In this document: piece after piece, positions 1-64,000 of the stretch
Numbering within the stretch: position 1 is the stretch's first letter
Layout of the letters: the number at the start of each line of letters is the position of its first letter
NCBI RefSeq assembly: GCF_018881975.1
Contig: NZ_JACVPJ010000004.1
Span: forward strand, 202,290 to 266,289
Direction of reading: 5' to 3'
Length of the DNA stretch: 64,000 nucleotides
From: Polynucleobacter sp. JS-Safj-400b-B2
Lineage (GTDB): Bacteria; Pseudomonadota; Gammaproteobacteria; Burkholderiales; Burkholderiaceae
Translations under genes and position numbers: made by a program
Notes under the pieces: generated by a model
Databases searched by the model: none
Seen by the model: only the letters and a program-made list of their open reading frames with translations
What the model was told of the DNA's origin: nothing

Positions 1-1
1 A

Positions 2-1612
2 GAGTTGATGCAAAACGCTTATCGCGCTAGTGCAACAAAAATTAACATCAGCGAAGAAGATGGCGTTGTCATCGTATCTGATGATGGTGGTGGAATATCT
101 AGCTTTACTGACTTGCTTACTTTGGCTCAATCTGGATGGGATGAGGATGTCATGCTAGCCAATTCACCCTACGGTATGGGTTTCTTTTCGACGCTGTTTT
201 CAGCCGACAAGGTTACAGTTCATAGCAATGGCAAGAAAATCACAGTAGATTGTAAGATTGATTTTTTAACACAAAAAATCGCAATTACATCTTCAGATGT
301 TCATATTGGAACCAGGGTTGAATTGCATGGCTGCAAGGTTGAAAACATTGAGAATGCATTGCATGTTCATTGCGCAGGCTTCCCAATTGATGTGTTTTTG
401 AATGGGTCAGAAAAACCAATGCCTAGTCCGCATCGACTTACTGATGATTTCAAGGATTTTGGAGTTGGGAAAATTAAAAGCGAATTAAGCAAATTCCGCG
501 GAAATTACGGCTACGGCTGCACCCAAGTACGATCATATATTGCCTATCTTCAGGGGTTTGTAGTTGATAGCAACTATGGATACAATTCCACGCATAGCCG
601 AAATGATGTTACGGTTATTCATCTTGACGAATCATTCAGGGCTCGGATGCCGGATCGTGATTGTCTAATTAATCCAGAAGAAGAGGAAAACCGGATTAGC
701 GGCGCATTAGTTGATTTTCGAAAAAACCAAATTTCGGAAATTAAGAAAGCGGATCCATGTGATTTGTTTAATTATTATTCTGCAATCTCTGACTTGGATT
801 TCATTGATGTATTTAATGATATCGAGGTTTTACCGAGATCATTTTTCGGAACGCTATCTCACCCAATAAAAAGCTCTGAAGCATATCAATGCTCCATTAA
901 TCCACTTTCAGACCGCGGCCCAGAGAAAAACTTCTTCACAAAAGAAGAGGTTAAGATCGGCGGTTTTTTGAGGGGCGATCCAACGGGTATTGATAATTCG
1001 GAGCATCCATATGCTATGGCATTGATGATGGCAATCAGCAGATCTGAGTCTATTATTTTGAAAAAGAAATTAGACGCAAATCACTGGGTTTACGTTAATA
1101 CCCAAATGATTCCGGACTTAAGTGATTTTGAGTACGAAGATCGCAATTCTGATATGCCACTAAAAGTGACCTATCCAGAGCCATTAAAGTCTGGTAATTG
1201 GAATGGTAATGCTGTTTTATTGGTTGATCACTATTTAATCGAAGTCCCGTCTATCGGGCTGGGGGTTAGGGTTGATTTGAAAGATGGTCTAGCTATTGGT
1301 TGCGATGAGGATGGTTTTGAATTTGTAGATCCTTCAATCATGCTGTTTCCAAAAGAATCTGATTCAGATGTTTTGGATCAATGCAATACATGGATATCAG
1401 ACGATCAATACGATGAAAGTTGGGCCTCTACTGAAAAAGGCAGCCTTAACGCCTATCTTCGAGTCCTTCGCGGTCAAAATCCCGCCTCAGTGCTATCCGA
1501 TTTGTTGGCGGATACAGATTGCATTATTCGTGAGACATTGGCTGGAAAAACTTTCATTGTTGCTTTTGGCTCGAGCGGAATTCCTAGCGTTGCGGAGGCT
1601 GGCAATGAGTAA
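2..1612 (+). CDS. GHKL (histidine kinase/HSP90/MutL-like) ATPase-domain protein with a large uncharacterised C-terminal region, 5'-truncated by the window edge
   Basis: The N-terminal translation carries the end of an N-box (QNAYRAS), a DxGxG-like motif (VSDDGGGIS) and a G2-box-like SPYGMGFFS. These are the Bergerat-fold motifs. The ORF is open to the window edge, so the true start lies upstream of position 1. Confidence 0.55.
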   Translation, partial: ELMQNAYRASATKINISEEDGVVIVSDDGGGISSFTDLLTLAQSGWDEDVMLANSPYGMGFFSTLFSADKVTVHSNGKKITVDCKIDFLTQKIAITSSDVHIGTRVELHGCKVENIENALHVHCAGFPIDVFLNGSEKPMPSPHRLTDDFKDFGVGKIKSELSKFRGNYGYGCTQVRSYIAYLQGFVVDSNYGYNSTHSRNDVTVIHLDESFRARMPDRDCLINPEEEENRISGALVDFRKNQISEIKKADPCDLFNYYSAISDLDFIDVFNDIEVLPRSFFGTLSHPIKSSEAYQCSINPLSDRGPEKNFFTKEEVKIGGFLRGDPTGIDNSEHPYAMALMMAISRSESIILKKKLDANHWVYVNTQMIPDLSDFEYEDRNSDMPLKVTYPEPLKSGNWNGNAVLLVDHYLIEVPSIGLGVRVDLKDGLAIGCDEDGFEFVDPSIMLFPKESDSDVLDQCNTWISDDQYDESWASTEKGSLNAYLRVLRGQNPASVLSDLLADTDCIIRETLAGKTFIVAFGSSGIPSVAEAGNE

Positions 1613-1853
1613 TCCGACTGAGCAATACTGGGTTAAGAAAGCTGAAAAGCAGTTCTTGGGCAAAAGGATCATTGGTACTCGTTACCTTACCGAAGAGGAA
1701 ATGAATGATCTTGGCTGGACTCAAAAATGCGTTGTATTGCATTTAGATGATGGTAATATTATTTTCCCATCAGTGGATGATGAGGGCAATGACGCTGGAG
1801 CGCTTTTTACCAATAACAAGGAATGTGATACCTTCCCAGTCATTCGTTCGTAG
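1605..1853 (+). CDS. Small hypothetical protein (82 aa) translationally coupled to the GHKL ATPase
   Basis: The ATG at 1605 overlaps the upstream stop, an ATGA-type coupling. A strong hairpin terminator follows immediately. Confidence 0.45.
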   Translation: MSNPTEQYWVKKAEKQFLGKRIIGTRYLTEEEMNDLGWTQKCVVLHLDDGNIIFPSVDDEGNDAGALFTNNKECDTFPVIRS

Positions 1854-1865
1854 CATTAAAAATAA

Positions 1866-1892
1866 TAGCCCCTCGAAAGAGGGGCTATTGTC
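1866..1892. terminator. Bidirectional rho-independent terminator (tagcccctc-gaaa-gaggggcta)
   Basis: Perfect 9 bp stem with a GAAA loop. A T-rich tract follows on the plus strand and an A/T-rich tract on the minus strand. It lies between convergent genes. Confidence 0.7.
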
Positions 1893-1894
1893 GT

Positions 1895-2128
1895 TTATGC
1901 GCAGGCTTTATTAATTTGGCCCAACTTAGCGTATGCCCACTCCAATATGCATTGTGTCAAAGCTACCGAAATTGCGCCAATAAAAATGGTAATAGCCCTA
2001 ATATAGTCTGCGCCGATAACGCTGTCCAGATAGTGGACTGCAAACTCAAAGGCGCCACCGATGATTCCTACTGTCAGAACCATAACGGCTAGGTTGGTTA
2101 ATTTGAGAATCGTTGTATTTGTTTTCAT
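1895..2128 (-). CDS. Small membrane protein (77 aa, two predicted TM helices)
   Basis: Hydrophobic composition (LAVMVLTVGIIGG and IFIGAISVAL). It sits between the terminator and the parM-like gene. Confidence 0.4.
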   Translation of the reverse strand: MKTNTTILKLTNLAVMVLTVGIIGGAFEFAVHYLDSVIGADYIRAITIFIGAISVALTQCILEWAYAKLGQINKACA

Positions 2129-2221
2129 TAATTTATAAATCCTGTTTAGATGTGTTTATCTTAAATTACTTAATCACAAAGTCAAATCGCATTTAAAACT
2201 AGCACCAAACACCCAACAAGG

Positions 2222-3271
2222 TTATATCAAATGCATTGCCAACCTCTTTCCAAACTCCAAATACCCTTTCGCATTCCCCATTACTGGCTCATCTAAAACG
2301 GTAAACTGCCCCGGAAATTGCTCGCGCATAGGTTTTTCAAAAAAGGTAGCGCCGCCGCCAGTCAAAATAACATTGTCTATGGAGATGGCTTTCCCAGAAG
2401 ATCGATCTACCTGGTGGCTATTAATCTCGGTTAACAACAGAGAAACAATACTCGATGCTTTACGCTCTGCGATGATGCGGTAGGGCGCAAAGTCGTAGCG
2501 CTTGCCCATCAGGTTGGTATACCCATTATGAAGTGCGGTATCTATTACATGCTCGTTAATCGAAATTCCAGTATCTTTGAGGAATGCTTTCCCTACCTCA
2601 TTCAAGATTGCTGAAACGCCTCCGTTAAATGCGCCTGATCGCTCCAAAACTGCTTTTGCCCCTTTACTGGTGAACCAATCAACCGTTAGGTATCCAGGGT
2701 CAATCACAAGGTGTGTTTTATCAAAAGCCTCCGAATTATTCTCCAGCTCAATGTAATGGAGCATGGAGCCCATAGGTTGAGGCAATACGGCAACCTTCTT
2801 GATGCTTGACGCGAAGCATGGTCCATAAATTGGCTTAAGACCGGCCGTGTTGGGGATTTGCAGGTTTTTGCAAAAGCGCTTAATTAACGCATCCTTCTTT
2901 TGGGAAAAATTCGATACTGGTAAGCCGAGCACTAAAAAATCAATCACATCCAATGTCATGCCCTCTGCCTTAGCGATGTAGTGCAGGGCGCCTATGACTA
3001 GAGCCTCGTAGGTATCTGATCCTGAGTAATCACCATGCAGTTCATTGCTGCCTTCGCCGGCCATATCAGGTCCAATCCAAAATAATTGCTTATTGACTAA
3101 GACTTGAACTCGGTCAAGCTGACCAATGCCAATATCGCTACCAGCAGGTTCGGTTGATCGCAGGGTTTGCGAGCTAAAAATCATTTCTTTAGCTGGGCCG
3201 CCATTAACTACCCAGGCCAGTTTAGTGTTGCCAAATCCTACGTCTATGGCGATGATGTTTTTGCTGCTCAT
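2222..3271 (-). CDS. parM: Actin-like segregation ATPase, ParM/StbA family (type II partition)
   Basis: The N-terminal IAIDVGFGNTKLAW phosphate-1 motif of the actin/ASKHA fold, a 349 aa size and co-transcription with a small DNA-binding-like protein downstream of a repeat array. Confidence 0.7.
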   Translation of the reverse strand: MSSKNIIAIDVGFGNTKLAWVVNGGPAKEMIFSSQTLRSTEPAGSDIGIGQLDRVQVLVNKQLFWIGPDMAGEGSNELHGDYSGSDTYEALVIGALHYIAKAEGMTLDVIDFLVLGLPVSNFSQKKDALIKRFCKNLQIPNTAGLKPIYGPCFASSIKKVAVLPQPMGSMLHYIELENNSEAFDKTHLVIDPGYLTVDWFTSKGAKAVLERSGAFNGGVSAILNEVGKAFLKDTGISINEHVIDTALHNGYTNLMGKRYDFAPYRIIAERKASSIVSLLLTEINSHQVDRSSGKAISIDNVILTGGGATFFEKPMREQFPGQFTVLDEPVMGNAKGYLEFGKRLAMHLI

Positions 3272-3615
3272 AAATAATCCTCTATATTAAGTTGTTGACT
3301 AAATTTTTCGTCGATAAGGTCAGATTGATTGTTCGCTGATTTTTGAGGCGGTGAAGATTCAATGCTGGGCTTATTTGCCAAGGACTTAGATTGCTGGTCT
3401 AGGGTTGATGGCTTTTGGCTTGATTTCAGATGCTTGCGGATGAAGTATTTAAGTGACTGCAAAGTGCAAATGACATTATTCATGACTAGATAGTCGTAAA
3501 TTTGCTCATGTGTGTAGCCAGACTTTATTAGCTTCTCAATCGCAGCCCCATGATCAAGCAGGGCGTATGACTTTTTCTGAGGTTTATTAGCCCCAATGAA
3601 TTCTTCGATGTCCAT
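3268..3615 (-). CDS. Small putative DNA-binding adaptor of the partition cassette (ParR-like role)
   Basis: A 115 aa protein with a low-complexity Ser/Pro/Gln-rich tail. It overlaps the parM start by 4 nt and lies directly downstream of the iteron-like repeats. The assignment is by position only. Confidence 0.4.
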   Translation of the reverse strand: MDIEEFIGANKPQKKSYALLDHGAAIEKLIKSGYTHEQIYDYLVMNNVICTLQSLKYFIRKHLKSSQKPSTLDQQSKSLANKPSIESSPPQKSANNQSDLIDEKFSQQLNIEDYL

Positions 3616-3654
3616 TATCTAGTGTTACTGCTTGTTCGTAAAAATGCCTAATTG

Positions 3655-3757
3655 CGTGTAAATAGGTGTAAATAAGTCTTAATAAGTGTTTATGTGTTTT
3701 TGTGGTACGTGAATATTTGTGATTTCGTGTAAAGGTGTGTATTTGTGAGTGAATATG
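3655..3757. promoter_or_regulatory. Iteron-like array of about ten degenerate 10-11 bp direct repeats (GTGTAAATAG-like), candidate parC centromere and promoter
   Basis: gtgtaaatag gtgtaaataag tcttaataag tgtttatgtg ... gtgaatatg repeats with roughly helical periodicity, immediately upstream of the parR-like/parM operon. Confidence 0.5.
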
Positions 3758-4257
3758 CCATGCAGTTAATTTAATAGAATGAGCGAAACCTATTTTTTCG
3801 AATAACGCAAAATTTATTGAACATTTCAATCCCAAGGCGCGAATCAAAATCACTAATATCTAGGTTCGCCTGTTGTAGTTGGGCACCGTTTTAACTCGCC
3901 GTCTTTTCGGCATCGCAGTTTGATTTATCCATATACATTGGGTCTTGTTTCATATTTAAAGCCTATTCTTAGTCGTCAACCTTTGCGTTTACTGATTTTC
4001 AAGACGGTCTTTATTGATATGCGCGAGAGATTGCGTAGGATTGGTTTGGCATAACGCTTAACCCATCAAAATTTTTTATCTATATATTCAGAAACTACTC
4101 ATAACAGAGTACGCTCACCACTTAACGAATATGCGCCTCTGGCGTCCACATTCAGAACTATCATCAAACAGAATAAATTTCTGAACGTTAAAACAGTGCT
4201 TTTAGCCTCGCACAATGCGAACCTGACTGCAATCACAAACAAAAATTATAAGAACGC

Positions 4258-4278
4258 TAACAGCCCCTAAAGGGCTGA
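4258..4278 (-). terminator. Hairpin (cagccc-ctaaa-gggctg) followed on the minus strand by a T-rich tract
   Basis: 6 bp GC stem. On the minus strand it is followed by ttagcgttcttataatttttgtttg. It could terminate a short minus-strand transcript from the 4280-4600 region. Confidence 0.35.
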
Positions 4279-4610
4279 GAATTGCCCACGGTCAAAGACC
4301 ACGCAACTCTAGCCTTCTGCCCGGTTACGCACTAGGGTCAGCAACAACAAAGGGATTATCCGTTTCCCAGAAGCCACGAGCTTCACAACGGACGCAACCG
4401 GCACGTTACGCCGGGACGTTAACACCAGTATCAAGGCGTTAACAACCTCGAAGTCTTGAGGCAACTGCATTACCGGCACGGTAGGCCGACTGTAGTTGAA
4501 CTGCATATTCTTAATCGACCGCTACCCAGTATCACCGCAATAAAGGCAGTAAAAGACTCACAAACAACCAGCCTACGGCAACAGCCAAAGGCACAACATG
4601 GGTAATCATA

Positions 4611-5675
4611 ATGATTTCGAAAAAAACAAACACCGCATTACAAGACATTACCCTCAACGAAGGCTGGAAGCGCCAGCTTCAAGACATTCTCAATAAAAAT
4701 TCCGGCACCAGAGTCAACGGCAAAGTCGCCTCAAACCGCACCCAAGATATCGCCTGCAAAACACTCTTCTCCGAGTTCAATACACTCAGGGATTTGGGTT
4801 ACCGCACTATGCCCATCAATTTCGGAAACAAACAAATGGAAGTGCTGGTAAAAAACTGGTATTACACCCGCAAGCTCTCTCCTAAAACGATGGCCACCCA
4901 TCTGACCCAGTTTAGAAAGTTTGCGGAGTGGATTGGTAAGAAGGGTATGGTCAGAGACCTTGTGCACTATCTATCCGATGTTGACCCAAAATTACTTCAA
5001 GTGCATTTTGCCGCCACCGAATCCAAAAGCTGGAGTGAGCATGATATTGACGTCATTGAGGAAATCACCAGAGGCGATGCAATGGATTTACGTTTCGGCT
5101 GCATGCTCCGTCTCGAATATGCTTTTGGATATCGTATGCAGGAATGCTTGCTCTGTGACCCATGGGTAACAGATAACATTCATTCCATTGCTATTTTACC
5201 CAGCCAAGGCAAAGGTAATCGCGCCCGCAATATCCCAATTGATAGCCCAGCTCAAAGAAAAATCATCGAATACATCAAAACCATTATCAAAAAAGGTGAA
5301 AAAGTAGGGTGGTGCGACGTTGATGGCACGCCACATGATTTAAAAGTAAACATCAACCGCTACGGCTATCTGATGCGAAAGCTAGGAATGACCAAAAAGG
5401 ATCGCGGCGTTACCGGGCACGGCTTAAGAGCCGAGTACTCTGAAGACCAAGCTCTTCGTCTTGGCTATATTCCACCAACCCTGGGCGGCACCAACGACCA
5501 AATGAGCAAGGAAGACCTCACCATTAAGCAAAAACAGGTGAGCGAACGTCTTGGGCATAGTCGATCTAGTGTGACGGCTGCTTACTACGGCTCATCTGAA
5601 CTTGCCAAAGAAAACACCAAAAGAAGGGATGAGGCTAAAAACAAAAATAAAGTCATCGATGCAGTAAGCCGCTAA
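4611..5675 (+). CDS. Tyrosine site-specific recombinase (phage-integrase family, divergent)
   Basis: Residues consistent with the R..K..H-x-x-R..Y catalytic set: GKGNRARNIPI, GHGLRAEY and RLGHSRSSVTAAYYGS with the candidate nucleophile Tyr. The size is 354 aa. Confidence 0.65.
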   Translation: MISKKTNTALQDITLNEGWKRQLQDILNKNSGTRVNGKVASNRTQDIACKTLFSEFNTLRDLGYRTMPINFGNKQMEVLVKNWYYTRKLSPKTMATHLTQFRKFAEWIGKKGMVRDLVHYLSDVDPKLLQVHFAATESKSWSEHDIDVIEEITRGDAMDLRFGCMLRLEYAFGYRMQECLLCDPWVTDNIHSIAILPSQGKGNRARNIPIDSPAQRKIIEYIKTIIKKGEKVGWCDVDGTPHDLKVNINRYGYLMRKLGMTKKDRGVTGHGLRAEYSEDQALRLGYIPPTLGGTNDQMSKEDLTIKQKQVSERLGHSRSSVTAAYYGSSELAKENTKRRDEAKNKNKVIDAVSR

Positions 5676-6033
5676 TCAAGATTTAAATAGGATAAATAAT
5701 GAAGCCAAATCATCGCTCAAAACGGTCTACCAGCACCCCACCTGATTCGAGTTGAGTACGCCAAAAACATCGTAATGCAATTAGGTCTTCTGTCCGGACG
5801 TTGGGTGTCATGACCGACCAAACGCCTAAAGAGGAAATTGATCTGATTCGCGCCCGAGTGCCCGAGACTTTGGGGAGTTCCAGGCTATCGATTGCTGGAA
5901 ATTACTGCGGCAAGATTCAAAAGCCACTGATAAATGAATAAAAAATCCACGCCTCATAAAGCCGCTTCATTTTTCCACCCGCAGCCAGCTAGAATTTGTT
6001 GGTAAAACGGGCTTGACCCCTAAAAATCAAGTA

Positions 6034-6444
6034 TCACGGTTCGCAGTAATACTTGGTGCCACAAATATCGACCTCATTAAGCTCGGCAACATAGCTATCT
6101 ACTGTAGGGTAGTTATGCCTTCCCCAATCATCAAACTGTGCATAAATCACGGGAATATGATCGGCGCGAATTAACTCTTCTGGGTACCATTCATTTATCC
6201 ATAAAATGTCACCGCCTGAATCAACGACGCAATCCAGAATTGATTGAAGCAATAAAAGCTCTTGCTGATATTTAGGTTTTCCCTCCATTTGGCCGGCACG
6301 AACAATCACATTAAGCATCCCAATAATCTCTGGAAATGGATTGCCCAGCGTTGGCGTAGGAAGGGCTCTGTGCTCCTCATATGCATAGCCATCATCTAGA
6401 AGGTGTACAAGATTGGCGTTGCCGGGGATTTGGACATTAAGCAT
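6034..6444 (-). CDS. Hypothetical protein (136 aa)
   Basis: Uninterrupted ORF co-oriented with its neighbour. No recognisable motif. Confidence 0.4.
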   Translation of the reverse strand: MLNVQIPGNANLVHLLDDGYAYEEHRALPTPTLGNPFPEIIGMLNVIVRAGQMEGKPKYQQELLLLQSILDCVVDSGGDILWINEWYPEELIRADHIPVIYAQFDDWGRHNYPTVDSYVAELNEVDICGTKYYCEP

Positions 6445-6450
6445 ATATAT

Positions 6451-6777
6451 TTAATAGACATCAATATAGCGTTGAGTTAATCTTCCGCCCAGACCCTTCC
6501 ATTCGTCCATCAAACTATTAAACAGTCTTTGCATAAAGCCATCATCAGCAGCAGCTTTCTGCCCAACATAACCATTTCCGCATTGAAATGTTTCATGGCG
6601 AAGAACGGACGTTGGGAATCGATCCTCAAAACCGCATGGATTAATATCGTCGGGCAGCGGGGTTACTCGAACCTCTCCAACTTGGTCCACCCAAAGAATG
6701 TGGTGGGCGCTTTTGTCATTGCAAGTTTCAAAGATAACTTTTAATTGGTTGATTGTTGGCGCTTGATTTAGGTTCAC
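6451..6777 (-). CDS. Hypothetical protein (108 aa)
   Basis: Uninterrupted ORF 6 nt upstream of the previous one. No recognisable motif. Confidence 0.4.
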   Translation of the reverse strand: MNLNQAPTINQLKVIFETCNDKSAHHILWVDQVGEVRVTPLPDDINPCGFEDRFPTSVLRHETFQCGNGYVGQKAAADDGFMQRLFNSLMDEWKGLGGRLTQRYIDVY

Positions 6778-6890
6778 TTAGTGGGCCTCATTAAAAAAGT
6801 CATATTACAAGAATTCAGACATCAGCTTAAATGGGTAATTGCCCCAATAAGACCCCATAAGCCTATCAAGGCTAAATTTAACGCATCCAA

Positions 6891-7283
6891 TCAAAATACA
6901 CGTTCAAAATCACCAAAAAGGCGACGCTCAATAGCTGTTAATCCCCGTCCAGTAGCAACTTGAATCCGTTTTCCGACAGATGATTTAAATGCCGCCCCCG
7001 CTGTACTTTTGAGCCAGCAATCAGCAGTATCGCCGGGGTATTCGAGTTTTAAGTGGCATGCAACTTCAACCCCGGTCCCGCACTCATTTTGCAGAGCCAG
7101 TAATAAAGACATTGCGAGAAGGTGGCGGCCGGCCGGAACATAAAAGACGCCAAACCGCCTTTCATACACAAAAGGCCTAGAAAGATCCGCCTTAGCAAGT
7201 GGCACGCAGTCAAGAAGGCCATACTCACACGCTTCATTTCGCTGGAAGGCGGAAAACAGCATCATCTCGCCCATGGGAATCAA
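6891..7283 (-). CDS. Hypothetical protein (130 aa)
   Basis: ORF with a start that overlaps the upstream gene stop by 4 nt. Confidence 0.35.
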   Translation of the reverse strand: MIPMGEMMLFSAFQRNEACEYGLLDCVPLAKADLSRPFVYERRFGVFYVPAGRHLLAMSLLLALQNECGTGVEVACHLKLEYPGDTADCWLKSTAGAAFKSSVGKRIQVATGRGLTAIERRLFGDFERVF

Positions 7284-7750
7284 GCTGCTTTCAGCTCTTT
7301 AACCTCCTCTATATCGCACTCGCTAAAAAGCATGTCGGCGCCGTGCATATCAGCTTGGCGAAGCCTAACTCCGGCTTTGCGGCGTTGATCAAACCAGCAA
7401 GCAAGCTCCTCTGCTGTAGCGAATGCTGGGCTGATTGGGGTGCCTTCAGACGTATTCTCATACATCATGAGATATGTGCGTTCATTATCACTCCAAAGAG
7501 GCATGTAATCTTTAGGGTCAGGGCGTTCACCATCCCACGAGGAGTAGGGCTTACCCCTCTGGTCTTCGGTCAAAGAAATCCAATTACCTTGAGGGTCTAG
7601 TCTAAGTCCCTCGGCCCACTTTTGAGCCCCTTCATCCCAGCGAGCGGCCCGTTCGGAGAACTCCGCTCCATCATATAGGGGCAAATAGCGCCCATCTCTA
7701 TCTTTTGGATGCTGCCAATCTTTCTTAACTCGACGCACTTCGCGACCCAT
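7280..7750 (-). CDS. Hypothetical phage/plasmid-like protein (156 aa)
   Basis: Charged, Trp-rich soluble protein. Operonic with 6891..7283. Confidence 0.4.
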   Translation of the reverse strand: MGREVRRVKKDWQHPKDRDGRYLPLYDGAEFSERAARWDEGAQKWAEGLRLDPQGNWISLTEDQRGKPYSSWDGERPDPKDYMPLWSDNERTYLMMYENTSEGTPISPAFATAEELACWFDQRRKAGVRLRQADMHGADMLFSECDIEEVKELKAA

Positions 7751-7943
7751 CTTAAAATTCCTAGAGTTAGTATATCTAGACTTCTATTTAAACAACAAAT
7801 TACGGATGCCCAAAAAGACAAGCAAGCCCCCTGAACATATAAAACAGATAAATGCAAATATGCTCATGATTGCGATGTCTTCCATAAAAAGGTGTACGGT
7901 TTCTTGCGCAGGCGAGGGCGATCGACACATGCGTGGTATGGTT

Positions 7944-8792
7944 TTATTTGCCTACATTCACAAACGGGATAGTGCCTGCCATGGTGGCGGGAAGTTTTCC
8001 GTCCCACTTCTCAATTGCTTTGAGATTTACATAATCCTTTCCACCGCCGGCATTAATGGCTTGAGACTGGATTGCAATCGCTTTGGCCTCACCTTGAGCT
8101 TTTGCAACAGCCTGCTCTGCCTCGACCTCAATACGTTTTAAATCTTGCTCAGCTTTTAAGGTTGCTTGCGTGGAAATAACTTTTTGCTCAATTGCTTTCT
8201 GATACTCTGGTGAGAATCCAAAATTAACCAATGAAATAGAGCTAATGGTGAGGCCATAAGGCAGAACCTTGGCTTGGAGTTCATCATGGATAGCGTGAGA
8301 GACCTCGTCGCGTTTCGTGATCAATTCCTCAGAGCTGTAATGGGCTGTTATAGCCTTGAAGGACTCATTGATCGCTGGCATTAATATCTTATCCTCAAGA
8401 TTTAAGCCAAATTCTTTATAAATGTGGGCCGCTTTAGTACCGTCGATCCGATAGTTCACGACAATATCTGTGTGGACAACTTGCAGGTCTTTTGTGCCGC
8501 CCTGGGAACCTTTGAGCTCGGCCTTAACAACGCGTACATCAACGTTATTAACGTCAGAAATTGGATTAACAATATGAACGCCTTCGCCCAATGTGCCCAT
8601 ATTTACTGAGCCCAAGGTTTGCTGTACGCCGATATGACCAGCTGGGACGATAGTGAATGACTCAAATGCCAAAGCAAGCAAAATCGGCGCGATAGCAAGT
8701 GGTGAGGCAGCTTTTAATGCCCCACTATTTGCGAGTCTTAAAAAGCCAAAAAATAGAATCGAAAGCAGTATTCCTAGGATAATTACAAACAT
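7944..8792 (-). CDS. SPFH/band-7 (stomatin/prohibitin/HflKC-like) membrane protein
   Basis: N-terminal TM segment, then a PAGHIGVQQTLG...VVHTDIVVNYRI SPFH core, then an Ala/Glu/Lys-rich coiled-coil (AEQAVAKAQGEAKAIAIQSQA). Confidence 0.75.
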   Translation of the reverse strand: MFVIILGILLSILFFGFLRLANSGALKAASPLAIAPILLALAFESFTIVPAGHIGVQQTLGSVNMGTLGEGVHIVNPISDVNNVDVRVVKAELKGSQGGTKDLQVVHTDIVVNYRIDGTKAAHIYKEFGLNLEDKILMPAINESFKAITAHYSSEELITKRDEVSHAIHDELQAKVLPYGLTISSISLVNFGFSPEYQKAIEQKVISTQATLKAEQDLKRIEVEAEQAVAKAQGEAKAIAIQSQAINAGGGKDYVNLKAIEKWDGKLPATMAGTIPFVNVGK

Positions 8793-9122
8793 AAGTTGTC
8801 CTTAAAAAATTGGTAAGCTGTTATGGGGCAAAAGTTTCAGAAATTAAAGTTAATCTACTATTGAGGTAAGTCAAGATTCAATCATCCTCTTGATGAATTT
8901 TTCTTTATTTACAATGGTTTTGCCGCTTACGAAAATAATATTGATTATATTTTCTGGTGAATTTTGGAGTTCCATCAAAATTCATTAAGGATTTGATCTG
9001 CGCATTTACGCCTCAACGCGTAAATAAGCATTAAAGCAATGGCTACTGATTCATCGCAGATATATCGCGAAAATATGTAGATTTAAGGGCTGCAATTCTC
9101 GTCATCCAGGGCAAGATATGGC

Positions 9123-10043
9123 ATGAAAAGTAACTTCACATCTCTGCGCAATTTTTTCGAGGATCAACAATGCCCTTTGGCACTTGAACCAACCTCCATT
9201 ACAAGAGGTGATGTAACTCTTCACATATATGGCGTATTCCATGGTCTAACTGGCGGAACTAATAGGCGGTATCGATCTTCGGTTAATCAGGCGATTGCAC
9301 GGGCTAAATTGATTTCAAAAAACCCTGTGCTGGCTGAAAAATCCTTCTCAACTATATATAGAGGTGTTGATGTTGATGTGATGGATTGGTCCGTAATACC
9401 GCTGGGGGATGCATTTAAGATGAACTTCCACCTATTCGCTCATCCGTTGCGCTGGTTTGCCATTATTAAAATAATGGCGATAGAATTTATTCGCAAAAAT
9501 GATAAATTCGGCAAGAATGGAGTTTATCGCCCCTGTGATCTTGGTGGAAGTCTGCTGGCCCATAAAATACCGCCCCAAGAGCGAAGATTGATGTTTGGAT
9601 TCCCATTATCGCGAGAATACCTTGTGCAAAATGTGAATCGAATGCGTGGTGAACCCCATATGGGCTCACTTCATTTTATTGATCCAGATTATGAATGGCT
9701 GGGTTGGGCTGAGCCCTATATTAATATCCCGTTGCGGAGTATTTACATGCTCGAATTTTCATTTGAGTATGCACGTTTGAATCATTTGATGGCTATTAAC
9801 CTGTTTGTTGGGCAATCCCATGAAGGTGATATGGAATGGTATGCGAACAACACATTAGAAGATGACAAAAATATTAATCAAGAGGTGCTGTATGAGGTGG
9901 CAAGAATTATTGAGCTTGCCAAGGAAATGGCATCCAATGGGCCATCAATATTCGATCTCATAGCCTTTAGGTGCGTAAGTTTAGCTGGGGCTATTTTTCC
10001 GATATTGCTCTGGTATGGGATTTTTTTTCTTGCATTCCTGTGA
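9123..10043 (+). CDS. Hypothetical protein with a C-terminal TM anchor, possibly TraB/GumN-like
   Basis: A HIYGVFHGLTGG motif resembles the Gx(x)HxG signature of TraB/GumN family proteins. Very hydrophobic C-terminus (ILLWYGIFFLAFL). Confidence 0.35.
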   Translation: MKSNFTSLRNFFEDQQCPLALEPTSITRGDVTLHIYGVFHGLTGGTNRRYRSSVNQAIARAKLISKNPVLAEKSFSTIYRGVDVDVMDWSVIPLGDAFKMNFHLFAHPLRWFAIIKIMAIEFIRKNDKFGKNGVYRPCDLGGSLLAHKIPPQERRLMFGFPLSREYLVQNVNRMRGEPHMGSLHFIDPDYEWLGWAEPYINIPLRSIYMLEFSFEYARLNHLMAINLFVGQSHEGDMEWYANNTLEDDKNINQEVLYEVARIIELAKEMASNGPSIFDLIAFRCVSLAGAIFPILLWYGIFFLAFL

Positions 10044-10124
10044 GTTAGCTTTTTTGGCGCTTACGCTGCTGAGCAATTCTTATTTTATTTCTCCTGTTGG
10101 TGGAGCGCCTATGGCTAGGCATAT

Positions 10125-10715
10125 TCAAAAGAATAAAAAATAACCATTTAGCATGCAGACCGAACCAATAATCCCCAGAAATGCACCTGCCATTGTCAAT
10201 ATTGGCATAGACGCGAGGATCGATATGGAAAGCAAGACAATCCCGATTTGAAGGATGCCTTCGGCATAATCAAACCAAGGGTCTTGTCTGAGTGCATGAT
10301 CACGCTCAACCTCATGTTCTTTGGCTTTCTCTAGAAGCTGTTTTTTACCTTCACCTGATTTCTCATCGGACTCATAGTGAATAATTGACTCTTGATATTC
10401 GGTTAGCTTGTGAGCAATCAATTTTGCTTCAGGAGGGGTCAACTTTGCTTTACTGGGTAGATCTAGGTCCAGCTGCAAAAAATCGGCAGCAATCTTAGCC
10501 TGTGTTTGCTTAATGGATTTGGCTTGATAAAAGGCGTAGTAGTTGGACGCTTCAATATTATGTCGTGCCGCCTCTTTAGAGGCATTGCCGCCGCCAACAT
10601 TGTTAATGGCCAATACCATTGCCATGACCGAGATGGTAAGCGCCGTCCAGTTGCGAGACTTGTGCTTAGCCTCTTCAGTTTGCTCGATTAGTTCGTGTGT
10701 CTCGTGCGGTTCCAT
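10125..10715 (-). CDS. Membrane protein with N- and C-terminal TM helices and a central coiled region (DUF4337-like architecture)
   Basis: Start chosen at MEPHETHE. TM helices (ALTISVMAMVLAI and ILQIGIVLLSISILA) flank a charged helical middle. Confidence 0.4.
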   Translation of the reverse strand: MEPHETHELIEQTEEAKHKSRNWTALTISVMAMVLAINNVGGGNASKEAARHNIEASNYYAFYQAKSIKQTQAKIAADFLQLDLDLPSKAKLTPPEAKLIAHKLTEYQESIIHYESDEKSGEGKKQLLEKAKEHEVERDHALRQDPWFDYAEGILQIGIVLLSISILASMPILTMAGAFLGIIGSVCMLNGYFLFF

Positions 10716-10737
10716 TGTTAGTCCTAAAACGTCATTA

Positions 10738-11178
10738 TCAAAAATTTGCCCTGCATTGGGATATGGGCATTCCAAAAAAAGCGACAATTACAGGGTCTTG
10801 CGTGATGGTATTGCGCCCCTTGATGATGGCAGCTCTTCTGGCCTCATCTTCAGCAAGCCTTAAGGGCGCTCGATCCTTGTCAAACCAATACACCAGTCGT
10901 CTGGATTCCCCTGGGGTAACTTTGTCGGAAGCGCGTTTAATGAACTTTATGCGAGCCAGGATATTAGAGGCTGTTTTCTGCTTAATGCCAGAGTCGGTAA
11001 TATCTTTTAGCGTGCAAGGCTGGTGAATTTTAATGAATTCAAGAACCCTTCTTTCCATCGGCGTGAAGCGGTGCATAGTCGACGCCAGGAAAGGCGCGAG
11101 ATCATGCGCACGATCACCTATAGGGGTTGCGGGATTGCAGGGCATTAGTAGCTCTTCCCACTTTTGGCTCTCTGACAC
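10738..11178 (-). CDS. Hypothetical winged-helix-like DNA-binding protein
   Basis: The segment CTLKDITDSGIKQKTASNILARI resembles an HTH recognition helix. The protein is basic, 146 aa. Confidence 0.35.
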   Translation of the reverse strand: MSESQKWEELLMPCNPATPIGDRAHDLAPFLASTMHRFTPMERRVLEFIKIHQPCTLKDITDSGIKQKTASNILARIKFIKRASDKVTPGESRRLVYWFDKDRAPLRLAEDEARRAAIIKGRNTITQDPVIVAFFGMPISQCRANF

Positions 11179-11184
11179 TCTATG

Positions 11185-11538
11185 TTAATTTTTGGCATTT
11201 GAAGCCCCTCTAACAACCAGGTCTGCGGCACCAGCAGGTTCATCGGTTACTACCAGGTGAACAGACAAGGCATTGTAATTTTTATTATTAATAAAAATGA
11301 TATAGGCTTCGGTTAATTCCGACGGGATGATATAAACCGTATCCCCTGAGGTCTCAACGACGCCGACAAATGAAGGGGGAATGATTACTGCTATATCAGG
11401 AAATGGCAATTTAAATCTACTTCTGTGATGGTTTGCAAGCTTAACCGTGCCGCCATCTTCAATTTCTGTGGCCGCGAATGCGGGCATACATGCAACAAGC
11501 AGTGCTGATGCAATAACCGCTCGAATGATTTTTTTCAT
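11185..11538 (-). CDS. Secreted/periplasmic hypothetical protein
   Basis: Start chosen at MKKIIRAVIASALLVACMPAFA, a signal peptide. The ORF could extend upstream to 11655. Confidence 0.4.
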   Translation of the reverse strand: MKKIIRAVIASALLVACMPAFAATEIEDGGTVKLANHHRSRFKLPFPDIAVIIPPSFVGVVETSGDTVYIIPSELTEAYIIFINNKNYNALSVHLVVTDEPAGAADLVVRGASNAKN

Positions 11539-11738
11539 GTGCTGAATAAGGCTTTTTGCAAAGCGTTTACGACCAAGTTGATTAATTGCCAAGCACAGGG
11601 CCTTAACAATAATGGCTTTTTGATCTTTGTTAATACGGAATGGGTGATATTTCATGTGTTCAGTTTATTAGATGAAACCCCATCATCTCAAGAAAAATGG
11701 GGTTTGCAAGTTTGAAATTTGACTATATTTCAGCTTAA

Positions 11739-12890
11739 TTAAGCAGCCAATACCTCCAATTGCACATCCGTTTTCCAACGATGAATTTGGCTAAGCGTGC
11801 ATTCAGCACGATCAAGATCGCTTCGCTTGCCAAGATACACTGGCTGGAAAAGGCTGCCTCCAGTAAACGCATAAAGGTACTGAACCTCGATAAGATCACC
11901 TAACGATGGGATATTGGCTGATGGGGGGATGGTGACATTGCCAACATTGATCTCATTACCATTGACGTCATAAAGGGATATGCCGACACTGCGCTGTTGG
12001 TTGATTTTGGTTACCAAACAGGTTGAACTTTCCAAGAATTTGAATTTCAGGAAGTCGCCACCAGAATTGGGTCGTCCTGCCGCATGCTTGGAATTGATTT
12101 TCTTAAGCACAACACCTTCACCGGCAGCCGATAGCACGCTATCGCAAAATGCTTTTGCAGCTTCGATGCCATCCTCTGGGTAGATTGTTGGAATAAGCTT
12201 GATTTGCTCGCCTGACAATTCAAGGCTCTCCAACATCTCCCTAAGTGCAACAAAACGTCGCGCATAAGGCTGCTCTGACACTGTTGGGGCATTAGGGCAA
12301 AGGAGTGTATCAAAGACGTAGAAGACGTTTTTAACAATCTCACCATCGAGATAAAACTGCTCGCTGATTGCTTTTGAGCTCAGAAACTGGGAGAGGGATT
12401 GAGGTACATCGCGACATTGGCCTTTGCGGTTGAAGGCCGTCACTTGATCAACCTTGGAGCCTTTGTGCAGTAACGACATACGATCACCATCGGCCTTAAG
12501 CTGCATCACGTATTGGCCAGTAGCAAATAATTCAAGCACCTCTTCGATCGTATTGAGGGGGTTAAGCAGCTGCGCGCCAAAAGGCGATGTAACGGCCCGA
12601 ACTTCCGAAATTTCGATGACGTTATCACTTGGGCATGTCTGTCTCACGATGCTATAAATAGATGAACCTGAGCCCTTAAGCTTTGCCTCGATTGCCTTGG
12701 TATAGGCTTTCCTTGCGGCATCAAAATCAGAGTAGGGCGCTTTTTCTGGCTGCTGGCGAAGATTGCCGGCCGGGCCATTTTTGATCATAACGCTAAATGT
12801 GTCGTCATCGTTTTGACCAAGAATAACAAGGTATTCTTTGCCTCCGCTATTGCTCGGTGCTGACAGTAATGTTTGTTCTTTAACTTGCAT
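11739..12890 (-). CDS. ATP-dependent DNA (or RNA) ligase, minimal nucleotidyltransferase plus OB type, with an N-terminal WGR-like extension
   Basis: Covalent nucleotidyltransferase motifs: I QLKADGDR (KxDG), III FYLDGEIV, IIIa YVFDTL, IV EGVVLK and V FLKFKF. The first ~80 residues (EYLVILGQNDDDTFSVMIKNGPAGN) are WGR-like. Confidence 0.75.
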   Translation of the reverse strand: MQVKEQTLLSAPSNSGGKEYLVILGQNDDDTFSVMIKNGPAGNLRQQPEKAPYSDFDAARKAYTKAIEAKLKGSGSSIYSIVRQTCPSDNVIEISEVRAVTSPFGAQLLNPLNTIEEVLELFATGQYVMQLKADGDRMSLLHKGSKVDQVTAFNRKGQCRDVPQSLSQFLSSKAISEQFYLDGEIVKNVFYVFDTLLCPNAPTVSEQPYARRFVALREMLESLELSGEQIKLIPTIYPEDGIEAAKAFCDSVLSAAGEGVVLKKINSKHAAGRPNSGGDFLKFKFLESSTCLVTKINQQRSVGISLYDVNGNEINVGNVTIPPSANIPSLGDLIEVQYLYAFTGGSLFQPVYLGKRSDLDRAECTLSQIHRWKTDVQLEVLAA

Positions 12891-12948
12891 GGCATTTCCT
12901 TTTGAGCGTCTAAAGAACTATCATCTCAAGGGAAGTAACAAATGCAAG

Positions 12949-13251
12949 TTAGGAAATTTTATTGGGCAGTGTAGCTGCAAAAACATCAACGCCTTCTTGG
13001 ATGCCTTTGTTCCAATAATGCTCAGTGACATACTCAAAGAACCGAATTGGCGTCTCAAGCGTCCGTGAAAATCCACTCTTTTTCTCACTTTTGATGAAGG
13101 CGTCGATCATCTCGCGACTCTCTGTAGCCCAAAGTAGAAAATCTCCATAAGCCTGGTATTGAAACGGATCTTGTAGGTTTGAGGGCTTGTTTTTGATCTT
13201 GTCAATAAACGAGAGTGTTTGTCCCTGCAGATTCAAAGTCGTTACTCCCAT
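12949..13251 (-). CDS. Hypothetical protein (about 100 aa)
   Basis: Start chosen at MGVTTLNLQ. The longer ORF in the track would run through the tRNA-like gene and is rejected. Confidence 0.35.
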   Translation of the reverse strand: MGVTTLNLQGQTLSFIDKIKNKPSNLQDPFQYQAYGDFLLWATESREMIDAFIKSEKKSGFSRTLETPIRFFEYVTEHYWNKGIQEGVDVFAATLPNKIS

Positions 13252-13262
13252 AAAATTAGTGA

Positions 13263-13334
<72 letters not shown>

Positions 13335-13636
13335 ATCGTGAAACCAACTACTCGCTGCGTCTAGTAACCCATTGGATATCACCCTGAAGTCTGCGATCTT
13401 CTTTGGTCGTTTTCTAGCATCCGCTTTCGTTGGTGCTATTAATTTAACCGTCAAAATTGTTTATGCAAATTCAATTCATTGAATAATAATTGCAGAATTC
13501 TTGGGTCCAGGCGAGACCTAAGTCGCATAACTTATCCTCGACCATGTAACTACCAGTGGTCACTGGCCATTGCTCTAAGTTATTGATTTAAAGCGAATCC
13601 CGCTTACAAAAAATATGACTCTCGAGGGTAATTTTT

Positions 13637-14083
13637 CTACATTTCTTGCGGCTGAAGTTTTGCTAATGCGCCCTGAATTTGAGGGATACTGTCCCTGTTT
13701 GTACCAACAACGAAACTGCACAGACCCCCTTTGCTTTTAATGATTTTCATGATCTTAGGCAAATCTACGGAAAGCAAGGCACCTAAATTTGGGCTGTAAA
13801 TCGCAGAGCCGCCGGTATAACCCCACGAGCCTTGAATGACTGCGTAAGCATGGCGACCACCCATCCGATCCGAGACTGCCTTGTCGTTCATTCTGGCAGA
13901 AAGACCGCCGTCAACAATACGTCGCGCATCTCTTAGCGCGATAGCACCATCAGTCGATCGATCGAATATGTAGCAATAGTGCGGGATATAGTCTGATTTG
14001 ACTTGGGAAATCACCCGGCCAGTAGATCTGCTTCGCTTTTGAGCTAGCGCCAAGTTAAGGTGGGGTATTAGGGTACCTCGCAT
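13637..14083 (-). CDS. Hypothetical protein (148 aa) co-transcribed with the alarmone hydrolase
   Basis: It lies 3 nt downstream of the HD-domain gene. A glycine-rich GSWGYTGGSAIYSPNLG segment is present. Fold not assignable by eye; a macro-like or nucleotide-binding fold is possible. Confidence 0.4.
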   Translation of the reverse strand: MRGTLIPHLNLALAQKRSRSTGRVISQVKSDYIPHYCYIFDRSTDGAIALRDARRIVDGGLSARMNDKAVSDRMGGRHAYAVIQGSWGYTGGSAIYSPNLGALLSVDLPKIMKIIKSKGGLCSFVVGTNRDSIPQIQGALAKLQPQEM

Positions 14084-14086
14084 TCT

Positions 14087-14668
14087 TTATGCTTTGGTCG
14101 TCTCAGCTTTTAAAGAACTACGGAGTTCCGATAGGGTTCCTTGCGCCAAAAATTCTAATCCAGGATCTATGGGTCCAAGCCCGGCAATAACTGCCTCAGA
14201 CCAATCGGCGTACTGAGCAATTCGCTCCATGGGCCATCCATCTGGAGGACTCTTGACCATGTCACTCAGATTGCATATTTTGTCTGCAATCTTAACAAGC
14301 TTGGCGCCATAACTCAGATGTGGCGCATGCTCAATCTGCAGACGCTTGCGCACATCGCTTGTCAAGGATTTATCATCTGTTACCTCCTTGACGATCCCTA
14401 GAACATTCTCACCAAATAGGAATTGAATCTGGTGTTCGGTAGTATTGGTGTCCTCCAGTACATCATGCAGGATGGCCGCAATGATAATCTCCTCATCCCC
14501 TAGCTCGGACAGAAGGTGCGCAACTCCAATTGGGTGATTAATGTACGGGGTCTGCTCTTTGTCTTTACGGCGCTGTTTGGTATGTTTGTGCGCCGCAAAA
14601 GCAACAGCATCAAGAATCTTACGAGAGAGGAAGGCTGGGGAGGTGGGTGGCGATTTTTCTTTAAACAT
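14087..14668 (-). CDS. HD-domain small alarmone ((p)ppGpp/(p)ppApp) hydrolase, SpoT/Mesh1-like
   Basis: FAAHKHTKQRRKDKEQTPYINHPIGVAHLL...AILHDVLEDT matches the RelA/SpoT hydrolase-domain signature (HD, and ED at the second metal site). A 193 aa single-domain protein. Confidence 0.75.
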   Translation of the reverse strand: MFKEKSPPTSPAFLSRKILDAVAFAAHKHTKQRRKDKEQTPYINHPIGVAHLLSELGDEEIIIAAILHDVLEDTNTTEHQIQFLFGENVLGIVKEVTDDKSLTSDVRKRLQIEHAPHLSYGAKLVKIADKICNLSDMVKSPPDGWPMERIAQYADWSEAVIAGLGPIDPGLEFLAQGTLSELRSSLKAETTKA

Positions 14669-14725
14669 AATAAGGTGAAGCCTTTATCTACAAGGAGCTA
14701 TCGGATGCTGACGTTTTCAAAACAA

Positions 14726-15163
14726 TTAAGAGTCAGCATTTTCGCTGGGTACCGGCGTAATAATTTTCCAGCCTGGATTACAAAACGCAATATAAGGGTA
14801 GTAAGACTTCGAGTCTTCACAGTAGAACCAGCGTGGATGGTCTGAATGCATCACTGGCTCATCAAGTGCGGGCGGCTGTGATTGCTCAAGGTATGGGCTT
14901 GGAAGATATGGGTAGGGGCTAGGGTAGCTGGGGTATTGATATGGGTAATAAACGCCGTTCACTAGCCAATACCAACCTAGCCGCCCATCACGTATTTCAT
15001 GCTGCCAATGACCGGAATCCCAAATATGAATATCGTATTCAGAAAAACGATCAATTTGGTTTTCGTTTCGCCAACCCTCTGCCGATGCTGCGATCGCAAT
15101 AGAGCCAATCAAGGAGAATATAAGAATGCATCGGAAATATTTTGAAATTTTGATTCCACTCAC
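14726..15163 (-). CDS. Secreted Tyr/Pro-rich hypothetical protein
   Basis: Signal peptide MSGIKISKYFRCILIFSLIGSIAIAASA and YPYQYPSYPSPYPYLPSPY low-complexity repeats. Confidence 0.4.
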   Translation of the reverse strand: MSGIKISKYFRCILIFSLIGSIAIAASAEGWRNENQIDRFSEYDIHIWDSGHWQHEIRDGRLGWYWLVNGVYYPYQYPSYPSPYPYLPSPYLEQSQPPALDEPVMHSDHPRWFYCEDSKSYYPYIAFCNPGWKIITPVPSENADS

Positions 15164-15348
15164 GACTTCTCCTTGTTAACCAAGGAGATATCTTTGCATG
15201 AGAATCCACATCCGCAAGTCCCGAAAAGTATAAAAAAGAAGGCGTTTAATCTATTCTCGCCATTCTCTCAGGTTACCCCCCCTTACTTGAATGTGTGCCA
15301 AAACCTTTGTTGTCAAAAACAATTCATTTGCAATGATTTGCATAAAAG

Positions 15349-15666
15349 TTAGGGTGACAACGGAATTCTGGAGTGTTTGCAAGCTCGAATCGCATACTGA
15401 GCCAAAGCAATAAAGCTGGAACCCTCGACAAGTGCTCGCGGCACTAACTCAAGTAGGTCGCCATCCATCTCGATCCGACGCTTCAGATAGGCGCCTGTGT
15501 ATTCTAAATTTTGCTCTAAGCTCGACAACCTAATGCATGCAGCCAATATCCGAGAGCTGGCAACATTTTTTGCAGAAAATGGAGTAAGCAATAAAACCTT
15601 GAATTGCGCCGCAATCAGCTCGCTATCGGCATGAATGTCGGCTAGGTTGTCGTGTTGCTTGCTCAT
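15349..15666 (-). CDS. Hypothetical protein (105 aa)
   Basis: ORF only. Confidence 0.3.
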   Translation of the reverse strand: MSKQHDNLADIHADSELIAAQFKVLLLTPFSAKNVASSRILAACIRLSSLEQNLEYTGAYLKRRIEMDGDLLELVPRALVEGSSFIALAQYAIRACKHSRIPLSP

Positions 15667-15916
15667 TGAGATTTAGAGAAGCGGCTGCGACTAAGCTTAG
15701 CAACGCATAGACCGCATTTCCATCGCGAGCGAACCACTCCTGCAGTTTTAAATGAAACCGTTTTTCCAGACGCGACGTCGCGCGTAGTTTGACAGGAGGT
15801 ACAAAAGCGGGTTTGGGGTGTTGTTGTCGTGGTAGCAGTGGTGGGTATCATTAACGAGTGCTAATCGGCTCTAGTAGTGGGTAAAAGTTGATTTTACAAG
15901 CTAACAATCCCGACCT

Positions 15917-16297
15917 CTAGCTAATCCAACTTTCCGGCGAATTGCAGATCCGAATAACCTCTTCGCACTGCTCATTGTCAAATAAGGCCATGTGGCAATT
16001 ATCAATATGCATCCGCATTTGTTTAGCTAGCCATTCGTAAGCATTGGACCGGTTGATAAACCCTTTTTGCCACAGAGGGTCAAATGCCTCGTGAGCGCGC
16101 AACCGAGCTTTACGAAGTTTTGCATTTGCTAAAGTGCCTTTGGGTATGGTGCTACCAGGGAAGCAGCTAACGGTCGCCTTACAAGGGGCGCAGTGATAAA
16201 AAAAATCATCCCTAAGGTGATCGCGGTGCGCGTATAAACTAGCGCCGGTATAAAGGCCAGCTTCGTCGCCGCAATAAGGGCATTTAATCTCCAGCAT
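15917..16297 (-). CDS. Zinc-ribbon protein (phage/ICE-type)
   Basis: CPYCG...HCAPCK Cys pairs at the N-terminus. Adjacent to the exonuclease gene. Confidence 0.45.
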   Translation of the reverse strand: MLEIKCPYCGDEAGLYTGASLYAHRDHLRDDFFYHCAPCKATVSCFPGSTIPKGTLANAKLRKARLRAHEAFDPLWQKGFINRSNAYEWLAKQMRMHIDNCHMALFDNEQCEEVIRICNSPESWIS

Positions 16298-16324
16298 AGG
16301 ATTGCCACGCTTTGTTACGGAAAA

Positions 16325-17056
16325 TTACGTCTGCAATGCTGCGCGCAAATAAGGGTCGATATCGCTTTGCCCTACCAACCAACGTTTGTAATCTACGGGC
16401 AAATCCGTCAAAGCACAGCCCTTGTGCTTACCAAAACTCATATGCGTCGGGATTCTGGCGAGTTCAGAGGCCTCATAAAGGCCTTCGATGGTGGTAATTC
16501 CAAAATGTCTTACGAGGGCCTTCAAAATACTGGCGCAAATGAGCACGTCAGCCTTTGCTGAGTGCGCATTCTTCAGCTTTTCTCGCGCATGGGTGCGATA
16601 CAAAAAATACATGAGTGCAGATTGGGTGTGAGAGCCAAGCTCGGGCCAAGCTTTACGAGCCAGGGCGAGAGTGCAAATACACTTAACATCGGGATTGCCA
16701 ATAACCGTGGCATCAAAATCAATATTGTGGCCAATGAGATATTGGATTCCATCTGGCAGCGAGAATGAAGAAGAGGACGGGCAATTGACTAAATCCTCGT
16801 CCATTATGTGGTGTGTTGCTAGGGCCCCAATCTCAATGGGTTTGCTAGGCTTGTATTGTTGGTTAAATCCATCGCCAACAAATATCGTTGGCAAAATGGA
16901 TGAGATCTCGAGCCACGCCGCTTCAATGAGTTCGGGTTCATTGAGGCCTGTGGTTTCGCAATCGAAGATATAAGCATTAATACCCGGCATCTTCTTCTTC
17001 CAGCTTGCGAATACGCTCCTCGAGGTTGAATGTTTTAACCATGCCAAAACAGACAA
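16325..17056 (-). CDS. DEDDh 3'-5' exonuclease (DnaQ-like) with a C-terminal KHKG/DUF3820-like extension
   Basis: Exo I YIFDCETTGL, Exo II IGHNIDFD, Exo III HSAKADV (H-x4-D). The probable start is MPGINAY at 16990. Confidence 0.75.
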   Translation of the reverse strand: MSVLAWLKHSTSRSVFASWKKKMPGINAYIFDCETTGLNEPELIEAAWLEISSILPTIFVGDGFNQQYKPSKPIEIGALATHHIMDEDLVNCPSSSSFSLPDGIQYLIGHNIDFDATVIGNPDVKCICTLALARKAWPELGSHTQSALMYFLYRTHAREKLKNAHSAKADVLICASILKALVRHFGITTIEGLYEASELARIPTHMSFGKHKGCALTDLPVDYKRWLVGQSDIDPYLRAALQT

Positions 17057-17190
17057 TCGCTAAAGCAGTCCAGCCAACAAATATGTTTAATAAAGTATTC
17101 ATAGATTCAATGTATAGCAGATGTAAGGCATTGCAAGTCAAGAAATATGCCAGCGATGCCGGCATATTTTTTATTCAAAACTGCGAACCA

Positions 17191-17499
17191 TTACTTGGAT
17201 TTTTTAGCTGGCGCGGCCTTTTTCTTTGGGTTGAGCTCATCCTTGAGTGTTTTACTGGCTGAAAATTTCAGTGATTTCTTTGCGGTGATTTTAACGGCCT
17301 CACCAGTGCGCGGGTTACGTCCGGTGCGAGCGGCTCTCTCGGTACACTTGAATGAACCAAAGCCAAAAATCGCCACACCAACACCATTTTTGAGGGATCC
17401 AGCAATGCCATCAAAGACGGCTTCAACAGCATGGGCTGCTGCAATTTTTGAAATATCTGCTTTTTCTGACACAAATGCCACTAATTCTGTTTTATTCAA
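17191..17499 (-). CDS. HU/IHF-family nucleoid protein with a lysine-rich C-terminal tail
   Basis: MNKTELVAFVSEKADISKIAA...GFGSFKCTERAARTGRNPRTGEAV is a canonical HU fold sequence followed by a KKKAAPAKKSK tail. TTG start at 17499 with a GGAG 7 nt upstream. Confidence 0.8.
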   Translation of the reverse strand: MNKTELVAFVSEKADISKIAAAHAVEAVFDGIAGSLKNGVGVAIFGFGSFKCTERAARTGRNPRTGEAVKITAKKSLKFSASKTLKDELNPKKKAAPAKKSK

Positions 17500-17546
17500 T
17501 TTAAAACTCCTTGTAAGGGTGCTGCGGTTGGGAAAGCTACTTTTAT

Positions 17547-18344
17547 TTATGAATATAGTTTTTTTGCTTGGCGATCGGCACAACGCTTGCCTAATGGCGC
17601 ATCAAGCCACCATGACCCAGAGCTGGCACTACCATCTTTGGATGGATCATTCCTGTCATAATTCCAGGGGTACCAACACATGAGACCTGGGCTGGATTGC
17701 GAGGGCCTAAGAAATCCCCATTTTTTTGAATACATATCATCATGAAAAAATAGAGTCCAGCATTCCAAAGGTTTTCCATTGGCATCGTTATCAAGCACTA
17801 CACGATGGAAGTCGTATCCATCCAATAGGTTTGAGCTGTCAATTAAAAACTCACCATTTGGTGTTTTCTCTCTATAGCACCCCAATAAAACAATGGACCG
17901 CGCCCAGCACCATGGGTGGTCGTGAAACCCTCTATCTGGGTCGCTGGCTACAAATCTGTGGATATAAAAACGGGCGCTAAATATGCTAAATAGATAATAT
18001 CGCTCAAGGTAAGGGGACGAGCCATCGCTAATAATTCGACAAGGCAGGTTACCGGAGAGCCAATATAGGAACAGCCCCATTGCCCGATCGCTCCAAGGGC
18101 GTAACCGATAGGCTCTTTTTTGAGCCCACATCTTCAACCCCATAAGGCTGGCTATTGAAAATAGTAGGTTGGCGATGCCAATATAAAAAATTGTTAATGG
18201 CAGGTGGAATATTGTTGAAAGCTGGTCAACTACCGTTTGCGGCGTTGAAAAACTAAATGGGATCGTAATAAAGGTGTACCAAAACGACCAAAATAGAATT
18301 TGATTTAATACTTTTGAGCGAGTTTTTTGCAGTGACTTTATCAA
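17547..18344 (-). CDS. Membrane protein with a C-terminal cupin-like domain
   Basis: N-terminal TM helices, then GFHDHPW (a G-x-H-x-H cupin motif 1) and PNGEF...FHRVVLDN (motif 2-like). Confidence 0.35.
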   Translation of the reverse strand: MIKSLQKTRSKVLNQILFWSFWYTFITIPFSFSTPQTVVDQLSTIFHLPLTIFYIGIANLLFSIASLMGLKMWAQKRAYRLRPWSDRAMGLFLYWLSGNLPCRIISDGSSPYLERYYLFSIFSARFYIHRFVASDPDRGFHDHPWCWARSIVLLGCYREKTPNGEFLIDSSNLLDGYDFHRVVLDNDANGKPLECWTLFFHDDMYSKKWGFLRPSQSSPGLMCWYPWNYDRNDPSKDGSASSGSWWLDAPLGKRCADRQAKKLYS

Positions 18345-18931
18345 GCGAACGCCTTTAATGGGGTGAGAGCTTCTTTAGCGAGGCGAGACCATTCATCGCT
18401 ATCTAATGCATTAATTAGATCGTCTAATTGGTCTTCGAGCCTAAAAATTAAGTCGCGCCATTTCTCAGAAACAGATCGCATTTTCCAGAGCCTGTCCTGA
18501 AGCTCGGGGCAGGCGCTTAAAAGGCGAACACAAGATTCCAGCTCCTTTGAAGTTTTGGGTGTTGGCATAACCCGCTTAGTATCATAAAAATTTAAACCAG
18601 ATAGTGCTGTAAATAAAGCGTCTGAGCTTCTGGTGCGCGCACCATTTGCGAGCCAGTGAATGACATGTTTCTTGGCGCCTAATAGCCTGGGGTCATTGGC
18701 ATAAACCGCTAACAATTCGCCGGAATCCGTAAGCTCATGATTTAGCCTTAATAAATCCGATGGCAAACCAATAACCGCAAAAACACGCATTCTGCAGGCT
18801 AAAATTAAATCCATGACCGCACCAGCAGGCGCTTGAGTAAACACCCCGGCCAACTCTTTTGGGCTCATGCCGTAGTCCGCCGTAATAACCAGGCACCCTG
18901 ATCGAAGTCGAGTGGATGGCATGGTTATCAT
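18341..18931 (-). CDS. Hypothetical protein (196 aa)
   Basis: ORF overlapping both neighbours by 4 nt, so operonic. Confidence 0.35.
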   Translation of the reverse strand: MITMPSTRLRSGCLVITADYGMSPKELAGVFTQAPAGAVMDLILACRMRVFAVIGLPSDLLRLNHELTDSGELLAVYANDPRLLGAKKHVIHWLANGARTRSSDALFTALSGLNFYDTKRVMPTPKTSKELESCVRLLSACPELQDRLWKMRSVSEKWRDLIFRLEDQLDDLINALDSDEWSRLAKEALTPLKAFA

Positions 18932-19602
18932 TCTTGGCCTTGAATTTGACCAATAGTGAGCCGTCCGGTTTTAAAAGCGCCGGTATCTATGAAATGATGG
19001 TTGCCTCGTACTTGCGCAGAGCCTACGATTGTGTGGCCACAATAAATTGCGTGAACATCTTCAACAGGCTTAGTGCAGAGGTCGTATATAACCTTTCGAT
19101 TCCAAAGGCAGGCTTGCGTTAGGTGGTAACTAGTCTTTGGATTGATTAATCCAGATTTAAGAGCGCTCCAATTTGATGTTGGGCATTCAGCGTGAACTAT
19201 GCCGACCATGCCGAAATCCGTTTCAACCTCGATAATAATTGGAAGGCTGGCAAATGCGCTTAGAAAGCGGTCACGTTCAAAGGGATCGGTATTATTAATA
19301 AGCCATTGGCCCCCATTGCTACGGTAGCACTCTTCATCTACGCCATGGAGCATATAGTCGATCGCCATCTGCTCATGGTTCCCGGTTACCGCGTAAAACC
19401 AATCTTTGTCTAGATACTCAAGACATTTTGCAGAATGGCGTCCACGGTCGATGATGTCGCCGACTGAAAATAAGCGGTCCTTAGCGGTATTGAATTGAAT
19501 ATCAAGCAAAGCTGAATCAAGCACATCAAAACAGCCATGTATATCGCCAACAACAAAATCTCGTCCAAGTTGATTTTTCTTGATTGACCTGACAAAATTC
19601 AT
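18928..19602 (-). CDS. Ser/Thr protein phosphatase, lambda PPase/PrpA-like calcineurin-fold metallophosphoesterase
   Basis: GDIHGC, GDIIDRG and GNHE motifs in canonical order. Confidence 0.8.
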   Translation of the reverse strand: MNFVRSIKKNQLGRDFVVGDIHGCFDVLDSALLDIQFNTAKDRLFSVGDIIDRGRHSAKCLEYLDKDWFYAVTGNHEQMAIDYMLHGVDEECYRSNGGQWLINNTDPFERDRFLSAFASLPIIIEVETDFGMVGIVHAECPTSNWSALKSGLINPKTSYHLTQACLWNRKVIYDLCTKPVEDVHAIYCGHTIVGSAQVRGNHHFIDTGAFKTGRLTIGQIQGQE

Positions 19603-19674
19603 TGAAATTTTCCATTAAAGTGAATGGATATCTTCGCAATGAATTTGACGATGTCAAACTCGAATACTCAATAT

Positions 19675-20142
19675 TTATATAAGGATTTGCTTGTATTTGT
19701 CAGTGCGAACGTTGGTAAGCGCCAGTGCGAATGTCAAAATACAGAAGAATGATGTGGCGGCAACGATGATGGCGCCACCGTAAAAATATAAATCTTGCAT
19801 GCGCAACCACAAAGGCATCCATACAAATAGCAAAATTGCGAACATTACAGCCAAAAAGGCACATGCCATAAATATCCACCGAACCTTACGTCGAACCATG
19901 AATACAAAGGCGACCCCGCCAACACCAATCAAGTGGTTTCCAATAAAAAACATAAAAAATTGCTGGGCATGCTCTTTCATTGGAAACCATTCAACAGGCT
20001 CCAAAATGAGAAAATAGCCAAGTAGGGCGCACAATGTAATCGTGATGGCGCATAGACAAGAAAGCCCAATTACGCATAAGCTGAACTTGCTACTTCGCTC
20101 ACTTTGAAACAAACGCCTTGGCCTCTTTCTGAGCTTAAGCAT
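19675..20142 (-). CDS. Integral membrane protein (four predicted TM helices)
   Basis: Hydrophobic throughout. Confidence 0.4.
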   Translation of the reverse strand: MLKLRKRPRRLFQSERSSKFSLCVIGLSCLCAITITLCALLGYFLILEPVEWFPMKEHAQQFFMFFIGNHLIGVGGVAFVFMVRRKVRWIFMACAFLAVMFAILLFVWMPLWLRMQDLYFYGGAIIVAATSFFCILTFALALTNVRTDKYKQILI

Positions 20143-20662
20143 CGGTTAGACCACACTTTTTCTTAATGGCTTCCAGAATGGATATTCCATCGTTTAATAA
20201 AAAATATTGCTCGTTACGAGCAAATGCTGGCGCAGAAGCGCGCCTTGGGTTGTTGAGTGTATTGGGGTGATCAATCTGAAGATAGCCTTTATAGGCGCTA
20301 ATCAGGAAATCGCAGGAATCATCGATACTTTCACGATGCCCCATGATTATGGCATCACCAAGCATATTAAAATTATGCAAGCTATCTGAGAGCCACATAA
20401 GATCAATGTCGCATATTTCCTGTCCAAGTGCATATTTTTTAGAGGGGCTATAAGCGCTATATAGGCGAATAGCTAAAGCCACACGGCCAACAAAGGATAA
20501 AAGCCTTCCAAGCTCAGGACGAAGGTTTAGTTCTTTTGTTTCATCTGACATGATTGTGAGCCTGACTCCGTTGATGGGCGTTAGACTTCTCGCCAGTAAG
20601 TGCAATTGAGAAATTTTTCCAACATAATCGGTCTTGTGCTTGGCACTTCCGAATATTGGCAA
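20135..20662 (-). CDS. Hypothetical protein (175 aa)
   Basis: ORF only. Confidence 0.35.
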   Translation of the reverse strand: MPIFGSAKHKTDYVGKISQLHLLARSLTPINGVRLTIMSDETKELNLRPELGRLLSFVGRVALAIRLYSAYSPSKKYALGQEICDIDLMWLSDSLHNFNMLGDAIIMGHRESIDDSCDFLISAYKGYLQIDHPNTLNNPRRASAPAFARNEQYFLLNDGISILEAIKKKCGLTDA

Positions 20663-20691
20663 ACAAAGTGACGGCGGAAGACGGTGGAGAC

Positions 20692-21171
20692 TTAGTGAGC
20701 GATGGCATTAAAAGGTATCTCCTCCGCAGCACGAAGTAAGTCAGACTCATATAATGCCGCGGCAAAAAGCAGGTGACTTGCCAAGGATGGCGGTATTACA
20801 TAATTGTGTGCATTGGGATTTATCAAAATTGGAGAATTTAGATTCGACCCAAGCATTAATATTTTCAGAAATAGCTGGTTAGAGATGGTGAGATCAGGAT
20901 CGTTCTCCGGCTTCAACAGCTTGTGCATAGCTTGAGCATGCGCCGAACTAGTAAATACAGAAATGCATTTAGTTGGAGCGCCATTAATAATGGTATCTAC
21001 GCCAGATATTCTCAATTCCTGTCCGCTGTAACCCGACTTTGAATCGATAGCGCAGATAATGGTGGAGCGAATAATTTCGCGGTATAAATTTAAGCTAGGC
21101 TCTTGATTTTTAACGCCCGCCACCAGTGCCTGAATTTTTGTTAAGGCAATTTCAAGATTTTGATTTGTCAT
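20692..21171 (-). CDS. Hypothetical protein (159 aa)
   Basis: ORF only. Confidence 0.35.
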   Translation of the reverse strand: MTNQNLEIALTKIQALVAGVKNQEPSLNLYREIIRSTIICAIDSKSGYSGQELRISGVDTIINGAPTKCISVFTSSAHAQAMHKLLKPENDPDLTISNQLFLKILMLGSNLNSPILINPNAHNYVIPPSLASHLLFAAALYESDLLRAAEEIPFNAIAH

Positions 21172-21471
21172 GGCACGTCTAAGCTTGTTTGATGCTGCTG
21201 AGAATTAATGCTGGATGTTTGGTCACGTCAAAATGCTCGCGAGATTTGTTTAGCACCGCCTCGATATGTGATGGGTGAGGGCACTGAGACGGTTGATTAT
21301 TTTGTGTTTTTTGCATATAGATATTTTTCCATGCAAATCATTAAAATCAAGTTTGAAATCTCCAATTTATGACTAAGTACTCAAACTGAAAATCTTCTAT
21401 TGGGCTGCTAAAAAAGCTCCCGCTAGATTTGCGTATGCAAATTAGCGGGAGTAGTTCACGAATGAGTGACA

Positions 21472-21978
21472 TTAACCAAGCGGAATGGGACTCACAATAA
21501 TGCGCGGCTCCACATATACAACCTTGGCTTTGCCTGTTTTTGGGTCTACACATTGAACCCATGTGCCGTCGGCTGACGCAGGGCTATAAAGGCCATTTGG
21601 GTCTGCTTGTGGAATGGCCACATTTCCAGTGCTTGGGGTTTGTGCTCCCCCGGAAACGCGTTGCGGGTTTGTATATTGAGTTGCGTACGGAAGCCCGTAG
21701 CCAACAGAATTGCAGAGCTTATGGAGTCCGCCCTGCATGTCAACTAAATAAGTGGTTGTTGCCACAGCTTGATCCCGGATTTCCAGAATATCTTTCATCA
21801 TGCGCTTTTCAGCAAAGTTGGTGATGGAAGGCATACCAACCTGTTGAACCCCCTGGAGACTTAGCTGCTCTTGTTGTTTGCGCTCAATCTGGGTTGAGTT
21901 TTGTTGCGGGTCGTCACAGCCCGTGAGAATTGCGACAGCAGTCAGCCCCGCTATCAATAGACTATATCTTTTAATCAT
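21472..21978 (-). CDS. Lipoprotein
   Basis: Signal peptide with the lipobox LTGC (MIKRYSLLIAGLTAVAILTGC). Confidence 0.5.
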   Translation of the reverse strand: MIKRYSLLIAGLTAVAILTGCDDPQQNSTQIERKQQEQLSLQGVQQVGMPSITNFAEKRMMKDILEIRDQAVATTTYLVDMQGGLHKLCNSVGYGLPYATQYTNPQRVSGGAQTPSTGNVAIPQADPNGLYSPASADGTWVQCVDPKTGKAKVVYVEPRIIVSPIPLG

Positions 21979-21981
21979 TGT

Positions 21982-22314
21982 TTATTTCCCCCTTAGTTGT
22001 TCATAAAAATTACGCAGATTAGGCGGCATCCTGTCTTCTGGATAGACGGAGAAGCGATGCAGCACAATGGCTCTTAATGCTTGTTTGTGGTCGGCATCGG
22101 CATTGATGTATTCGATCTGAAGATTTTCTAAATCCCGCACCATGCCATCGTTGTATTGCTGGCTTTCATGAAAAACCGTGTTATCGATCGCTACGCTTTT
22201 GGGGGCGAAGTAGGATTTCAGCGCAAGCCCGTTGAAGGTAAGCGCCCAGCCAATGCCCATAATTGCAGCAATTGCAAATATTCCGGCCAATATTTTTGAT
22301 GAGGTAGATTCCAC
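21982..22314 (-). CDS. Small membrane protein
   Basis: N-terminal TM helix (ILAGIFAIAAIMGIGWAL). Confidence 0.4.
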   Translation of the reverse strand: MESTSSKILAGIFAIAAIMGIGWALTFNGLALKSYFAPKSVAIDNTVFHESQQYNDGMVRDLENLQIEYINADADHKQALRAIVLHRFSVYPEDRMPPNLRNFYEQLRGK

Positions 22315-22333
22315 GATATTTCCTTGAGGTTAA

Positions 22334-22621
22334 TTAATTGGATGAGATCTTGCCGCTGTGTCTACGAGCGCTAAAGCTAGATGGTGCTTTTTTAGGACAT
22401 TCGAAATATTCGCCCAGCTGTATATTGAGAAGTGAAATTCTCTCGAATTCTGCGGCCAGCATATCGAGGATTCGAGCGCTTTGCTCCTCGATTTGATTTC
22501 GACGCTCTCGGTGCTCTTCTTCGCTTTCATCTCTAAATCGAATATGCACATCATTTCTCAGTGCGTCAGATAATTTACGAGCCATAGCCAGTAAATAGGG
22601 CGCTTTAATATGTGCAGTCAT
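22334..22621 (-). CDS. Hypothetical protein (95 aa)
   Basis: ORF only. Charged and helical. Confidence 0.3.
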   Translation of the reverse strand: MTAHIKAPYLLAMARKLSDALRNDVHIRFRDESEEEHRERRNQIEEQSARILDMLAAEFERISLLNIQLGEYFECPKKAPSSFSARRHSGKISSN

Positions 22622-22914
22622 GATCTTTTTGTTATTTTTCCGTAGGTAATTGGCTTGGTATCTTGAGGGGTCCTTCTATTTCTAATGATTCGCAATTTGC
22701 TTCCATTAATTTTTGCTGGACGCTGGTAGGTTGAAGCTTTTCAAGTTCAAGCTGCGCCGCAATTCGATCTTCAGTTGTAAATGTGGACATCAATCACCCC
22801 ATCAATATGTGACTTAATATTGCCACGAATAGCAGATCAATTAACTTTCAAAATCTTGCAAAAATTAGCCATTTCTTAATACAAAACAATAAGAAACAAA
22901 AGCTACGGTAGGGG

Positions 22915-24177
22915 ATGAGCTCAACTACCAAAATTAAAATTGGAACCTCGGAGATTTCGCTTGATCACTTTCAACATGAGCCGCAAAAATACGCTCATGC
23001 TGTTTTACTGGCTAAAAATACGGTTGGGCACGCCAATTGCCTATGCAATAAAGATTGCCCCAGACTGGTTATAGCGAGACGTGCAGGGCGATACTATGTC
23101 GCAGGATGGCCTAATGAGGGTCACCTACATCATCCTGGGTGTGACTTTTTCAAAAACGAATCAGGGGGCTCTGGCTTGGATTCGTATTCTCAAGAGGCGC
23201 TACAAAAGAGGGGTGACGGTTCATTTTCGATTCGGCTAAACCAGCCCCTTAGTCTGGAACTTGGGGCGCCAACTAGACCCCCATCTGGCGCACGAACCAA
23301 GGTAGATTCAAAATCAACATCAAGACGATCATCAACGCTTTTGGGGCTACTTCACTACCTATGGGAAGAGTCCAACCTCAATCGCTGGTTTCCCGGGTGG
23401 CGTAGAGATTGGTATTTGGCTCGCAATCACCTTTTAGCAACCACATCCAAAGGGGAAATTGCTGGAAGGAGCATGTCTGAGGCGATGTATGTTGTGCCAA
23501 AGTTTTCTACAAATGCAGCACAAGAAATTAAAAGATCATGGGATACCTGGTCCGTACCATTGCTACGTAGCGCAATGGGCGCTACGCCTGCTAAATTGAA
23601 AAATTCGAAATCAATAACCAGAATACATACGGGGATGATTCTTGGCAGAATAAAGGCAGTTGAACGTACCGATCGTGGTTACATCATCAAACTTAAAGAT
23701 CATGCCTATCCCATTTATGCTAAACATGCTCTTATTGAGAAATTAGAAAAGAGATTCGGAAGATTCACTGCGCATATAGAACAAAACCAAGGCGAATGCA
23801 TTGTTTTGGCGCTCTTGATGCCTCACGAAAAAGGCTATTTCAGCCTCATCGATGCAGGCATAATGTATACCAGCGCGGCACTCATTCCAATCGAATCTAA
23901 CCATGAATTAAAGGTTGCCGATGCGCTGCGTTTGGCAGATCGACACTTCTCAAAACCATTGCTATACGATAGCTCGGATGAGGTATTCCCTGACTTTGTT
24001 TTATACGATACAGCCCGATCAAAAACCATTATGGAAATTTACGGCATGGTTGGCAATCAAGCGTACGACAATCGCAAAAAAGAAAAGCAAGAAGTTTATC
24101 GAAAGGCTGAGGCTGATCTTTGGGTTTGGGATCTTACAAAATCAAAAGATATGCCACCATTGCCACCGGTACGTTAA
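22915..24177 (+). CDS. DUF1173-like protein, a Cys-cluster protein typical of ICE/plasmid backbones
   Basis: N-terminal CLCNKDCPRLVIARRAGRYYVAGWPNEGHLHHPGCDFF cysteine/histidine cluster and a 420 aa size. The family call is from memory of that signature. Confidence 0.5.
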   Translation: MSSTTKIKIGTSEISLDHFQHEPQKYAHAVLLAKNTVGHANCLCNKDCPRLVIARRAGRYYVAGWPNEGHLHHPGCDFFKNESGGSGLDSYSQEALQKRGDGSFSIRLNQPLSLELGAPTRPPSGARTKVDSKSTSRRSSTLLGLLHYLWEESNLNRWFPGWRRDWYLARNHLLATTSKGEIAGRSMSEAMYVVPKFSTNAAQEIKRSWDTWSVPLLRSAMGATPAKLKNSKSITRIHTGMILGRIKAVERTDRGYIIKLKDHAYPIYAKHALIEKLEKRFGRFTAHIEQNQGECIVLALLMPHEKGYFSLIDAGIMYTSAALIPIESNHELKVADALRLADRHFSKPLLYDSSDEVFPDFVLYDTARSKTIMEIYGMVGNQAYDNRKKEKQEVYRKAEADLWVWDLTKSKDMPPLPPVR

Positions 24178-24281
24178 CGGTTTATGATTTCAATCTCCAT
24201 AGGCGCAGACGAAATGTCCGCATGGCAAAATAACGTGGCGCAGCTATTGCTAGATGACAAGATTGGTGAATATATTTCCCG

Positions 24282-24533
24282 TTAGGAAAATGGATTTGGC
24301 TTTCTAGAGGGAGGCTTAATTTCGAGAGTCTTTGGTAGCCCAGTTACATCCTCTAATGCGTCAACACCGGCATTCACAATCTGGGCTAAGAGCTTAAGGT
24401 CAGCGAGCCCGGCCTGACTAAAATCAAAGTTATGCTGACCATAAATTTTTAACGAGTCAGAGCCGTTCTCAATGGTGATCCCGCCAATCTGGATGGATTG
24501 AGCATCGTTTTTAAAGGTAACAAATTTACTCAC
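24282..24533 (-). CDS. Small protein (83 aa) translationally coupled downstream of the secreted nuclease, a candidate inhibitor or immunity partner
   Basis: The start overlaps the nuclease stop by 8 nt. Acidic, with no signal peptide. Confidence 0.4.
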   Translation of the reverse strand: MSKFVTFKNDAQSIQIGGITIENGSDSLKIYGQHNFDFSQAGLADLKLLAQIVNAGVDALEDVTGLPKTLEIKPPSRKPNPFS

Positions 24534-25317
24534 CGATTACCCCTTTCCCTGATGGTTTTGGAAGTCTTAATAATCCCACATTTTGTACGCCAGGCAACAT
24601 ATTCATGCCAGTGAGTTGATTTAGCTCTTGAACACTAATTTCTGTGTATTCTTGACCTTCTGGGCCATCGCTATTAATTTCCAAATAGGCTGCGGCCTCA
24701 TTGCGCGAAGGTAGATACACAAGTTTGTAAAGTCGAGTTGGGATGGCGACTCGATTATTTAACCAAGAAATACTACTGCCATCAAAGATAGGCCCGGTAA
24801 TAGTGTAGACCTCGCCTACCTTCTGGGCAAAATGCCTAACGGCACCCTCGATATGTGCATGCAAGCCTCTATTATTACGTGGTGCCTGTGGAATCATATT
24901 TGATAGATTGTAGGTGGCAAATTCAGTTTCATTGGACCACGAATCTGCATCACTAGCCATGTGACCTCGATCAAATCCTGAGCGTTTGAAGTCGCTTAGT
25001 TCAGCTCGATCATTATGAGATAAACGATCATCTGGCCTAAAGCTATTTTCTCTGCCGCGACCTTTACGTTCGGCCATGTGCTCAGATGTAATATGCTCGG
25101 CAGAATAAAGGGGGTCTCTGGTCAATTTGGAGTAACCAGTTGCAAACACCCCGCCTTGGGCGCAGAGCTCCACAAAACCTTGCGCTAATTTCGGGTTAAC
25201 CAATTGCGGCGGTTGTCCGCTTGCATAGTTTTCTGGGCAGCCGCTGGTCGCAAAAACAGATTGAGTAATGCTGCCAATTGCAATGGAAATAATGAGCTTG
25301 GTGAATAGTGCGTTCAA
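24526..25317 (-). CDS. Secreted DNA/RNA non-specific endonuclease (beta-beta-alpha-Me, Serratia NucA/EndoG family)
   Basis: Signal peptide, then GFDRGHMAS (the DRGH catalytic motif) and the downstream NLSNMIPQ Asn metal ligand. Confidence 0.75.
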   Translation of the reverse strand: MNALFTKLIISIAIGSITQSVFATSGCPENYASGQPPQLVNPKLAQGFVELCAQGGVFATGYSKLTRDPLYSAEHITSEHMAERKGRGRENSFRPDDRLSHNDRAELSDFKRSGFDRGHMASDADSWSNETEFATYNLSNMIPQAPRNNRGLHAHIEGAVRHFAQKVGEVYTITGPIFDGSSISWLNNRVAIPTRLYKLVYLPSRNEAAAYLEINSDGPEGQEYTEISVQELNQLTGMNMLPGVQNVGLLRLPKPSGKGVIGE

Positions 25318-25679
25318 GGGTTAGCAATTCCTGGGGTAATGGTTGCAATGCCATTAGGACAAGCGGCAATGGCGGCCGCAATTAAATTTTGCGCCTGAGT
25401 ATTGTTACCAGAGGCAATTGCCGCATCTAATCCTGGGGTTTGCGATAAATAGTTTTGCAATGCTGCAGGTGACTGCCCCGAAGGGCAAGCCGGCAGGATA
25501 TTTTGATTTGGCGCGGCAGCTTGAGCGGCTGCTACCCCTTGATAAAGAGCTCCGCTTATAGATGCGACCGCAGACTCCATAGCGGAGCCTATATCAATCT
25601 GCGCTTTAGCGTTCGTCGATAGGGCAAGCACTACAACGGCCGACATAGTAGCAATTATTGTCTTATTAATGCGAAACAT
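25314..25679 (-). CDS. Secreted Ala/Gln-rich hypothetical protein
   Basis: Start chosen at MFRINKTIIATMSAVVVLALSTNAKAQ, a signal peptide. Confidence 0.4.
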   Translation of the reverse strand: MFRINKTIIATMSAVVVLALSTNAKAQIDIGSAMESAVASISGALYQGVAAAQAAAPNQNILPACPSGQSPAALQNYLSQTPGLDAAIASGNNTQAQNLIAAAIAACPNGIATITPGIANP

Positions 25680-25944
25680 AGCATTTCTCCTGTGCGTAAT
25701 CAATATCTGTTTGGGTTGCCAGTAGGTTCGGCACAATCCCATCAGTGATTTTTTTTGACTCTAAGATAGCATTAAGTAGCATTGCCTCTGCGCTCGCCTC
25801 TTGAGTATTGCGTTCAATAGCATCATTAATAAGTCGGTTATACCCTTCAACACTAATTTTCGATGGAAATTGTTCATCGGCAATCATCAGCAAAAAGTCG
25901 CGCTCATTAGGGTTAATTGACAAGGTATTTTTATAAGCAATCAT
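25666..25944 (-). CDS. Hypothetical protein (92 aa)
   Basis: ORF at the head of the nuclease operon. Confidence 0.3.
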   Translation of the reverse strand: MIAYKNTLSINPNERDFLLMIADEQFPSKISVEGYNRLINDAIERNTQEASAEAMLLNAILESKKITDGIVPNLLATQTDIDYAQEKCYVSH

Positions 25945-25981
25945 GATTTGAGTGGGTTAACTGAATGATCTACAGGATGCG

Positions 25982-26611
25982 TTAAGCGGCTTGAAGCGCA
26001 AGTTCACCTTTGTGGTGAAACTGGCAATTGGCAATATGCTCTTCCTTGGTGACGTTGGCCTCACTAATCGCGCCAGCAATGACTTGGTAAATCCGCTTAA
26101 CCTCATCTGGCGGGATGAGGTTTAACTTATGGCGAGCCAAATAGCTGTCAGTACGTACGCAATGAGGAATATCTTGCCTTGTCATTAGCAGTGGCGGCAA
26201 TTTATAGTCCAGCACCGCATTTTCGCCTGTAATGAGAACTCGATTTTGAACATTGATACCGGGCACAAGCGCTTTAAGGTAGCGGCACTTACGGGTATTT
26301 TGATGAATCGGATTGTCGCGGTGTTTTGCCGGCTTACCTGGCTGAGTCACAAAAAATGTGGATTGCTCTTGATGAATGAATCCATCCCAACTTTTAACTT
26401 CAAATACAAAAATGCCGCCCTCGCAAATAATGATGGTATCCGCTTCAGTGCTCGATGGCATGAGGCCGTCATTGGGCTTGAAAATGGCACCCTGAATTGT
26501 AAATACGTGCTCAAATGCTTTTTTGAACTCGCAAGATAACAGGTTTGCGGCAAATGCTTCGCTGCTGTAGCTTTTTTCTTCGGGCGTTTGGTAGTTATTT
26601 TGTGTTTTCAT
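25982..26611 (-). CDS. NERD-domain (nuclease-related, PD-(D/E)xK-like) protein
   Basis: EADTIIICEGGIFVFEVKSW (the D...E-x-K core) and the downstream NPIHQ motif characteristic of NERD domains. Confidence 0.65.
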   Translation of the reverse strand: MKTQNNYQTPEEKSYSSEAFAANLLSCEFKKAFEHVFTIQGAIFKPNDGLMPSSTEADTIIICEGGIFVFEVKSWDGFIHQEQSTFFVTQPGKPAKHRDNPIHQNTRKCRYLKALVPGINVQNRVLITGENAVLDYKLPPLLMTRQDIPHCVRTDSYLARHKLNLIPPDEVKRIYQVIAGAISEANVTKEEHIANCQFHHKGELALQAA

Positions 26612-26680
26612 AATAGAATCAGATTAAGCTACCGAAATGCAGAAGCAAGTTTGAAAAATCACGAATACGAAGAGATCTCG

Positions 26681-28498
26681 CTAGACTTCAAACCCTTGAT
26701 CAGCGATCTCCAATGCGGGCAATGTCACTCCCAATTTTTCGAGATACACTTTTGCGAGTTTTTTAATGCTCCCAGACTCAGCAGCCAAGGTTTCCAGTAA
26801 CTCTGCATTAGGATCTAGAACGCCATCACTTTGCCCCTTTTTAAGACCCAGGATATCTGCAATTACGGGATCGGATCCCTCGTCTGAAAGTAAGAAGTAA
26901 GCCAATGAGGGGTCACTCTGTCCATCACGATGGTAGCGACCAATACATTGCGTGTGAACGCCTGGACTCCAATCAATCTCGCCGAAGACGCCAACTTTGC
27001 AAACATCTTGCAACCCATCAAGCCCGGCACCAGCGCGCAAGGAGATGATCATCAGTCGAGAGTCGCCATTTACAAAAGCTTCTTTAGAGGCTTGTTTTTG
27101 TTTTGGGGATTCTGAGCCCGTATACAAAACTGGCTTAAATTCAGCCAATTGCTCCATCCAGATGTCGTAGACTTGGCGATGCCATCCAAACAGAATGACT
27201 TTTTGTTCTGAGGCTAAAAGTAAACGTACAAACTCAGCAACATACGGCGCCTTTCCAATGCCTGTTGCTTGGCGCAAGATGACGTTGAACTCTTCACTGG
27301 CGTGAAACTTCTCACCCCTATAAGATTGCCCATTAGCTAGAATAATTTTAGCCAACTCAATGGCAGAACCCCTAACTCGATCCAAAATATTAGAATCAGT
27401 ATGGATGGTTTGAATAATCTTGGGACAGGGCGGCAACTCTCGTCCAACCTCCTTGCGGGTACGTCGAAGCATGATGCCCTCACGTCGCAAATATGCGCCA
27501 AGGGCCTTGGGATCTTTGATTTGATTCTCGGTAGAACACCACTCCCGAATAAATTCCTCCTTGGTGCCAAGGCAACCAGGTAAGATCACATCAATCACAT
27601 TAAAAAACTCATGGCCCATGTTGTAAATGGGGGTGGCCGAAAGACCCATACGCAAAATGGCTTTTGAGGCAATATGTTTAGCAGCCCAATATTTATTGGA
27701 TTCATTTCTTCGCAGTTCTTGTGCTTCATCGAAGACCACATACTTTACGACGCCAGACAACGTCTCCGACCACCCGCCTAATTTATGATAGTTGCTAATA
27801 ATGACGTCAGGCATGCGAGGACAATCCTCTGAAAATAGTGCCTCTTGCTTGTCTCCATGTGGGTTTAGTGATGAAACTAAGTTGTAGGGTTGACCTGATT
27901 TTAAAATATGCACCACTAAATTTGGAGCGAATTTAGCTATCTCATCGCGCCATTGTTCTGGTAGATGAGTTAATGTCACAACAAGCACAGGCAAATGCTC
28001 TTTTTGCGCCATGGCACAAATGCTGCTTACCGTTTTCCCGAGGCCAACATCGTCAGCCAGCAAAAGACCGGATTTGATCTTAGCAAGACTTCCTGCCAAT
28101 TTTTGATATTCTCGCGCTGGTTTAGCTAGCTCAAAATTATCAGGGCTTTGAATATTATTTAGCAGTTGCGCAATGAGTGTTTCAGATTCTTCATGGGACT
28201 TTGATCTTGATTTGAGCAATGACTTTGCTTTAGTGGCCATGGTCATTGGATATCGCTCAGTAAACCAGAGTAAATCACGGGCATTTTCAATGTTATCGGA
28301 CAAAACAATGGTTTCTCCGACGCGTTGACTAACCTGAGGAAATACCCGCCTCAGCCTATTCCTAACATGGGGCTCGCAAGTAATTTGCCACGCCCCAGAC
28401 TGGTGTCTAATCTCTCCAAAACTCACAATAAACTTTCGGTTATGCGTATTGATGTTACGGGCTTGCTGCCAACAGTTAAGGGTATTTGTCCAACCCAA
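26681..28498 (-). CDS. SNF2-family (Swi2/Snf2) helicase/translocase
   Basis: Motif I LLADDVGLGKT, motif II VVFDEAQELRRN (the DEAQ box), motif III SATP and a C-terminal helicase lobe (QxxGRxxR-like CIGRYHRDGQ). Confidence 0.85.
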   Translation of the reverse strand: MGWTNTLNCWQQARNINTHNRKFIVSFGEIRHQSGAWQITCEPHVRNRLRRVFPQVSQRVGETIVLSDNIENARDLLWFTERYPMTMATKAKSLLKSRSKSHEESETLIAQLLNNIQSPDNFELAKPAREYQKLAGSLAKIKSGLLLADDVGLGKTVSSICAMAQKEHLPVLVVTLTHLPEQWRDEIAKFAPNLVVHILKSGQPYNLVSSLNPHGDKQEALFSEDCPRMPDVIISNYHKLGGWSETLSGVVKYVVFDEAQELRRNESNKYWAAKHIASKAILRMGLSATPIYNMGHEFFNVIDVILPGCLGTKEEFIREWCSTENQIKDPKALGAYLRREGIMLRRTRKEVGRELPPCPKIIQTIHTDSNILDRVRGSAIELAKIILANGQSYRGEKFHASEEFNVILRQATGIGKAPYVAEFVRLLLASEQKVILFGWHRQVYDIWMEQLAEFKPVLYTGSESPKQKQASKEAFVNGDSRLMIISLRAGAGLDGLQDVCKVGVFGEIDWSPGVHTQCIGRYHRDGQSDPSLAYFLLSDEGSDPVIADILGLKKGQSDGVLDPNAELLETLAAESGSIKKLAKVYLEKLGVTLPALEIADQGFEV

Positions 28499-28803
28499 GA
28501 TGGCGAGCCAATAACTACAATTGATGAAATATCAGGGTGTTTTGTATAGCGGTTGATCTGGCGAAGGGCTTGAGCTAGGGATCCTTGGATTTTGACCTCA
28601 AGCGCAATGCCGCCATCAATAATGAAATCCGGCCTATCCTTGGCGGTCAATGCTTGTTCGCGCGCATAGGAAATTTTGCGCTGTTGTAGTAATTGCTCAA
28701 TTCCATTCTGAAGGTCAAGCTCAGATGCAAACCGGAATCTCACTCCTTCAAAAACCTGTGCAAGAGAAGAGGGAGTTATATTGTTTTGCGCAAATAGTGA
28801 CAT
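28423..28803 (-). CDS. Small PD-(D/E)xK-like protein (126 aa) overlapping the 5' end of the SNF2 gene
   Basis: DRPDFIIDGGIALEVK fits a D-x(n)-E-x-K restriction-endonuclease-fold motif. It overlaps the helicase ORF by 76 nt in another frame. Confidence 0.4.
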   Translation of the reverse strand: MSLFAQNNITPSSLAQVFEGVRFRFASELDLQNGIEQLLQQRKISYAREQALTAKDRPDFIIDGGIALEVKIQGSLAQALRQINRYTKHPDISSIVVIGSPSWVGQIPLTVGSKPVTSIRITESLL

Positions 28804-28833
28804 TAGTTAAGTTTGATGTTCAAAATGTTGAAA

Positions 28834-29805
28834 TCAAATAAATAGGCTAAATTCAGGAGCATTTTTAAATCTTTCGGCCCCACCTCTCGCGTAGTCGTAG
28901 ATAACATCGCAGGCAAGCCAACGACGACCGAGTTCTTGAGCCGCTTTGGCGGTAGTAAAGGATCCCGCCATTGGGTCGACTACCAAGTCATCTTTTTGCG
29001 TCATAAATTCAATTAAGAATTTCGACATACTTAATGGGTAGCCTGCGCCATGAGCCTCGACACCCAAATCTTTAGCTGCCTTTTTATAAGCACGCTGATC
29101 TGCGCAGTTATGCGGGAAAGTGAGAAGATTGCGAGGAATCCGACCTGGTGTGGGGCTGGAGTAGCTACCTTCTTTGACCGTGTAAGCGCCGTCGGAGCTA
29201 ATTCTTTTTTGAGTAACGCCGCCAGCCTCAATGAACTTGAGGTGTTTTTCAGTATGCGGTTGCAATACTCGTCTATTGTTTGATCGGCATTCCTTTGGGT
29301 CTAAGCAAAACCAATAGATCGGCTCCCATCCGACGTTAAGCTGTTGCCGTGTTTTGCTTGCCCATTCCATTGGCCCTGGCGGCTTACAAGGGTTATGCCA
29401 AATTAATTCATCCATTTTGAAAAGGCCAAGGCGATCATGCAATGCAATTACAAGCCTCTCGCGGTATAAGCTCCGAGCAGGTAGTCCGGCGAGGAAAATG
29501 TCATTACTTAAATTCAAACAAATACTTCCACTTTTAGCCATGTTCTTGATGACGGGCTCCATGGCTGAGCAGATAAAATCGACATATTCTGATTCTGGGG
29601 GATTGCCATAGGCGCGCGGCTTACGAAGCGGGTAGGGCGGAGAAGTAAGGCAAAGATGAATTTGCTGACCATCTAGACGGCTAAAAATATCCTTACAGTC
29701 ACCCCATAAGGCGATTCCAAGATCGGTTGAAAAAGCGAGTAGTATTTTTCCAGCCTGAATCCTCTCAAATTTTTTCGGGTATCCGAGTTTTGTGGTTGAT
29801 GCTGC
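28834..29805 (-). CDS. Beta-class amino-methyltransferase (N6-adenine or N4-cytosine) whose N-terminus is interrupted by an in-frame TAA, with no canonical start codon before motif IV
   Basis: Motif IV SPPY (29622 region) precedes motif I DPMAGSFTT, the beta-class order. The conserved N-terminal ALWGDCKDIF...LTSPPY lies upstream of the only ATG (29562). An ATG at 29835 is followed by a TAA at 29806-29808 in the same frame. Confidence 0.75.
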   Translation of the reverse strand, partial: AASTTKLGYPKKFERIQAGKILLAFSTDLGIALWGDCKDIFSRLDGQQIHLCLTSPPYPLRKPRAYGNPPESEYVDFICSAMEPVIKNMAKSGSICLNLSNDIFLAGLPARSLYRERLVIALHDRLGLFKMDELIWHNPCKPPGPMEWASKTRQQLNVGWEPIYWFCLDPKECRSNNRRVLQPHTEKHLKFIEAGGVTQKRISSDGAYTVKEGSYSSPTPGRIPRNLLTFPHNCADQRAYKKAAKDLGVEAHGAGYPLSMSKFLIEFMTQKDDLVVDPMAGSFTTAKAAQELGRRWLACDVIYDYARGGAERFKNAPEFSLFI

Positions 29806-29898
29806 TTAAATTACTATGCGTTGAATAATTTTCATTTTGATTGATGACACTAATAAAACATTTATGCATTCATCTACTTGGATACAGAAGTCAACCGC

Positions 29899-30498
29899 CT
29901 AAATATCACCACCCTTTGCCTTGCTGCCAAGGTAGCCGCTATGGTGACGCAGGGCGTAATCATTGGCTCCATACCCCGACATTTGCACCACTAAAACAGC
30001 CAATACATCACCAATGACAGTCATGGCGGTAGTCGAAGTGGTTGGCGTAAGCCCAAGCGGGCAGGCCTCCACTGGATCGCCAGTCCATAGTACGAAATCG
30101 GACTTATTGGCCAATGGCGAGTTTTGCTTGCCCGTAATAGCGATAATTTTGAGGGAGGGAATGAGGCGTTTTGCAAGGGTCTCTAGCTCCAAGACTTCTC
30201 GCGTCTGGCCGGAGTTTGATATGAGCATCAATACATCGTTTTGATGAAGAAGCCCTAAATCACCATGTTGTGCCTCTAGTGGGTGCAAAAACGCGCTTGG
30301 CAAACCAACAGAGCAAAAAGTAACAGCCATCTTCTTGCCGACCTCGCCAGCTTTCCCCACACCGCTGATGACAAGTTTTCCACTATTTGCCTTAGCTTTT
30401 AAAAAGAGTTTGGTACATTGCTCAAAAGGATTTTCCTTTGGAATGAAGGCAATTGCCCTAGCCTCAGCGGCGAGTACATCTTGGATTATTTTTATCAA
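29899..30498 (-). CDS. SIS (sugar isomerase) domain protein, KpsF/GutQ N-terminal-domain-like
   Basis: VISGVGKAGEVGKKMAVTF...HPLEAQHGDLG matches the SIS phosphosugar-binding fold. The protein is 199 aa with no CBS domains. Confidence 0.7.
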   Translation of the reverse strand: MIKIIQDVLAAEARAIAFIPKENPFEQCTKLFLKAKANSGKLVISGVGKAGEVGKKMAVTFCSVGLPSAFLHPLEAQHGDLGLLHQNDVLMLISNSGQTREVLELETLAKRLIPSLKIIAITGKQNSPLANKSDFVLWTGDPVEACPLGLTPTTSTTAMTVIGDVLAVLVVQMSGYGANDYALRHHSGYLGSKAKGGDI

Positions 30499-30600
30499 AA
30501 TTTAGTCCGTTTATTGTGGATGCGACTTGGATGCAATGCAGTCAGCCAATCACAAAACTCTGTTTATGAGTTAATTGCTATTTTGCACGATATGGGTAAA

Positions 30601-30879
30601 TCAATCATGAAACTCGGATACCCATTTTTTCTTGCCAGCATCAGTAAGGCGCCATTCTGACCGATTGCCGGCGGGCTCAAGCAAACCAAGTCGCTTTAAA
30701 TCTTGCTGGTACCATCGGATTTTTCGATTGAGGATATTGTGCTTTTGCCTGCACTTACCAACGGGCTGTACTGAATCGCCAGAATTTGGCGCAACTTTGT
30801 TATAAAGGGATTTATTACTCAGCGTTCCGGTGCCGGCGTAGGCTTGGGCGATATCGAATAGGTCTATTTGTTTTGGCAT
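30601..30879 (-). CDS. Small basic protein (92 aa), possibly winged-helix
   Basis: RWYQQDLKRLGLLE...LTDAGKKKW wing-like segment. Confidence 0.3.
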   Translation of the reverse strand: MPKQIDLFDIAQAYAGTGTLSNKSLYNKVAPNSGDSVQPVGKCRQKHNILNRKIRWYQQDLKRLGLLEPAGNRSEWRLTDAGKKKWVSEFHD

Positions 30880-30961
30880 GTACTATTTGACCGTTTGTAA
30901 TTTGAAAAGCAAACGTGAAATACCGCCACAATTTAGATGTGGCGGTATTTAAAACTACTAA

Positions 30962-33040
30962 CTAGGTTAATTCAGTAGCCTGCGGAGCCTCGGATGCCTT
31001 TGAAGCGATAACCTGAACCTGTGGGATGCTCTTATCGTCACCCTTCTTAAGCCCATCATGCAGCATAGTGCCAAGTAAGACATCCACTAAAGAGCCATTG
31101 GACCCCGTACCTCCACCGGCAATAATATCGGGAACCAATTTCACGCCAGCACTGGCGAGCGCTTGAGCCACTTGAACCAATGCGTAGTTACCCGATTCCA
31201 TGGAATCAATCTTTTGCTTGATAACATCGGCCTCTGCACCGCCAATGGCTTTCACTTTTGCCGCCTCTGCATCACCGGTTACGCGCGTAACCTGGGCATC
31301 AGCTTCAGCGTTAATCGTCTTGGACTTGGCGTCTCCCTCGGCCGAAGCGATTGCTGCTTTCGCCGTAAATTCAGCAATGGCAACTTTTCGCTCAGCATCA
31401 ACCACCTGAGCCTGTGTGTTCGCAAGTGCAGTTGCTTGCTCTAGGGTTTGGCGAACAGATTGGGCATCCTTTTGCGTTTCATAGGTTACTTTTTCTTGAT
31501 CGGCAATTTTTCGGTCTGTGAGCGTTTTCATTAATGCGTCAGGAGGTGAAATATCGCCGATCAACGTTTCTACAGCGCCAACGTTGTATTCGGCCAAAGC
31601 GTTGCCAATGGCTTCTTTAGCCTCCTTTTGACGCTCGGTGCGGGCGTTTAGAAATCCAATAACATCGGATTCTTGAGCTGAATTGCGGAAGTAGTTACCA
31701 ATCATTGGCTCCAATACCTGAGTGACCAAGGCATCCATGCTGCCAAATCGTGCGATTACCTTGGGGGCGTCATTACGCGGAATATGAATGATCTGGCTTA
31801 CATCCAAGTTAAACGTAAAGCCATCGGCAGAGCGCACGGTGATGGTTGATAGCTTCTCATCTAATTTATGAGCTTCGCTCTTCGCGTTGGCCCAGTTCAG
31901 GACTACGTTAGCAGTCGGAACATTAATGACCTTGCGTGTATAGGGGTTGAATGCATATTTACCGGGATCAAGAACATCATTCCACACACCTTTTTCACCC
32001 TTACTCACTAGATTTCCGTGCTTAAACTCTTCGCCGGATAAATCCCTGCCTTCCTTGCCAACGTAAGAGACAACTACACCAACGTGAGCAATCGGAACCT
32101 CGACCATGTTCACAATTTCAACGGTTGCAAAGCGAGGATTAATAAAGTAGCGGCCCGCTTGCAATACTTGCTCTTGCAAGCCTTTAGTGCCGCCTCCCTC
32201 AACAAAAGCTTTCGGGTCTTGGAACATACTATGACCTGTAATCTCAGGGCCAGCAATCTCACCTGTTTTAAGTGGCTCACCTTCGCGCGTTGTAACGACG
32301 CCAATTTGGTTATCTGGGATATCAACTACATCAACTAATTTCACGTCAAATAAGGCGGTATTAATGCGATAGTTTCCTTGCGGAATCACGCTCATTTGTG
32401 GACCACGTTGACCGCCATTGCCCATAAACTCGGATGCATTCTGAAAGGAGTCGCAGCTAACGCTATTGGCAATAATTCTGCCATCCTGTAGCGGCTTCCC
32501 ATCCTTTGCCTCTACTACGCCGATCTTTCCGCTGGGGATTGATATGATATCAACAGCCTCAACACTGAAGAGAAGGGTGTTGATGCGCCAAGACCCTTGG
32601 GAAAGAACGCCCATTTGTGGTCCGCGTTGACCGCCATTGGATAGGAATGCCCTCGCATCCTGGAAGTTGCTCGACTCTACTTGTTTTGCAATGATACGTC
32701 CTTCTGGTAAAGAGTCTCCGTCACGGGCTTGAACAATACCAATTTGACCCTGACGAATACTGACAAAGGGCTTGAGCTCTACCAAGTATTGCCATGGCCA
32801 TAGGCCAATATGCAATCCTGGCGCCAAAGTATCGGCCTGATAGCCAGCCTCGCCATTAAGCGCGATGATACGATTTGCAGGCAAACTTTTGTTACCAAGC
32901 AAAACAAATTTCTTTGTAACCACACCAATTGAATCGTCAGGAACGATGATGACGCCAAATGTCCAAAGTACATACTTATAGCCGAGTACGGCTAGAATTG
33001 CTGGCAGAATCCACCAGTATTGAATAATTGTCTCGAACAT
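30962..33040 (-). CDS. Flotillin-like SPFH protein (YqiK family) with an internally duplicated region
   Basis: N-terminal TM, an SPFH core and a C-terminal Ala/Glu-rich flotillin coiled-coil. The segments GGQRGPQMGVLSQGSWRINT and GGQRGPQMSVIPQGNYRINT form a tandem duplication. Confidence 0.75.
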   Translation of the reverse strand: MFETIIQYWWILPAILAVLGYKYVLWTFGVIIVPDDSIGVVTKKFVLLGNKSLPANRIIALNGEAGYQADTLAPGLHIGLWPWQYLVELKPFVSIRQGQIGIVQARDGDSLPEGRIIAKQVESSNFQDARAFLSNGGQRGPQMGVLSQGSWRINTLLFSVEAVDIISIPSGKIGVVEAKDGKPLQDGRIIANSVSCDSFQNASEFMGNGGQRGPQMSVIPQGNYRINTALFDVKLVDVVDIPDNQIGVVTTREGEPLKTGEIAGPEITGHSMFQDPKAFVEGGGTKGLQEQVLQAGRYFINPRFATVEIVNMVEVPIAHVGVVVSYVGKEGRDLSGEEFKHGNLVSKGEKGVWNDVLDPGKYAFNPYTRKVINVPTANVVLNWANAKSEAHKLDEKLSTITVRSADGFTFNLDVSQIIHIPRNDAPKVIARFGSMDALVTQVLEPMIGNYFRNSAQESDVIGFLNARTERQKEAKEAIGNALAEYNVGAVETLIGDISPPDALMKTLTDRKIADQEKVTYETQKDAQSVRQTLEQATALANTQAQVVDAERKVAIAEFTAKAAIASAEGDAKSKTINAEADAQVTRVTGDAEAAKVKAIGGAEADVIKQKIDSMESGNYALVQVAQALASAGVKLVPDIIAGGGTGSNGSLVDVLLGTMLHDGLKKGDDKSIPQVQVIASKASEAPQATELT

Positions 33041-33202
33041 AAATTCCTTTGTAATGTTTATAGGGATTGAGTAGAGTTAAATCTAGCGATCAATATTCGC
33101 ACTGAACTTATGCAAGTCAAATCGCAAGAAGTATCAATATTTGTCGAGAATTTAAAATAATTAAAGCCGCACAAGGCGGCTTTAATTAACTCAAAATGGA
33201 TG

Positions 33203-33847
33203 TCAGAACTTGTAACCCAGCCCCATCATTAAGTTGTAGTTTTGGGATTGAACTTGATAGACACCACCATCGCTATTGGCAAAATTAGACTTGTTGTTAG
33301 CAATGTAATTTGCCTCAACATAACCGTAGATATTGTCGGTAATGTACTGCTTATCGCCAATGCCGAGAGCCAAACCATTAATTGAATGATAGTCGCCATT
33401 GATGCCAAATTGGGTATTCTCGTAACCAACTTTTGCATACAGGAGTGATGTTGAGCTAAGGGCGTAGGCTGGAACCAAGGAGAGGTTGATGGGATTGCGC
33501 AATGCTACGTTACCGGTGGAGCATTTGGCAGGGCCTGTGCCGCTAAGCGTGTAATTGCCAGCACCAAGCCTATTAAACCCATAGTCCGCACTAACTCCAA
33601 GAAGGTAACGACTGTCGAGTGAAGTCATATAGCCGATACCAAAACTTGTTGGCACCTGGACTTCCGACGAATTGCTTGCCTGATAATTTTTACCGCCCAT
33701 TAAAACATTATTGCTTTTGAAGTTTGAATCTTGAACGCCGACGCCAATTTGGGCGTCAAACCCTTCGAATCGATGTGAAACTTGAGCCATGGCTCCGGTA
33801 GATAAAACGGTTGCAGCAATTGCCGCGACAAGAACAGTACTTCGCAT
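33203..33847 (-). CDS. Outer-membrane beta-barrel protein (OmpW/OmpA-like small porin)
   Basis: Signal peptide with AMAQ cleavage, alternating amphipathic strands and a C-terminal GLGYKF aromatic terminus. Confidence 0.55.
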   Translation of the reverse strand: MRSTVLVAAIAATVLSTGAMAQVSHRFEGFDAQIGVGVQDSNFKSNNVLMGGKNYQASNSSEVQVPTSFGIGYMTSLDSRYLLGVSADYGFNRLGAGNYTLSGTGPAKCSTGNVALRNPINLSLVPAYALSSTSLLYAKVGYENTQFGINGDYHSINGLALGIGDKQYITDNIYGYVEANYIANNKSNFANSDGGVYQVQSQNYNLMMGLGYKF

Positions 33848-33918
33848 ATAAATTCCTAATAAGATATACAGGGTTTAAGAGGTTGAGATGGGCGCGTGGT
33901 TGGCGCGCTCCTTACGAA

Positions 33919-34164
33919 TTAGTTGGCAACAACTGCTTTTTTGGCGGCTTTATGGTGCAATTTAGATGCTGTTTTCTTTTGGAGCTTTTCCGCTGCAGCG
34001 GCTTTTGGGGCTTCCGGCTTAATTTGGTTGGCCTTGACTTCGACCTCTACTGCAGCCTGTTCCTTTGCCGCATCTTCGATGCTTTGCGGTGTAACCTGGC
34101 TTGTTAAGGCAAAAGCGCTGAGGGTGAGGGTGCTTAATAGTGATGCAGCTAGTAATTTTTTCAT
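33919..34164 (-). CDS. Small secreted Ala/Lys-rich protein
   Basis: Signal peptide MKKLLAASLLSTLTLSAFA. Confidence 0.4.
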   Translation of the reverse strand: MKKLLAASLLSTLTLSAFALTSQVTPQSIEDAAKEQAAVEVEVKANQIKPEAPKAAAAEKLQKKTASKLHHKAAKKAVVAN

Positions 34165-34716
34165 CTTTGAATCCTTGAGAAGAAAGTGAAAGTCAATATT
34201 GACTTATGGTTAGCTTATGAAGTTATTGCGAAAAGAAACCATTGAATAATCAAAAAATTATTTCCGAATTAAAGAAACTCATTGATATCCTCGATTAATA
34301 TCGATCTTCTGGGTGGGTCCTTTCGATTTTTGCATGCCCAGCACGAACAAATCGCCGGAGTTTGGGAAACCATACCTAGAAGTCGCTTGGTTAGAGATGC
34401 TCTTCCAGCCCAATATTTGCACCTCAACTTTTTAATTCTGGCGAGTTGACTGCGACGAGTTTTTCTTAACGGAGTTTCGATTTTTCCTAATGCATCCATA
34501 CACACCTCTTCGGGATTGAATTGATAGGCACAACAAATAACATCCCAAAAGGATGAAAAATAGGATGTTGATTCTGTGCGCCATTTTTCAAAGATAGAGC
34601 CAATTAAATAGTTAAAAAATTGAATTGCATACTATTTTTTGCGTATTTGTAAACGCACAGAATTTTGCGGAGTTAAATTTAGGGTAGCCAATATCGGCCT
34701 TTATGGAGAATTAAAA

Positions 34717-34956
34717 ATGAAGAAATCGCTATTAACTTTTGCCTTGTTAGCTGCAGCTGGCGCAGCCTTGGCTCAGGTCACTCCGCCCCAACAAGATGGT
34801 CATGGTGAGCCGCCAAAACACGGTAATTTTGCAGAACATAAGCAGAAAGCTATCGCCGAATTGCAGTCACACTTGAACTGCGTGCAAGCATCACAAAATC
34901 TGGAGCAGTTAAAGGAATGCCGTCATAAACCACGGGGAATGGGTTCTGATCGTTAA
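34717..34956 (+). CDS. Small secreted protein
   Basis: Start chosen at MKKSLLTFALLAAAGAALAQ, a signal peptide. Confidence 0.4.
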   Translation: MKKSLLTFALLAAAGAALAQVTPPQQDGHGEPPKHGNFAEHKQKAIAELQSHLNCVQASQNLEQLKECRHKPRGMGSDR

Positions 34957-35125
34957 AAAAACAATGACCACCGCAGCACTTAGTTAAGACTTCAGCGCTA
35001 CTTAAATATCCAGCGCTGAAGTTTATCCACAGCTTTATCAAGCCTAAACCAAATAAAAATATAAAGAATGGCCCCAGCCATTATTATCCACGTTACGGTG
35101 AAGTTGATCCAGTAGTCAGTAAAGC

Positions 35126-35401
35126 TCAATTGATGTACTGCCCAATTTTGGAATTTTGCTTGCTTCGTGTTTGATAGCGTTTTTCATAGTCCTCGGCACA
35201 CTCAACAGAGCAAAACCGACTCACCCCCTTAAATACTGGATCGGTGATTTCATCCGGACAATTTAAGCAATGAGTAAATGTCGCCTGACCTGCGGCTTCT
35301 TTTGCCTTGCGTTGGACCTCAACAAGCTGCCTGCGAGCGGCAACCTGGGCATCAATTGTGCCCTGGGCCGTATCGTTTGCCGCATCAATATCATCTGCCA
35401 T
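35126..35401 (-). CDS. TraR/DksA-family C4 zinc-finger protein
   Basis: CLNCPDEI...CSVEC four-Cys finger at the C-terminus of a roughly 90 aa helical protein. Confidence 0.6.
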   Translation of the reverse strand: MADDIDAANDTAQGTIDAQVAARRQLVEVQRKAKEAAGQATFTHCLNCPDEITDPVFKGVSRFCSVECAEDYEKRYQTRSKQNSKIGQYIN

Positions 35402-35527
35402 TTTTACCCCAATCATTTATAAGGGATTAATTTGAGCACTGCAAAAGAGGCTTGCAAGTTCAAATAATTCATTTTTATTGAGGGCATTCATTTCTCAACC
35501 CACTGTGGAAAAACAAATCATTGGGGG

Positions 35528-36517
35528 ATGATCAATCACGAAACAATCTTATCGACGCTTTACATTGCACTAAACCCCATCAAAGAATATTTGGAGGGTG
35601 ATGGCATCAATGAAATCATGATTAATCCAGGGGGCGATGTCTGGATTGAGCGAAGGGGAATGATTGAGCATATTGGCGTTTTACTCAACGAGAATCAAAT
35701 AAAATTCGCCATTTATTCGGTAGCCAAACTCACCGGTAAGGCGGCAAGCCCAGGCGATGAAAATGCGCTAGTCAACGCAGCTTTTGAAGATTTTCGTTTT
35801 GCAGGAGTGCTGCATCCCATTTCACCTGATGGAAGCACGATTTGCATTCGAAAACATCAGGATAAAAGTCAGAGGCAGACTTTTGAAGATATGATTGACT
35901 GCGCCATGATTACCCAATCTCAAGGCGATTTTATATTGGATATGTTTGTTAAAAAGCATCAAAATATCATCATCGCAGGTATTACTGGCTCGGGCAAAAC
36001 AACCCTTTTAAATGCAATTGCCGGAAAAATACCAAACCATGAACGGGTGGTTACGATTGAAGATACAAGAGAACTCCATATATCTGTGGCGAATAAAGTA
36101 TCACTGTTATCAAATGAGCTTAACAATATTCATGCGGTAGATTTGGTTAAAGAGGCTTTGCGCCTGCGCCCGGACCGGATATTGCTAGGGGAAACACGTG
36201 GGTCAGAAACATTCGACTTAATAAGGGCCTTTAATTCGGGCCACGCCGGCATATCCACTGTACATGCTAATTCAGCAGTGCTGGCCTTAGATGCGATTGA
36301 GATGCTTTATCAAATGAGCCTACCAAAAGGAGCGGGCATTAGTTCGGCAGTGGTAAGACAGTACATTGCAAAATCAGTCAACATGACTATCTATGCAAAT
36401 CGACGATATATCCCGCAGCCAGACGGCACTATTCGCGCCGTTCGTAAAGTTGAGGAAATTTGTGTAATCAAGGGGCTTGATCGCGATGGAAATTACGAGG
36501 TTGAATACATCAAATAA
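35528..36517 (+). CDS. trbB: VirB11/TrbB-family type IV secretion ATPase
   Basis: Walker A GITGSGKTT, TIEDTRE (the Asp box), Walker B RILLGETRG and the His box HAGISTVHANS. Confidence 0.8.
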   Translation: MINHETILSTLYIALNPIKEYLEGDGINEIMINPGGDVWIERRGMIEHIGVLLNENQIKFAIYSVAKLTGKAASPGDENALVNAAFEDFRFAGVLHPISPDGSTICIRKHQDKSQRQTFEDMIDCAMITQSQGDFILDMFVKKHQNIIIAGITGSGKTTLLNAIAGKIPNHERVVTIEDTRELHISVANKVSLLSNELNNIHAVDLVKEALRLRPDRILLGETRGSETFDLIRAFNSGHAGISTVHANSAVLALDAIEMLYQMSLPKGAGISSAVVRQYIAKSVNMTIYANRRYIPQPDGTIRAVRKVEEICVIKGLDRDGNYEVEYIK

Positions 36518-36646
36518 TTTTTAATTTATCAACGACCATGTAAGCACTAGTGGTCTGTGGTCGTTGCCATAAGCTGTTGATTTAAAACAAATCTCATTTT
36601 TTACAATACGACCATCGAGGGTATTTTTTTTGAAATGAAATATATA

Positions 36647-36672
36647 AACCGGGACGAATCCCGGCTTTTATG
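36647..36672. terminator. Bidirectional hairpin terminator (ccggga-cgaat-cccgg) between convergent genes
   Basis: GC stem followed by CTTTTA on the plus strand and by a T-rich tract on the minus strand. Confidence 0.5.
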
Positions 36673-36688
36673 GTGTCAATTAAATTTA

Positions 36689-37057
36689 CTATTGGACAAT
36701 CCAACCCGTTGGGCAAGACTGTGCGACTGGGTAGAAAGCATTTGAAGGAGGGCAGAAATAAGTTAAAGGCCGTACATTTGGGTTTGGCTGCGTAACAAAT
36801 ACTTGCGGTTGCTGTTGAATGTAAATGGCTTGTGGTTGAACGTATGCGGACGGATAGTAAGGTCCATAACTATAGCCATAAGATCCATACCCATATCCGT
36901 AAGGAGCGTATGGGCGGTAATAGGAGTTTGCTGCAATAACGGTGCCGACCATCGCCCCACCAAGCAGGGCCGCACCCCAATTTCCGCCTCCATGAGCAAA
37001 AGATGGCGATGATAATAGTCCAGTTGTTGCCAATAATGCGATTAGAATTTTTTTCAT
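36689..37057 (-). CDS. Secreted Gly/Tyr-rich protein
   Basis: Signal peptide MKKILIALLATTGLLSSPSFA, then GYGYGSYGYSYGPYY repeats. Confidence 0.45.
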   Translation of the reverse strand: MKKILIALLATTGLLSSPSFAHGGGNWGAALLGGAMVGTVIAANSYYRPYAPYGYGYGSYGYSYGPYYPSAYVQPQAIYIQQQPQVFVTQPNPNVRPLTYFCPPSNAFYPVAQSCPTGWIVQ

Positions 37058-37130
37058 TTTTCCCCAAATCAGAGTCGTTGTTGGTACCTTAACAGTATTG
37101 CCGGTGATTTTGTTGACACAAGTTAACCAT

Positions 37131-38201
37131 TTAATTAGGCGCCTCGTCCCAAGTGCGCCCATCTAGGATCCGGCCAGCCTTTTTCTTGCCGACTCTACGC
37201 ATATGCACATCGCCACGCAAAAAACGGCCATCGCATTCGCGGTCAAACCGAACATGCTCGACAATTCCACAGCGCATATCGCCACCTAAATCGCCACCGG
37301 CACGCAGTTGATCCGGGTAGTATTCTCCCCATTGTTTAAATAAGAAAGGCACATCATGTCCAATGCATTGATCACGTAAATTTTGGGCCCATGCGGGATG
37401 CATAGGCCTTGCTCCAGGCCCTGATTCTCCGCCGACAATGACCCAATCGATACCGCAGTCCCAACCGGTCCATGAGGCTTCAATCCCGCAATGTGGGCAT
37501 AAAGGGATAACTTCTCCGTTGGCAGCCAAAAATACCTCAGTAGAATCTTTATCTACATAAGGTGTATCTGGGCACACATCCATGCAGGTAATGCCGGTAG
37601 GATCGAGCCAGCGCGCAATATCGATCCTTCCTAATAGCGGCTCAATGCTCAAAAAGCGCTTTGCAGCCGGCACCTTTAATAGTTTTGGAATATCGCGATC
37701 GGCTTCCTCTTGGTTGCAGATCGTTGCCCCAATCCATACATTAGGCCAAGGCCATTGCGCGAGGGGTGAATGATTGTGTTGGCCGGTGCTACATAGGCTG
37801 TCGGGCTCCAATTCCTCAGTAGCCCGCGCAATCATAGGCTGTGCATTTCCGATGCGCTTAGTTAAAAGTAGCCAGTCTAAATTCGGTGTTTGGCGAATGA
37901 GGGCAAATAAATCCGTGCGCCAGTGGCGTGGCACTGCATTATCAAATACATCGGCCAGCGAAGCGCAAAAGACCTTGTAGCGCACACCTTTTTCACCGGC
38001 TTCTTTATTCCATTTGAGCGGCTGCTTCCAGTTGGCCTCAGTTGTTCGGCGACGCTCGGCGTTGGGGCCCCACGCAACAGAGCCACTACGCTTTGCCCAA
38101 CTCTCTGCATAACAATGATCGCAAGCGGGCGACACTTTGGCGCAACCCGTCCAGGGATTAAAGGTGTGATCACACCATTCAATAGTAGTATCTTTTGCCA
38201 T
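37131..38201 (-). CDS. Phage Gp37/Gp68-family protein
   Basis: N-terminal IEWCDHTFNPWTGC...CDHCYA Cys/His cluster and a 356 aa size. Family call from memory of the IEW(T/C)...NP..GC signature. Confidence 0.55.
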   Translation of the reverse strand: MAKDTTIEWCDHTFNPWTGCAKVSPACDHCYAESWAKRSGSVAWGPNAERRRTTEANWKQPLKWNKEAGEKGVRYKVFCASLADVFDNAVPRHWRTDLFALIRQTPNLDWLLLTKRIGNAQPMIARATEELEPDSLCSTGQHNHSPLAQWPWPNVWIGATICNQEEADRDIPKLLKVPAAKRFLSIEPLLGRIDIARWLDPTGITCMDVCPDTPYVDKDSTEVFLAANGEVIPLCPHCGIEASWTGWDCGIDWVIVGGESGPGARPMHPAWAQNLRDQCIGHDVPFLFKQWGEYYPDQLRAGGDLGGDMRCGIVEHVRFDRECDGRFLRGDVHMRRVGKKKAGRILDGRTWDEAPN

Positions 38202-38202
38202 T

Positions 38203-38925
38203 TTATTTCCGTGAATTTTGAAAATTTACGGCGCCTGTCTCGCCTTGAGTCGCCTTGCCATTAATAGGCCTAAACTCAATAACCCAGACCCAAGGGTTTG
38301 AGTCCCAGTTTCTATAAATAGAGCTCCAAAGATCACGGAATGTGTCTTTTCCATTCCCAAAAAAGCCATCGTCATTATGAGCATAGCGAGTTGCGCTAAA
38401 CACGCTTACAGCTTTTACGCCCTCAGCCATTGCATCTGCCTCGCTAATATCTTGAAGTCGCTCAATGCGTACATTGGTGATCTCTAAAGTGATGCGACTA
38501 GCAGATCTGGGCATATGGATAGATGGGTGCCATGCTGATCTTCGCTCACCGCCACCGTCATCATCCCCAGCCCATTCGTGATCGCCATCGGCGGCATAAA
38601 TCACATGACCTGTGTAGTAGCCACGCCCATGTTTAAGTTCGTGGACGTGGGTAGCTGGCCTATCAGGAGTCCACTCAATCATGTCGCCGTCTGCGTTGAT
38701 TGCATAGCTTATAACACCCCATGTCTCCCGCACCCACAAGCGATCCCCCACTTGACCATAAGGGCAGGCAAGAATTGCGTCAGGATCTTCAACGTGCCAG
38801 TTTTTATCTTTGCATTGTGCTCGACCAGATGCGTTAAGTTTTACAATACGCCTGGTTTGTGTCTTAGTGCCGTCAAGAATGGCTCTCACCATGTCGCCAT
38901 TGAATAGGATAGGACGCTCGATCAT
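38203..38925 (-). CDS. ASCH/PUA-like domain protein
   Basis: An N-terminal ILFNGDMVRAILDGTKTQTRR motif of the kind commonly seen in ASCH-domain proteins. Confidence 0.45.
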   Translation of the reverse strand: MIERPILFNGDMVRAILDGTKTQTRRIVKLNASGRAQCKDKNWHVEDPDAILACPYGQVGDRLWVRETWGVISYAINADGDMIEWTPDRPATHVHELKHGRGYYTGHVIYAADGDHEWAGDDDGGGERRSAWHPSIHMPRSASRITLEITNVRIERLQDISEADAMAEGVKAVSVFSATRYAHNDDGFFGNGKDTFRDLWSSIYRNWDSNPWVWVIEFRPINGKATQGETGAVNFQNSRK

Positions 38926-39164
38926 GCTTGCTCACCTTTAGCTTTCTTGTCGCCATCACTCACATCTAGAAAGATGGCTTTGTTTTCGCCACATACCGGG
39001 CAGCAAGCGCTCTTAAGCAATGTGGCACATTTTTCCATCGGCATTGGCAGATACGCCGCAACCCAATGGTGATCGCAAGATTTGCAAAGTACCTTTAACG
39101 GTGTTTTAGAGGGTGGTTTTTCCATTTGAAGGCTCTCCCCCGTTAATATTTTTTTAGCGCTCAC
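38922..39164 (-). CDS. Small zinc-ribbon protein
   Basis: CKSCDHH...CCPVCG Cys pairs. Overlaps both neighbours by 4 nt. Confidence 0.4.
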   Translation of the reverse strand: MSAKKILTGESLQMEKPPSKTPLKVLCKSCDHHWVAAYLPMPMEKCATLLKSACCPVCGENKAIFLDVSDGDKKAKGEQA

Positions 39165-41047
39165 GCCGCCATCTCCATAAATTGTTTATCAACATAGTTT
39201 TTCGCAACCAACGCCTGCGCGATAGGTGGGCAAACAGAATTGCCGACCATCTTCACTTGATTGGTTTTCGATAAGGGCTTGCCTTTGAACTCAAATTCAT
39301 GGATATAGCTCTCTGGAAAGCCTTGAGCTAAATAAAGCTCATGTGGTTGGAGCATGCGCATACCAATATCGACAATGACATAAGGCTCGCCATTCAGATG
39401 TACGATAACTAGACCAAACCGGTCCTTGGTTGGTATTGTGTGCAAGGGCTCATCGAGCGGTACACCATCTTTTTCATTGCCGTAATACTTGACCAGCAAT
39501 GCTCGAACCTCGCCAGCATGAGTGCCCCCAGCGGTAACGGTGTGCAATGGTGAATTTACAGGGCTGCCAACGTTATCGCCACGCAATTTGACCATGTGGC
39601 TAGTAACTAGACCTTGTGTAATTGCGGTGCCTGGTCGTTTTGGTTGGCCACCCGCAATAATGGTGTGCATCGGGGTATCAAGCTCAAAGCCAGTGCTACC
39701 AGTATTGAACTTAGTCATATGGGCAGTAACGACCGAATGATGATCAACTGTGGTGACAGTGCCGGTTGGCTTATCTAATGGCTGGCCAAGAACGCCCGTG
39801 TAATGTTTGGCCAAGAACGCCGATACAAGTGCGCGCCTATTCTCGGTGGTTTGGGTTTTTAAGGGCTCATCAAACGAAGATCCGCGCGTATCACCGGACT
39901 CAGTTTTATGGCCGTAATAGCTTGAAATATGCGCTGCCACCAGATTTTCTAACTCTTCTTCGTCTGCACCTTCATATGGAAGCTCAATTTCATCTAGTAC
40001 ATCAGAACAAGATGATTCACCACATTTTGGACATGTTGGATTTCTTTCGTAATCATCCACACCATATCGAGCGCCACAATTGTCGCAACCAAAGCGCCAA
40101 CGTCTAAGTGCGCCACTATCAGCTTTAGCTAGGGCTGGTACCACAATAGCCCTGTGATTTTCCGTGGGAACGGTACCCAGTGGTTTTAATGTTGACGATG
40201 GTTTTCCTGAATACACGGGGCCGCCTTGCCCGACAATAAATGGCTCCCCAGTCTCAATCACATAGCGCACTACACCTTTGGCTATGCGTTTAAGTGTTGA
40301 TTCAGCAAGAGGTTTCTTGCGATCAAAAATTGAAGGGCAGGGAATGGACCAGTCAATACACTCAGCTGCAGTTCGCCATTCCTTAAGCCTCTTAGGGTCA
40401 AAGCCTTTTGCCTTTGGGTTTCCATGAGTAATTTGTGGCCACTCAATTGGCATGCCATCGCAGCGAGCCACCAAAAAGAGGCGCTTGCGAATAGTTGGAG
40501 CTCCGTAGTCACTAGCGACCAAGGTTTTCCATTCAACTTGGTAGCCTAGTCTTTTTAATGCTTCAATCCATAGGTCAAAGGTTTTGCCTTTGCGTTTTTT
40601 GCATGGCATGAAGCCGCCAGTTTTTTTATCCTTAACAACAGGTCCCCAAAACTGCATTTCTTCAACGTTTTCCATCATGATTACGCGAGGGCGTACTTTG
40701 GAGGCCCAGCGAACCACCACCCAAGCAAGAGATCTCAACTGCTTGGAAACAGGGGTTCCCCCACGTGCTTTAGAAAAATGAGTGCATGACGGGCTGGCCC
40801 AGAGCAAACCAACAGGCCGACCACCGCTAGCCTCAACCGGATCAACCTCAAAAATGTCTGAGCAGTAATGCTTAGTTTGAGGGTGATTGGCTGTATGCAT
40901 GGCAATAGCTGCTTCATCATGGTTGATCGCGATATCGACTGAGCGACCGATAGCCGCTTCTATACCGGTAGATGCACCACCACCGCCTGCAAATAAATCT
41001 ACGACGAGCTCGTTATGGATGGGGAGATTAAATTGGGGTGTAAGCAT
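39161..41047 (-). CDS. DNA (cytosine-5)-methyltransferase with an enlarged variable region containing about six reiterated TRD-like modules and an internal zinc ribbon
   Basis: Motif I DLFAGGGG, motif IV ASPSCTHFS (PC), motif VI ENV (MMENVEEM). Repeated modules PLxT(V/I)xxxxHxxLVxxxxxKxxG occur at least six times. The CDNCGARYG...CPKCG segment is a Zn ribbon. Confidence 0.8.
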   Translation of the reverse strand: MLTPQFNLPIHNELVVDLFAGGGGASTGIEAAIGRSVDIAINHDEAAIAMHTANHPQTKHYCSDIFEVDPVEASGGRPVGLLWASPSCTHFSKARGGTPVSKQLRSLAWVVVRWASKVRPRVIMMENVEEMQFWGPVVKDKKTGGFMPCKKRKGKTFDLWIEALKRLGYQVEWKTLVASDYGAPTIRKRLFLVARCDGMPIEWPQITHGNPKAKGFDPKRLKEWRTAAECIDWSIPCPSIFDRKKPLAESTLKRIAKGVVRYVIETGEPFIVGQGGPVYSGKPSSTLKPLGTVPTENHRAIVVPALAKADSGALRRWRFGCDNCGARYGVDDYERNPTCPKCGESSCSDVLDEIELPYEGADEEELENLVAAHISSYYGHKTESGDTRGSSFDEPLKTQTTENRRALVSAFLAKHYTGVLGQPLDKPTGTVTTVDHHSVVTAHMTKFNTGSTGFELDTPMHTIIAGGQPKRPGTAITQGLVTSHMVKLRGDNVGSPVNSPLHTVTAGGTHAGEVRALLVKYYGNEKDGVPLDEPLHTIPTKDRFGLVIVHLNGEPYVIVDIGMRMLQPHELYLAQGFPESYIHEFEFKGKPLSKTNQVKMVGNSVCPPIAQALVAKNYVDKQFMEMAA

Positions 41048-41142
41048 GATTAGAATTCAGCGGAAAGAAAACTCATCTTCCCCTTGAAATACCATAAGTC
41101 AAACTGCCAACACTATAATTAGCACGTCGGCAAATGCATGCA

Positions 41143-41715
41143 TTAATTAACTTTGCTTACTTTGATCAAAACTTCCTTGTGATGTCCATTGATATCATTC
41201 GCAATTGCAATCTCCTCGTCCAGAGTCACAACCAGGTTTGATTCGATGCGCGTACTTTCAACTGTCGGCACTTGGACTGTCAGATCACCTACCCGCACAT
41301 CCTTCATGCTTAGTAATTTAGATGTAAGCATCTCAAACTTTAAATTTAGATGACGATTATCAAGCCGGTCTCCGCGCTCCAAAGAAGTCCAGATGGTGTT
41401 GCCGACTTGCAAGTCCTTGTAATGCGATGATTCATGCGCGACCCCGCCAGCCTCTACAGTTGATAAGCTGGAGTCAAGATAACCAATTGTTTGACCAGTT
41501 TGAGTGATGCCTTTTCGACCATCCGCAAGTGTCAAGATGGTGAAATCACTATCGATGATCCCATTTTCCATGATGCTGATACGAACTGCATATTGTTCCG
41601 CATTGTTTTTGGTTAGCTTATCTGGCTCATGGCATTTATCTGCGCTCGCAGCCCCAGAAAATAGGGTCATTGCTAAAAACATTGGGCCAAAAAAACTAAT
41701 TGATGTCGCCTTCAT
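41143..41715 (-). CDS. Secreted hypothetical protein
   Basis: Start chosen at MKATSISFFGPMFLAMTLFSGAASA, a signal peptide. Confidence 0.4.
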   Translation of the reverse strand: MKATSISFFGPMFLAMTLFSGAASADKCHEPDKLTKNNAEQYAVRISIMENGIIDSDFTILTLADGRKGITQTGQTIGYLDSSLSTVEAGGVAHESSHYKDLQVGNTIWTSLERGDRLDNRHLNLKFEMLTSKLLSMKDVRVGDLTVQVPTVESTRIESNLVVTLDEEIAIANDINGHHKEVLIKVSKVN

Positions 41716-41948
41716 CTGAAATTTCCTTTTTAGTGAACTAACCAGTTGGTTATTCACTACTTTAAGGATTTTTTCGCGACAAATATTACGGAGTTCTAGT
41801 AAATATTTCACGCAATAAGAGAATCGTTGGCTTGAATTTATTGCTCTTAATCCAAATTACTCAATTATTTACCAGTATTCGTTAATCAATGGAGGCTCTT
41901 GGTTAGCAAAATAAAACGGTCACCAATACACGAATTAAGGACCGTTAT

Positions 41949-42281
41949 ATGAATGCCATTGCACTTACATCGCCACAATTAAAAAGATTCTTTCAAAAGA
42001 TGTCGTGGCCGATCATAGGCTTTATTGGGCTCTTAATGATGGGCGTTGATGTCGCTAACGCACAGGGAATCAACACTGCCGCTTTTTGCTTTTTTATCAA
42101 CAACTTCAAGCTAATCATTGCTGCAGTAGCAGTCATCGCCTTAATGGTTTGGGGCGCAATGTACATGATGAAAAAAGCAGATATAGCCGATGTTGGGTTA
42201 TATATTATTTCGGCTTGCGTACTCGTTGGTGCCGCGGGTGCAATCATTATGAATACCGGTTTAATGCCCCCTAGCTGTTAA
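41949..42281 (+). CDS. VirB2/TrbC-like conjugative pilin
   Basis: A 110 aa protein with a long leader and two hydrophobic segments, immediately upstream of VirB3/VirB4 homologues. Confidence 0.5.
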   Translation: MNAIALTSPQLKRFFQKMSWPIIGFIGLLMMGVDVANAQGINTAAFCFFINNFKLIIAAVAVIALMVWGAMYMMKKADIADVGLYIISACVLVGAAGAIIMNTGLMPPSC

Positions 42282-42297
42282 TAGAGCATTAGTAGAT

Positions 42298-42633
42298 ATG
42301 CTCAGAAACTCTTATGTTTACAAGGCACTTTCAAGAACGCACTTGGTTTTGGGAATTCCTGTAAAAATATTGGCCATTATTTGGTCAATTGCCTCCTTCA
42401 CAATCCTAGGTCTGTGGGTGGCTAAAGCATTGACTTGGTGGGATTGTATTGGCGTGCTAGCCATATTTTGGGCTATCCACAATCTGATTGCAGTCCAATT
42501 TGATAAGGATTCATTAATAGACAAGATTTATAAAATCTATTCAACAACCAAAGACCACTACCACCCAGAGTCCCGCATCTTAGATCGCATGCATGAGCGC
42601 CCAAGTAAATACGGCAGAGGCGTGCGATGCTAG
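42298..42633 (+). CDS. VirB3/TrbD-like protein
   Basis: A 111 aa protein with two TM helices. Its stop overlaps the VirB4 start. Confidence 0.5.
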   Translation: MLRNSYVYKALSRTHLVLGIPVKILAIIWSIASFTILGLWVAKALTWWDCIGVLAIFWAIHNLIAVQFDKDSLIDKIYKIYSTTKDHYHPESRILDRMHERPSKYGRGVRC

Positions 42634-45164
42634 GCCTTCGATTTAAAGATAAAGAAGTTGCCGGACCGGTACAGGAGGTCTGCCCATGGTTAGATTTTAT
42701 TAACCCTGAAATGATCCTATGCAAAGACGGTTCATTGCTTGCTGGCTTTGAATTTAATGGCGTAGACATTGAAAACGCTACCGATGAGCATAAAAATGCG
42801 GTAGTCAACGAGCTTCAAAGAGCTTATCAAGGGTTTGATAACAGAGATACGCTAACCTGGGTGTTTGACAAAAAGCGATCGTACAGCTATCCAGAAAATA
42901 TCTTTCTCAATCCAATCTCCAAAAGAATTGATGACCTGTACTCCGAGCCATTTCGGCAGGGTTACTACTTTACCCTCTCAAATCGCCTGTATTACCTTTA
43001 TACGGGCAAGGCCGGTATTGCGCGATTTATGGATACGTTCGCAAGAGAGACTGAAAAAAACGGAAAAAATGCATTAACGGCATTGCTTTTAGCCGCAAAG
43101 GACTCTCTAACCGGAAGAATTAGCTATGAAATCGATGGGCAGCAAATCATGCATAACATCGAGCAATTTGAGCGCCGTCTTACGCAGTTCTTAGTTCAAA
43201 CTCCGTCGATTAAATGGAAAAGGCTTGGGTATGAGGATTTAAAAAATGCTCTTTCAATGCAAATCAATCCAGCCTCAATCAACCACACAGCCAAAAAACC
43301 ATTTGGTCAAATGCTTGACTCATGGTTACCTAGTAATACGGTTACGCCCGGATCTGACATTATCCGATTTGATGGAGCTGGACGGACAAAGTACATGAGC
43401 ATTATTGGCATAAAGGAATGGCCAAACTTAACTCACCCTGACCTAATGGGTAAGTTAATGGAGATTGATACCGAAGTTACCGTTTGCCAGACTATGCGAT
43501 TTCTGGGTCATAAAGGGACGCAAGCCAAGCTAAATGATGCGGTAGATTTTTACAAGCTAACCCAAGTTGGGATCATAAAAAACGCCATCGCCAAGCTGAC
43601 TAAGAAACCCCCTGAACCTGACCCGGGCAAATATGAATTATATGCAGAATGCGTTCAGGCTCTAGCCAGACTTGAGGTTGATAACATTCAGTACGGATAC
43701 CACACCATGGCCGTGTGTACTAGTGCCGAATCAAAGAAAGAGCTTGCTCAGTCAGTAGAAAACATCAGCACAGTTCTGAGTCGAAACTTTCAAATCATTG
43801 CTGAAAGCATGAATGCTTTCGCCTCATGGGCAGCGACATTGCCGGGGCAGTGGGCTATGCAGTCACGCTGGTCATTGGTGAGCAATGAGAATTTGGCTGA
43901 TATTTCCCCGATTTTCACTATTAATCATAGACCCAAAAATAATGGAGCATTTGAAGAAATGCTCGGCAAAAAAGCTAATGCACTTTGCGTGTTTAATGAT
44001 ATTTACGGTGGAGTTGAATATTTTAATAGTCATGTTGACCAAGTGGGGCACGCCATCATTATTGCACCAACAGGGGGCGGCAAAACCACCATTGTAAACC
44101 TAGCTTTATCACAATTTCAGAAATACACGAAGGATGGCAAAGAGCCAAATACGATTGTTTTTGATAGGGACTATTCGGTTCGCATAACCGCCAAGCTTCA
44201 GGATGCATCGCACATTGACTTAAAGTCTGGTCGCATTCGAATGAACCCATTAATGGCGCTCTTTGACGATGATGCAAATTCCAACGAGGAAAAAACCAAC
44301 ACAAAAGACGACTCCAATCAAGAAATCTCATCTACAACAAATGGGTTCTTATGGTGCAGGGATTTTGTGGGACGAAGAATTGAGGCAAATGGATACAAGC
44401 TAACTGCCGAGGACATTAAATCAATAGATGATGGGCTTTTAATGCTTAAGGGGTCGCCAGCTCAAAAGCCAAGATTATCTAAGTTGGCAATATTGCTGCC
44501 AAAGCATTTGGCGGCTGAGTTAGGGGAGTGGCTAGAAGGTCGTCCATTTGGCATGTTTGATTCCGAGGATGATGAGTTCTCCCTAAGCTCATTTACTTGC
44601 ATTGAAATGAAAGAGTTTTTGGAAAACGAAAGATTGGCCCAAGCCTTCTTGGATTATGCATTTCGCAAGGTTTATTCGAAGCTGGATGGTAGGCCAACCT
44701 TTATCTACATTGAAGAGGCATCATTCCTACTCAATCATCCTACGTTCCAAAAAATGCTCGATGACTGGTTAAAAACATTTCGCAAAAAAGGGGCATTTGT
44801 TTGGATGGCCGTTCAATCGCCAACGTCAATTGTCAACGCAGAGATAGCGGCCAGCATTACGGATAACGTTAAAACCAAAATATTGCTATTCAATAAATCA
44901 GCTGAAGCCCATCGTGATTCATATAAGAAGTATTTTGGACTTGATGATTATCAAGTTGACAGAATTGCAAGTTTAGTAAAAAAACGCGATTACTACATTA
45001 TTTCAGATGGCGAGGCACGCACAGTTCAAACCCAGTTTTCAAAAGAATGTCTTGCCTATTTGAGATCTGAACAGCATTTGCAGAATATTTACGACGCCAC
45101 ATACAGCCCAGATGATGATAGCTGGAAAGAAAAATATATTGAAAAGGTCATGGTGCTTAAGTGA
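42627..45164 (+). CDS. trbE: VirB4/TrbE-family conjugative transfer ATPase
   Basis: An 845 aa protein with Walker A IIAPTGGGKTT and Walker B-like FIYIEEASFL. The gene context is pilin-VirB3-VirB4. Confidence 0.8.
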   Translation: MLGLRFKDKEVAGPVQEVCPWLDFINPEMILCKDGSLLAGFEFNGVDIENATDEHKNAVVNELQRAYQGFDNRDTLTWVFDKKRSYSYPENIFLNPISKRIDDLYSEPFRQGYYFTLSNRLYYLYTGKAGIARFMDTFARETEKNGKNALTALLLAAKDSLTGRISYEIDGQQIMHNIEQFERRLTQFLVQTPSIKWKRLGYEDLKNALSMQINPASINHTAKKPFGQMLDSWLPSNTVTPGSDIIRFDGAGRTKYMSIIGIKEWPNLTHPDLMGKLMEIDTEVTVCQTMRFLGHKGTQAKLNDAVDFYKLTQVGIIKNAIAKLTKKPPEPDPGKYELYAECVQALARLEVDNIQYGYHTMAVCTSAESKKELAQSVENISTVLSRNFQIIAESMNAFASWAATLPGQWAMQSRWSLVSNENLADISPIFTINHRPKNNGAFEEMLGKKANALCVFNDIYGGVEYFNSHVDQVGHAIIIAPTGGGKTTIVNLALSQFQKYTKDGKEPNTIVFDRDYSVRITAKLQDASHIDLKSGRIRMNPLMALFDDDANSNEEKTNTKDDSNQEISSTTNGFLWCRDFVGRRIEANGYKLTAEDIKSIDDGLLMLKGSPAQKPRLSKLAILLPKHLAAELGEWLEGRPFGMFDSEDDEFSLSSFTCIEMKEFLENERLAQAFLDYAFRKVYSKLDGRPTFIYIEEASFLLNHPTFQKMLDDWLKTFRKKGAFVWMAVQSPTSIVNAEIAASITDNVKTKILLFNKSAEAHRDSYKKYFGLDDYQVDRIASLVKKRDYYIISDGEARTVQTQFSKECLAYLRSEQHLQNIYDATYSPDDDSWKEKYIEKVMVLK

Positions 45165-46015
45165 AAAAAATATTATTAGTTTGTTTGCTTTCTATTTGTT
45201 CTTTTGCCCATGCGCAATATCAAGTTTTTGATGCAGCCGGATGGATGCAGACTAATGCCACTGCAATTTCGACCGTTAGAAATGAATTGCAAACGGCGCA
45301 AATGGTCTATACACAAGCCATTCAGTTGCAAAATCAACTAAGACAAGGCGTTGTTTCGGCAGCTACGCAACAGTTGATGATGCGTGATCCAGCTTTGGGC
45401 TCAATGCTCTCAAGCTGCGTGATAATGCCGGCGCAAAGCGCTAGCTACCCCCAATACAACACCGGGTATGCAGCATACAATGCGGCAGGATCTGCGTCAG
45501 GTTGCCTCGGGAGTATCTCTAATGGGGCTAACTCAATGGCTCAGGTGGACGCCCAAATGCTGACTACGCTTCAAAACCAGCAAGCCTACCTTACAAATGT
45601 TCAGGCAAATTATGGGGCAAGTGGCGTTAGCGGGCAGACCTACGCGCAGAATCTTGCTCTAAGCGCAGCAGCAGGAAACGCAAAGGCGCAGGATTTAATC
45701 GCCACAAATAACAGCATTAACGCTGAACTTGCGATTGTTTCCGCTAAAAGAAAATCTATTGCCGAGCAAATGCCCAATGTTGCGGGCATCACCGATAGCA
45801 TTAATTTGACAACAACAGCAGTGGACAATCTTACCGAGGTAACTATGGCCATGGCAGTTTTGCTCAAAAAGGATATTGAAATGAGGGCGGGTGAGCAATC
45901 TCAAAGCAACTCCCAATATCAACAATTCTTGCTTGATAGGGCCAATTACAACCAGAAACTAGTTAACGGCACAGGCGCATCTACATCCTCAACAACAATC
46001 ACCGCCCCATTTTAA
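45161..46015 (+). CDS. TrbJ/VirB5-like periplasmic protein
   Basis: Signal peptide and a Gln-rich coiled-coil (QLQNQLRQ). Positioned between VirB4 and VirB6 homologues. Confidence 0.5.
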   Translation: MKKILLVCLLSICSFAHAQYQVFDAAGWMQTNATAISTVRNELQTAQMVYTQAIQLQNQLRQGVVSAATQQLMMRDPALGSMLSSCVIMPAQSASYPQYNTGYAAYNAAGSASGCLGSISNGANSMAQVDAQMLTTLQNQQAYLTNVQANYGASGVSGQTYAQNLALSAAAGNAKAQDLIATNNSINAELAIVSAKRKSIAEQMPNVAGITDSINLTTTAVDNLTEVTMAMAVLLKKDIEMRAGEQSQSNSQYQQFLLDRANYNQKLVNGTGASTSSTTITAPF

Positions 46016-46026
46016 GAAAGAGTTAA

Positions 46027-47265
46027 TTGATGAATGGATTGCTTAAAAAGGGAGTATTTGCCGCAATACTCATACTTGCATCTGGCGCATCCTTTGCTCA
46101 GGCAAGCGCAGATCCTACCGCATCGATGTGGACAAATCTTGCGTCGATTGCGGATAACTTTTTCAATAACTTCAACATCTTCCAAAATGCCGACTCCCTC
46201 ATTTTGGGTGCTGGGCTAGGCATTTCTCAAAAGCTTATGAGCACTGCCCTAACCCTCGGGGGCTCGCTAGCTCTGATTAATTTGTTATGGGTAGCTATTG
46301 ACCACCTAGTTTTAAGGGGGCATCGCGATCTTATATGGCCCCCCATAATTCATTCCGTTGTAATGGCGGTAATTACAGGTGCCGTCCTTAGAGCCTACCC
46401 ATTACTAGCGCAAGGGGCAATAGACTTTTTTATGGGCGTAACAAATTTAGTATCTGGGTCAGCCTCAACAAGCCAGGTGCAATCCATTGGGAATCAGCTT
46501 ACTAATTTAGCTATCAACGGGATTAAATCAGCGCTTGAGTCGGTTCATGCATTTGATTGGAACGCTAAGGCAATTTTACTAATAATAATTGACGTTCTTT
46601 TGACGTTGATTGTGGGTCTATTTTGCATGATCATGGCAATTTTGATGTTTGTATCAGTGGTTAGTTCGATATTTACAGGAACCTTAATGGCAGGTTTAGC
46701 TATCGCATTAGGGCCACTTTTTATCGCCACAATTGCATCCGGATTTACAAGGACATTCTTCGATAAATGGTTTGGATTTTTATGTAGCGCTCTTTTCGTT
46801 AAGGTTGTTGTGATGACGATGTTAGCCCTTTTGGTTGGTATTTTTGATTCATCGACTAATGCTCAAAACTCTGTAGGCCAAATGAATGCCGGGGGCTTTG
46901 CGTTTGGAAAGTTATTGGTTCTCGCAGTCTCGCTATGGATCATGAAGCAATTGATGGAAAGTGCGCCCAATATTGCGTCCGCACTAATGCCTGGCGGGCT
47001 TGGCGTTAGCGTAAAGAGCGCCATGGGGACTGCTGTGGCGGCTGCATCAGGAGTCGTTGGGGCGGGCTTGGCGGCCGCTACCGGTGGCGCTGGCGCGCTA
47101 ATGGGTAATGCCGGAGCAATGTCGGCCGGCAAGGATGCCGCAGGAAAATTGGCGGCAGGTGCCATGTCAAACGCCAAAGAAGCGATGATGGGGAAGCTTG
47201 GCGCCACACCAAGAGCGGGGCCAGCATCAAAGCCCAAGCCATCCACTTCAGATTCTGGCGACTAA
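46027..47265 (+). CDS. TrbL/VirB6-like polytopic membrane protein with a Gly/Ala-rich C-terminal tail
   Basis: Signal peptide, about six TM helices and a C-terminal GGAGALMGNAGAMSAGKDAAGK low-complexity tail. Confidence 0.55.
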   Translation: MMNGLLKKGVFAAILILASGASFAQASADPTASMWTNLASIADNFFNNFNIFQNADSLILGAGLGISQKLMSTALTLGGSLALINLLWVAIDHLVLRGHRDLIWPPIIHSVVMAVITGAVLRAYPLLAQGAIDFFMGVTNLVSGSASTSQVQSIGNQLTNLAINGIKSALESVHAFDWNAKAILLIIIDVLLTLIVGLFCMIMAILMFVSVVSSIFTGTLMAGLAIALGPLFIATIASGFTRTFFDKWFGFLCSALFVKVVVMTMLALLVGIFDSSTNAQNSVGQMNAGGFAFGKLLVLAVSLWIMKQLMESAPNIASALMPGGLGVSVKSAMGTAVAAASGVVGAGLAAATGGAGALMGNAGAMSAGKDAAGKLAAGAMSNAKEAMMGKLGATPRAGPASKPKPSTSDSGD

Positions 47266-47277
47266 AAGGAACTATAA

Positions 47278-48187
47278 ATTGAACATTAAACACTTACTGT
47301 CCACGGTTGCTTGTGCGATAGCTCTTTGTGCAGCCATTATTCCAGCGAAGGCTTCGAATGAGCCATTGGCTGTTGACGGCACCTTTAGCGAAGATCATGG
47401 TAAGGACGAGGCTCATGCCTTGGCTGTCACCCCAATCCATGCATTAAGCGCAATAGGGCAACCATTAAAAATAGTGATCACCGATGAAGTACTTAAAAAT
47501 GAGGGTGCACTTAGAAAAACTAAAAGGTGGAAAATTTCCCGCCAGAAGCAAGATACATCGGGATTGAGTGTAATTTTTATAGAGCCCACTAAAAGGGACT
47601 TAGAGGATAAGTTGATTTTTGGAACATCGGAGGGTATTAAAACCTTAATCATTTATTCTGGGCCACAGGGTGGCAAGGTCAGCCCCCCTATTATTTTAAG
47701 CAACTATTTTCGCTCGCCAAAATCTTCACAAAAGCAAATTGCTTTGCCGCCAATCGCGGTACCAGTTAAACCTGAAACGGTTAAGCGTGATGTAAATATT
47801 GAAAGTGCAAATACAGGCACGGAAATTTACCTCCCAGAAAAACAAAAAATCGCTGAAATTCGCGAGATTTCATTTAACGAAAATGCAGTCAAAAGTGCAC
47901 CATTAATGGATGAAGTTGATTTGCCAAATTTCACGCAACCCGTGGAAATAACAAATAAATGGACGGTGCATCGTGGTGATTATTTATGTTCAAAAATACA
48001 AGAATGGGCAAATCACTCGGGTTGGCAGGTGAGCTGTGAGGCAGATGCAGAAATTCTAGGTGATGTGAGCGTGAATAAGGATTTACCTTTGGCAATCAAT
48101 CAACTAGTAAAGGCAATAGGGGCGGATAAATTCAAAATTCGCATTTATAAACAAAACAAAATGATTCGAATTTCTGATTACCAATAA
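47278..48187 (+). CDS. PilL/TcpQ-like periplasmic protein of type IVb pilus systems
   Basis: TTG start with an AAGGA RBS, a signal peptide, and a C-terminal WTVHRGDYLCSKIQEWANHSGWQVSCEA segment resembling the TcpQ-type C-domain. Family assignment from memory. Confidence 0.4.
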
Positions 48188-48195
48188 GCAAACTA

Positions 48196-49848
48196 ATGAG
48201 AAAATTAATCACGCATAAGATATTTGTAGCAATTGTCATTGGGGCAGGGTCTTTGGCGACCCTTTCAGGCTGCTCATCAATGATCGTATCAGGGGTAAGA
48301 TCCGACGTTCAAAAAGTGGGTAATGAGGCCGCTTTAGCACAGGCAACCCTGCAAAAGGGTGCCGCGAAAGAATATAACAATAATGTGGAAGTTCTTGATG
48401 AGCAATGGGTGCCATCGAGAAAAATTAAGAAAAAAATTAAAATTCATGAAATTGATCATCAAATTTTGGTTAACAAAACGGCACAATCCTTGCATGATTT
48501 AACAAATTATTTAACATCAATCACGAAAATACCATTTTACGTAGATATTCAGACCCCGCAAAGTGGACAGGTAACCGCGACCTTACCAGGGCAAATTCAT
48601 TTACAAGATTCCGCACCCAGTCCGCAAGCTCTAGGTAATGCGGTTAATGCAGCAAACGATTACGATCGAATTAACCCAAAACAAATTACCTATTCTGGAG
48701 GGTTTGAGGATTTTTTAAATACCACTCTACCAACCTATGGGTACCATTGGGAGTTTCAGTCTGAAAGTGGAGCTATTCGACTTTTTAAATATCAAACTAG
48801 AACATTTCGCATTGCAGCCCTTCCTGGTGATGTTAATTTTCAAAGCAATATAGGCAATACAGCCACAAATGCCTCTGCCGGATCTTCAGGGGGCGTCGCT
48901 CAATCAGGGGGTGGTGGGATAGCCTCAACCTCGTCACAAAAGACAGGCGTAACGTCAGCAGTTTCTATTTGGAACTCAATTGAGAGTGCCGTTAAGTCTA
49001 TGCTGTCGCCTTCAGGCAAGGCGGTAATGTCATCCGCAACAGGAACAATTACCGTCACCGACTTGCCAACGGTAGTGGGTGATATTGCGAAATATATTGA
49101 AGGTCAAAATGAATCGCTCTCCAAAGAAGTTGTAATTAATGTTCGAGTACTATCTGTGGATGTAAAAAATGTAGATAGCTATGGTATCAACTGGAATGCA
49201 GTGGCCAATTCTGCGTCAAGGCTTTCTGGAGTATTGGCAACGAGCTTTGCGCCCATCTCATCAGGCGGCAGCCTTACAACTACCATTCCAGCATCAGCAA
49301 ATGGTGCTGCAGCCGGAAGCTCTGCCATCATTACGGCGCTATCGGAGCAAGGGGATGTATCCGAGCTTACATCAACATCTGTGACAACGCTAAACAATCA
49401 GCCGGCACCAACTCAGGTTGGTTCGCAAATTGCCTATCTGCAGTCGTCAACCACAACCCTCACAGCAAATGTGGGGACAACGACCACCCTTGTACCGGGC
49501 ACCATAAATGTCGGCTATGCATTAAATGTAGTGCCGCACATCATGGATAACGACGATCTGCTCTTGCAGTACTCCATGGATATTTCAACCCTGGTTAATA
49601 TGGTCCAGGTCACGTCGGGCACGTCAACAATTCAAACGCCAACAATTGATTCAAAAAATTTGTTTAATCGAGTTAAGCTAAAGTCCGGCGAAACCTTGGC
49701 ATTATCTGGGTTCGAAAAAATTACCTCATCGGCAGACTCGAGCGGAATAGGCTCAGCCGATAATTTACTGGCTGGCGGCAATGTGAACGGAACAAAATCT
49801 AAATCAGTTCTAGTTGTCTTAATCCAGCCCATTGTTGTTGGGAAGTAA
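48196..49848 (+). CDS. Secretin-family lipoprotein (R64 PilN / TcpC / BfpB-like)
   Basis: Lipobox LSGCSS and a C-terminal secretin-like block GETLALSGF...GIGSADNLLAGG...SVLVVLIQPIVV. Confidence 0.55.
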   Translation: MRKLITHKIFVAIVIGAGSLATLSGCSSMIVSGVRSDVQKVGNEAALAQATLQKGAAKEYNNNVEVLDEQWVPSRKIKKKIKIHEIDHQILVNKTAQSLHDLTNYLTSITKIPFYVDIQTPQSGQVTATLPGQIHLQDSAPSPQALGNAVNAANDYDRINPKQITYSGGFEDFLNTTLPTYGYHWEFQSESGAIRLFKYQTRTFRIAALPGDVNFQSNIGNTATNASAGSSGGVAQSGGGGIASTSSQKTGVTSAVSIWNSIESAVKSMLSPSGKAVMSSATGTITVTDLPTVVGDIAKYIEGQNESLSKEVVINVRVLSVDVKNVDSYGINWNAVANSASRLSGVLATSFAPISSGGSLTTTIPASANGAAAGSSAIITALSEQGDVSELTSTSVTTLNNQPAPTQVGSQIAYLQSSTTTLTANVGTTTTLVPGTINVGYALNVVPHIMDNDDLLLQYSMDISTLVNMVQVTSGTSTIQTPTIDSKNLFNRVKLKSGETLALSGFEKITSSADSSGIGSADNLLAGGNVNGTKSKSVLVVLIQPIVVGK

Positions 49849-49853
49849 ATACC

Positions 49854-51113
49854 ATGCAAGTATTTAAACTGCTTGGGAAATCCATGGTGGCCGGCTTGAA
49901 TTGGGAGCCGCTACCAATAGAAATAGAGGCTGGCACAAAAAAATATATTCAAAAGTTGGCGGAAGAGCAAGATTTTAATCTCTATACGCTAATCAAGGGG
50001 GTTGAAACGCAAACTGGGTTTGCTTCGTCACATGAAAAATTATCCGGCAAGTATTCAATAGCGTCAATATTGTTTCAAGTGTTTAGTGGCTCAGAACACT
50101 CAAGGGATATAGCTGCAATATTAGAAATTCACCCCGATTCGTATCTTTACTACGGACAAAAGGATGGGTTAATACTGTATGACGGAGATCTGGCCGGCAG
50201 TAGGCAAGATGCCCTAGATAGACTCAATTCACATATTGCTTTATACGGCCCATTTGAAGTCCTATATGCACCGGAATCGCTAGAGATTGAAAATTCAACC
50301 CATGCCACTTTTGAAACTATTCTTGGAGATTCGTTTTTCTCTCTACGACGATTGGTTGGATTATCGCAGGCAAGGGTTCGCCCCTGTTTTCTAGATAAAA
50401 AAAGAAGGAATACTTATATAGTGATTGGGATTTTGGCCGTAATTTTATTGGCCGCCAGCTCCAGAGGTTTCGTAATCTACCAAGCAAATGAGGCAGCCGC
50501 TAGGCTACAGTTAGAGCAAGAGCGCATTTCAAAAGCCATGGAAGAAAACGCACCTAAGCCAATTTATCAAACATTACCAACATCTTATGAAATGGTTAGC
50601 GCATGTTTAAGTCTGATAAATGAACATGATCTTATTTTTCCAAATTGGAACTTGGTAGCAATTGAATGCAGTCAAAGCGGTATGGTTGCCAGCCTTACAA
50701 AAAGCGATGAGGGGCGCTACGAAGATTTAATTTCCAAGTATCCAGATTCGATTGTAAACCTTGCGGCCAACACAGCCACAATCAAAATTAGCCAAATCGT
50801 TACCGCGAATTATGTGGGAAAAATTACCCTACCAAGCATGAGTGATGTTTATTTAAATACCGACAAAGCAATATCGTATGGCATTGAAATGAAATACAAA
50901 CCAGCAGCCTCATCTGTGAATCTTCCTGGGCAGGATTTAATCCCAAAAAAAGTAGCCGAACTAGATTGGATTATTGATAAAACACCATTCACGCCAGACA
51001 GGGTAATTGACCTCATGGATAACAGTGGATTGCGAATTTCAAAAATCACCAAAATATTTGGTGCAAATGGTTCCTCATGGAGCCTTGAAGGAACTCAGTA
51101 TGCCCAGCAATAA
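49854..51113 (+). CDS. Type IVb pilus biogenesis protein (PilO/BfpC-like; cytoplasmic domain, single TM, periplasmic domain)
   Basis: A 419 aa protein with a central TM (YIVIGILAVILLAASS) and a position that matches PilO in R64-type clusters. Confidence 0.35.
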   Translation: MQVFKLLGKSMVAGLNWEPLPIEIEAGTKKYIQKLAEEQDFNLYTLIKGVETQTGFASSHEKLSGKYSIASILFQVFSGSEHSRDIAAILEIHPDSYLYYGQKDGLILYDGDLAGSRQDALDRLNSHIALYGPFEVLYAPESLEIENSTHATFETILGDSFFSLRRLVGLSQARVRPCFLDKKRRNTYIVIGILAVILLAASSRGFVIYQANEAAARLQLEQERISKAMEENAPKPIYQTLPTSYEMVSACLSLINEHDLIFPNWNLVAIECSQSGMVASLTKSDEGRYEDLISKYPDSIVNLAANTATIKISQIVTANYVGKITLPSMSDVYLNTDKAISYGIEMKYKPAASSVNLPGQDLIPKKVAELDWIIDKTPFTPDRVIDLMDNSGLRISKITKIFGANGSSWSLEGTQYAQQ

Positions 51114-51750
51114 TATGAATTATAAATACGTAACGTCATTAATGTGCTCAATAATTTTTGCTGGGTCTTGCTCCGCACAAGGCGTGCCTGCCGGTGCTGA
51201 GGCACCCATTAACAAATCTAATTCCACCCCAATTAATAAAAGCCAGCAAATAATCCTGCCTCAGACTCAAATTGGCCAAACCAAACCAGATGATGAGGCT
51301 AGCGCTCTTAAGCTTGCTTTAAAAAAAATTAGCGATTCACGCGCGCTACTCTCGGAGCAGATTGCTGAGCTAGAACTGCGCAAGAAGATTGCAAGTCTAA
51401 CCAGCGAAATTAATTCCCTACAGTCCGGGAAGGGGGGTATTCCAACCGGGAGTCCAGGGCAAGGGGTTACGCAACAATCACCAGTACCAGGTTATGTCTT
51501 ACAGCAAAACCCTCCAGACAATGGCTCAAATTCAGATAGATCCATAAGGTCGCAAAGCCTATTATTTCCTACCATCATTGACATTTACGGGTTTGATGGT
51601 GATAACAAGGCAACCGCTATTTTGCCAACAGGTGAAAAGATTACCCTGTCCGCTGGGTCTAAATACAAGTCATGGGAAGTAGTTGACATCAATTCATCAG
51701 GCGTGGTCATAAAGTCTGGAAATAAAACTCAATTACTAAGAATTAGATAG
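51100..51750 (+). CDS. Periplasmic pilus assembly protein (PilP-like)
   Basis: Start chosen at MPSNNMNYKYVTSLMCSIIFAGSCSAQG, a signal peptide. Contains a coiled-coil. Confidence 0.3.
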   Translation: MPSNNMNYKYVTSLMCSIIFAGSCSAQGVPAGAEAPINKSNSTPINKSQQIILPQTQIGQTKPDDEASALKLALKKISDSRALLSEQIAELELRKKIASLTSEINSLQSGKGGIPTGSPGQGVTQQSPVPGYVLQQNPPDNGSNSDRSIRSQSLLFPTIIDIYGFDGDNKATAILPTGEKITLSAGSKYKSWEVVDINSSGVVIKSGNKTQLLRIR

Positions 51751-51761
51751 AGAAAACTTTT

Positions 51762-53219
51762 ATGAGTATTAGAACCGGTCCAGACGGGGATGTATCTATT
51801 GGGAATGATCTTAGGGACGTTCTCTGCTTAACGGCTGATGGGCGCCTGTACATCTCCAAAACACATATTACTGCGCCAAATGTCAGGGCATTTATGGGTA
51901 GATTGGATAGGCTGGGCGAGCAATACAAAGTTGTTCAATGCGAACTTGGAAAAATATCGCAAATATATGAGTCCTACTCGGCTGATGGCGGTGACGTGCT
52001 ATCAATATTCCAAGGGAAAGCGGTTGATTTATTTGCTAGGGCAGTTAGCGAAAATGCCTCGGATATTCACTTATCTGTTAGTAAAACCGAGGCTACGAAA
52101 ATTAAATTTCGCATTAACGGAATGCTTCAGCTAATTGAGGAGCACCCTTATGATTTCGGTCAAAAACTTTGCTCAACAATCTATCAATCATTGACGGATG
52201 TCTCCGCGCCAACTTTTGAGACAAATGCACCACAAGATGCCCGAATTGCTGATAAAAAAAATTTGCCAAACCAGATTAATGGTATTCGTATCGCAACCGG
52301 TCCACAGGTGGATGGGTTCCTAATGGTTTTACGGCTTTTATATAACCCAACGAACATGGATTTAAACTTACTTTCACTGGGATACTCTGAGGCTCAAAAG
52401 AAAGATATTGAAGATATTGAAAAGAACCCTACTGGCATCGCAGTTATAGCCGGCTCTACGGGGTCTGGTAAATCCACCACTTTGCAACGCATCCTCACCA
52501 GGATCATTGAATCATCAAAGGGGTCAATTAATGTTATTACTGTTGAGGATCCGCCTGAATACCTAATTAAGGGCGCGATTCAGTCGCCTGTTGCTAACGC
52601 CAAAACCGAAGAGGATCGTTCAGCAGCATTTCAACTCGCAATCAAGGCGGCAATGCGACTGGACCCAGACTCGATGATGGTTGGAGAGGTAAGGGATCAT
52701 CCATCTGCCAGCCTAGCGATTAAGGCCGCTTTATCTGGGCACCCGCTTTGGACAACAGTACATGCGAATAATGGGTTTGGGATTATTACTAGGCTACTTG
52801 ACATTGGTGTAAGCATTAATCTGCTTTGCGATCCAAATGTAATTTCAGGCCTTATTTGTCAAACATTGGCTCGTGTACTCTGCGAAAAGTGCAAAGTTAA
52901 GCTGTCTGACAATAAGGGCGAAGTATCCGCTGAGGATTTCGCTCGATATACAGAAAAACTAGAGATTGAAAACGTCTATCTAAGGGGCTGCGGCTGCGAA
53001 CATTGCAAAAATACAGGAGTAACCGGAAGAACTGTGGTGGCTGAGGTTATTAAGACAAACTATAAAATTTTGGAATTAATTAAAGCAGGGAATCATGAAG
53101 AGGCGATGAAATATTGGGTGAGTACCGGAGGCATCACAATGAAGGGCCACGCAATTAGCAAGGTAAACGCTGGAATATGTGATCCTAGTGATACGGAATC
53201 TTTGGTGGGGCAATTTTGA
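51762..53219 (+). CDS. GspE/PilB/TcpT-family type IV pilus assembly ATPase (R64 PilQ-like)
   Basis: Walker A GSTGSGKST, an Asp box, Walker B MMVGEVRD, the His box and a tetracysteine CEKCK...CEHCK motif. Confidence 0.85.
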   Translation: MSIRTGPDGDVSIGNDLRDVLCLTADGRLYISKTHITAPNVRAFMGRLDRLGEQYKVVQCELGKISQIYESYSADGGDVLSIFQGKAVDLFARAVSENASDIHLSVSKTEATKIKFRINGMLQLIEEHPYDFGQKLCSTIYQSLTDVSAPTFETNAPQDARIADKKNLPNQINGIRIATGPQVDGFLMVLRLLYNPTNMDLNLLSLGYSEAQKKDIEDIEKNPTGIAVIAGSTGSGKSTTLQRILTRIIESSKGSINVITVEDPPEYLIKGAIQSPVANAKTEEDRSAAFQLAIKAAMRLDPDSMMVGEVRDHPSASLAIKAALSGHPLWTTVHANNGFGIITRLLDIGVSINLLCDPNVISGLICQTLARVLCEKCKVKLSDNKGEVSAEDFARYTEKLEIENVYLRGCGCEHCKNTGVTGRTVVAEVIKTNYKILELIKAGNHEEAMKYWVSTGGITMKGHAISKVNAGICDPSDTESLVGQF

Positions 53220-54307
53220 ACGCCAGGGCCCTGGACGGCATGAAGCTCAGTTTAAATAAGATTTTATTTAAATCAGATGCCACTGGAAGAAAGCGTTTGT
53301 GGACAAAATTGGCAACGTTGATCAAAAACGGCGTTCCAATTAAAAGTGCGCTTACAACTCTACATTCAAGGCGAATACAAATTGGTAAAGGAGGGGCACC
53401 GGACGCCATCGCACTTTCTCATTGGCTTCAGCGTATCAATAATGGCAGCTCAATTGCTGGATGCACAAAAGGCTGGGTGACAGACGAAGAGCAGATGCTT
53501 CTAAGTGCAGGTGAAAAATCTGGCGATATCTTAAAGTCACTAGAAGCTATGTGCAGGATTATGACTGCAAAAGCATCAATTAAAGGTGCCGTGATTGGTG
53601 GTGTAGCGTACCCCATTTTTATTGTATTGATGTTATTCGGTTTCATGTATCTTTTTGGGTATAAGTTGATCCCATCATTTTTGAATTTAGCCCCAGTAGA
53701 AAAATTTTCAGGATTTGGCTACCTTATAGCCAGGGCAAGCATTGTTACTCAATATGCACTGCTGCCATTTATGGCCTTTTGCATAGCTGCTATAGCTGTT
53801 TTTATGCTTTCGCTCCCAAGATGGAATGGGGAATTTCGCATTAAATTGGATGGCTTTAAACCCTATTCGATCTATCGCATCATTCAAGGTAGCAGCTGGC
53901 TTATTAGCTTTTCAGCCCTCGTTAAATCAGGAGTTCGGATTGAAGATGGTTTAGAGCAGATGGCAAAATTAGCGAACCCTTGGCTAAAAATACGATTGCT
54001 TGCCTGTTTAAAGGGGCTTAAATCAGGACTAACAGTTGGGGATGCCTTGCTAAGGGCTGGGCACAATTTTCCAGACAGGGAAATAGTAGATGATCTCATC
54101 ATCTACTCATCATTAAATGGGTTTGAAGATTCATTGGAATCTCTTGGAAATGAGTGGATTGAATCTTCGGAAAAAATAATATCAAGCCAGATGAAAGTTA
54201 TTTTTAATATTTTATTGGTTATAGCCATAATTATGATTGCCATGATGGTCGCTGGCATGATTGATATGCAGACCCAAATGAAGGACTTGCTGCAACAAAG
54301 GCATTGA
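53216..54307 (+). CDS. GspF/PilC/TcpE-family inner-membrane platform protein (R64 PilR-like)
   Basis: A 363 aa protein with three TM segments separated by two cytoplasmic domains. It overlaps the ATPase stop. Confidence 0.65.
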   Translation: MNARALDGMKLSLNKILFKSDATGRKRLWTKLATLIKNGVPIKSALTTLHSRRIQIGKGGAPDAIALSHWLQRINNGSSIAGCTKGWVTDEEQMLLSAGEKSGDILKSLEAMCRIMTAKASIKGAVIGGVAYPIFIVLMLFGFMYLFGYKLIPSFLNLAPVEKFSGFGYLIARASIVTQYALLPFMAFCIAAIAVFMLSLPRWNGEFRIKLDGFKPYSIYRIIQGSSWLISFSALVKSGVRIEDGLEQMAKLANPWLKIRLLACLKGLKSGLTVGDALLRAGHNFPDREIVDDLIIYSSLNGFEDSLESLGNEWIESSEKIISSQMKVIFNILLVIAIIMIAMMVAGMIDMQTQMKDLLQQRH

Positions 54308-54463
54308 CCTCTGAGTAGATTAAAGTTAGCCGATGGGGACTAAGCCCCAAGTTTGCGCAACTAAATGCTCGATAAGCGCAAATATATTTGAGATTTCATT
54401 TTGCCGTATCAAGCCTCATTAATAACAATCTAACTTAGCAATCTTGCTAAATTTTGGAGAATT

Positions 54464-54997
54464 TTGATGAATATTTTGGGTAAGCTATTTAAACGGCAAA
54501 AAGGTGTGACCCTAACGGAAGCGTTGGGTGTATTGGTTATTCTGGCACTATTGCTTGGCGGCGCATATGCGCTCTTAACAAGCGCTACGACCTCGCAACA
54601 ATCTAGTCAGTTGGGTGCAGACGTTGCATCTCTTCGTGCAGCCACAAAACAACTTTGGGGTGGGCAAGGAAGCTATGGATCCACATCATTAAATGCAACA
54701 TTAATTAGCGCTGGTCGTGTACCAAGCGATTTACCGGTTAGCGGTGCGGTAATCTCCAATCAGTTTGGAGGTACTGTTACGGTTACCGGCGCAACAAGTG
54801 CATTTACTGTTGCGGTAACCGCAATTCCAACATCAAACTGTGTGGCGTTAATCTCTAATGCTACCGTTAGCTGGACATCAATTCAGGTTGGCGCGGCAGC
54901 AGCCATTACAACCTTCCCGGTATCGCCAGCTACAGCAGCCAGCGCAACTAACTGCGGTGCGTCAAACTCGAACACCATCACGTTCACATCTAACTAA
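54464..54997 (+). CDS. Type IVb prepilin (major pilin, PilS-like)
   Basis: Leader MMNILGKLFKRQKG, then VTLTEALGVLVILALLLGG with Glu at position +5 of the mature protein. Confidence 0.7.
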   Translation: MMNILGKLFKRQKGVTLTEALGVLVILALLLGGAYALLTSATTSQQSSQLGADVASLRAATKQLWGGQGSYGSTSLNATLISAGRVPSDLPVSGAVISNQFGGTVTVTGATSAFTVAVTAIPTSNCVALISNATVSWTSIQVGAAAAITTFPVSPATAASATNCGASNSNTITFTSN

Positions 54998-55044
54998 TGA
55001 TGAATTAACCAGCATTGGATATTTCAATGCTGGTTTTCTAACTC

Positions 55045-55485
55045 ATGTTTCCACTATGCATGGCCTCATTTGGCGCGCTAATACTTTCCTTTTACCTCGC
55101 ATTTACGCTACCTCAAGAGGCAAGTATTAACACTGCTACATCAACGGATATTTCGGCAACAAATTTTATTGCCTATAGAGAATCTCTACTGCGATATAAA
55201 AATGCTAACCCAGGAGCCTCTGGCTCAATCCCGGATTCGTCTCTAACATTTGATCCGGGCTATATCAGAAATTACTTATGGTTCAACACCATCTCAGGAG
55301 GGGTCCTGTATGTATATGGCAATACCAGTAATGATGTGTTAAATAATTTGTATCAAAAAACACTAAATTCAAATCTGGTTGGCACTAATTCTTCTGGCGT
55401 ATTAATAAACGAGACTGGTGCTTCCACAGGAGTTTCATTGCCCGCGATAATCCCGTCTGGCGCCATTGTTTTTGTTGGGAGCTAG
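55045..55485 (+). CDS. Small N-terminally anchored hypothetical pilus-cluster protein
   Basis: A single N-terminal TM. Located between the pilin and PilV-like genes. Confidence 0.3.
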   Translation: MFPLCMASFGALILSFYLAFTLPQEASINTATSTDISATNFIAYRESLLRYKNANPGASGSIPDSSLTFDPGYIRNYLWFNTISGGVLYVYGNTSNDVLNNLYQKTLNSNLVGTNSSGVLINETGASTGVSLPAIIPSGAIVFVGS

Positions 55486-55488
55486 GCG

Positions 55489-56595
55489 ATGCCTAAGACG
55501 CTAAAAACGGCTCAACACTTTCGCAATAGAAATAGAGGTATCACTTTAGTTGAGGTTATTGGCGGATTATTTATTCTAAGCATGGTTATGATCATGCTTA
55601 ACCAAATCACCACATCGATTCTGGATAACACCAAGGCAAATCTCACGGCAACCTACGAAACGACGGTTGCAAATGCTGCGCAAGCTTATATTAAAACCAA
55701 TTACAGCGCCGTCGCCTCGGTGGCAACCTCAACCACGCCGGCCTTAATTACTATCCAAAGTTTAATTAATACTGGGTTTTTACAGTCAGGTTTTTCATCT
55801 AAAAATCCCTACTCTCAGAGTACTTGCATTCTTGTTTTGCAGCCATCAAGCAATCAACTGCAAGGGATTGTGGTCTCAGAGTCAGGCACGGTAATTGATG
55901 ATGTGATGTTGGGCAGCATTAGCTCAACAATGGGGGCGGCTGGTGGAGGCATATACAGCTCAGCAACTGCAACAATAAAAGGTGCCGCCGGAAGCTGGTC
56001 AACACCAACTTCTGGCTTTAGCGTTCCCAATAGCGCCGGCACAAATTGTAATGGTATGGCCGGCAATGTTTCGCTAGCGGCCGGCCACCCCGTCTACGCG
56101 TTATGGTTTGCAAATGGGGATATTGCAAGCTCTTTTTTGTACAGAAATTCGGTTAGCGGAAATCCTAGCCTCAACACAATGAACACTCCATTGATCATGG
56201 CCTCAGTTCAAACTGCTGCATCAGCATGCACAACCACCGGATCAATAGCAGTTAACGCGCAGGGCTTGGTACTGAGCTGCCAAAGCGGCACATGGCAACT
56301 GCAAAGTAGCTCATATTGGCTTTCACCAGTAACTACCTACGCAAATTTACCGTCAACCGATCAAGCTGGGTCAGTACGCCTTACTGCAGACACCAATAGA
56401 GTTTTCGTGTGGAGTGGGGCATCTTGGCTTGCGCTTGGTGTTGACCAAAGTGGTAATTTTACGGACCCAGGCAAACTATCAACAGGCCAGGTTGCGCTAA
56501 CGGCAACTACAGCCACGAATGGAGCAAGCTGCGCGACTTACGGCACTGGTGTTGTGTCAAGAGATGCTTCGGGGAATATTTATGTGTGTAAGTAA
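55489..56595 (+). CDS. PilV-like minor prepilin/adhesin
   Basis: Prepilin leader ending RNRNRG, then ITLVEVIGGLFILSMVMIM. A 368 aa Ser/Thr/Ala-rich body. Confidence 0.6.
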   Translation: MPKTLKTAQHFRNRNRGITLVEVIGGLFILSMVMIMLNQITTSILDNTKANLTATYETTVANAAQAYIKTNYSAVASVATSTTPALITIQSLINTGFLQSGFSSKNPYSQSTCILVLQPSSNQLQGIVVSESGTVIDDVMLGSISSTMGAAGGGIYSSATATIKGAAGSWSTPTSGFSVPNSAGTNCNGMAGNVSLAAGHPVYALWFANGDIASSFLYRNSVSGNPSLNTMNTPLIMASVQTAASACTTTGSIAVNAQGLVLSCQSGTWQLQSSSYWLSPVTTYANLPSTDQAGSVRLTADTNRVFVWSGASWLALGVDQSGNFTDPGKLSTGQVALTATTATNGASCATYGTGVVSRDASGNIYVCK

Positions 56596-56693
56596 TCAAT
56601 TGGATTCGCTCACTTTTCTCTAATTACTTATTTCCCTGCCGCCTAAACATAACTCTTTAATGAATTGATTCAGTTTCATTAAAGGGTTATGCC

Positions 56694-57827
56694 ATGATGT
56701 CTATTGCTCGGGGTTTTCACAGCCTCATTTATGCCGTTGTTCTCTTCCTAGGTCTCAATATTTCGGGGGGTGACCTTGGCTCGGCATATGCTCAAACATG
56801 GCAAAACGTTCCTGCGCAGTCCGGCAGTGCTGGTACTTGGCAGGCGTTAAGCTGTAATACTACCTCCAATCTCACTTGGCAGCCACTAGGTTGCAACCCG
56901 GTTACTTATAGCTGTCCGACAGGTTATACGCTATCAGGACAAACTTGCTCAATCACCGTATTTAGCGCGGCAATCTCTGTTTATGGATGTTCTAGCGGGG
57001 TTTTAAGTGGGACGAGCTGTATTGCGAGCAGCACTGTCGCGGCGACTTTGGGCTATAGCTGCGGGTCTGGATACACCCTGTCCGGTAGCTCATGCACCAA
57101 ATCCACAACAACGGCAGCCACTGCTAATTATTATTGCCCAAGCGGCGGTAGTTTAGGGGGCACCACTTGTACTGTTAGCGGAAGTTATGGAGCGTCAATC
57201 GCTTCGTACTATTGCCCAAGCGGCGGTAGTTTGGGGGGCGCCTGGTGCAACACTAGCTGGAGTTATGGAGCTAGTGGTGCAGCGTCCGGCTGCAGTGCTG
57301 GACTATTTACGGGCGGAAGATGTCGCTTTGGCCCATCACCCCAATCCGCATACAACTCGCAATTTTGCCCAAATCAAACTGTCACCGGTGGACCGGGCGG
57401 ACTATATCCAACTTACTACTATTATTGCCCTACTTATATTACCTATAGCTATTCCTGCCCGTCGGGCGGTTCTTTAAGTGGCGCTACTTGTTATGTTTCA
57501 TCTGGCTATGGTGCGTCAATCGCTTCGTACTATTGCCCAAGCGGGGGCAGCTTGTCTGGATCGACTTGCTTTACCTCCTCATCCTATGGCGCTTCCGTTG
57601 GCTCGTATTCATGTGGCTCTGGCACTTTATCTGGCTCATCATGTATCACCACAACAACAGTGCCAGCAACCCCAATTTATTCATGCTTAAGCGGAGTTTT
57701 GTCGGGATCTACCTGTGCAGTCTCGACTACAACTGTCGCCGGCATTACAGGCTACTATTGCAACACTGGAGCGCTATCGGGGTCACAATGCTCCACAACG
57801 GTTACGATACCGGCTACGGCGAATTGA
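56694..57827 (+). CDS. Secreted Cys-rich tandem-repeat protein (about 13 copies of a 19-22 aa Y(S/Y)CxSGxLSGxxC module)
   Basis: Signal peptide MMSIARGFHSLIYAVVLFLGLNISGG...AYAQ. Near-identical roughly 60 nt DNA repeats around 57120-57300 and 57440-57590. The alternate-frame ORFs here are artefacts of those repeats. Confidence 0.55.
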   Translation: MMSIARGFHSLIYAVVLFLGLNISGGDLGSAYAQTWQNVPAQSGSAGTWQALSCNTTSNLTWQPLGCNPVTYSCPTGYTLSGQTCSITVFSAAISVYGCSSGVLSGTSCIASSTVAATLGYSCGSGYTLSGSSCTKSTTTAATANYYCPSGGSLGGTTCTVSGSYGASIASYYCPSGGSLGGAWCNTSWSYGASGAASGCSAGLFTGGRCRFGPSPQSAYNSQFCPNQTVTGGPGGLYPTYYYYCPTYITYSYSCPSGGSLSGATCYVSSGYGASIASYYCPSGGSLSGSTCFTSSSYGASVGSYSCGSGTLSGSSCITTTTVPATPIYSCLSGVLSGSTCAVSTTTVAGITGYYCNTGALSGSQCSTTVTIPATAN

Positions 57828-57909
57828 ATTTTCGCCGAAATGAATCCATCCGACTCATTCAGATAGAATTAGCAATTAATTAATCCACCAAGACTCGGGA
57901 GTCACTCTA

Positions 57910-58479
57910 ATGACCAGTTTTTTGAAAAAAAATGTCGCGCTTATATTGCTTGCTCTAGCTATGATTGCGACCCGTGGAAACCATATCGTAACTGCAATTA
58001 GTCTGTCTGATGCGTCTTGGGCAATCTTCTTCCTCCTGGGTTTTTATTCTGCGCGCAAGTCTTTGTTTTTGGCTTTTATTGCTTTGGCGGCATTTATTGA
58101 TTATGTTGTCGTAACCAAACTAGGGGTGAGCGACTATTGCATTACGCCAGCTTATGCCTTCTTGATTCCCGCTTATTTCTCCATGTGGTTTGCAGGGCGC
58201 ATATTTACAAAGCAATACCAGACAAACGCAATGGCATTTGTAACCCTTGCTAAATTTATAATCATCGGCGCTGCAACATGCGAAATCATCTCCAGTGGCA
58301 GCTTTTACTTCCTCAGCGGTCGCTTTTCCGAAAATACCTTATCTGGGTTTGGCGAACGTCTAATTGAGTACTTTCCATATGACCTCATGAGTACATCGAT
58401 GTACCTAGGTATTGCTATATTAGTTCATATTGCGGGAATTATCATGAAGCATAACGTTGCCGTTAAAAGCGCCTGTTAG
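57910..58479 (+). CDS. Integral membrane protein (six predicted TM helices)
   Basis: Hydrophobic throughout. Last gene before the riboswitch/btuB region. Confidence 0.4.
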   Translation: MTSFLKKNVALILLALAMIATRGNHIVTAISLSDASWAIFFLLGFYSARKSLFLAFIALAAFIDYVVVTKLGVSDYCITPAYAFLIPAYFSMWFAGRIFTKQYQTNAMAFVTLAKFIIIGAATCEIISSGSFYFLSGRFSENTLSGFGERLIEYFPYDLMSTSMYLGIAILVHIAGIIMKHNVAVKSAC

Positions 58480-58759
58480 CGGCGAATTCGAGTTTTGAAT
58501 TGAGCAAATTCCAGCTTTTAGCCAAATCGAGTGCGAACGTCTGGGTTTCGATCGGAATGATCTACCCGGAGCTAGATACAGAGGATTATCGGTACGAAAC
58601 AAAACTAGAGGCTTCAAGGGTAAAAGGGCGGATCAAGCAGTATCTCAAACACTACAAACCAAGAGACAAAGTTCCAATCAAAATCATTGAACTGATTTGA
58701 TTTTTGAGGGCACACTAATTTGGTTTGCTAGAATACCTACGTTGATAGTGCTCGCGTCT

Positions 58760-58950
58760 AATTTTCAATAGGCGCAGTTAAACGGGAAATTGGAGTCTGT
58801 AAAGGCTACCATGCTGTCCCCGCAACGGTAAGCAAACGCATAGAAGGTTATGTCGGCTCAATCGAAATACCACTGGCTTAGGCTGGGAAGGTCATTGAGT
58901 TCAGTTCGCTAGTCCGGATACCGGCTCTCAATATGTCAATTGGATGCGGG
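58760..58950 (+). ncRNA. Cobalamin (adenosylcobalamin/B12) riboswitch
   Basis: AACGGGAAATTGGAG...GCTGTCCCCGCAACGGTAAGC (the GGGAA...CCCGCAACGGTAA core) and the B12 box ACCACTGGCTTAGGCTGGGAAGGTC, about 90 nt upstream of a TonB-dependent receptor gene. Confidence 0.7.
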
Positions 58951-59025
58951 ATCGCCTTCGATTGGTTAAGTCCAGTGCCTACGTGGGAGCTAGGTCCGTG
59001 ACTATTGCTGTTTGACGGAACCACC

Positions 59026-61002
59026 ATGAATCAAATTCATAAAAAATCTTTGGCGAAATCCTTCGCCTTGCTATTGCCAATTCTTTTTTCGGCTCATACC
59101 TACTGCCAAGCATCAGATGTTAATCCACTGGTTGTTACTGCCACAGGCTATAAGCAGCCCCTTTCAGATGTTCTGCCTTCTGTAACAGTCGTTACTAGGG
59201 AGCAAATTGAAAAATCGCAAGCACCCTCAATTGCGGATCTGCTGCAAGGTGAGCCAGGGCTTGAGTTTCATAGAACTGGAGGACCCGGTCAAGTGACCAC
59301 CTTCAACCTTAGGGGTAACAACGGTACCAATTTAGTAATTTATGTTGATGGAGTGAGGTCGCAAGTCGATGGATTTGGAAATTTAACCGTCCTCAATATT
59401 CCGCCAAATACAGTTGAGCGCATAGAAATTCTTAGAGGTAATGCAGGGGCGCTTTATGGCGATGCAGCAATTGGCGGGGTAATTAATATTTTCACACGTC
59501 AAGGGGGCAATACCGACCCGAAAGCGTATGCATCAGTAAGCGTTGGTTCATACAACACCCAGGAGGCAATGGTTGGATATGGTGGCGCCATAAACGAAAC
59601 AAAATTTAATTTAACTTTCGATGAAATGACTAGCAAAGGAATCCCAACCCTAAATGCCGCTCAATATCCAAACGTCAATCCAAATACGGGCGCAATATCC
59701 TCGCAAACTATTAATGCATCTCTGAGCCAAAAAATTACAAAGGATTTTGAGTTGGGTGGTGGCGCAAGATATTTCACGTCCAACGCTAACTATGCGGACC
59801 CAAATGCCGGGCCAACAAGCGCTGGAGGCGATGGTGCTACATCTAGTAACACCTGGAATTTAAAAAACATCAGCACGGATATTGGTGGTTTTGCAAAATA
59901 CAACGTGAACGAAAATTGGACGACAAGATTCGATATTGCTCAATCGCAACTTCAAAATCAATATTATTCAAATGTAAACGCTGTGGAATTTGTAGCAAAT
60001 AATGGGTATAACCCAAATTACAGCACCCAAAATATTCAAACCTCTACAAAGTGGTTAAACAGTTATGAGCTTGATAAAGATAAAATAATCATTGCTGGGG
60101 TGGACTACACACAAGCAGGTTATGACGACGGACAGGGGAATAGCTCCCTATCCCAAAATGATCAAGGCTATTTTTTAGGCTATACCCAGCAGTACGATGC
60201 GCTCGATATCCAGATCAACGGACGTCATGATTATTCAACCGTTAAAGAGCAAAATACTGGATTCACCAATCAAACTTATAAGGTCAATACGGGTTTGTTT
60301 GGGCTGGGCTATCACATCACCGAAGAATTCAAATTGACAGGAACCATCTCTACTGCATTTCAAGCGCCAACAGCCGGCCAAATTTTTGGCTACTCATATG
60401 GCGGCGGCAGCACTTTTAACGCAGGATTGGTCCCGCAAACGTCCTATACAAACGAGCTTGGCGCCGTGTACCAAAAGTCAGAATTTCTTTCAAGACTTGT
60501 TTATTTCAATTCAAGAACCATGAATGCAATTCAAGGTCAACAGGTTCCCAATGGCTTTGAGTTTTTTAATATTTCTCAATTAAGAAATAACGGCTATGAG
60601 TTTAGTCAGCGGGCAAATGTTTACGGGGTTAAGGTAAATGCCGCATATACAAATCAAAACCCAGTCGATTTATCTACTGGACAAACGCCACCATTGATTG
60701 CAAGGCAATTTGGGTCGGTGGACCTGAACAAAGCAATCAATGAGAAATTTGATATCGGTACAAAAGTTTACTTCTCTGGCGCAAGGCAGTCTACTTTTTA
60801 TGCCCCGATGAATGGCCCAAGCACAGCCGTGACATTAAGCAATTATCAGGTGTGGAGTTTTTATGCTGGTATGAAAATCACTGATGAGCTAAGTGTGCGA
60901 GTGCGATTAAATAATGCTTTCAATGAACAATACCAATTGGTCTCTGGCTACAACACAATGGGGCGCAATGTGATGTTTACCATAGCTTATCAGCAAAAAT
61001 AA
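59026..61002 (+). CDS. btuB: TonB-dependent outer-membrane receptor, BtuB-like vitamin B12 transporter
   Basis: Signal peptide, a TonB box-like PLVVTATG, the plug motifs (RTGGPGQVTTFNLRG, IEILRGNAGALYGDAAIGGVINIF) and a long beta-barrel. Riboswitch-controlled. Confidence 0.8.
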   Translation: MNQIHKKSLAKSFALLLPILFSAHTYCQASDVNPLVVTATGYKQPLSDVLPSVTVVTREQIEKSQAPSIADLLQGEPGLEFHRTGGPGQVTTFNLRGNNGTNLVIYVDGVRSQVDGFGNLTVLNIPPNTVERIEILRGNAGALYGDAAIGGVINIFTRQGGNTDPKAYASVSVGSYNTQEAMVGYGGAINETKFNLTFDEMTSKGIPTLNAAQYPNVNPNTGAISSQTINASLSQKITKDFELGGGARYFTSNANYADPNAGPTSAGGDGATSSNTWNLKNISTDIGGFAKYNVNENWTTRFDIAQSQLQNQYYSNVNAVEFVANNGYNPNYSTQNIQTSTKWLNSYELDKDKIIIAGVDYTQAGYDDGQGNSSLSQNDQGYFLGYTQQYDALDIQINGRHDYSTVKEQNTGFTNQTYKVNTGLFGLGYHITEEFKLTGTISTAFQAPTAGQIFGYSYGGGSTFNAGLVPQTSYTNELGAVYQKSEFLSRLVYFNSRTMNAIQGQQVPNGFEFFNISQLRNNGYEFSQRANVYGVKVNAAYTNQNPVDLSTGQTPPLIARQFGSVDLNKAINEKFDIGTKVYFSGARQSTFYAPMNGPSTAVTLSNYQVWSFYAGMKITDELSVRVRLNNAFNEQYQLVSGYNTMGRNVMFTIAYQQK

Positions 61003-61259
61003 CCCAAATTTACCATGGCTATCACCGTCGGTGTAATAGGGTGCCGAGGGCCAAAGAGTGCGTCACTATTGCAGTAATAACTGCTGCTGGCGGCTGCAGT
61101 ATTAATGTTCATAATTCGCAGCATGAATGCGAGCCAACAGGAAAAAAGGGGTTCATGACAACACTCATTATTGAGGCTGAACAAGCACATAAAAGAGTTT
61201 TAATAGAGGAATGGGGAAATTGGTGATTGGAGGGGAATAAGAAAAACAGCGTAGCAGAT

Positions 61260-61760
61260 TTAGTCGTTAGGGTGAAAAATTCCTTTAAAAAACTTGATCA
61301 CAAAGTCATCCTCAATCATTTCAAAGCTATCGATTTTGCAATCGATATGATCAATGGTTGCATTGCCTTTATTAAAAACAAGGTAGCCAGTGTTTTGACC
61401 TGGCCACATCACAATGCTGCCATCTTTTCTCTTGAGTGGAGCGGTAATCGTGTCCGGCTCAGAGGGCCCATTTTGCAAAATAAATCTCTCGGCTTGATCG
61501 TAATTAACAATACATGTCGCAGTAACGTTAGCAGGTCGCTCCGGGTCCTTATTATCAATATCAAAAATGACCGATACCTTACCAGCCGTTGACATAACGT
61601 AATTGCCACCAGAGTAAATGTTAATAAATTCACTTGTAGGCATCGTTTTGGCAAGAGTTAGGGCTTTTCCGGAGATTAAGGATGACTCATCACTTGCCAT
61701 TGCAGCGAAGGATAGTGCGATGAGGAATGCGGCAATTGTCGGCAGGTAAGTTTTATTCAT
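61260..61760 (-). CDS. Secreted hypothetical protein (166 aa)
   Basis: Signal peptide MNKTYLPTIAAFLIALSFAAMA. Confidence 0.4.
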   Translation of the reverse strand: MNKTYLPTIAAFLIALSFAAMASDESSLISGKALTLAKTMPTSEFINIYSGGNYVMSTAGKVSVIFDIDNKDPERPANVTATCIVNYDQAERFILQNGPSEPDTITAPLKRKDGSIVMWPGQNTGYLVFNKGNATIDHIDCKIDSFEMIEDDFVIKFFKGIFHPND

Positions 61761-61927
61761 TAATAGGACCTTTCGTTTGTAATAACAATACTAAAGGCCA
61801 GATTTATGAATGCAAGTTTACACCTAAGGCACCATGCCTTAAAAGTTAAAAATTTACAGCGATTACATTTTCATCTAGGGATTTTTATTGCCCAAAATAG
61901 ATGAATCAACAACCAAACACAAATTTT

Positions 61928-62629
61928 ATGAAAAAAATTCTTCTTGCCGCTGCAATTACTGCCTTGATGAGTCACTCAGCCATAGCGCTGACCAATCAAG
62001 ATAACCTACTAAAAAAACTACAAGTGAAGTTTCCCGCAAATCATATTGATAAAGTTCTTGAAACCCCCATCCCCGGCATCTATGAAATTGATTCAGGACG
62101 TGAAGTTGCCTATACAACAAAAGATGGCAGGTTCATTTTCTTAGGATTGATTGATGCCAAAGAGGGGAAAGACCTTACTGCCATTAGGAGGGCTGAGCTA
62201 AGCAAGGTTGACTTTGGAGAATTGCCATTGGCAAATGCGATTAGAGATATTCGTGGTAACGGCAAAAGAACCCTTGCAATTTTTTCGGATCCAGACTGTC
62301 CTTATTGTCAAAAATTAGAATCTGAAATGATTGGATTAACGGATATCACCATCTACACGTTTCAGATGCCAATTGCTCAATTGCATCCCGGCGCCAAGCG
62401 TAAGGCTATCAGCATTTGGTGCGCTGACGATCAAGTGAATGCGTGGGGCGATGCCGTTGGTAAAGGCGCTAATGTTGTGGATAGGGAATGCCAAAACCCA
62501 ATTGATGAAAATCTTGCTCTGGCAGCAAAACTCTCAATTAATGGAACGCCAACACTCATTGCGCCTGATGGCAGAGTTTCATCTGGCGTAATGACGGCAA
62601 AACAGATCGAAGATTGGCTTGCAAAGTGA
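61928..62629 (+). CDS. dsbC: Thiol:disulfide interchange protein, DsbC/DsbG family
   Basis: Signal peptide MKKILLAAAITALMSHSAIA, an N-terminal dimerisation region and a thioredoxin fold with a CPYC active site. Confidence 0.75.
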   Translation: MKKILLAAAITALMSHSAIALTNQDNLLKKLQVKFPANHIDKVLETPIPGIYEIDSGREVAYTTKDGRFIFLGLIDAKEGKDLTAIRRAELSKVDFGELPLANAIRDIRGNGKRTLAIFSDPDCPYCQKLESEMIGLTDITIYTFQMPIAQLHPGAKRKAISIWCADDQVNAWGDAVGKGANVVDRECQNPIDENLALAAKLSINGTPTLIAPDGRVSSGVMTAKQIEDWLAK

Positions 62630-62916
62630 TCCCGTCCAACCCTCGAGGGCCTACTTTTCAAAAGTGGGTTTTGTTATAAATCAATAGCTTGAAGCAATAA
62701 CCCTCGACCACTAGCAGTTACATGGTCGGGGATAAATTGGGAATGTTACGCCTAGGTAATACACGGGCAATAGCCTTGCTACATTTAATTCGCCCTAGCC
62801 GGTACTGTAACCGTTGTGGAGCATTGCGGCCCCGATAGTAATCTAGTGTTGCAATAGTAGCTTGTAATGCAAGCGGCAGTTGTAGTTGAGGCTGCACAGG
62901 CGGATCAACAAAGGAT

Positions 62917-63786
62917 CTATGGTAGAGGCAGAAAGCCACCAACAAAATACCCAAATAAACACGTCAAAGAGCCCGCAATGCATATGGACGGCCCGAATGG
63001 AAGCGGAGTGTCTTTTGTTGCTCTAGAAGTTAAGATTGCCACCGCACTCCAAACTAAAGCAAATCCCGAGGCCACCGGGATTATTTGGAATAAGAGCGTG
63101 TGCACTCCAAACCACGCCCCAAGTGCAGCCATCAATTTAGCATCACCACCGCCAAGCCCAGTTTTATTAAGAAAGGCTTCGTAGTAAAAGTTAATTCCAA
63201 AAAACAAAACGTATCCCAAAGCGGCCCCCCATATAGACTCCTGTAGGCCGACAAATCCAGCCAATGGAAAAATTGAGTTCATGAGCAACCCAATCCATAA
63301 AAATGGAAGGGTTATTGCGTCCGGCAAAAGTAGATGATCAATATCAATCATGGTTAATGACACCATGATCCCAATGAAGATTATCGTTAAAAGCAGGTTT
63401 AATGAAAATCCGAATTGGTGAGCTGCAGCCACATACAAAATGCCGGTTGCCAACTCAACGAGGGGGTAGCGAATACTGATTGGCGCGTGACAATGACTAC
63501 ATTTTCCCTTTAGGAATAGATAGCTAATAACAGGGATATTTTCGTACCATGAAATTTGGTTCCCGCATTTTGGGCAGCTTGAGCGAGGTACCGCCAGATT
63601 ATATTGGGGTGATTTAGCCCGGGCATCCAGGTTCGAGGATATCTCATTTGCCCATTGCGCTTCTAACATAATGGGGAGCCTATAAATCACTACATTTAAG
63701 AAGCTACCAGCCAGCAGTCCAAATAAAAAAAGGCTTAATTGTAAAAATGGGGGGGAGTTTTGCAGCTGCAAGAAGAAAGAAGTCAT
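62917..63786 (-). CDS. pilD: Prepilin peptidase (A24 family, PilD/GspO)
   Basis: N-terminal CPKCG...CSHC zinc-binding tetracysteine, polytopic membrane topology and a GGGDAKL catalytic Asp motif. Confidence 0.8.
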   Translation of the reverse strand: MTSFFLQLQNSPPFLQLSLFLFGLLAGSFLNVVIYRLPIMLEAQWANEISSNLDARAKSPQYNLAVPRSSCPKCGNQISWYENIPVISYLFLKGKCSHCHAPISIRYPLVELATGILYVAAAHQFGFSLNLLLTIIFIGIMVSLTMIDIDHLLLPDAITLPFLWIGLLMNSIFPLAGFVGLQESIWGAALGYVLFFGINFYYEAFLNKTGLGGGDAKLMAALGAWFGVHTLLFQIIPVASGFALVWSAVAILTSRATKDTPLPFGPSICIAGSLTCLFGYFVGGFLPLP

Positions 63787-64000
63787 GCCTAAAGATTAAT
63801 TTTTTAAGTCAAACTAAATTCTTTAATAAATAGAAGAATTTTTGGATTATTCGTTTTTGAATTTATGGGTCGTCTAAGCAAAATTAGGCAATGCCAATTT
63901 TTAAACAAAAACAGCCAAGCCCCGCGTCTGGCGTTCCAGATTACACACCAGGCCCAGTAGATGAGGCGGTAAAAAAAGAATACTTTGAGCGTGGCAGCAA

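What the first reader, a model, noticed from the sequence alone, without database searches (positions are those of the whole stretch)
13637..14668. Mesh1/SpoT-type small alarmone hydrolase co-transcribed with an unknown 148 aa protein
- A stand-alone HD hydrolase (HKHT...HPIGVAHLL...LHDVLEDT) is cargo on a mobile element, followed 3 nt later by an unrecognised 148 aa protein.
- Stand-alone SAH enzymes serve as antitoxins for toxic alarmone synthetases, and as phage or element tools to erase (p)ppGpp/(p)ppApp or related nucleotide signals, including defence second messengers.
- The partner could be the target, sensor or toxin.
Basis: partly seen in the sequence, partly recalled or inferred. Interest (0 to 1): 0.55.

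Follow-up and report, generated by a model that had tools for sequence, protein, structure and literature searches.

The report
Alarmone hydrolase inserted beside unrelated gene
A conjugative genomic island of a freshwater Polynucleobacter carries an intact Mesh1-type alarmone hydrolase gene that was slotted in front of an unrelated 148-aa gene from a rare unnamed family; the two are not a conserved pair, so this is ordinary mobile-element cargo, not a new two-gene system.

Summary
On the minus strand, a 193-aa HD hydrolase (14087-14668) is followed 3 nt later by a 148-aa ORF (13637-14083).

- **The hydrolase.** It is a clear Mesh1-type small alarmone hydrolase (human MESH1 E 5e-47) and keeps all catalytic residues. 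It is 100% identical to a Polynucleobacter protein.
- **The setting.** The window is a conjugative element with a T4SS, an R64-type thin pilus, a ParM-like protein and an integrase-like protein.
- **The pairing is not supported.** The only two diverged orthologues of the 148-aa gene (58-62% identity, loci L001 and L022) lie in the same syntenic slot with no hydrolase. Their 148-aa gene directly follows the proline/tyrosine-rich (PY-rich) gene. The hydrolase ORF was therefore most likely inserted into a pre-existing spacer in the window lineage.
- **No linkage elsewhere.** No HD homologue lies in 112 kb around nine independent family-member loci. No 148-family homologue lies around five independent SAH homologues. 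No alarmone synthetase domain was found in 58 window ORFs.
- **The 148-aa protein.** It is real and under purifying selection. It has a confident α/β model with no significant structural neighbour and an invariant Asp and Cys. It belongs to a very rare unnamed family found in accessory regions of mobile elements.

Verdict: an orphan SAH as element cargo, a new member of a known kind, next to an independent gene of unknown function.

The parts
14087..14668 (-). Small alarmone hydrolase, 193 aa, single HD_4 domain, Mesh1/Mesh1-L type. It keeps all metal-binding and catalytic residues: R34-K35-D36, H45, H68-D69, E72-D73, D129, N133.
   Evidence: Pfam HD_4 2.8e-20. PDB 3nr1 human MESH1 4.9e-47 and 3nqw Drosophila Mesh1 1.3e-42, against 3e-15 or weaker for other bacterial SAH structures. 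Residue positions. 100% identical to an NCBI 'HD domain-containing protein' of Polynucleobacter sp. JS-Safj-400b-B2; the next relative is only 61% identical.
13637..14083 (-). 148-aa protein of a rare, unnamed α/β domain family. Invariant residues D41 and C122. Motifs HYxxxxDRS, GxWGxxGG, LP, GGLC and LQP.
14084..14086 (-). 3-nt junction (AGA) between the hydrolase stop codon and the 148-aa start codon. The spacer 3' part found in relatives ('TATCACAyTTrAAAAyGGAA') is missing here.
   Evidence: Sequences; alignment.
14669..14725 (-). 57-nt spacer upstream of the hydrolase. Its 5' part (CTCTTAAT..TTTGAAAACG) and a 'TAGATAAAGGCTT' stretch resemble the spacer that precedes the 148-aa gene in L001 and L022. 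The hydrolase ORF therefore sits inside the ancestral spacer.
   Evidence: The fold is unremarkable (z -0.72).
14726..15163 (-). Proline/tyrosine-rich 145-aa protein with a signal-like N-terminus. In relatives that lack the hydrolase it is the immediate upstream neighbour of the 148-aa gene. It is mosaic in L009.
   Evidence: No family hit.
13261..13335 (-). Element-borne tRNA-Met (CAT), 300 nt downstream of the 148-aa gene. It is the conserved downstream flank of the locus.
   Evidence: ARAGORN. Rfam tRNA 61.8 bits. The L001 flank aligns into it.

Best explanation
The hydrolase is an orphan Mesh1-L-type small alarmone hydrolase carried as cargo in the variable accessory gene array of a Polynucleobacter conjugative island. 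Its ORF was most likely inserted into the spacer in front of a pre-existing, unrelated 148-aa accessory gene. The two are now read from one transcript, but they do not form a functional pair. Inferred mechanism: the enzyme uses its Mn-dependent HD site to remove the 3'-pyrophosphate from (p)ppGpp and (p)ppApp, and possibly the 2'-phosphate from NADPH. This would lower alarmone levels in whichever cell carries or receives the element. That would blunt the stringent response and any alarmone-based growth arrest, whether from toxSAS abortive defence or from (p)ppApp-synthetase toxins. The 148-aa protein would act separately, as a small establishment or conflict-type module of mobile elements; its biochemical activity is unknown. 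Shown here: enzyme identity, intact active site, element context, the presence/absence polymorphism and the lack of conserved linkage. Inferred: direction of the event, substrates, the benefit to the element, and any role for the 148-aa protein.
For: - **SAH identity and active site.**
- **Mobile-element setting.**
- **Orthologous loci without the hydrolase.** L001 (62% identity) and L022 (58%) keep the order 105-aa gene, PY-rich gene, 148-aa gene, with spacers of 92 and 71 nt and no hydrolase. L001 continues into the tRNA-Met flank.
- **Direction of the event.** The three lineages are about equidistant (62, 58 and 63% identity). L001 and L022 share spacer motifs that the window retains only upstream of the hydrolase. 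This favours an insertion in the window lineage.
- **All other copies are one lineage.** All other hydrolase+148 copies (L002, L003, L007-L010) are 96-99.6% identical to the window.
- **No linkage elsewhere.** No HD homologue in 112 kb around nine independent family-member loci, and no 148-family homologue in 35 kb around five SAH homologues (contexts).
- **Family sizes differ greatly.** At least 7,866 SAH clusters against 28 representative clusters of the 148-aa family.
- **No synthetase in the window.** No RelA_SpoT synthetase domain among 58 window ORFs scanned with Pfam.
[quoted passage not shown] Phage SAHs and human MESH1 neutralise all tested toxSAS (PMC7229694).
- **148-family contexts.** They are accessory regions of mobile elements: AcrVA2-like, HNH, MmeI-type methylase, KfrB/LPD1 polyvalent-type genes and a C5 methylase.
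Against: - L001 and L022 are short contigs (2.4 and 1.4 kb). They rule out adjacency, but a hydrolase could lie elsewhere in those elements.
- Only two diverged orthologous loci exist, so the direction of the event (insertion or two deletions) rests on parsimony and on spacer similarity.
- The tight 3-nt spacing, together with loss of the 148-aa gene's own upstream sequence, means the two are now co-expressed. Selection could therefore have favoured the combination.
- No enzymatic or phenotypic data exist for either protein.
- No relaxase or oriT was found in the window, so a 'leading region' position is not established.
Confidence: 0.7

Rival explanations
1. The hydrolase and the 148-aa protein form a functional two-gene module. 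The 148-aa protein would be a toxin, sensor or target whose effect depends on a nucleotide that the hydrolase degrades, for example a type IV toxin-antitoxin-like pair.
For: The genes are 3 nt apart on one strand, and there is no separate upstream region for the 148-aa gene. The block is inherited together and moved as a unit in the L009 mosaic. SAHs are known type IV antitoxins (PMC7229694). The invariant Asp and Cys suggest that the 148-aa protein could be an enzyme.
Confidence: 0.1
2. The hydrolase is plain metabolic or neutral cargo, for example an NADPH phosphatase or a general tuner of the stringent response that benefits the host. It would have no role in conflicts or in element establishment.
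For: Its closest relatives (53-61% identity) are mostly chromosomal or chromid genes of Burkholderia, Ralstonia and Variovorax. One lies in a nucleoside-catabolism operon. Mesh1 and XccSAH act on NADPH, and XccSAH affects growth without any toxSAS present (PMC9765508).
Against: The gene sits in an array rich in conflict-type genes: orphan methylases, NERD, a non-specific endonuclease, a Ser/Thr phosphatase, a ligase and an exonuclease. It is a recent lineage-specific gain in a mobile element. SAHs recur in phages and small plasmids. Phage SAHs neutralise toxSAS.
Confidence: 0.2

Closest known systems
Metazoan MESH1/HDDC3 (PDB 3nr1, 5vxa; Drosophila Mesh1 3nqw)
   Same: Single HD_4 domain of similar length. 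E 5e-47 over residues 17-171. All metal-binding and catalytic residues are aligned and conserved.
   Different: Bacterial and element-borne. It has about 16 extra N-terminal and about 20 extra C-terminal residues. The substrate range is untested.
XccSAH, the orphan Mesh1-L hydrolase of Xanthomonas campestris (PMC9765508)
   Same: A bacterial stand-alone Mesh1-like SAH with no cognate toxic synthetase nearby. By homology it is expected to be promiscuous for (pp)pGpp, pppApp and NADPH.
   Different: XccSAH is a conserved chromosomal gene of its genus. This one is a lineage-specific insertion in a conjugative island. The direct similarity to XccSAH was not computed here.
SAH antitoxin ATfaRel (PbcSpo) and the phage SAHs of PVP-SE1 and SSU5 (PMC7229694)
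   Same: Alarmone hydrolases carried by mobile elements or TA loci. They erase toxSAS products. This is the likely benefit of carrying an SAH on an invading element.
   Different: They belong to other SAH subgroups (PbcSpo, PaSpo). ATfaRel is paired with a toxSAS, and here no synthetase is present. PDB SAHs other than MESH1 match only at 3e-15 or weaker.
LPD-type modules of 'polyvalent proteins' of conjugative elements and phages (PMC5512222)
   Same: The 148-aa family occurs alone and also fused to other unnamed domains in 269-589 aa proteins of mobile elements. In L024 it directly follows genes carrying LPD1 and KfrB domains and a C5 methylase.
   Different: No sequence match to any Pfam LPD model. 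Delivery into recipient cells and any anti-defence activity are untested.

Membership tests
RelA/SpoT-homologue hydrolase domain (HD_4); small alarmone hydrolase | HD_4 domain above the curated threshold, as the only domain of a short protein | tested here: met
   PF13328 scores 73.1 bits against a cut-off of 27.2. The protein is 193 aa and has no synthetase domain. The NCBIfam spoT_relA model matches only its hydrolase part.
RelA/SpoT-homologue hydrolase domain (HD_4); small alarmone hydrolase | Conserved metal-binding and catalytic residues (MESH1 R24, H35, H61-D62, E65-D66, D122, N126) | tested here: met
   The aligned residues are R34, H45, H68-D69, E72-D73, D129 and N133. MESH1 numbering comes from the aligned 3nr1 sequence and from my own knowledge of the MESH1 literature.
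RelA/SpoT-homologue hydrolase domain (HD_4); small alarmone hydrolase | Hydrolysis of (p)ppGpp or (p)ppApp | not testable with these tools
   Needs an enzyme assay.
Mesh1 / Mesh1-L subgroup of SAHs | Closer to Mesh1 than to the PbcSpo, PaSpo or other SAH subgroups | tested here: met
   MESH1 structures match at 5e-47 to 1e-42. All other SAH and RSH structures match at 3e-15 or weaker. The subgroup HMMs of Atkinson/Jimmy were not available, so formal assignment to Mesh1-L is an inference.
toxSAS-SAH type IV toxin-antitoxin module | An adjacent gene encoding an RSH synthetase (RelA_SpoT domain) toxin | tested here: not met
   The 148-aa neighbour and the PY-rich neighbour have no Pfam hit. No RelA_SpoT hit was found in 58 window ORFs.
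toxSAS-SAH type IV toxin-antitoxin module | A bicistronic arrangement conserved across diverged lineages | tested here: not met
   L001 and L022 lack the hydrolase. Family-member loci have no HD homologue, and SAH loci have no family member.
Polyvalent-protein (LPD-type) modules of conjugative elements | The domain recurs both alone and in multidomain proteins of mobile elements, near T4SS or anti-restriction genes | tested here: inconclusive
   Fusions to a second unnamed domain of about 105 aa occur in 8 or more proteins. There is one context next to LPD1/KfrB and methylase genes. There is no match to any described LPD model.

The most novel reading that the evidence does not exclude
The 148-aa protein founds a new enzymatic (Asp/Cys) establishment or anti-defence domain family of conjugative elements. 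On this reading, the window lineage placed an alarmone hydrolase under the same promoter because both act on host nucleotide-based immunity or the stress response during entry into a new cell.
Probability: 0.1. Interest if true: 0.6.

Novelty: new member of a known kind. Interest (0 to 1): 0.27.

Why it matters
The finding adds a conjugative island of an abundant freshwater bacterium to the list of mobile elements that carry alarmone hydrolases. So far that list is documented mainly for phages and TA loci. This fits the view that invading DNA benefits from erasing (p)ppGpp or (p)ppApp signals.

The finding also shows, with a clean presence/absence comparison, that tight gene spacing on a mobile element can arise from an ORF-sized insertion into an existing transcription unit. 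Such spacing is therefore weak evidence for a functional pair.

The by-product is a rare, unnamed α/β domain family with an invariant Asp and Cys. It also occurs fused to other unnamed domains. It could be worth a screen as an establishment or anti-defence candidate.

Tried and rejected
- **DNA similarity to known phages.** Only the tRNA matched, and the window is not a known phage. My first impression of a phage (ligase, exonuclease, tRNA) was replaced by 'conjugative element' once the T4SS and thin-pilus genes were found.
- **AF2 with 3 sequences.** pLDDT was 52 and the model was not used. It was replaced by the 26-sequence model.
- **Profile search against PDB sequences.** Only a thioredoxin at E 0.27, rejected.
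- **Related-locus searches.** Scans for close relatives of the 148-aa and PY-rich proteins in genome contigs, JGI metagenomes and IMG/VR found nothing. The scan with A7 gave two loci.
- **tblastn of the family against PLSDB plasmids.** No match.
- **The 125-aa gene downstream of the B. pseudomallei SAH.** Tested as a possible family member and rejected (hhalign probability 0.4%).
- **Conserved partner of the 148-aa family.** All-against-all comparison of neighbours in seven loci found none. Only one neighbour is shared, between L004 and L011.
- **RNA elements around the pair.** Only the tRNA was found. The hairpin at the PY-rich gene stop codon is not unusual (z -0.72).
- **Composition.** The hydrolase gene does not differ from its neighbours (GC 0.479 against 0.45-0.50), so there is no compositional sign of recent foreign origin.

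Full report
**1. What is there**

On the minus strand, a 193-aa ORF (14087..14668) ends with TAA. After three bases (AGA) a 148-aa ORF begins (13637..14083). A tRNA-Met (CAT) gene lies 300 nt further downstream (13261..13335). No terminator-like or promoter-like site lies between the two ORFs. Co-transcription is therefore the natural reading.

**2. The hydrolase**

- It passes Pfam HD_4 (73.1 bits against a cut-off of 27.2).
- It matches human MESH1/HDDC3 (3nr1) at E 4.9e-47 and Drosophila Mesh1 at 1.3e-42. Other bacterial SAH and long RSH structures match only at 3e-15 or weaker.
- The residues aligned with the MESH1 metal and catalytic sites are all present: R34-K35-D36, H45, H68-D69, E72-D73, D129 and N133.
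- There is no synthetase domain.

It is therefore an intact stand-alone small alarmone hydrolase of the Mesh1/Mesh1-L type. The formal subgroup HMMs were not available, so the Mesh1-L label is an inference.

The protein is 100% identical to an NCBI protein of Polynucleobacter sp. JS-Safj-400b-B2 (Burkholderiaceae), on contigs of up to 320 kb. The next relatives are only 53-61% identical. They are mostly chromosomal or chromid genes of Ralstonia, Burkholderia and Variovorax. More distant copies occur on Moraxella and Acinetobacter plasmids and in phages.

**3. The setting**

The window is a conjugative element:

- VirB4 (42627-45164), TrbL/VirB6 (46027-47265) and a VirB11-like ATPase (35528-36517).
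- An R64-type thin-pilus set: TcpQ/PilL-like, secretin, PilO, ATPase, T2SSF, PilS, PilM, shufflon-type PilV and prepilin peptidase (47198-56595 and 62917-63786).
- A ParM-like protein (2222-3271) and an integrase-like protein (4611-5675).

The pair lies in a long co-directional array of small accessory genes. These include an ATP-dependent ligase, a DEDDh exonuclease, DUF3268, an HU-like protein, a PrpA/B-type Ser/Thr phosphatase, a non-specific endonuclease, NERD, a helicase and orphan methylases. None of the ten proteins in and around the pair (11739-18931) matched a PADLOC defence model as a system. No RelA_SpoT synthetase domain appeared in any of the 58 ORFs scanned with Pfam.

**4. The 148-aa protein**

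It has no hit in Pfam, PHROGs, NCBIfam, PADLOC or PDB sequences.

- **Family size.** A word-indexed search of 5.8 billion proteins found only a 99% copy and a 62% orthologue. An exhaustive HMMER search of 1.84 billion representatives found 28 clusters. A profile search added a 58% orthologue.
- **Conserved residues.** The domain alignment (A3) shows an invariant Asp (D41) and Cys (C122). G85, G92, L104, L108-P109, G120 and L143-Q144 are nearly invariant.
- **Selection.** dN against L001 is 0.34 with saturated dS. The gene is real and constrained.
- **Fusions.** In eight or more proteins of 269-589 aa, the domain is fused to a second unnamed domain of about 105 aa. In some it is also fused to a Crr6-like part or a degenerate second copy.

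**5. Is the pair a pair?**

This is the central test, and the answer is no.

(a) *Orthologous loci.* L001 (148-aa orthologue, 62% identity) and L022 (58%) keep the same local order: 105-aa gene, PY-rich gene, 148-aa gene. L001 also has the DUF3268 and 62-aa genes upstream and runs into the tRNA-Met flank downstream. Neither has a hydrolase. The spacers between the PY-rich gene and the 148-aa gene are 92 and 71 nt.

(b) *Direction of the event.* The three lineages are about equidistant (62, 58 and 63% identity). L001 and L022 share spacer motifs (ATTGGGCT, TATCACAyTTrAAAAyGGAA). The window keeps the 5' part of that spacer upstream of the hydrolase and lacks the 3' part. The simplest history is an ORF-sized insertion of the hydrolase into the spacer of an existing PY-148 unit.

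(c) *Other hydrolase+148 copies.* All of them (L002, L003, L007-L010) are 96-99.6% identical to the window. They are one lineage.

(d) *Wider contexts.* No HD homologue lies in 112 kb around nine independent family-member loci. No family member lies in 35 kb around five independent SAH homologues (contexts). The 125-aa gene after the B. pseudomallei SAH is unrelated.

(e) *Family sizes.* They differ by orders of magnitude: at least 7,866 clusters against 28.

(f) *Other partners.* No other conserved partner of the 148-aa family was found.

*Caveat.* L001 and L022 are short contigs. Only adjacency is excluded, not the presence of an SAH elsewhere in those elements.

**6. Most likely function**

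By homology with Mesh1 and with the Mesh1-L enzyme XccSAH, the hydrolase should cleave the 3'-pyrophosphate of (p)ppGpp and (p)ppApp, and perhaps dephosphorylate NADPH. [quoted passage not shown]

Stand-alone SAHs from phages and human MESH1 neutralise every toxSAS tested. Phage SAHs were proposed as counter-defence (PMC7229694).

I therefore read this gene as element cargo that lowers alarmone levels in the host or recipient. It would protect against alarmone-based growth arrest and dampen the stringent response. This is an inference.

The 148-aa protein probably acts independently. Its relatives lie in conflict-type accessory regions of mobile elements. Their neighbours include AcrVA2-like, HNH, MmeI-type methylase, multiple metallophosphatases and MazG/PIN proteins. 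One member directly follows genes carrying KfrB/LPD1 polyvalent-protein domains and a C5 methylase (concept in PMC5512222). That suggests an establishment or conflict module, with low confidence. The leading-region survey of plasmids does not mention alarmone hydrolases (PMC11541004).

**7. Verdict**

The identification of the hydrolase and of the mobile-element context is right. The proposed partnership with the 148-aa protein is not supported.

This is a new member of a known kind: an SAH carried by a mobile element. It happens to sit next to a member of a rare, unnamed domain family. Interest is modest. The residual novel reading is that the 148-aa family is a new enzymatic establishment or anti-defence domain, functionally allied with the hydrolase. 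I put this at about 10%.

Noticed in passing
window 13261-13335; L008 and L010 (L010 1432-1472 and 1666-1742): The element carries its own tRNA-Met (CAT). In two near-identical copies of the element, the tRNA is truncated just after the anticodon loop; similarity to the window ends at 13295. A second, different tRNA-Met follows about 190 nt later, followed by unrelated sequence. This looks like a rearrangement or integration hot spot at the tRNA.
   Followed up: partly
L007 17412-18091: One variant of the element has four more tRNA genes in a cluster: Tyr, an odd 'Phe' with anticodon AAA, and two Ser. This is unusual for a conjugative element.
   Followed up: no
window 19602/19616, 15064/15315 and 11331/11538, against L007, L008 and L009: Copies that are 96-99% identical differ by whole-gene insertions. 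L007 has an RRXRR-HNH 460-aa gene. L007 and L008 have a 617-aa gene of unknown function. L009 has an IS605 OrfB/TnpB. The array is a hot spot for gene-sized insertions, like the hydrolase itself.
   Followed up: partly
window 14726-15163; L009 198-623; L022 414-836: The PY-rich 145-aa protein has a signal-like N-terminus and no family. It is mosaic. L009 has the L022-type N-terminal half joined to the window-type C-terminal half plus hydrolase plus 148-aa gene. This shows homologous recombination within this gene.
   Followed up: partly
proteins P0004, P0006, P0011, P0017, P0019, P0020, P0022, P0027, P0028: A second unnamed domain of about 105 aa (motif D[MF]xxVQIxDxxAF ... DGxLxV ... GxWxxL) is repeatedly fused to the 148-aa family domain, on either side. 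It has no Pfam match.
   Followed up: partly
L024 33-6429 (Ga0209979_1000788): Three consecutive genes end in a KfrB domain. One carries LPD1 and one a C5 DNA methylase. A 148-family member follows them directly. This is a polyvalent-protein-like context.
   Followed up: no
window 18928-19602; L021 2998-3690; L013 378-3751: Metallophosphatases recur near both gene families. A PrpA/B-like Ser/Thr phosphatase lies 4 kb upstream in the window. A Ser/Thr phosphatase directly follows the SAH of Bordetella phage PHB04. Four metallophosphatase genes precede the family member in L013.
   Followed up: no
window 12949-13347: This 132-aa ORF overlaps the tRNA-Met gene on the same strand, so its N-terminal part is the tRNA read as protein. 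The real gene, if any, probably starts downstream; it was called as 100 aa in L007.
   Followed up: no
window 59005-61002: A TonB-dependent receptor gene and a DsbC-like gene (61901-62629) lie between the pilV-type gene and the prepilin peptidase of the thin-pilus cluster. This looks like cargo inside the transfer region.
   Followed up: no

What the first reader, a model, noticed from the sequence alone, without database searches (positions are those of the whole stretch)
24282..25944. Secreted DRGH non-specific endonuclease operon with a small coupled downstream partner
- A signal-peptide-bearing Serratia-NucA/EndoG-type nuclease (GFDRGHMAS) is encoded in a four-gene minus-strand operon.
- It is translationally coupled by an 8 nt overlap to an 83 aa acidic cytoplasmic-type protein. 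This layout resembles nuclease plus inhibitor pairs such as NucA/NuiA.
- The nuclease is cargo on a mobile element.
- Possible roles are extracellular DNA degradation, DNA uptake or competition, or a toxin/immunity pair.
Basis: partly seen in the sequence, partly recalled or inferred. Interest (0 to 1): 0.55.

Follow-up and report, generated by a model that had tools for sequence, protein, structure and literature searches.

The report
Exported nuclease with conserved small partner
A secreted-type DNA/RNA-cutting enzyme on a conjugative element is followed by a small cytoplasmic protein that belongs to a large, unnamed family found almost only next to such nucleases, so it is most likely a new kind of built-in nuclease inhibitor.

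Summary
Four overlapping minus-strand genes lie at 24282-25944. The third is a genuine Endonuclease_NS (Serratia/NucA/EndoG) nuclease with an intact DRGH site and a signal-peptide-like N-terminus. It overlaps an 83-aa ORF by 8 nt.

The 83-aa protein has no Pfam, NCBIfam, PHROG or PADLOC match and no similar solved structure, so it is not NuiA-like. It is nevertheless not an orphan. A profile finds 771 cluster representatives across several bacterial phyla.

The linkage holds in both directions:
- Starting from the small gene, about 74 of 75 genome loci have the nuclease directly upstream (median gap 14 nt).
- Starting from the nuclease, 59 of 68 metagenome loci have the small gene directly downstream.

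The nucleases carry export signals and the partners do not. The partner is usually acidic and ends in a nearly invariant, flexible NPF-x tail.

Best reading (confidence 0.6, inferred, not shown): a cytoplasmic safety inhibitor of an exported nuclease, working like NucA/NuiA but with an unrelated fold. Only the nuclease and small gene form the conserved core; the two upstream ORFs are lineage-specific. The window is a conjugative element. A prediction of the complex could not be run.

The parts
24282..24533 (-). Small partner gene: 83 aa, GTG start, no signal peptide. Predicted structure is three beta strands, one long helix and a flexible C-terminal tail ending in NPFS.
   Evidence: ORF and sequence. 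Family of 771 representatives. AF2 model with pLDDT 85. No Pfam, NCBIfam, PADLOC or PHROG hit.
24526..24533 (-). 8-nt overlap (GTGAGTAA) between the nuclease stop and the small-gene start, implying translational coupling.
   Evidence: Sequence. Across relatives, the gap from the nuclease stop to the first conserved partner residue has a median of 14 nt.
24526..25317 (-). Endonuclease_NS (beta-beta-alpha-Me, DRGH) non-specific nuclease, 263 aa, TTG start.
   Evidence: Pfam PF01223 at E=3.7e-41. PDB sequence hits to EndoG, NucA and Serratia nuclease. AF2 model with pLDDT 90.5 matches EndoG, NucA and Serratia nuclease by Foldseek at E about 1e-15.
25249..25317 (-). Signal-peptide-like N-terminus of the nuclease (MNALFTKLIISIAIGSITQSVFA), followed by the conserved CPxxY/F motif.
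   Evidence: Sequence. The same feature appears in 74 of 89 related nuclease ORFs; most of the rest are truncated. C27 and C52 are invariant.
24961..24972 (-). DRGH catalytic motif (D116-H119).
   Evidence: Sequence. Invariant in alignments A2, A8 and A9.
25314..25679 (-). orfB: 121-aa exported-type protein of unknown family. Lineage-specific accessory gene, not part of the conserved core.
   Evidence: Sequence. Conserved only in L001, L004 and L006 (67% identity in L001) and absent from other contexts.
25666..25944 (-). orfA: 92-aa protein of unknown family. Lineage-specific accessory gene.
   Evidence: 64% identity in L001. No family hit.

Best explanation
The core is a two-gene module. The nuclease is made with a Sec-type signal peptide and is active outside the cytoplasm, in the periplasm or the medium. 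There it probably folds around a disulfide between two invariant cysteines and cuts DNA and RNA non-specifically.

The 83-aa protein is translated from the same mRNA by coupling and stays in the cytoplasm. It binds any nuclease that folds before export or fails to be exported, and blocks its active site. The host and the element's own DNA are thereby protected. It acts as a 'safety catch' inhibitor, in the manner of NucA/NuiA and barnase/barstar.

The likely inhibitory element is the flexible, nearly invariant C-terminal NPF-x-COOH tail. I propose that it reaches into the Mg2+ site, while the acidic beta-sheet and helix body covers the nucleic-acid groove.

Shown here:
- the nuclease identity and intact catalytic residues;
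- the export-signal asymmetry between the two proteins;
- the near-obligate, bidirectional gene linkage;
- co-divergence of the two proteins;
- the novelty of the partner's sequence and predicted fold.

Inferred: physical binding, inhibition, and the role of the tail.
For: 1. The nuclease is an intact Endonuclease_NS enzyme. D116, R117, G118, H119, N140, N149 and E157 are invariant.

2. Linkage starting from the partner. Of 80 GTDB genome loci found with a partner-family pattern, essentially all with enough upstream DNA (about 74/75) have an Endonuclease_NS gene immediately upstream on the same strand. The median gap is 14 nt and 60 of 73 gaps are 30 nt or less.

3. Linkage starting from the nuclease. 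Of 68 metagenome loci with at least 300 nt downstream, 59 have the partner gene directly downstream. The 9 exceptions are among the most distant nucleases in the scan, at 38% identity or less.

4. The pair persists while the flanks change completely (L010, L014, L015, Cupriavidus and Geobacter plasmids, an A. baumannii chromosome) and after insertions between the two genes (ISL3 in L012, an RDD gene in Cupriavidus).

5. The nucleases carry signal-like N-termini (74/89). The partner ORFs start a few residues before the conserved domain and have none.

6. The pairwise identities of the two proteins co-vary: r=0.76, Mantel 0/2000.

7. The partner family is acidic, with median pI 4.7 and 117 of 129 members below pI 6.

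8. N80, P81 and F82 are 97-99% conserved. Of 147 members with the motif, 123 end 0-2 residues after it. The LP-to-NPF spacing is 12 residues in 90 of 132 members. The tail has lower pLDDT.

9. Two-domain tandem forms exist, and L047 has two tandem copies. EndoGI uses a two-domain layout to inhibit dimeric EndoG (PMC2790893).

10. [quoted passage not shown]
Against: - No binding or inhibition data exist.
- The signal peptides were judged by a hydrophobicity heuristic and by eye, not by a dedicated predictor.
- If the invariant cysteines make the enzyme inactive in the reducing cytoplasm, as described for Serratia nuclease, an inhibitor would be less necessary.
- Some related nucleases lack the partner. 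Ferrovum (55% identity) has an unrelated 200-aa gene instead.
- A few family members carry N-terminal hydrophobic extensions and might be exported (P0144, P0146, P0163, P0169, P0173).
- The window's own partner is only weakly acidic and lacks the D39 found in 91% of the family.
Confidence: 0.6

Rival explanations
1. The small protein is a dedicated export or folding chaperone (secretion pilot). It holds the pre-nuclease in an export-competent state or helps it mature, without acting as a tight active-site inhibitor.
For: The same linkage, coupling and localisation asymmetry fit this reading. The small size and flexible tail resemble chaperone-like adaptors.
Against: Sec substrates of this size rarely need private chaperones. 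The acidic character, the invariant C-terminal motif at a fixed distance from the end, and the tandem two-domain forms fit an active-site or DNA-groove blocker better. Known partners of this nuclease family are inhibitors.
Confidence: 0.12
2. The pair is an offensive secreted nuclease toxin with an immunity protein (bacteriocin-like). The cytoplasmic partner protects producers and kin from nuclease that re-enters cells.
For: The pair is frequent on plasmids and conjugative elements: 55 plasmid records, plus this window. Toxin and partner co-diverge. In Ferrovum the partner is replaced by an unrelated gene.
Against: The mature nuclease consists of the catalytic domain alone. No receptor-binding or translocation domain, lysis gene, or T6SS/CDI/Rhs context was seen. 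The family shows moderate, clock-like divergence rather than the hypervariable interfaces typical of toxin-immunity pairs.
Confidence: 0.1
3. The pair is a post-segregational killing (addiction) module that stabilises the mobile element, with a stable nuclease toxin and a labile antidote.
For: It lies in the maintenance region of a conjugative element, and next to ParM-type partition genes on Cupriavidus plasmids.
Against: The export signal on the 'toxin' is conserved. The partner is downstream and has no DNA-binding domain. Many copies lie on large contigs of 0.2-3 Mb that look chromosomal.
Confidence: 0.06
4. The small protein has a function not directed at the nuclease protein, such as a regulator or a nucleic-acid- or metal-binding accessory, and is merely co-transcribed with it.
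For: No direct interaction evidence exists. The fold has no solved analogue from which a function could be read.
Against: Near-obligate adjacency in both directions across several phyla, retained after insertions between the genes, is hard to explain without a direct functional dependence. The protein has no HTH or other nucleic-acid-binding signature.
Confidence: 0.1

Closest known systems
NucA / NuiA of Anabaena (Nostoc) sp. PCC 7120
   Same: An exported Endonuclease_NS nuclease paired with a small cytoplasmic protein. The window nuclease matches NucA in sequence and fold (1zm8, 2o3b_A). [quoted passage not shown]
EndoG / EndoGI of Drosophila
   Same: The same nuclease superfamily, with a protein inhibitor that blocks the active site and the DNA groove using acidic residues. 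Two-domain inhibitor forms exist in both systems.
   Different: EndoGI is built from helical repeats, is nuclear and eukaryotic, and is not encoded next to the nuclease. The folds are unrelated.
Barnase/barstar and colicin DNase/Im pairs
   Same: A secreted nuclease with a small acidic inhibitor encoded next to it in the same operon. This is the general 'antidote to a secreted nuclease' logic.
   Different: The nuclease folds or domain architectures differ. Colicins carry translocation and receptor domains, which are absent here. The inhibitor folds are unrelated.
Serratia marcescens nuclease (Benzonase type)
   Same: A secreted DRGH nuclease with the same fold (1ql0, 1g8t). Cysteines probably form disulfides only after export (invariant C27 and C52).
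   Different: The source read here describes disulfide-dependent activation, not a protein inhibitor, as the Serratia safeguard. The clade studied here almost always has a partner gene.

Membership tests
Endonuclease_NS (PF01223; Serratia/NucA/EndoG beta-beta-alpha-Me nucleases) | Profile match above the curated threshold | tested here: met
   141.7 bits against a cut-off of 23, E=3.7e-41, covering residues 58-245.
Endonuclease_NS (PF01223; Serratia/NucA/EndoG beta-beta-alpha-Me nucleases) | DRGH motif with the catalytic His, plus the metal-binding Asn in the S/A-N-x-x-P-Q segment | tested here: met
   D116-R117-G118-H119 and N140 (LSNMIPQ) align with EndoG. They are invariant across relatives.
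Endonuclease_NS (PF01223; Serratia/NucA/EndoG beta-beta-alpha-Me nucleases) | Fold of the family | tested here: met
   The AF2 model (pLDDT 90.5) matches EndoG, EXOG, NucA and Serratia nuclease with Foldseek E about 1e-15 and probability 1.00.
Endonuclease_NS (PF01223; Serratia/NucA/EndoG beta-beta-alpha-Me nucleases) | Mg2+-dependent non-specific DNase/RNase activity | not testable with these tools
   Needs an enzyme assay.
Secreted/periplasmic bacterial members of that family | N-terminal Sec signal peptide | tested here: met
   MNALFTKLIISIAIGSITQSVFA has a positively charged start, a hydrophobic core and a small-residue cleavage region. A hydrophobicity heuristic is positive in 74 of 89 relatives. 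No dedicated predictor was available.
NuiA nuclease inhibitors (PF07924) | Sequence similarity to NuiA | tested here: not met
   No Pfam family at E of 0.01 or less for the 83-aa protein or for family members. A profile of 103 members finds no PDB sequence at E below 0.49.
NuiA nuclease inhibitors (PF07924) | NuiA alpha/beta fold | tested here: not met
NuiA nuclease inhibitors (PF07924) | Binds and inhibits the cognate nuclease | not testable with these tools
EndoGI | Two helical-repeat domains, each blocking one EndoG active site | tested here: not met
   The model is a single beta3-alpha domain. Only some relatives are two-domain.
Type II toxin-antitoxin modules | Cytoplasmic toxin; antitoxin usually upstream and DNA-binding | tested here: not met
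   The nuclease has a conserved export signal. The partner is downstream and has no recognisable DNA-binding domain.
Nuclease bacteriocins / polymorphic toxins with immunity proteins | Toxin carries receptor-binding or translocation domains, or T6SS/CDI/Rhs delivery domains | tested here: not met
   The mature protein of about 240 aa is the nuclease domain alone. No delivery genes lie next to the pair in the loci examined.

The most novel reading that the evidence does not exclude
The 83-aa protein represents a third, structurally new class of protein inhibitors of EndoG/NucA-type nucleases. The family is widespread (at least 771 clusters at 50% identity), has never been named, and is almost obligately paired with exported Endonuclease_NS enzymes in Proteobacteria and neighbouring phyla. 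It would plug the Mg2+ active site with an invariant C-terminal NPF-x tail.
Probability: 0.5. Interest if true: 0.65.

Novelty: new variant of a known kind. Interest (0 to 1): 0.58.

Why it matters
If the partner is an inhibitor, hundreds of 'hypothetical protein' genes gain a function, including copies in Acinetobacter baumannii, Cupriavidus and Azospirillum. It would also explain how many Gram-negative bacteria and their plasmids safely produce a Benzonase-like enzyme.

It would add a compact inhibitor scaffold of about 80 residues with an apparently new fold. Such a scaffold could be used for heterologous production, affinity purification or switchable control of non-specific nucleases. A 2026 review names inhibitor co-expression as a strategy for producing toxic nucleases and uses NucA/NuiA and barnase/barstar as its prime examples (PMC13522737).

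It would also mark periplasmic or secreted nucleases as common cargo of conjugative elements. That bears on eDNA turnover, biofilms and barriers to transformation.

Tried and rejected
- Nucleotide search of the operon against plasmids found no match.
- A genome scan with the single nuclease protein matched 118 pattern stretches, none confirmed, because the patterns were too specific.
A 22-sequence subset, A7, worked.
- AF2 complex prediction: 41 fused nuclease-linker-partner sequences were built from paired loci, but the tool refuses non-native sequences.
- The AFDB Foldseek library was not available.
- NuiA-like fold: rejected.
- P0184 (1690 aa, 12 stretches) is a YDG/MBG-repeat protein and was treated as a spurious profile hit.
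- The longer hits P0172 and P0240 are not nuclease fusions; they have no nuclease HMM hit.
- Apparent nuclease disruption in L007 and L009 is an artefact. L007 reflects a gene-calling problem with the TTG start, and L009 contains a scaffold gap of Ns.
- Intervening small ORFs between nuclease and partner in L001 and Geobacter pSD are unrelated to each other.
- PADLOC and PHROGs gave nothing for the partner.
- The literature searches found no description of this partner family. Only open-access texts were searched.
- Whether A. baumannii 'NucAb' is the paired nuclease was not established.
Full report
OBSERVATION

On the minus strand, four ORFs occupy 24282-25944.
- orfA: 25666-25944, 92 aa.
- orfB: most likely 25314-25679, 121 aa, from an ATG preceded by GGAG. 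Its N-terminus looks like a signal peptide.
- Nuclease: 24526-25317, 263 aa, TTG start.
- Small ORF: 24282-24533, 83 aa, GTG start.

Successive genes overlap by 14, 4 and 8 nt. The 8-nt overlap reads GTGAGTAA and follows a purine-rich GGGAAAGGGG stretch.

The nuclease matches Pfam Endonuclease_NS at E=3.7e-41. It aligns with EndoG, EXOG, Anabaena NucA and Serratia nuclease in the PDB. Its AF2 model (pLDDT 90.5) matches the same structures by Foldseek at E about 1e-15. The DRGH motif (24961-24972), the metal-binding Asn140 in LSNMIPQ, N149 and E157 are all present and invariant among relatives.

The N-terminus MNALFTKLIISIAIGSITQSVFA looks like a Sec signal peptide. It is followed by an invariant Cys (C27), and a second invariant Cys lies at C52.

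Minor corrections:
- The 83-aa protein is only mildly acidic, with pI 5.6.
- The co-directional gene string continues upstream through NERD, SNF2, a 126-aa ORF and a DNA methylase. No terminator-like site was found on the minus strand between 24000 and 26800.

THE SMALL PROTEIN IS NOT AN ORPHAN

It has no hit in Pfam, NCBIfam, PADLOC or PHROGs. A word-indexed search found only 3 close relatives.

Reading the DNA around nuclease homologues revealed relatives at about 43% identity downstream of nucleases at 61-72% identity, in quite different neighbourhoods (L010, L014). A profile search then gave 11 clusters.

An exhaustive HMMER search of 1.84 billion representatives gave 771 hits at E of 0.001 or less, and 384 at 1e-10 or less. 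Nearly all are 80-90 aa. Some are two-domain proteins of about 155 aa.

Every member that carries a name is called 'hypothetical protein'.

Conserved positions, in window numbering and from an alignment of 103 members: P6, F7, E22, N23, D26, G32, D39 (S in the window), G42, L43, L66, P67, N80, P81 and F82.

STRUCTURE OF THE SMALL PROTEIN

AF2 with the family alignment gives a confident model, with pLDDT 85 and pTM 0.67. It has three beta strands (12-16, 19-23, 28-32), one long helix (40-61) and a lower-confidence C-terminal tail.

GENE LINKAGE, TESTED IN BOTH DIRECTIONS

Test 1, starting from the partner. A pattern from a partner sub-alignment retrieved 146 confirmed relatives in one-genome-per-species GTDB contigs, of which 80 loci were kept. 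They come from Beta-, Gamma- and Alphaproteobacteria, Desulfuromonadia (Geobacter and relatives), Campylobacterota (Sulfuricurvum, Sulfurimonas), Chlorobiaceae and Nitrospiria.

I searched all six frames with my own HMMs. Every locus with enough upstream DNA except one (L068) has an Endonuclease_NS gene immediately upstream on the same strand. That is about 74 of 75.

The distance from the nuclease stop to the first conserved partner residue has a median of 14 nt. It is 30 nt or less in 60 of 73 loci and 100 nt or less in 72 of 73.

Test 2, starting from the nuclease. A metagenome scan seeded only with a nuclease alignment kept 80 loci. Of the 68 with at least 300 nt downstream, 59 carry the partner gene directly downstream. 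The nine without it are among the most distant nucleases of the scan, at 38% identity or less. Some of these lie in other contexts; two are followed by what looks, by eye and untested, like a ribosome-hibernation-factor gene.

Further points:
- The pair survives insertions between the two genes. Examples are an ISL3 transposase in L012, an RDD-family gene on Cupriavidus plasmids, and unrelated small ORFs in L001 and Geobacter pSD.
- Pairwise identities of nuclease and partner are correlated: r=0.76, with 0 of 2000 Mantel permutations reaching that value. This is consistent with inheritance as a unit.
- orfA and orfB are found only in the closest relatives (L001, L004, L006). Elsewhere they are replaced by other genes: YdjM in L012, VRR-NUC in Cupriavidus, and DUF5131 plus a 127-aa ORF in Ferrovum.
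- One nuclease at 55% identity (Ferrovum) is followed by an unrelated 200-aa gene instead of the partner.

LOCALISATION ASYMMETRY

In 74 of 89 related nuclease ORFs, a positively charged start and a hydrophobic stretch precede the conserved Cys. Most of the remaining ORFs are truncated by contig ends. The partner ORFs begin a few residues before the conserved domain and have no such segment. This was a heuristic, not a dedicated signal-peptide predictor.

A handful of partner relatives have hydrophobic N-terminal extensions that I could not evaluate.

MECHANISM

The facts are these:
- The enzyme is intact and potentially lethal, and it is exported.
- The partner is a translationally coupled, cytoplasmic, mostly acidic small protein (median pI 4.7).
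- The two genes are almost never found apart.

Together these match the established logic of cytoplasmic 'insurance' inhibitors of secreted nucleases, such as NucA/NuiA, barnase/barstar and colicin/Im. That logic is summarised in PMC2790893.

The most striking feature of the family is its C-terminus:
- NPF occurs in 139 of 157 members examined.
- The protein ends 0-2 residues after the motif in 123 of the 147 members that have it, and exactly one residue after it in 93.
- The spacing from the conserved LP to NPF is 12 residues in 90 of 132 members.

NuiA inhibits NucA through a direct bridge from its C-terminal residue to the catalytic metal, and EndoGI places carboxylates where DNA phosphates bind. 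By analogy, I propose that the NPF-x-COOH tail enters the metal site while the acidic body occupies the nucleic-acid groove.

Tandem two-domain forms and tandem gene copies (L047) recall the two-domain EndoGI.

All of this is inference.

RIVALS

The alternatives considered are:
- an export chaperone;
- a bacteriocin-like toxin with an immunity protein;
- a plasmid addiction module;
- an unrelated co-transcribed function.

The toxin readings are weakened by two points. The nuclease domain has no delivery domains, and the export signal is conserved. The unrelated-function reading is weakened by the bidirectional linkage.

CONTEXT

The window is a conjugative element. It carries:
- a VirB4/TrbE-like ATPase (42627-45164);
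- TrbL/VirB6 (46027-47265);
- type IVb pilus genes, comprising TcpQ-like, secretin, PilO, a T2SSE ATPase, T2SSF and a shufflon-type PilV (47198-56595);
- a second T2SSE ATPase (35528-36517);
- a ParM-like actin (2222-3271);
- an integrase-like gene (4611-5675);
- DNA methylases.

Near-identical contigs (over 99%) occur in ENA 'GROS21' metagenomes. The partner family occurs on 55 plasmid records, of which 13 are typed conjugative and 13 mobilizable. 'Cargo on a mobile element' is therefore supported for this copy. The module as a whole is not restricted to mobile DNA, because many GTDB hits lie on large contigs of 0.2-3 Mb.

What the exported nuclease does for the element was not addressed by any test here. 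Possibilities include eDNA scavenging, biofilm remodelling, or a barrier to incoming DNA.

NOVELTY

The kind of system is known: an exported non-specific nuclease with a cytoplasmic protein inhibitor. The partner family appears undescribed, for four reasons:
- it is absent from Pfam (2025), NCBIfam (2026), PHROGs and PADLOC;
- it has no solved structure or recognisable fold;
- it is annotated only as hypothetical;
- it is not mentioned in a 2026 review of nucleases and their inhibitors, which covers NuiA and EndoGI, or in the 2017 His-Me finger classification.

Only open-access literature could be searched. I rate it a new variant of a known kind, with interest 0.58.

Noticed in passing
window 29769-30631: An 847-bp insertion (29777-30623) is absent from the near-identical contigs L006 and L007. 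It has 24-nt terminal inverted repeats (88% complementary) and is flanked by an 8-bp direct repeat, ATTTTTTC. Its only long ORF (29899-30498, minus strand, 199 aa) is a SIS-domain protein, not a transposase. It splits the N6_N4 DNA methylase gene, which is 396 aa in L006 but survives as a 242-aa remnant at 28834-29562 here. It looks like a non-autonomous TIR element carrying a passenger gene.
   Followed up: partly
L001/L002 7760-8011; L184 3790-4026; L181 3385-3984; L012 6076-7924: In several relatives something has been inserted between the nuclease and the partner gene. The inserts are an unrelated 83-aa ORF, a 78-aa ORF (Geobacter pSD), an RDD-family gene (Cupriavidus plasmids), and an ISL3 transposase plus a 74-aa ORF. 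The partner gene is kept in every case.
   Followed up: partly
proteins P0132, P0134, P0135, P0150, P0155, P0156, P0162; L047 3995-4666: Two-domain tandem versions of the partner (about 150-180 aa) exist, and one locus has two partner genes in tandem. This recalls the two-domain EndoGI, which clamps a nuclease dimer.
   Followed up: no
L019/L020 4834-5436 (Ferrovum myxofaciens chromosome): A nuclease at 55% identity is followed at a 12-nt gap by an unrelated 200-aa protein of no known family instead of the partner. This could be an alternative partner.
   Followed up: partly
proteins P0144, P0146, P0163, P0169, P0173: A few partner-family members have hydrophobic, signal-like N-terminal extensions. 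They could be mis-called starts or genuinely exported variants.
   Followed up: no
window 13261-13335 (minus strand): A tRNA-Met gene lies inside the element, next to an ATP-dependent DNA ligase-like gene (11739-12890) and an HD-domain gene (14087-14668).
   Followed up: no
window 22915-24177 (plus strand): A DUF1173 gene converges on the small gene. It is conserved next to the module in the close relatives L001, L006 and L007, and has a weak PADLOC hit to the candidate defence protein PDC-S68.
   Followed up: no
L183 (A. baumannii X4-300 record NZ_CP064203.1, 3.97 Mb, filed as a plasmid); H51/H52 (Acinetobacter 'phage' MD-2021a, 240 kb): The nuclease and partner pair also occurs in an Acinetobacter baumannii chromosome-sized record, with about 720 nt between the genes. 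The partner gene occurs in two 240-kb records labelled as Acinetobacter phage.
   Followed up: partly
L007 8058-8665: An insertion of about 608 bp, with two 66-aa ORFs, lies between the partner gene and DUF1173 relative to the window.
   Followed up: no
window 55489-57883: A PilV-like gene with a shufflon N-terminal constant region (55489-56595) is followed by a 377-aa ORF (56694-57827) with no Pfam hit and an overlapping 131-aa ORF (57488-57883). A shufflon rearrangement region may be present. Repeats were not examined.
   Followed up: no

Follow-up and report, generated by a model that had tools for sequence, protein, structure and literature searches.

Organization of the Methylase Locus

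The stretch of DNA analyzed in this study (64,000 nucleotides; hereafter, the window) corresponds to a conjugative element, with genes for VirB4, TrbL/VirB6, a VirB11-like ATPase, a PilN/O/Q-type pilus, and DUF1173. Two DNA methylases are encoded in it, the second being of the C5 type. The gene of the first, which is the subject of this work, lies on the minus strand in two native parts and is followed by three intact genes:

25982-26611, minus strand: NERD protein, intact.
26681-28426, minus strand: SNF2 helicase, intact, with a probable GTG start that overlaps the stop of orf126.
28423-28803, minus strand: orf126, intact, with weak, sub-threshold PD-(D/E)XK hints; it matches phrog_5928, a phage family of unknown function.
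25982-28803, minus strand: the downstream genes as a block, common to the window and to locus L001, which encodes the closest homologue of the methylase.
28834-29768, minus strand: native methylase codons 86-396 plus the stop, holding the whole N6_N4 catalytic domain, with no promoter-proximal canonical start.
29643-29632, minus strand: SPPY motif of the methylase, inside the catalytic part.
30625-30879, minus strand: native methylase codons 1-85, a Mrr_N-like winged-helix domain that aligns to residues 1-85 of P0001, the homologue encoded on L001.

A frameshift fusion of orf126 with the SNF2 gene was considered and discarded, as the two genes are joined by an ordinary GTGA stop/start overlap.

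In the first-pass annotation, the catalytic part had been represented by an ORF of 242 aa (28834-29562, starting at ATG 29562), and its frame had been described as running further upstream to a TAA preceded by the peptide MKIIQRIVI, with no ATG, GTG, or TTG between this TAA and the SPPY motif. These codons were confirmed. The minus strand from 29835 to 29806 reads ATG-AAA-ATT-ATT-CAA-CGC-ATA-GTA-ATT-TAA (MKIIQRIVI*), with the TAA at 29808-29806, and this mini-ORF is in the same frame as the 242-aa ORF. The methylase frame is open from 29805 (AASTTKLGYPKKFERIQAGKILLAFSTDLGIALWGDC...TSPPYPL), through ATG 29562, to the stop at 28834. The 81 sense codons between 29805 and 29562 include no in-frame ATG, GTG, or TTG, and the only near-cognates among them are ATT 29760, ATA 29745, ATC 29715, ATT 29688, and ATT 29661. 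When the extended frame was compared with the Pfam profile N6_N4_Mtase (PF01555), profile position 1 aligned at residue 49; since the profile begins upstream of 29562, in the extended frame, the 242-aa ORF is devoid of motif IV (SPPY) and, as had been suspected, is not a complete enzyme.

Within a gene, 81 successive sense codons with no start among them are unremarkable, and this stretch is gene interior. The true start of the methylase is ATG 30879, about 1.07 kb upstream of the mini-ORF. It opens an ORF of 92 aa (30601-30879, minus strand) that matches Pfam Mrr_N with an E value of 8e-6; the product starts with MPKQIDLFDIAQAY and continues to RLTDAGKKK, after which come the residues WVSEFHD, contributed by the repeat of the element described below, and a stop at 30603-30601. 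In the sequence as it stands, the Mrr_N and N6_N4_Mtase domains are located in separate ORFs.

Methylase Homologues and the Empty Site

The search for homologues with the extended methylase frame as the query gave 1455 matches. The best 120 of these are all between 374 and 521 aa in length, none of them is missing the N-terminal region, and 115 of them present Mrr_N (PF14338) ahead of N6_N4_Mtase. The best match, P0001, is an intact protein of 396 aa that begins with MPKQIDLFDIAQAY...RLTDAGKRKFERIKAGQILLAFSTDLG. When the two methylase fragments of the window were aligned to the homologues, they abutted end to end with no residues missing.

Locus L001 represents the empty site: it is collinear with the window to either side of the insert and has nothing at the insert position. 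Its positions 1-588 match window positions 31224-30631, and its positions 592-4774 match 29772-25591 with 89.9% identity and one gap. The removal in silico of 29777-30623, together with one copy of the flanking 8-bp duplication, restored an uninterrupted ORF of 396 codons, equal in length to P0001 and 93.5% identical to it in a gap-free alignment. The junction after this repair reads GGCAAGAAAAAATTTGAGAGG, and its counterpart in L001 reads GGTAAGCGGAAATTTGAAAGA. Only after removal of the insert do Mrr_N, motif IV (SPPY), and motif I (DPxxGSxTT) follow one another, in this order, in a single polypeptide of about 400 aa.

The Inserted Element

The sequence that separates the two methylase fragments comprises the following features:

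29769-29776, minus strand: second copy of the exact 8-bp target-site duplication, GAAAAAAT.
29777-30623, minus strand: inserted element of 847 bp, a transposase-less mobile insertion cassette (MIC) of the ISL3 type, bounded by inverted repeats and absent from L001; its removal restores the ORF.
29777-29800, plus strand: terminal inverted repeat at the opposite end from the SIS-upstream one, GGGTATCCGAGTTTTGTGGTTGAT (plus-strand reading).
29806-29835, minus strand: mini-ORF MKIIQRIVI*, subterminal sequence of the element and not part of the methylase.
About 29845-29854: junction of a 617-bp higBA deletion.
29850-29861, minus strand: remnant of the higB start, ATG TTT TAT TAG.
29899-30498, minus strand: cargo gene for a stand-alone SIS-domain protein of 199 aa (PF01380, E 2.4e-18), with a TTG start.
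30547-30560: degenerate inner copy of the repeat, near the end upstream of the SIS gene.
30600-30623, minus strand: SIS-upstream terminal inverted repeat, GGGTATCCGAGTTTCATGATTGAT.
30624-30631, minus strand: first copy of the exact 8-bp target-site duplication, GAAAAAAT.

In minus-strand orientation, the element starts with GGGTATCCGAGTTTCATGATTGAT at 30623 and terminates with ATCAACCACAAAACTCGGATACCC at 29777. Its terminal inverted repeats of 24 nt match at 21 of the 24 positions, the first 14 being perfect, and the insertion site is located after codon 85, in the linker between the Mrr_N and N6_N4_Mtase domains. The 8-bp duplication, the inverted repeats, and the empty site together indicate transposition through a staggered cut of 8 bp.

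The SIS gene is the sole long ORF of the element and is oriented on the same strand as the methylase. Its product is a member of a large family of roughly 200-aa proteins; the full-length homologues of 199 aa are 84-88% identical to it, and the partial protein P0157 is 98% identical over its length. This closest relative is still adjoined by higBA. Moreover, the window element aligns end to end with a form of about 1457-1458 bp found elsewhere, except for a deletion of 617 bp that extends from the third codon of higB to just past higA. On the evidence of these alignments, the window element is a recent higBA-deleted derivative of the SIS-HigB-HigA cassette of 1457 bp.

The mini-ORF is located at the end of the element closest to the catalytic fragment, with its ATG 59 nt and its TAA about 30 nt inside the element end. 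Both triplets are also present in the copies at loci L004, L010, L012, L029, and L038, whereas L024 has TAC in place of the stop, and this recurrence at other loci assigns ATG 29835 and its TAA to the element. A function of the mini-ORF as a leader peptide was rejected, as its variable codons differ at all three positions, and the comparison suggests that this subterminal region is conserved as DNA and not as a peptide.

The element as a whole gave no match by blastn against the PLSDB plasmids. Elsewhere in the window, a pair of repeat-like 14-mers (7036-7049 and 19656-19669) might have bounded a transposon of 12.6 kb; this was rejected, as there is no duplication and the similarity ends after 14 nt.

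Cassette Copies in Other Genomes and Their Relationship to ISL3 Elements

Copies of the cassette were sought with a degenerate repeat pattern, which detected 8 loci in species-representative genomes and 21 loci in JGI metagenomes. The named genome records that carry cassettes are betaproteobacterial MAGs and isolates, including Methylotenera, Ferrovum, and Burkholderiaceae. The cassettes end in GGGTATCCGAGTTT-type repeats, and the element sizes deduced from paired ends are 298, 940, 1030-1031, and 1457 bp, besides the 847 bp of the window copy. The forms differ in their cargo: that of about 1457 bp, found in betaproteobacterial metagenomes, carries the SIS gene with HigB (Gp49) and HigA, that of 1030 bp a remnant of the SIS gene with HigBA, that of 940 bp HicA/HicB, and that of 298 bp (L002) one small ORF. 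Matching 8-bp flanks were observed at seven distinct sites, namely AAAAGTAA, GCTATTTT, ATAAATTA, CAAAGATT, ATTAATTT, CAATAATG, and, in the window, GAAAAAAT. To judge from the sequences, such a number of insertion sites with duplications shows past mobility of the cassettes. None of the copies encodes a transposase.

In the viral contigs of IMG/VR, the repeat matched a single contig, which coincides in length and match position with the Ferrovum contig, and a search of full-text papers for the repeat sequence returned unrelated matches only. A cassette family of this composition (SIS with or without HigBA, or HicAB) appears to be without a description in the literature searched.

The terminal repeats relate the cassettes to the ISL3 family. 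ISPpu12, a member of the ISL3 family, has inverted repeats of 24 bp and carries passenger genes (PMC3735179, PMC4133298), and composite transposons bounded by ISPpu12 are flanked by 8-bp direct repeats (PMC3735179). The ISPpu12 of plasmid pWW0 is 3372 bp long with ends GGGTATACGGATTTAATGGTTGAT and GGGTAAGCGGATTAAATGGTTGAT, and its left repeat, GGGTATACGGATTTAATGGTTGAT, matches each of the window repeats at 19 of 24 positions. In addition, a 30-nt repeat query against PLSDB (E up to 10) matched Thauera sp. K11 plasmid pTX1 and Acidovorax plasmid pEP1, in both cases 7 nt past the 3' end of an annotated ISL3 family transposase gene. The pTX1 element is 4420 bp long, carries seven passenger genes, and is bounded by the repeats GGCTATCCGATTTTCGTGATTGAA / GGGTATCCGTTTTCCGTGATTGAT, which match those of the window at 19-20 of 24 positions; its duplication, GGTAAAAT, is likewise 8 bp and AT-rich. 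The A+T content averages 84% over the seven cassette duplications plus the pTX1 site.

The window element possesses ends of the ISL3 type (19/24 against ISPpu12 and 19-20/24 against pTX1) and the 8-bp target-site duplication of this family. An ISL3 DDE transposase (DDE_Tnp_ISL3) is not encoded in the window element, where SIS is the only long ORF, so the element is at most a non-autonomous derivative and not an IS. A tblastn search with the TnpA of ISPpu12 against the 64-kb window and all cassette loci also gave no match. Since neither the window nor any of the cassette loci retrieved yielded an ISL3 transposase with ends of this type, it is from the similarity of the repeats and the 8-bp duplication that we infer mobilization in trans by an ISL3 transposase.

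The methylase gene has very probably been split by a transposed non-autonomous cassette of the ISL3 type and not by a nonsense mutation or recoding. In the mechanism proposed, an ISL3-family DDE transposase acting in trans would bind the 24-bp repeats of the element and cut the AT-rich target GAAAAAAT with an 8-bp stagger, so that the target would afterwards flank the element at either end. In this way, the element would have entered the 396-codon gene of an N4/N6 methyltransferase (Mrr_N plus N6_N4_Mtase) located on a conjugative element. The N-terminal 85 residues would then be translated as a 92-aa stub that stops within the repeat, and the catalytic part would be left without a start codon.

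Activity of the Split Methylase and Its Neighboring Genes

No further lesions were detected in either methylase fragment, and their dN/dS values against L001 (0.057 and 0.061) are near those of the neighboring SNF2 (0.067) and NERD (0.088) genes; together, these observations point to a recent insertion. Given the insertion, the activity of the methylase has probably been lost.

The main alternative is that the catalytic fragment is still made, yielding a two-piece or truncated active methylase, through initiation at ATT 29760, ATA 29745, or ATT 29688 or through read-through of the TAA following ATG 29835. The catalytic domain is whole from the first position of its Pfam profile, and its core looks self-contained, with the 330-position PADLOC model for type II methylases covering only residues 97-388 of P0001; nevertheless, the N-terminal region is present in all of the best 120 homologues. 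Continued production could likewise be read from the absence of secondary lesions and the low dN/dS, although a recent insertion accounts equally well for the latter. With regard to translation, the fragment presents 81 codons without a canonical start. GAGG or AGGA motifs do occur upstream of near-cognate codons, but the spacing of these purine motifs is poor, at 0-1 nt for both ATT 29760 and ATT 29688 and roughly 15 nt for ATA 29745. The genuine genes of the region also have weak Shine-Dalgarno sequences, and as they are equally weak in this respect, the strength of the ribosome-binding site discriminates little. Read-through of TAA is generally very inefficient in bacteria. As for transcription, the SIS gene and the methylase share one orientation, which makes read-through into the catalytic fragment plausible. 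A sigma-70 scan for a promoter directed outward from the element into the methylase fragment gave nothing above shuffle expectation, and the higBA promoter of the related cassettes (TTGACT-16-TACAAT) is degraded in the window by a 1-nt deletion. Overall, persistence of an active fragment is considered unlikely. The rare start codon or recoding put forward in the first-pass annotation is not needed to account for the structure of the locus, and near-cognate initiation at a low level is possible. A more far-reaching proposal, in which an undescribed family of self-stabilizing cargo cassettes would be spreading among freshwater Betaproteobacteria and the window copy, through its position in the linker, would have uncoupled the DNA-binding Mrr_N from a catalytic domain started at a near-cognate codon, changing the targeting or regulation of the enzyme, is regarded as very unlikely.

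Loss of the methylase next to intact nuclease and helicase genes had been expected to be lethal, as host DNA would be unmodified. This expectation is unsupported, though not disproved; nothing indicates that the nuclease-like and helicase genes provide a restriction activity checked by the methylase. Analysis of the four genes with PADLOC recognized no defined defense or restriction system among them and returned generic matches only, namely MTase_II for the methylase, similarity of the SNF2 protein to DpdE/ZorD/DrmD, and the NERD region of PglW. Homologues of the methylase are carried by a Methylovorus plasmid and by integrase-associated islands, where their neighbors vary and include an ERCC4 nuclease, an integrase, and unrelated small genes.

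Alternative Origins of the Insert

For the insert, an origin as an assembly chimera, intron, intein, or element of programmed excision is highly improbable, and we found no specific support for any of these. Exact 8-bp duplications and inverted repeats are located at its junctions, as they are at independent sites. An intron is further opposed by the Rfam scan of 29400-31000 (E up to 1), in which no family matched, whether intron, riboswitch, or other, an intein by in-frame stops at both junctions, and an excision element by the lack of a recombinase in the element.

The presence of ATG 29835 and the TAA in the methylase frame had suggested that 29806-29808 held a nonsense mutation or a sequencing error in a continuous gene starting at this ATG, a reading with practically no remaining credence that is refuted by the L001 empty site and the in silico repair: the intact orthologue has nothing that corresponds to the 59 nt between 29835 and 29777, the same 59 nt, with the same stop triplet at the same position, recur at the ends of unrelated, independent element copies, and the real N-terminus is 1.07 kb upstream. 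What stands of the first-pass annotation is the broken methylase frame; the causes proposed for it give way to the insertion of the 847-bp element.

Implications for Annotation

The locus should be annotated as a single methylase gene that a mobile element has disrupted, and the labels of 242-aa methylase, nonsense mutant, or recoding candidate should be avoided; the upstream 92-aa "Mrr_N protein" is the head of the same methylase gene. The event is an ordinary insertional knockout. Through it, the conjugative element would recently have been reduced from two DNA methylases to one, with a possible effect on its protection on entering new hosts. The copies detected elsewhere indicate a small, uncatalogued family of ISL3-type cassettes that would move toxin-antitoxin pairs and a SIS gene among Betaproteobacteria without a transposase of their own. 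This family may be of moderate interest to curators of insertion sequences, and it involves no new principle.

Comparison with Known Systems

The repaired gene resembles the solitary Mrr_N N4/N6 methyltransferases borne by plasmids and ICEs in domain order and length, and the homologue on the Methylovorus plasmid is likewise located on a conjugative element. Its identity to these methyltransferases is 57-64%, compared with 93% to the closest one, P0001. The gene in the window differs from them in being interrupted, and the orf126, SNF2, and NERD neighbors are common only to the window and its closest relative, L001.

The cassettes belong to known kinds of elements, namely MICs and ISL3 elements with passenger genes. 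As with the cassettes, the ISPpu12 and pTX1 elements carry genes unrelated to transposition. However, the ISPpu12, pTX1, and pEP1 elements each supply an ISL3 transposase (430-472 aa) themselves, while the window element and the other cassettes encode none, and the cargo also differs, being SIS, HigBA, or HicAB in the cassettes, lspA/czcD/cadR in ISPpu12, and Fic/DUF551 in the pTX1 element.

Toxin-antitoxin pairs are also carried by Tn3-family transposons (PMC7157771). In a similar way, the full-length cassette holds HigB/HigA and another member holds HicA/HicB, but the duplications of the cassettes are of 8 bp and not 5 bp, they have neither transposase nor resolvase, and the window copy has lost its toxin-antitoxin pair. 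MITEs are non-coding, multicopy elements of tens to a few hundred bp. The window copy is not a MITE, as it measures 847 bp, contains an ORF of 199 aa, and occurs once in the window; the only MITE-sized cassette is the 298-bp copy in L002.

MICs have been defined as elements with the inverted repeats and target duplication of an IS family, no transposase, and passenger genes, presumed to be mobilized in trans (PMC4133298); MITEs share these features apart from the passenger genes. The window element shows IS-type repeats, a passenger gene, and a target duplication, and it has no transposase. The parent element of MIC231 of Bacillus cereus is IS231, an IS4-family member from Firmicutes; unlike MIC231, the cassettes described here are of the ISL3 type and are found in Betaproteobacteria.

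Conjugative setting and SIS proteins outside the cassettes

The window is a conjugative element, whose genes occupy the following intervals:

Window 35528-53219, 39161-41047, 22915-25317 and 11739-12890: conjugative-element genes

These genes encode the conjugation proteins VirB4, TrbL and a VirB11-like protein, a thin pilus of the PilN/O/Q type, a second DNA methylase (C5 type, 628 aa), and a DUF1173 protein, together with a non-specific endonuclease and an ATP-dependent DNA ligase. Six retrieved loci (L015-L020) and the ENA contig of protein P0126 also contain stand-alone SIS proteins, which are about 200 aa long and share 78-85% identity with the cassette cargo, as in the following example:

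L015 3001-3618: SIS gene

Their settings are phage-like contigs and conjugation gene clusters, the position in the latter being between TraN and the coupling protein, adjoining a methyltransferase. These proteins look like a family associated with mobile elements.

Downstream of the split methylase gene, an N-terminal extension of the SNF2 helicase is conserved in the window (28423-28498) and in L001, the collinear contig carrying the intact methylase relative. The helicase likely starts at GTG 28426, which shares bases with the stop codon of orf126 (GTGA); the alternatives are TTG 28498, given in the ORF listing, and a later ATG chosen by the L001 gene caller.

Cassette copies, their termini and related elements

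Copies of the 1030-bp cassette were located in related metagenome contigs (L022 2790-3819, L033 2847-3876, L039 1090-2119, and L040 at 81). The flanking octamers CAATAATG and GATAAAAA are swapped among these copies, which indicates that two copies have recombined with each other. The copy in L033 lies within what we take, from the N-terminal sequence at 3854-4348, to be a Tn3-family transposase gene, in its 5' portion. The cassette copy in locus L024 (7512-7570) has TAC where the window cassette has TAA, so that the nine-codon mini-ORF is open and extends past the element boundary in the direction of a 301-aa ORF starting 25 bp away that is, judged by eye, presumably nadC-like.

The cassette end upstream of the SIS gene holds a second, degenerate version of the terminal repeat in an internal position (window 30547-30560), and its counterpart in the HicAB cassette of L009 is the actual terminus (7530-7553). 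Elsewhere in the window, 14-mers resembling the terminal repeat occur at 7036-7049 (plus strand) and 19656-19669 (minus strand), with one and two mismatches, respectively. Neither is accompanied by a target duplication, and the similarity fades beyond 14 nt; either could be a chance match or an old solo end.

The cassette-type terminal repeat also adjoins much larger cargo in L031 (239-4620), L032 (1-2401) and L028 (1-1649), comprising an ATPase (648 aa) and its 294-aa partner, a sensor protein with a PAS domain (at least 682 aa), and a repeat protein of 284 aa; a second element end was not found within the retrieved DNA of these loci. An ISL3 element of 4.4 kb is common to two plasmids from different betaproteobacterial orders, Thauera pTX1 (L055 47-4466) and Acidovorax pEP1 (L053). 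Its seven passenger genes include ones encoding Fic and DUF551 proteins, and an 8-bp duplication flanks the pTX1 copy.

Follow-up and report, generated by a model that had tools for sequence, protein, structure and literature searches.

Probable mating-pair-formation region of a large mobile element in Polynucleobacter: a VirB-type operon interrupted by an R64-like type IVb pilus cluster

The transfer system of plasmid R64 is Dot/Icm-like (I-type) and not VirB-like. Betaproteobacterial megaplasmids are already known to carry VirB-type type IV secretion system (T4SS) genes in a single row with those of a type IVb pilus, and the pMOL28/pHG1/pRALTA backbone carries a 'pil locus' beside trb/tra genes (PMC2864759). 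The IncI2 plasmids (R721, TP114, mcr-1 IncI2) combine a VirB/D4-type T4SS with an R64-like type IV pilus, composed of the major pilin PilS and the minor pilin PilV, that keeps mating pairs stable both in liquid and in the gut (PMC11873049, PMC9045228, PMC7508951). An account of the I-type class is given in PMC11873049.

We analysed a stretch of 64,000 nucleotides from Polynucleobacter sp. JS-Safj-400b-B2, termed the window. With a probability of roughly three in four, this DNA encodes mating-pair-formation machinery of a large mobile element, either an ICE or an integrated plasmid, with a seemingly complete VirB/Trb-type (MPF-T-like) T4SS whose operon has been split by an acquired R64-like pil cluster. 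Pfam and NCBIfam searches identified, in this order, VirB11, a methylase module on the minus strand, the genes for VirB2-B3-B4-B5-B6 and a type IVb pilus set, confirming both the gene list of the original prediction and its description of a mosaic of VirB/Trb-type and R64-like type IVb pilus sets. All T4SS and pil genes of the window are full length, and between 41 and 59 kb we found neither terminator nor promoter enrichment. The first part comprises:

35528..36517, plus strand, VirB11/TrbB-type traffic ATPase (Pfam T2SSE, 5e-39)
36689..41047, minus strand, cargo module between virB11 and virB2 (Pfam)
41143..41715, minus strand, small conserved secreted protein of 190 aa (no Pfam or NCBIfam match)
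41949..42281, plus strand, VirB2/TrbC pilin (Pfam TrbC, 5e-4, sub-threshold with 20.6 vs 27.9 bits)
42298..42633, plus strand, VirB3 (Pfam VirB3, 3e-5, passing its cut-off)
42627..45164, plus strand, VirB4/TrbE ATPase (Pfam CagE_TrbE_VirB, 2e-16)
45161..46015, plus strand, VirB5/TrbJ-position protein (position and homology to relatives, no family match)
46027..47265, plus strand, VirB6/TrbL (Pfam TrbL, 2.5e-17)

The TrbL and T2SSE models likewise pass their cut-offs. Against the NCBIfam VirB11/TrbB_P models the first ATPase scored about 189 bits, under the equivalog cut-offs, and it shares 44–51% identity with VirB11 of the Cupriavidus-type relatives. VirB4 is 100% identical to MBU3625962.1 of the same strain; its best NCBIfam matches were VirB4_CagE (322 bits, top) and TrbE, both under equivalog cut-offs, with negligible scores against the TraC-F (F-type) and PFL_4706-type models, and its MPF-T-like assignment is one by family profile scores. 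VirB2 is 45–47% identical to VirB2 of the related loci L001, L007 and L021, and the VirB5-position protein shows 60% identity to its counterpart in L006 and 26–33% to those in L001 and L007, all of them encoded between virB4 and trbL. No VirB7-like lipoprotein was recognised in a scan that was systematic for ORFs of at least 300 aa; VirB7 proteins are short and poorly conserved.

As predicted, trbB (virB11) is separated from the trbC-D-E-J-L-like genes by the methylase module, which would have cut virB11 off from virB2-B6. It encodes a secreted Gly/Tyr-rich protein, a DUF5131 protein (Pfam, 2e-90), two small ORFs and a 628-aa C5 cytosine methylase (DNA_methylase, 3e-34), for which PADLOC returned only generic methyltransferase matches. 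L004/L005 and L006 have the module at the equivalent position, with 84–88% nucleotide identity to L004 compared with 69–72% for the flanking genes. The adjacent 190-aa secreted protein has orthologues in L004/L005 (67%), and L006 encodes a fusion of its domain with the C-terminal domain of a VirB9 (CagX, 3e-16).

The trbL-like gene runs into the pil cluster without a break, as originally proposed, the true start of the TcpQ-domain gene being a TTG at 47279, 14 nt past the trbL stop and equipped with an AAGGA ribosome-binding site. From here to the window edge we identified:

47279..48187, plus strand, TcpQ-long, the PilL-position protein of 302 aa (signal peptide, VirB9-N-terminal-like domain, TcpQ domain)
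48196..49848, plus strand, PilN secretin lipoprotein, type IVb (TIGR02520; Pfam Secretin and Secretin_N_2)
49854..51113, plus strand, PilO (Pfam PAP_PilO, 7e-25, full length)
51100..51750, plus strand, PilP (start uncertain, 51100 or 51115; TIGR03021, 31.8 vs a 34.65-bit cut-off)
51762..53219, plus strand, PilQ assembly ATPase, GspE family (Pfam T2SSE, 4e-75)
53216..54307, plus strand, PilR platform protein, GspF family (Pfam T2SSF, 3e-16)
54464..54997, plus strand, PilS major type IVb prepilin (Pfam PilS, 1.5e-22, N_methyl)
55045..55485, plus strand, PilM (Pfam PilM, 8e-34)
55489..56595, plus strand, PilV minor pilin, a putative adhesin, without shufflon (Pfam Shufflon_N, 3e-27, N_methyl)
56694..58479, plus strand, Cys/Ser-rich repeat secreted protein (377 aa) and membrane protein (189 aa) (no family match)
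59005..62629, mixed strands, cargo separating the pil cluster from pilD (Pfam)
62917..63786, minus strand, PilD-type prepilin peptidase, A24 (Pfam A24_N_bact, 1e-35, Peptidase_A24)
63891..64000, plus strand, start of virB8, codons 1-36, truncated at the window edge (tblastn)

PilN passes the R64 PilN-family model TIGR02520 with 367.8 bits against a cut-off of 287.65 bits, carries the lipobox LSGC, matches BfpB of PDB 9u5s (E 1.7e-43) and shares 37–40% identity with plasmid-encoded PilN proteins from Azonexus, Hydrogenophaga, Methylovorus and Polaromonas. The PAP_PilO, T2SSE, T2SSF, PilS, PilM and Shufflon_N matches all pass the Pfam cut-offs; PilP falls just under its own, and its position is kept in the relatives. 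PilQ contains two CxxC motifs (CEKC and CEHC), and PilS is 90% identical to that of L004 with a dN/dS of 0.03. The order is not that of the IncI1 operon claimed at the outset, with pilM following pilS and with no pilT, pilU or shufflon: no sfx-like inverted-repeat family was found around or after pilV, and no Rci recombinase, the sole tyrosine recombinase being a weakly matching XerC/D-like one 50 kb away (4611-5675). A hairpin lies past pilV at 56648-56691.

Downstream, the gene for the 377-aa protein includes four copies of a 65-nt repeat, and both it and the gene for the 189-aa protein are 99% conserved in the metagenome contig L024. The following cargo encodes a TonB-dependent receptor (plus strand), a 166-aa secreted protein (minus strand) and a DsbC disulfide isomerase (plus strand), with Pfam matches to Plug, TonB_dep_Rec_b-barrel, DsbC_N and Thioredoxin_2, in the same order in L024. 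The surrounding cargo also holds methylases, a ParM-like protein and a recombinase. The A24 peptidase, which had been placed outside the system, is part of the element and provides it with a dedicated prepilin peptidase: pilD comes after the pil cluster and before virB8, which is its divergent neighbour here and in L020, L024, L025 and L026, while a PilD homologue of 47% identity (L022) stands in a chromosomal pilBCD-coaE context.

At the right edge, 63891-64000 on the plus strand encodes MPIFKQKQPSPASGVPDYTPGPVDEAVKKEYFERGS, the VirB8 N-terminus, with tblastn matches to VirB8 of L007 and L001 (E 4e-5 and 1e-3). All 36 residues match the 234-aa VirB8 (P0214, MBU3625980.1) of the same genome, whose accession directly follows that of PilD (MBU3625979.1). 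The sequence further right comes from metagenome contigs of >99% identity rather than from the isolate's contig, with only the VirB8 protein confirmed as identical: L024 (99.2% identity to window 52993-64000) runs on through the full virB8 into the start of virB9, and L026 (99.45% to window 62729-64000) encodes exactly MBU3625980.1. On L026, VirB8 (PF04335) is followed by VirB9 (CagX), VirB10 (TrbI), TcpQ, a secretin, proteins of 403 and 154 aa and an SLT lytic transglycosylase. VirB8-VirB9-VirB10 directly adjoin the window, followed by a second, probably ancestral, TcpQ-secretin-PilO/P-like set and the lytic transglycosylase. The VirB8-10 genes are under purifying selection when compared with L020. 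The prediction that no VirB8-10, coupling protein (T4CP) or relaxase occurs in the 64 kb stands as far as complete genes among ORFs of at least 300 aa are concerned, but not for virB8, whose codons 1-36 lie in the window; the apparent absence of VirB8-10 is a window-edge artefact. Likewise, some genes of the element do reside outside the window as had been supposed, but VirB8-10 are located downstream (L026), not upstream.

In L001, L007, the Cupriavidus plasmid NZ_CP017750 and the Azonexus plasmid NZ_CP151407 the corresponding genes form one operon that includes a MOBH relaxase and TraD; L008 has the row from virB2-virB10 to TcpQ/secretin, with neither relaxase nor TraD among the genes called in its retrieved flank. 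The VirB proteins of the window share 42–51% identity with the Cupriavidus type and 21–35% with the Azonexus type, whereas for PilN, PilQ, PilR and PilM identity is 35–51% with the Azonexus type and does not exceed 30% with the Cupriavidus type. At the sequence level, the region is hence of mosaic origin, its VirB proteins being nearest to the Cupriavidus type and its pil cluster to the Azonexus type. Together with the one-row order of the relatives, these different nearest types indicate that virB6 and virB8 were separated by an insertion of about 16.5 kb, consisting of pilD, cargo and a complete R64-like type IVb pil cluster acquired horizontally. The split layout is common to L004/L005 (VirB4 86% identical) and L006 (71%), and proteins remain 70–90% identical although synonymous sites are saturated; because the layout is held in common across these VirB4 identities with saturated synonymous sites, the genes are under constraint. 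Near-identical copies occur in several metagenome samples.

Directly upstream of virB11, L001, L007, L021 and L023 carry genes for a relaxase, TraD and DUF4400; the window, L004 and L006 have none of them at that position. Scanning every ORF of at least 300 aa revealed no relaxase or T4CP family in the 64-kb window, TraI_2 and TraD of the relatives gave only chance-level tblastn matches to it, and the 9.4 kb past the window on L026 encode neither protein; no oriT was seen in either segment. Relaxase and coupling protein presumably lie elsewhere in the element, of which no more than about 73 kb is in view. Their loss would instead make the locus a domesticated or decaying remnant incapable of self-transfer, its genes persisting by inertia or for the pilus only (adhesion, aggregation), which would also accommodate the strongly rearranged operon and the split gene calls in L006 and L020, although these could reflect lineage decay or assembly errors. 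We consider this unlikely, given the full-length T4SS and pil genes, the age of the rearranged layout as judged from saturated dS with proteins still well conserved, the recurrence in metagenomes and the limited part of the element seen. VirB-type systems have been exapted repeatedly, and the missing relaxase and coupling protein could also be read as a sign of a non-conjugative system serving protein delivery, contact-dependent killing or DNA release and uptake, with the thin pilus for target contact. This we regard as very unlikely: every one of the closest complete-operon relatives has its MOBH relaxase and TraD genes within that operon, the neighbourhood of the virB genes yielded no recognisable effector-like or immunity-like genes, and methylases, a ParM-like protein and a recombinase are cargo typical of conjugative elements. 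The original suggestion of a lost VirB7/9/10 core replaced by PilN with TcpQ, PilO and PilP as outer-membrane conduit for a VirB2-B6/B11 inner-membrane machine, favoured by a TcpQ-domain gene and pilN starting right behind trbL, by a window without complete virB8-10 and by the VirB9-N-domain-like region of the TcpQ-domain protein, deserves almost no credence and is refuted by virB8 at 63891, annotated next to pilD in the JS-Safj-400b-B2 genome, and by full VirB8, VirB9 and VirB10 under purifying selection on contigs >99% identical to the window end.

Returning to the mating-pair-formation reading, the VirB machine would translocate DNA, using an outer-membrane core of its own VirB9 and VirB10, while the PilN secretin, held by the TcpQ-domain protein, would serve as exit for a PilS/PilV thin pilus whose extrusion PilQ would power on the PilR platform. 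Pilin maturation would involve PilD and probably also DsbC. By analogy with IncI1 and IncI2 plasmids, the thin pilus may stabilise mating pairs in liquid, which would suit a planktonic host such as freshwater Polynucleobacter.

TcpQ-long may connect the two systems. Its C-terminus contains a TcpQ domain (Pfam, 6e-8) that matches the 17-copy lipoprotein chain of PDB 9u5s (E 2e-5), and its N-terminal region resembles VirB9 N-domains (hhalign, 90% probability, E 1.4e-6; blastp against several VirB9 proteins, 1e-4 to 2e-3; Pfam CagX sub-threshold at E 0.15). Only three representatives were found among 1.84 billion proteins, and the combination of both domains is confined to this small clade. TcpQ-long appears to be under purifying selection, with a dN/dS of 0.15 across 225 aligned residues and a dS of about 3, which is high. 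Two TcpQ/secretin sets are present, one after trbL and one after virB10, the latter seen on L026; this second TcpQ-secretin-PilO/P-like set is an orphan with no ATPase or pilin genes in view. We considered that TcpQ-long docks PilN onto the VirB core, where the periplasmic ring of the core complex may be the docking site, or that the second TcpQ-secretin set acts as outer-membrane partner of the T4SS, both of which we deem distinctly unlikely. If the docking were true, thin pilus and DNA channel would form one physically coupled two-pilus mating machine.

Compared with known systems, the element shares orthologous VirB11, B2-B6 and B8-B10 with the plasmids of Cupriavidus sp. USMAA2-4 (NZ_CP017750) and Azonexus hydrophilus (NZ_CP151407), and, as in betaproteobacterial megaplasmid clusters, TcpQ, secretin, PilO, PilP, ATPase, platform and pilin genes adjoin virB, the Azonexus type being nearest for the pil cluster (PilQ 51%, PilR 41%, PilN 38%). 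On the megaplasmids the order of MOBH relaxase, TraD, DUF4400, B11, B2-B6, B8-B10, lipoprotein, TcpQ and secretin is unbroken, whereas in the window it is broken at virB11/virB2 by the methylase module and at virB6/virB8 by the pil cluster and cargo; moreover, two secretin sets coexist and relaxase and TraD are not beside virB11. By description, IncI2 plasmids likewise join a VirB-type T4SS with an R64-like pilus, but the element here has no shufflon or shufflase next to pilV, carries its pil genes inside the virB operon together with a PilD-type peptidase and a second secretin module, and resides in a betaproteobacterial host. It resembles the IncI1 R64 thin pilus (pilI-pilV) in its PilN and in the PilO, PilP, PilQ, PilR, PilS, PilM and PilV families, and differs in the position of pilM and the absence of pilT, pilU and shufflon. 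Pairing of a secretin with a TcpQ-domain protein is known from Vibrio cholerae TCP (TcpC-TcpQ) and EPEC BFP (BfpB with its lipoprotein, PDB 9u5s); unlike in these partners, the TcpQ domain here is preceded by a VirB9-N-terminal-like domain. This fusion and the two secretin modules are the oddities of the Polynucleobacter element.

Family scans confirmed the gene list that the original prediction had given for the VirB/Trb and pil region, which reads as follows.

Genes of the VirB and pil region, by position in the window
35528-36517: VirB11/TrbB ATPase (family scans)
36689-41047, minus strand: module of DUF5131 protein and 628-aa C5 methylase (family scans)
41143-41715, minus strand: conserved 190-aa secreted protein
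41949-47265 overall: VirB2 (weak match), VirB3, VirB4, a protein in the VirB5 position and TrbL/VirB6 (family scans)
From the TTG at 47279, directly after trbL: TcpQ-domain protein
After the TcpQ gene: PilN secretin lipoprotein (R64 PilN-family model, 368 bits against a cut-off of 288 bits)
After PilN: PilO, PilP, PilQ, PilR, PilS prepilin, PilM and PilV (family scans)

VirB4 (MBU3625962.1), the TcpQ-domain protein (MBU3625965.1) and PilD (MBU3625979.1) were each 100% identical to the Polynucleobacter sp. JS-Safj-400b-B2 proteins of these accessions. From virB2 through pilV the genes lie close together, without enrichment of promoter-like or terminator-like sites among them, and the true start of the TcpQ gene is a TTG codon located 14 nt past the trbL stop and preceded by an AAGGA ribosome-binding site. 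The PilQ ATPase carries CEKC and CEHC motifs, and PilV belongs to the Shufflon_N family; a shufflon at pilV was considered and discarded, none being found. For the 23-kb region, plasmid and phage collections yielded no megablast match and contain no near-identical DNA. Directly after pilV (56694-57827) lies the gene of a 377-aa secreted Cys/Ser/Gly-rich protein with C-x-S-G-x-L-S-G-x-x-C-like repeat units, for which no family match was obtained. A 65-nt DNA repeat was found four times within this gene; based on its position, the encoded protein may act as an adhesin of the pilus.

A tblastn search with the VirB8 proteins of relatives produced a match to the final 110 bases of the window. These bases (63891-64000, plus strand), reading MPIFKQKQPSPASGVPDYTPGPVDEAVKKEYFERGS, represent the 5' end of virB8, divergent from pilD (62917-63786). 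Metagenome contig L024, 99.2% identical to window 52993-64000, extends 983 bases beyond the right edge, encoding a complete 234-aa VirB8 followed by VirB9 residues 1-129. Its VirB8 shares a 90%-identity cluster with P0214, a 234-aa protein of the same Polynucleobacter genome (MBU3625980.1, annotated "type IV secretion system protein") whose accession is the next after PilD. A further metagenome contig, L026, overlaps window 62729-64000 at 99.45% identity, encodes exactly P0214 and continues as listed.

Genes beyond virB8 on contig L026, in order
VirB9 (CagX, 276 aa)
VirB10 (TrbI, 464 aa)
TcpQ-domain protein (311 aa)
Secretin (515 aa)
403-aa and 154-aa proteins
Lytic transglycosylase
PAPS-reductase-like gene and small genes

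Judged from these near-identical contigs, VirB8-10 and a VirB1-like enzyme are encoded just past the right edge of the window. The 64 kb contain no complete VirB8-10 gene among ORFs of at least 300 aa, as had been stated, but do include the start of virB8; some of the missing genes indeed lie outside, although VirB8-10 are found downstream (L024, L026) and not upstream as suspected. With VirB8-10 following the window edge in L026, the proposal that a secretin machine stands in for the VirB7/9/10 core is therefore unsupported, which refutes the mechanistic core of the original interpretation and removes the false lead of a type IV secretion system (T4SS) lacking its outer-membrane core. No VirB7 was identified among the genes assigned here. 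Likewise, pilD had been placed outside the cluster, whereas the pilD-virB8 junction locates it within the element. Regarding pilD, dsbC and the TonB receptor as chromosomal flank was ruled out because this junction recurs: in L020, a locus from the same metagenome as the relative L006, pilD is divergent from virB8-virB9-virB10 and a second secretin set, colinear with L026. PilD searches of the genome and metagenome contigs returned only distant PilD genes (27-47% identity).

This second set, following virB10 (L026:4122-8273), comprises the 311-aa TcpQ-domain protein, the 515-aa secretin and the PilO/P-like 403-aa and 154-aa proteins, with no ATPase, platform or pilin genes of its own in view on L026. 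Its secretin is closest to that of L008, a wider-family metagenome locus (36%), and only 26-28% identical to the window PilN. Comparing L026 with L020, the second TcpQ-secretin set appears to be under purifying selection.

The TcpQ domain of the 302-aa protein after trbL is confined to the carboxy-terminus, and residues ~55-150 align with the VirB9 amino-terminal domain. Using hhalign with the clade alignment against five VirB9 proteins resulted in 90% probability (E 1.4e-6), and blastp against several VirB9 proteins gave E values of 1e-4 to 2e-3 in consistent register; the Pfam CagX match was sub-threshold (E 0.15). Among 1.84 billion representative proteins searched exhaustively, only three were full-length members of this fusion, all within the window clade. 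Its single-sequence AlphaFold model was unusable (pLDDT 33). In PDB 9u5s, the TcpQ domain has its match in the lipoprotein chain present in 17 copies, and PilN in the BfpB secretin chain; the TcpQ-domain protein would thus fit a 1:1 secretin partner. The small secreted protein encoded upstream of virB2 has, in L006 (4174-5037, minus strand), an additional VirB9 carboxy-terminal domain (CagX 3e-16), which is absent from the window (41143-41715, minus strand) and L004 copies. These VirB9 pieces may be scars of rearrangement, or the TcpQ fusion may be functional.

VirB4 homologues at 42-46% identity were found in the metagenome loci L001, L007 and L008 and on the Cupriavidus sp. USMAA2-4 megaplasmid (L021), with the Azonexus plasmid L023 more distant (30%). 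In L001, L007 and both plasmids the genes form one unbroken row, opening with a MOBH (TraI_2) relaxase, TraD, a small gene and DUF4400, proceeding through VirB11, VirB2-VirB6 and VirB8-VirB10, and ending with a lipoprotein (DotD-like in Azonexus), TcpQ, secretin, PilO, PilP, ATPase, platform protein and pilins. L008 shows the same row from virB2-virB10 to TcpQ/secretin, and its fetched flank upstream of virB11 encodes a UvrD helicase instead of a relaxase or TraD. On the Cupriavidus plasmid (NZ_CP017750), a gene annotated as the RNA-guided endonuclease IscB separates traD from the T4SS genes (L021:15779-17197). On the Azonexus plasmid (NZ_CP151407), the pil genes are followed directly by a PRTRC system with all its parts (A, B, C, E, F, ThiF; L023:29008-33272).

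The close clade, L004/L005 (VirB4 86%) and L006 (71%), shares the broken layout of the window, with the methylase module ahead of virB2 (and, in loci where virB11 is seen, separating the two) and TcpQ-PilN directly after trbL. The virB11 fragment of L006 (3-344, minus strand) is oriented opposite to virB4, unlike in the window and L004, which indicates a further inversion within the clade. That the apparatus is a mosaic, as originally proposed, is borne out by protein identities: VirB11 and VirB2-B4 share 34-51% identity with the Cupriavidus type and 21-35% with the Azonexus type, whereas PilN (38%), PilQ (51%), PilR (41%) and PilM (35%) have their nearest counterparts in the Azonexus type, none of the four exceeding 30% identity with the Cupriavidus type. 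The simplest history suggested by these comparisons starts from an ancestral operon with all genes in one row, in which an insertion of ~16.5 kb (47279-63786) would have parted virB6 from virB8. The inserted segment would have carried pilD, cargo and a type IVb pilus cluster that is complete and of foreign origin, with the ancestral TcpQ-secretin-PilO/P-like set surviving downstream; as cargo it includes the genes of the Cys-rich repeat protein, DsbC, a TonB-dependent receptor and a membrane protein.

For most T4SS and pil genes, comparison of the window with L004 shows saturation at synonymous sites, yet the proteins remain 70-90% identical (VirB4 86%, PilQ 84%, PilS 90%), with dN/dS of 0.03-0.36 for genes with estimable dS; VirB8-10 and the second secretin showed the same pattern of constraint between L026 and L020. 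This conservation argues against the region being a simple wreck, a decayed remnant, and for a rearranged system that is old and maintained. Window 36689-41644, comprising the methylase module and the small secreted-protein gene, is 84-88% identical to L004 at the nucleotide level versus 69-72% for the flanking T4SS genes, and the two C5 methylase proteins share 94% identity at a dS of 0.42, against saturated flanks, suggesting that related elements have exchanged the module recently. Methylase modules as a defence system were rejected, PADLOC yielding generic methyltransferase and helicase matches only.

The left part of the window represents accessory or maintenance cargo, in which no complete known defence system was recognised.

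Features of window 1-35000
4611-5675: weak XerC/D-like recombinase
13261-13335, minus strand: tRNA-Met, within a run of small minus-strand element genes
Truncated HATPase_c_3 protein, ParM-like actin, two SPFH proteins (one of 692 aa)
ATP-dependent ligase, HD protein, exonuclease, metallophosphatase
DUF3268, DUF1173, Endonuclease_NS, NERD, SNF2 helicase, N6/N4 methylase

The tRNA-Met is not beside the recombinase, and a 132-aa ORF overlapping it is probably spurious. No relaxase or coupling protein was recognised in the 64 kb, as originally noted, with every ORF of at least 300 aa scanned and none matching either; neither these nor an oriT were found in the ~73 kb viewed.

We infer that the VirB machine, having a VirB9/VirB10 core to itself, would form the DNA-transfer channel and a short conjugative pilus, and that a PilS/PilV thin pilus, built by PilQ and PilR and passing through PilN and TcpQ, would stabilise mating pairs in liquid by analogy to IncI1/IncI2 plasmids. 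The pilins would be matured by PilD, probably helped by DsbC. Such a role would fit a planktonic host: Polynucleobacter is an abundant freshwater planktonic genus, and the system is a candidate liquid-mating apparatus for its horizontal gene flow. The T4SS-pilus unit appears to evolve by module insertion, a second pilus cluster of different lineage having entered the virB operon, the original secretin set being kept and a VirB9-domain::TcpQ fusion arising.

Among known systems, pMOL28, pHG1 and pRALTA share a backbone with a "pil locus" beside trb/tra genes (C. metallidurans CH34 genome paper, PMC2864759). Together with the one-row relatives, this locus shows that a VirB-type T4SS combined with a type IVb pilus is already a known architecture; the loci compared here document a little-studied betaproteobacterial conjugation family encoding both as a single unit. 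The relatives carry relaxase and TraD just upstream of virB11, whereas the window has neither at that place, and the Azonexus plasmid encodes two extra PilT-like ATPases that the window lacks. Judged by its genes, the system is a conjugation system of VirB type to which a type IVb pilus has been added as an accessory, a variant of this architecture whose modest curiosities are its two secretin modules and the VirB9-domain::TcpQ fusion.
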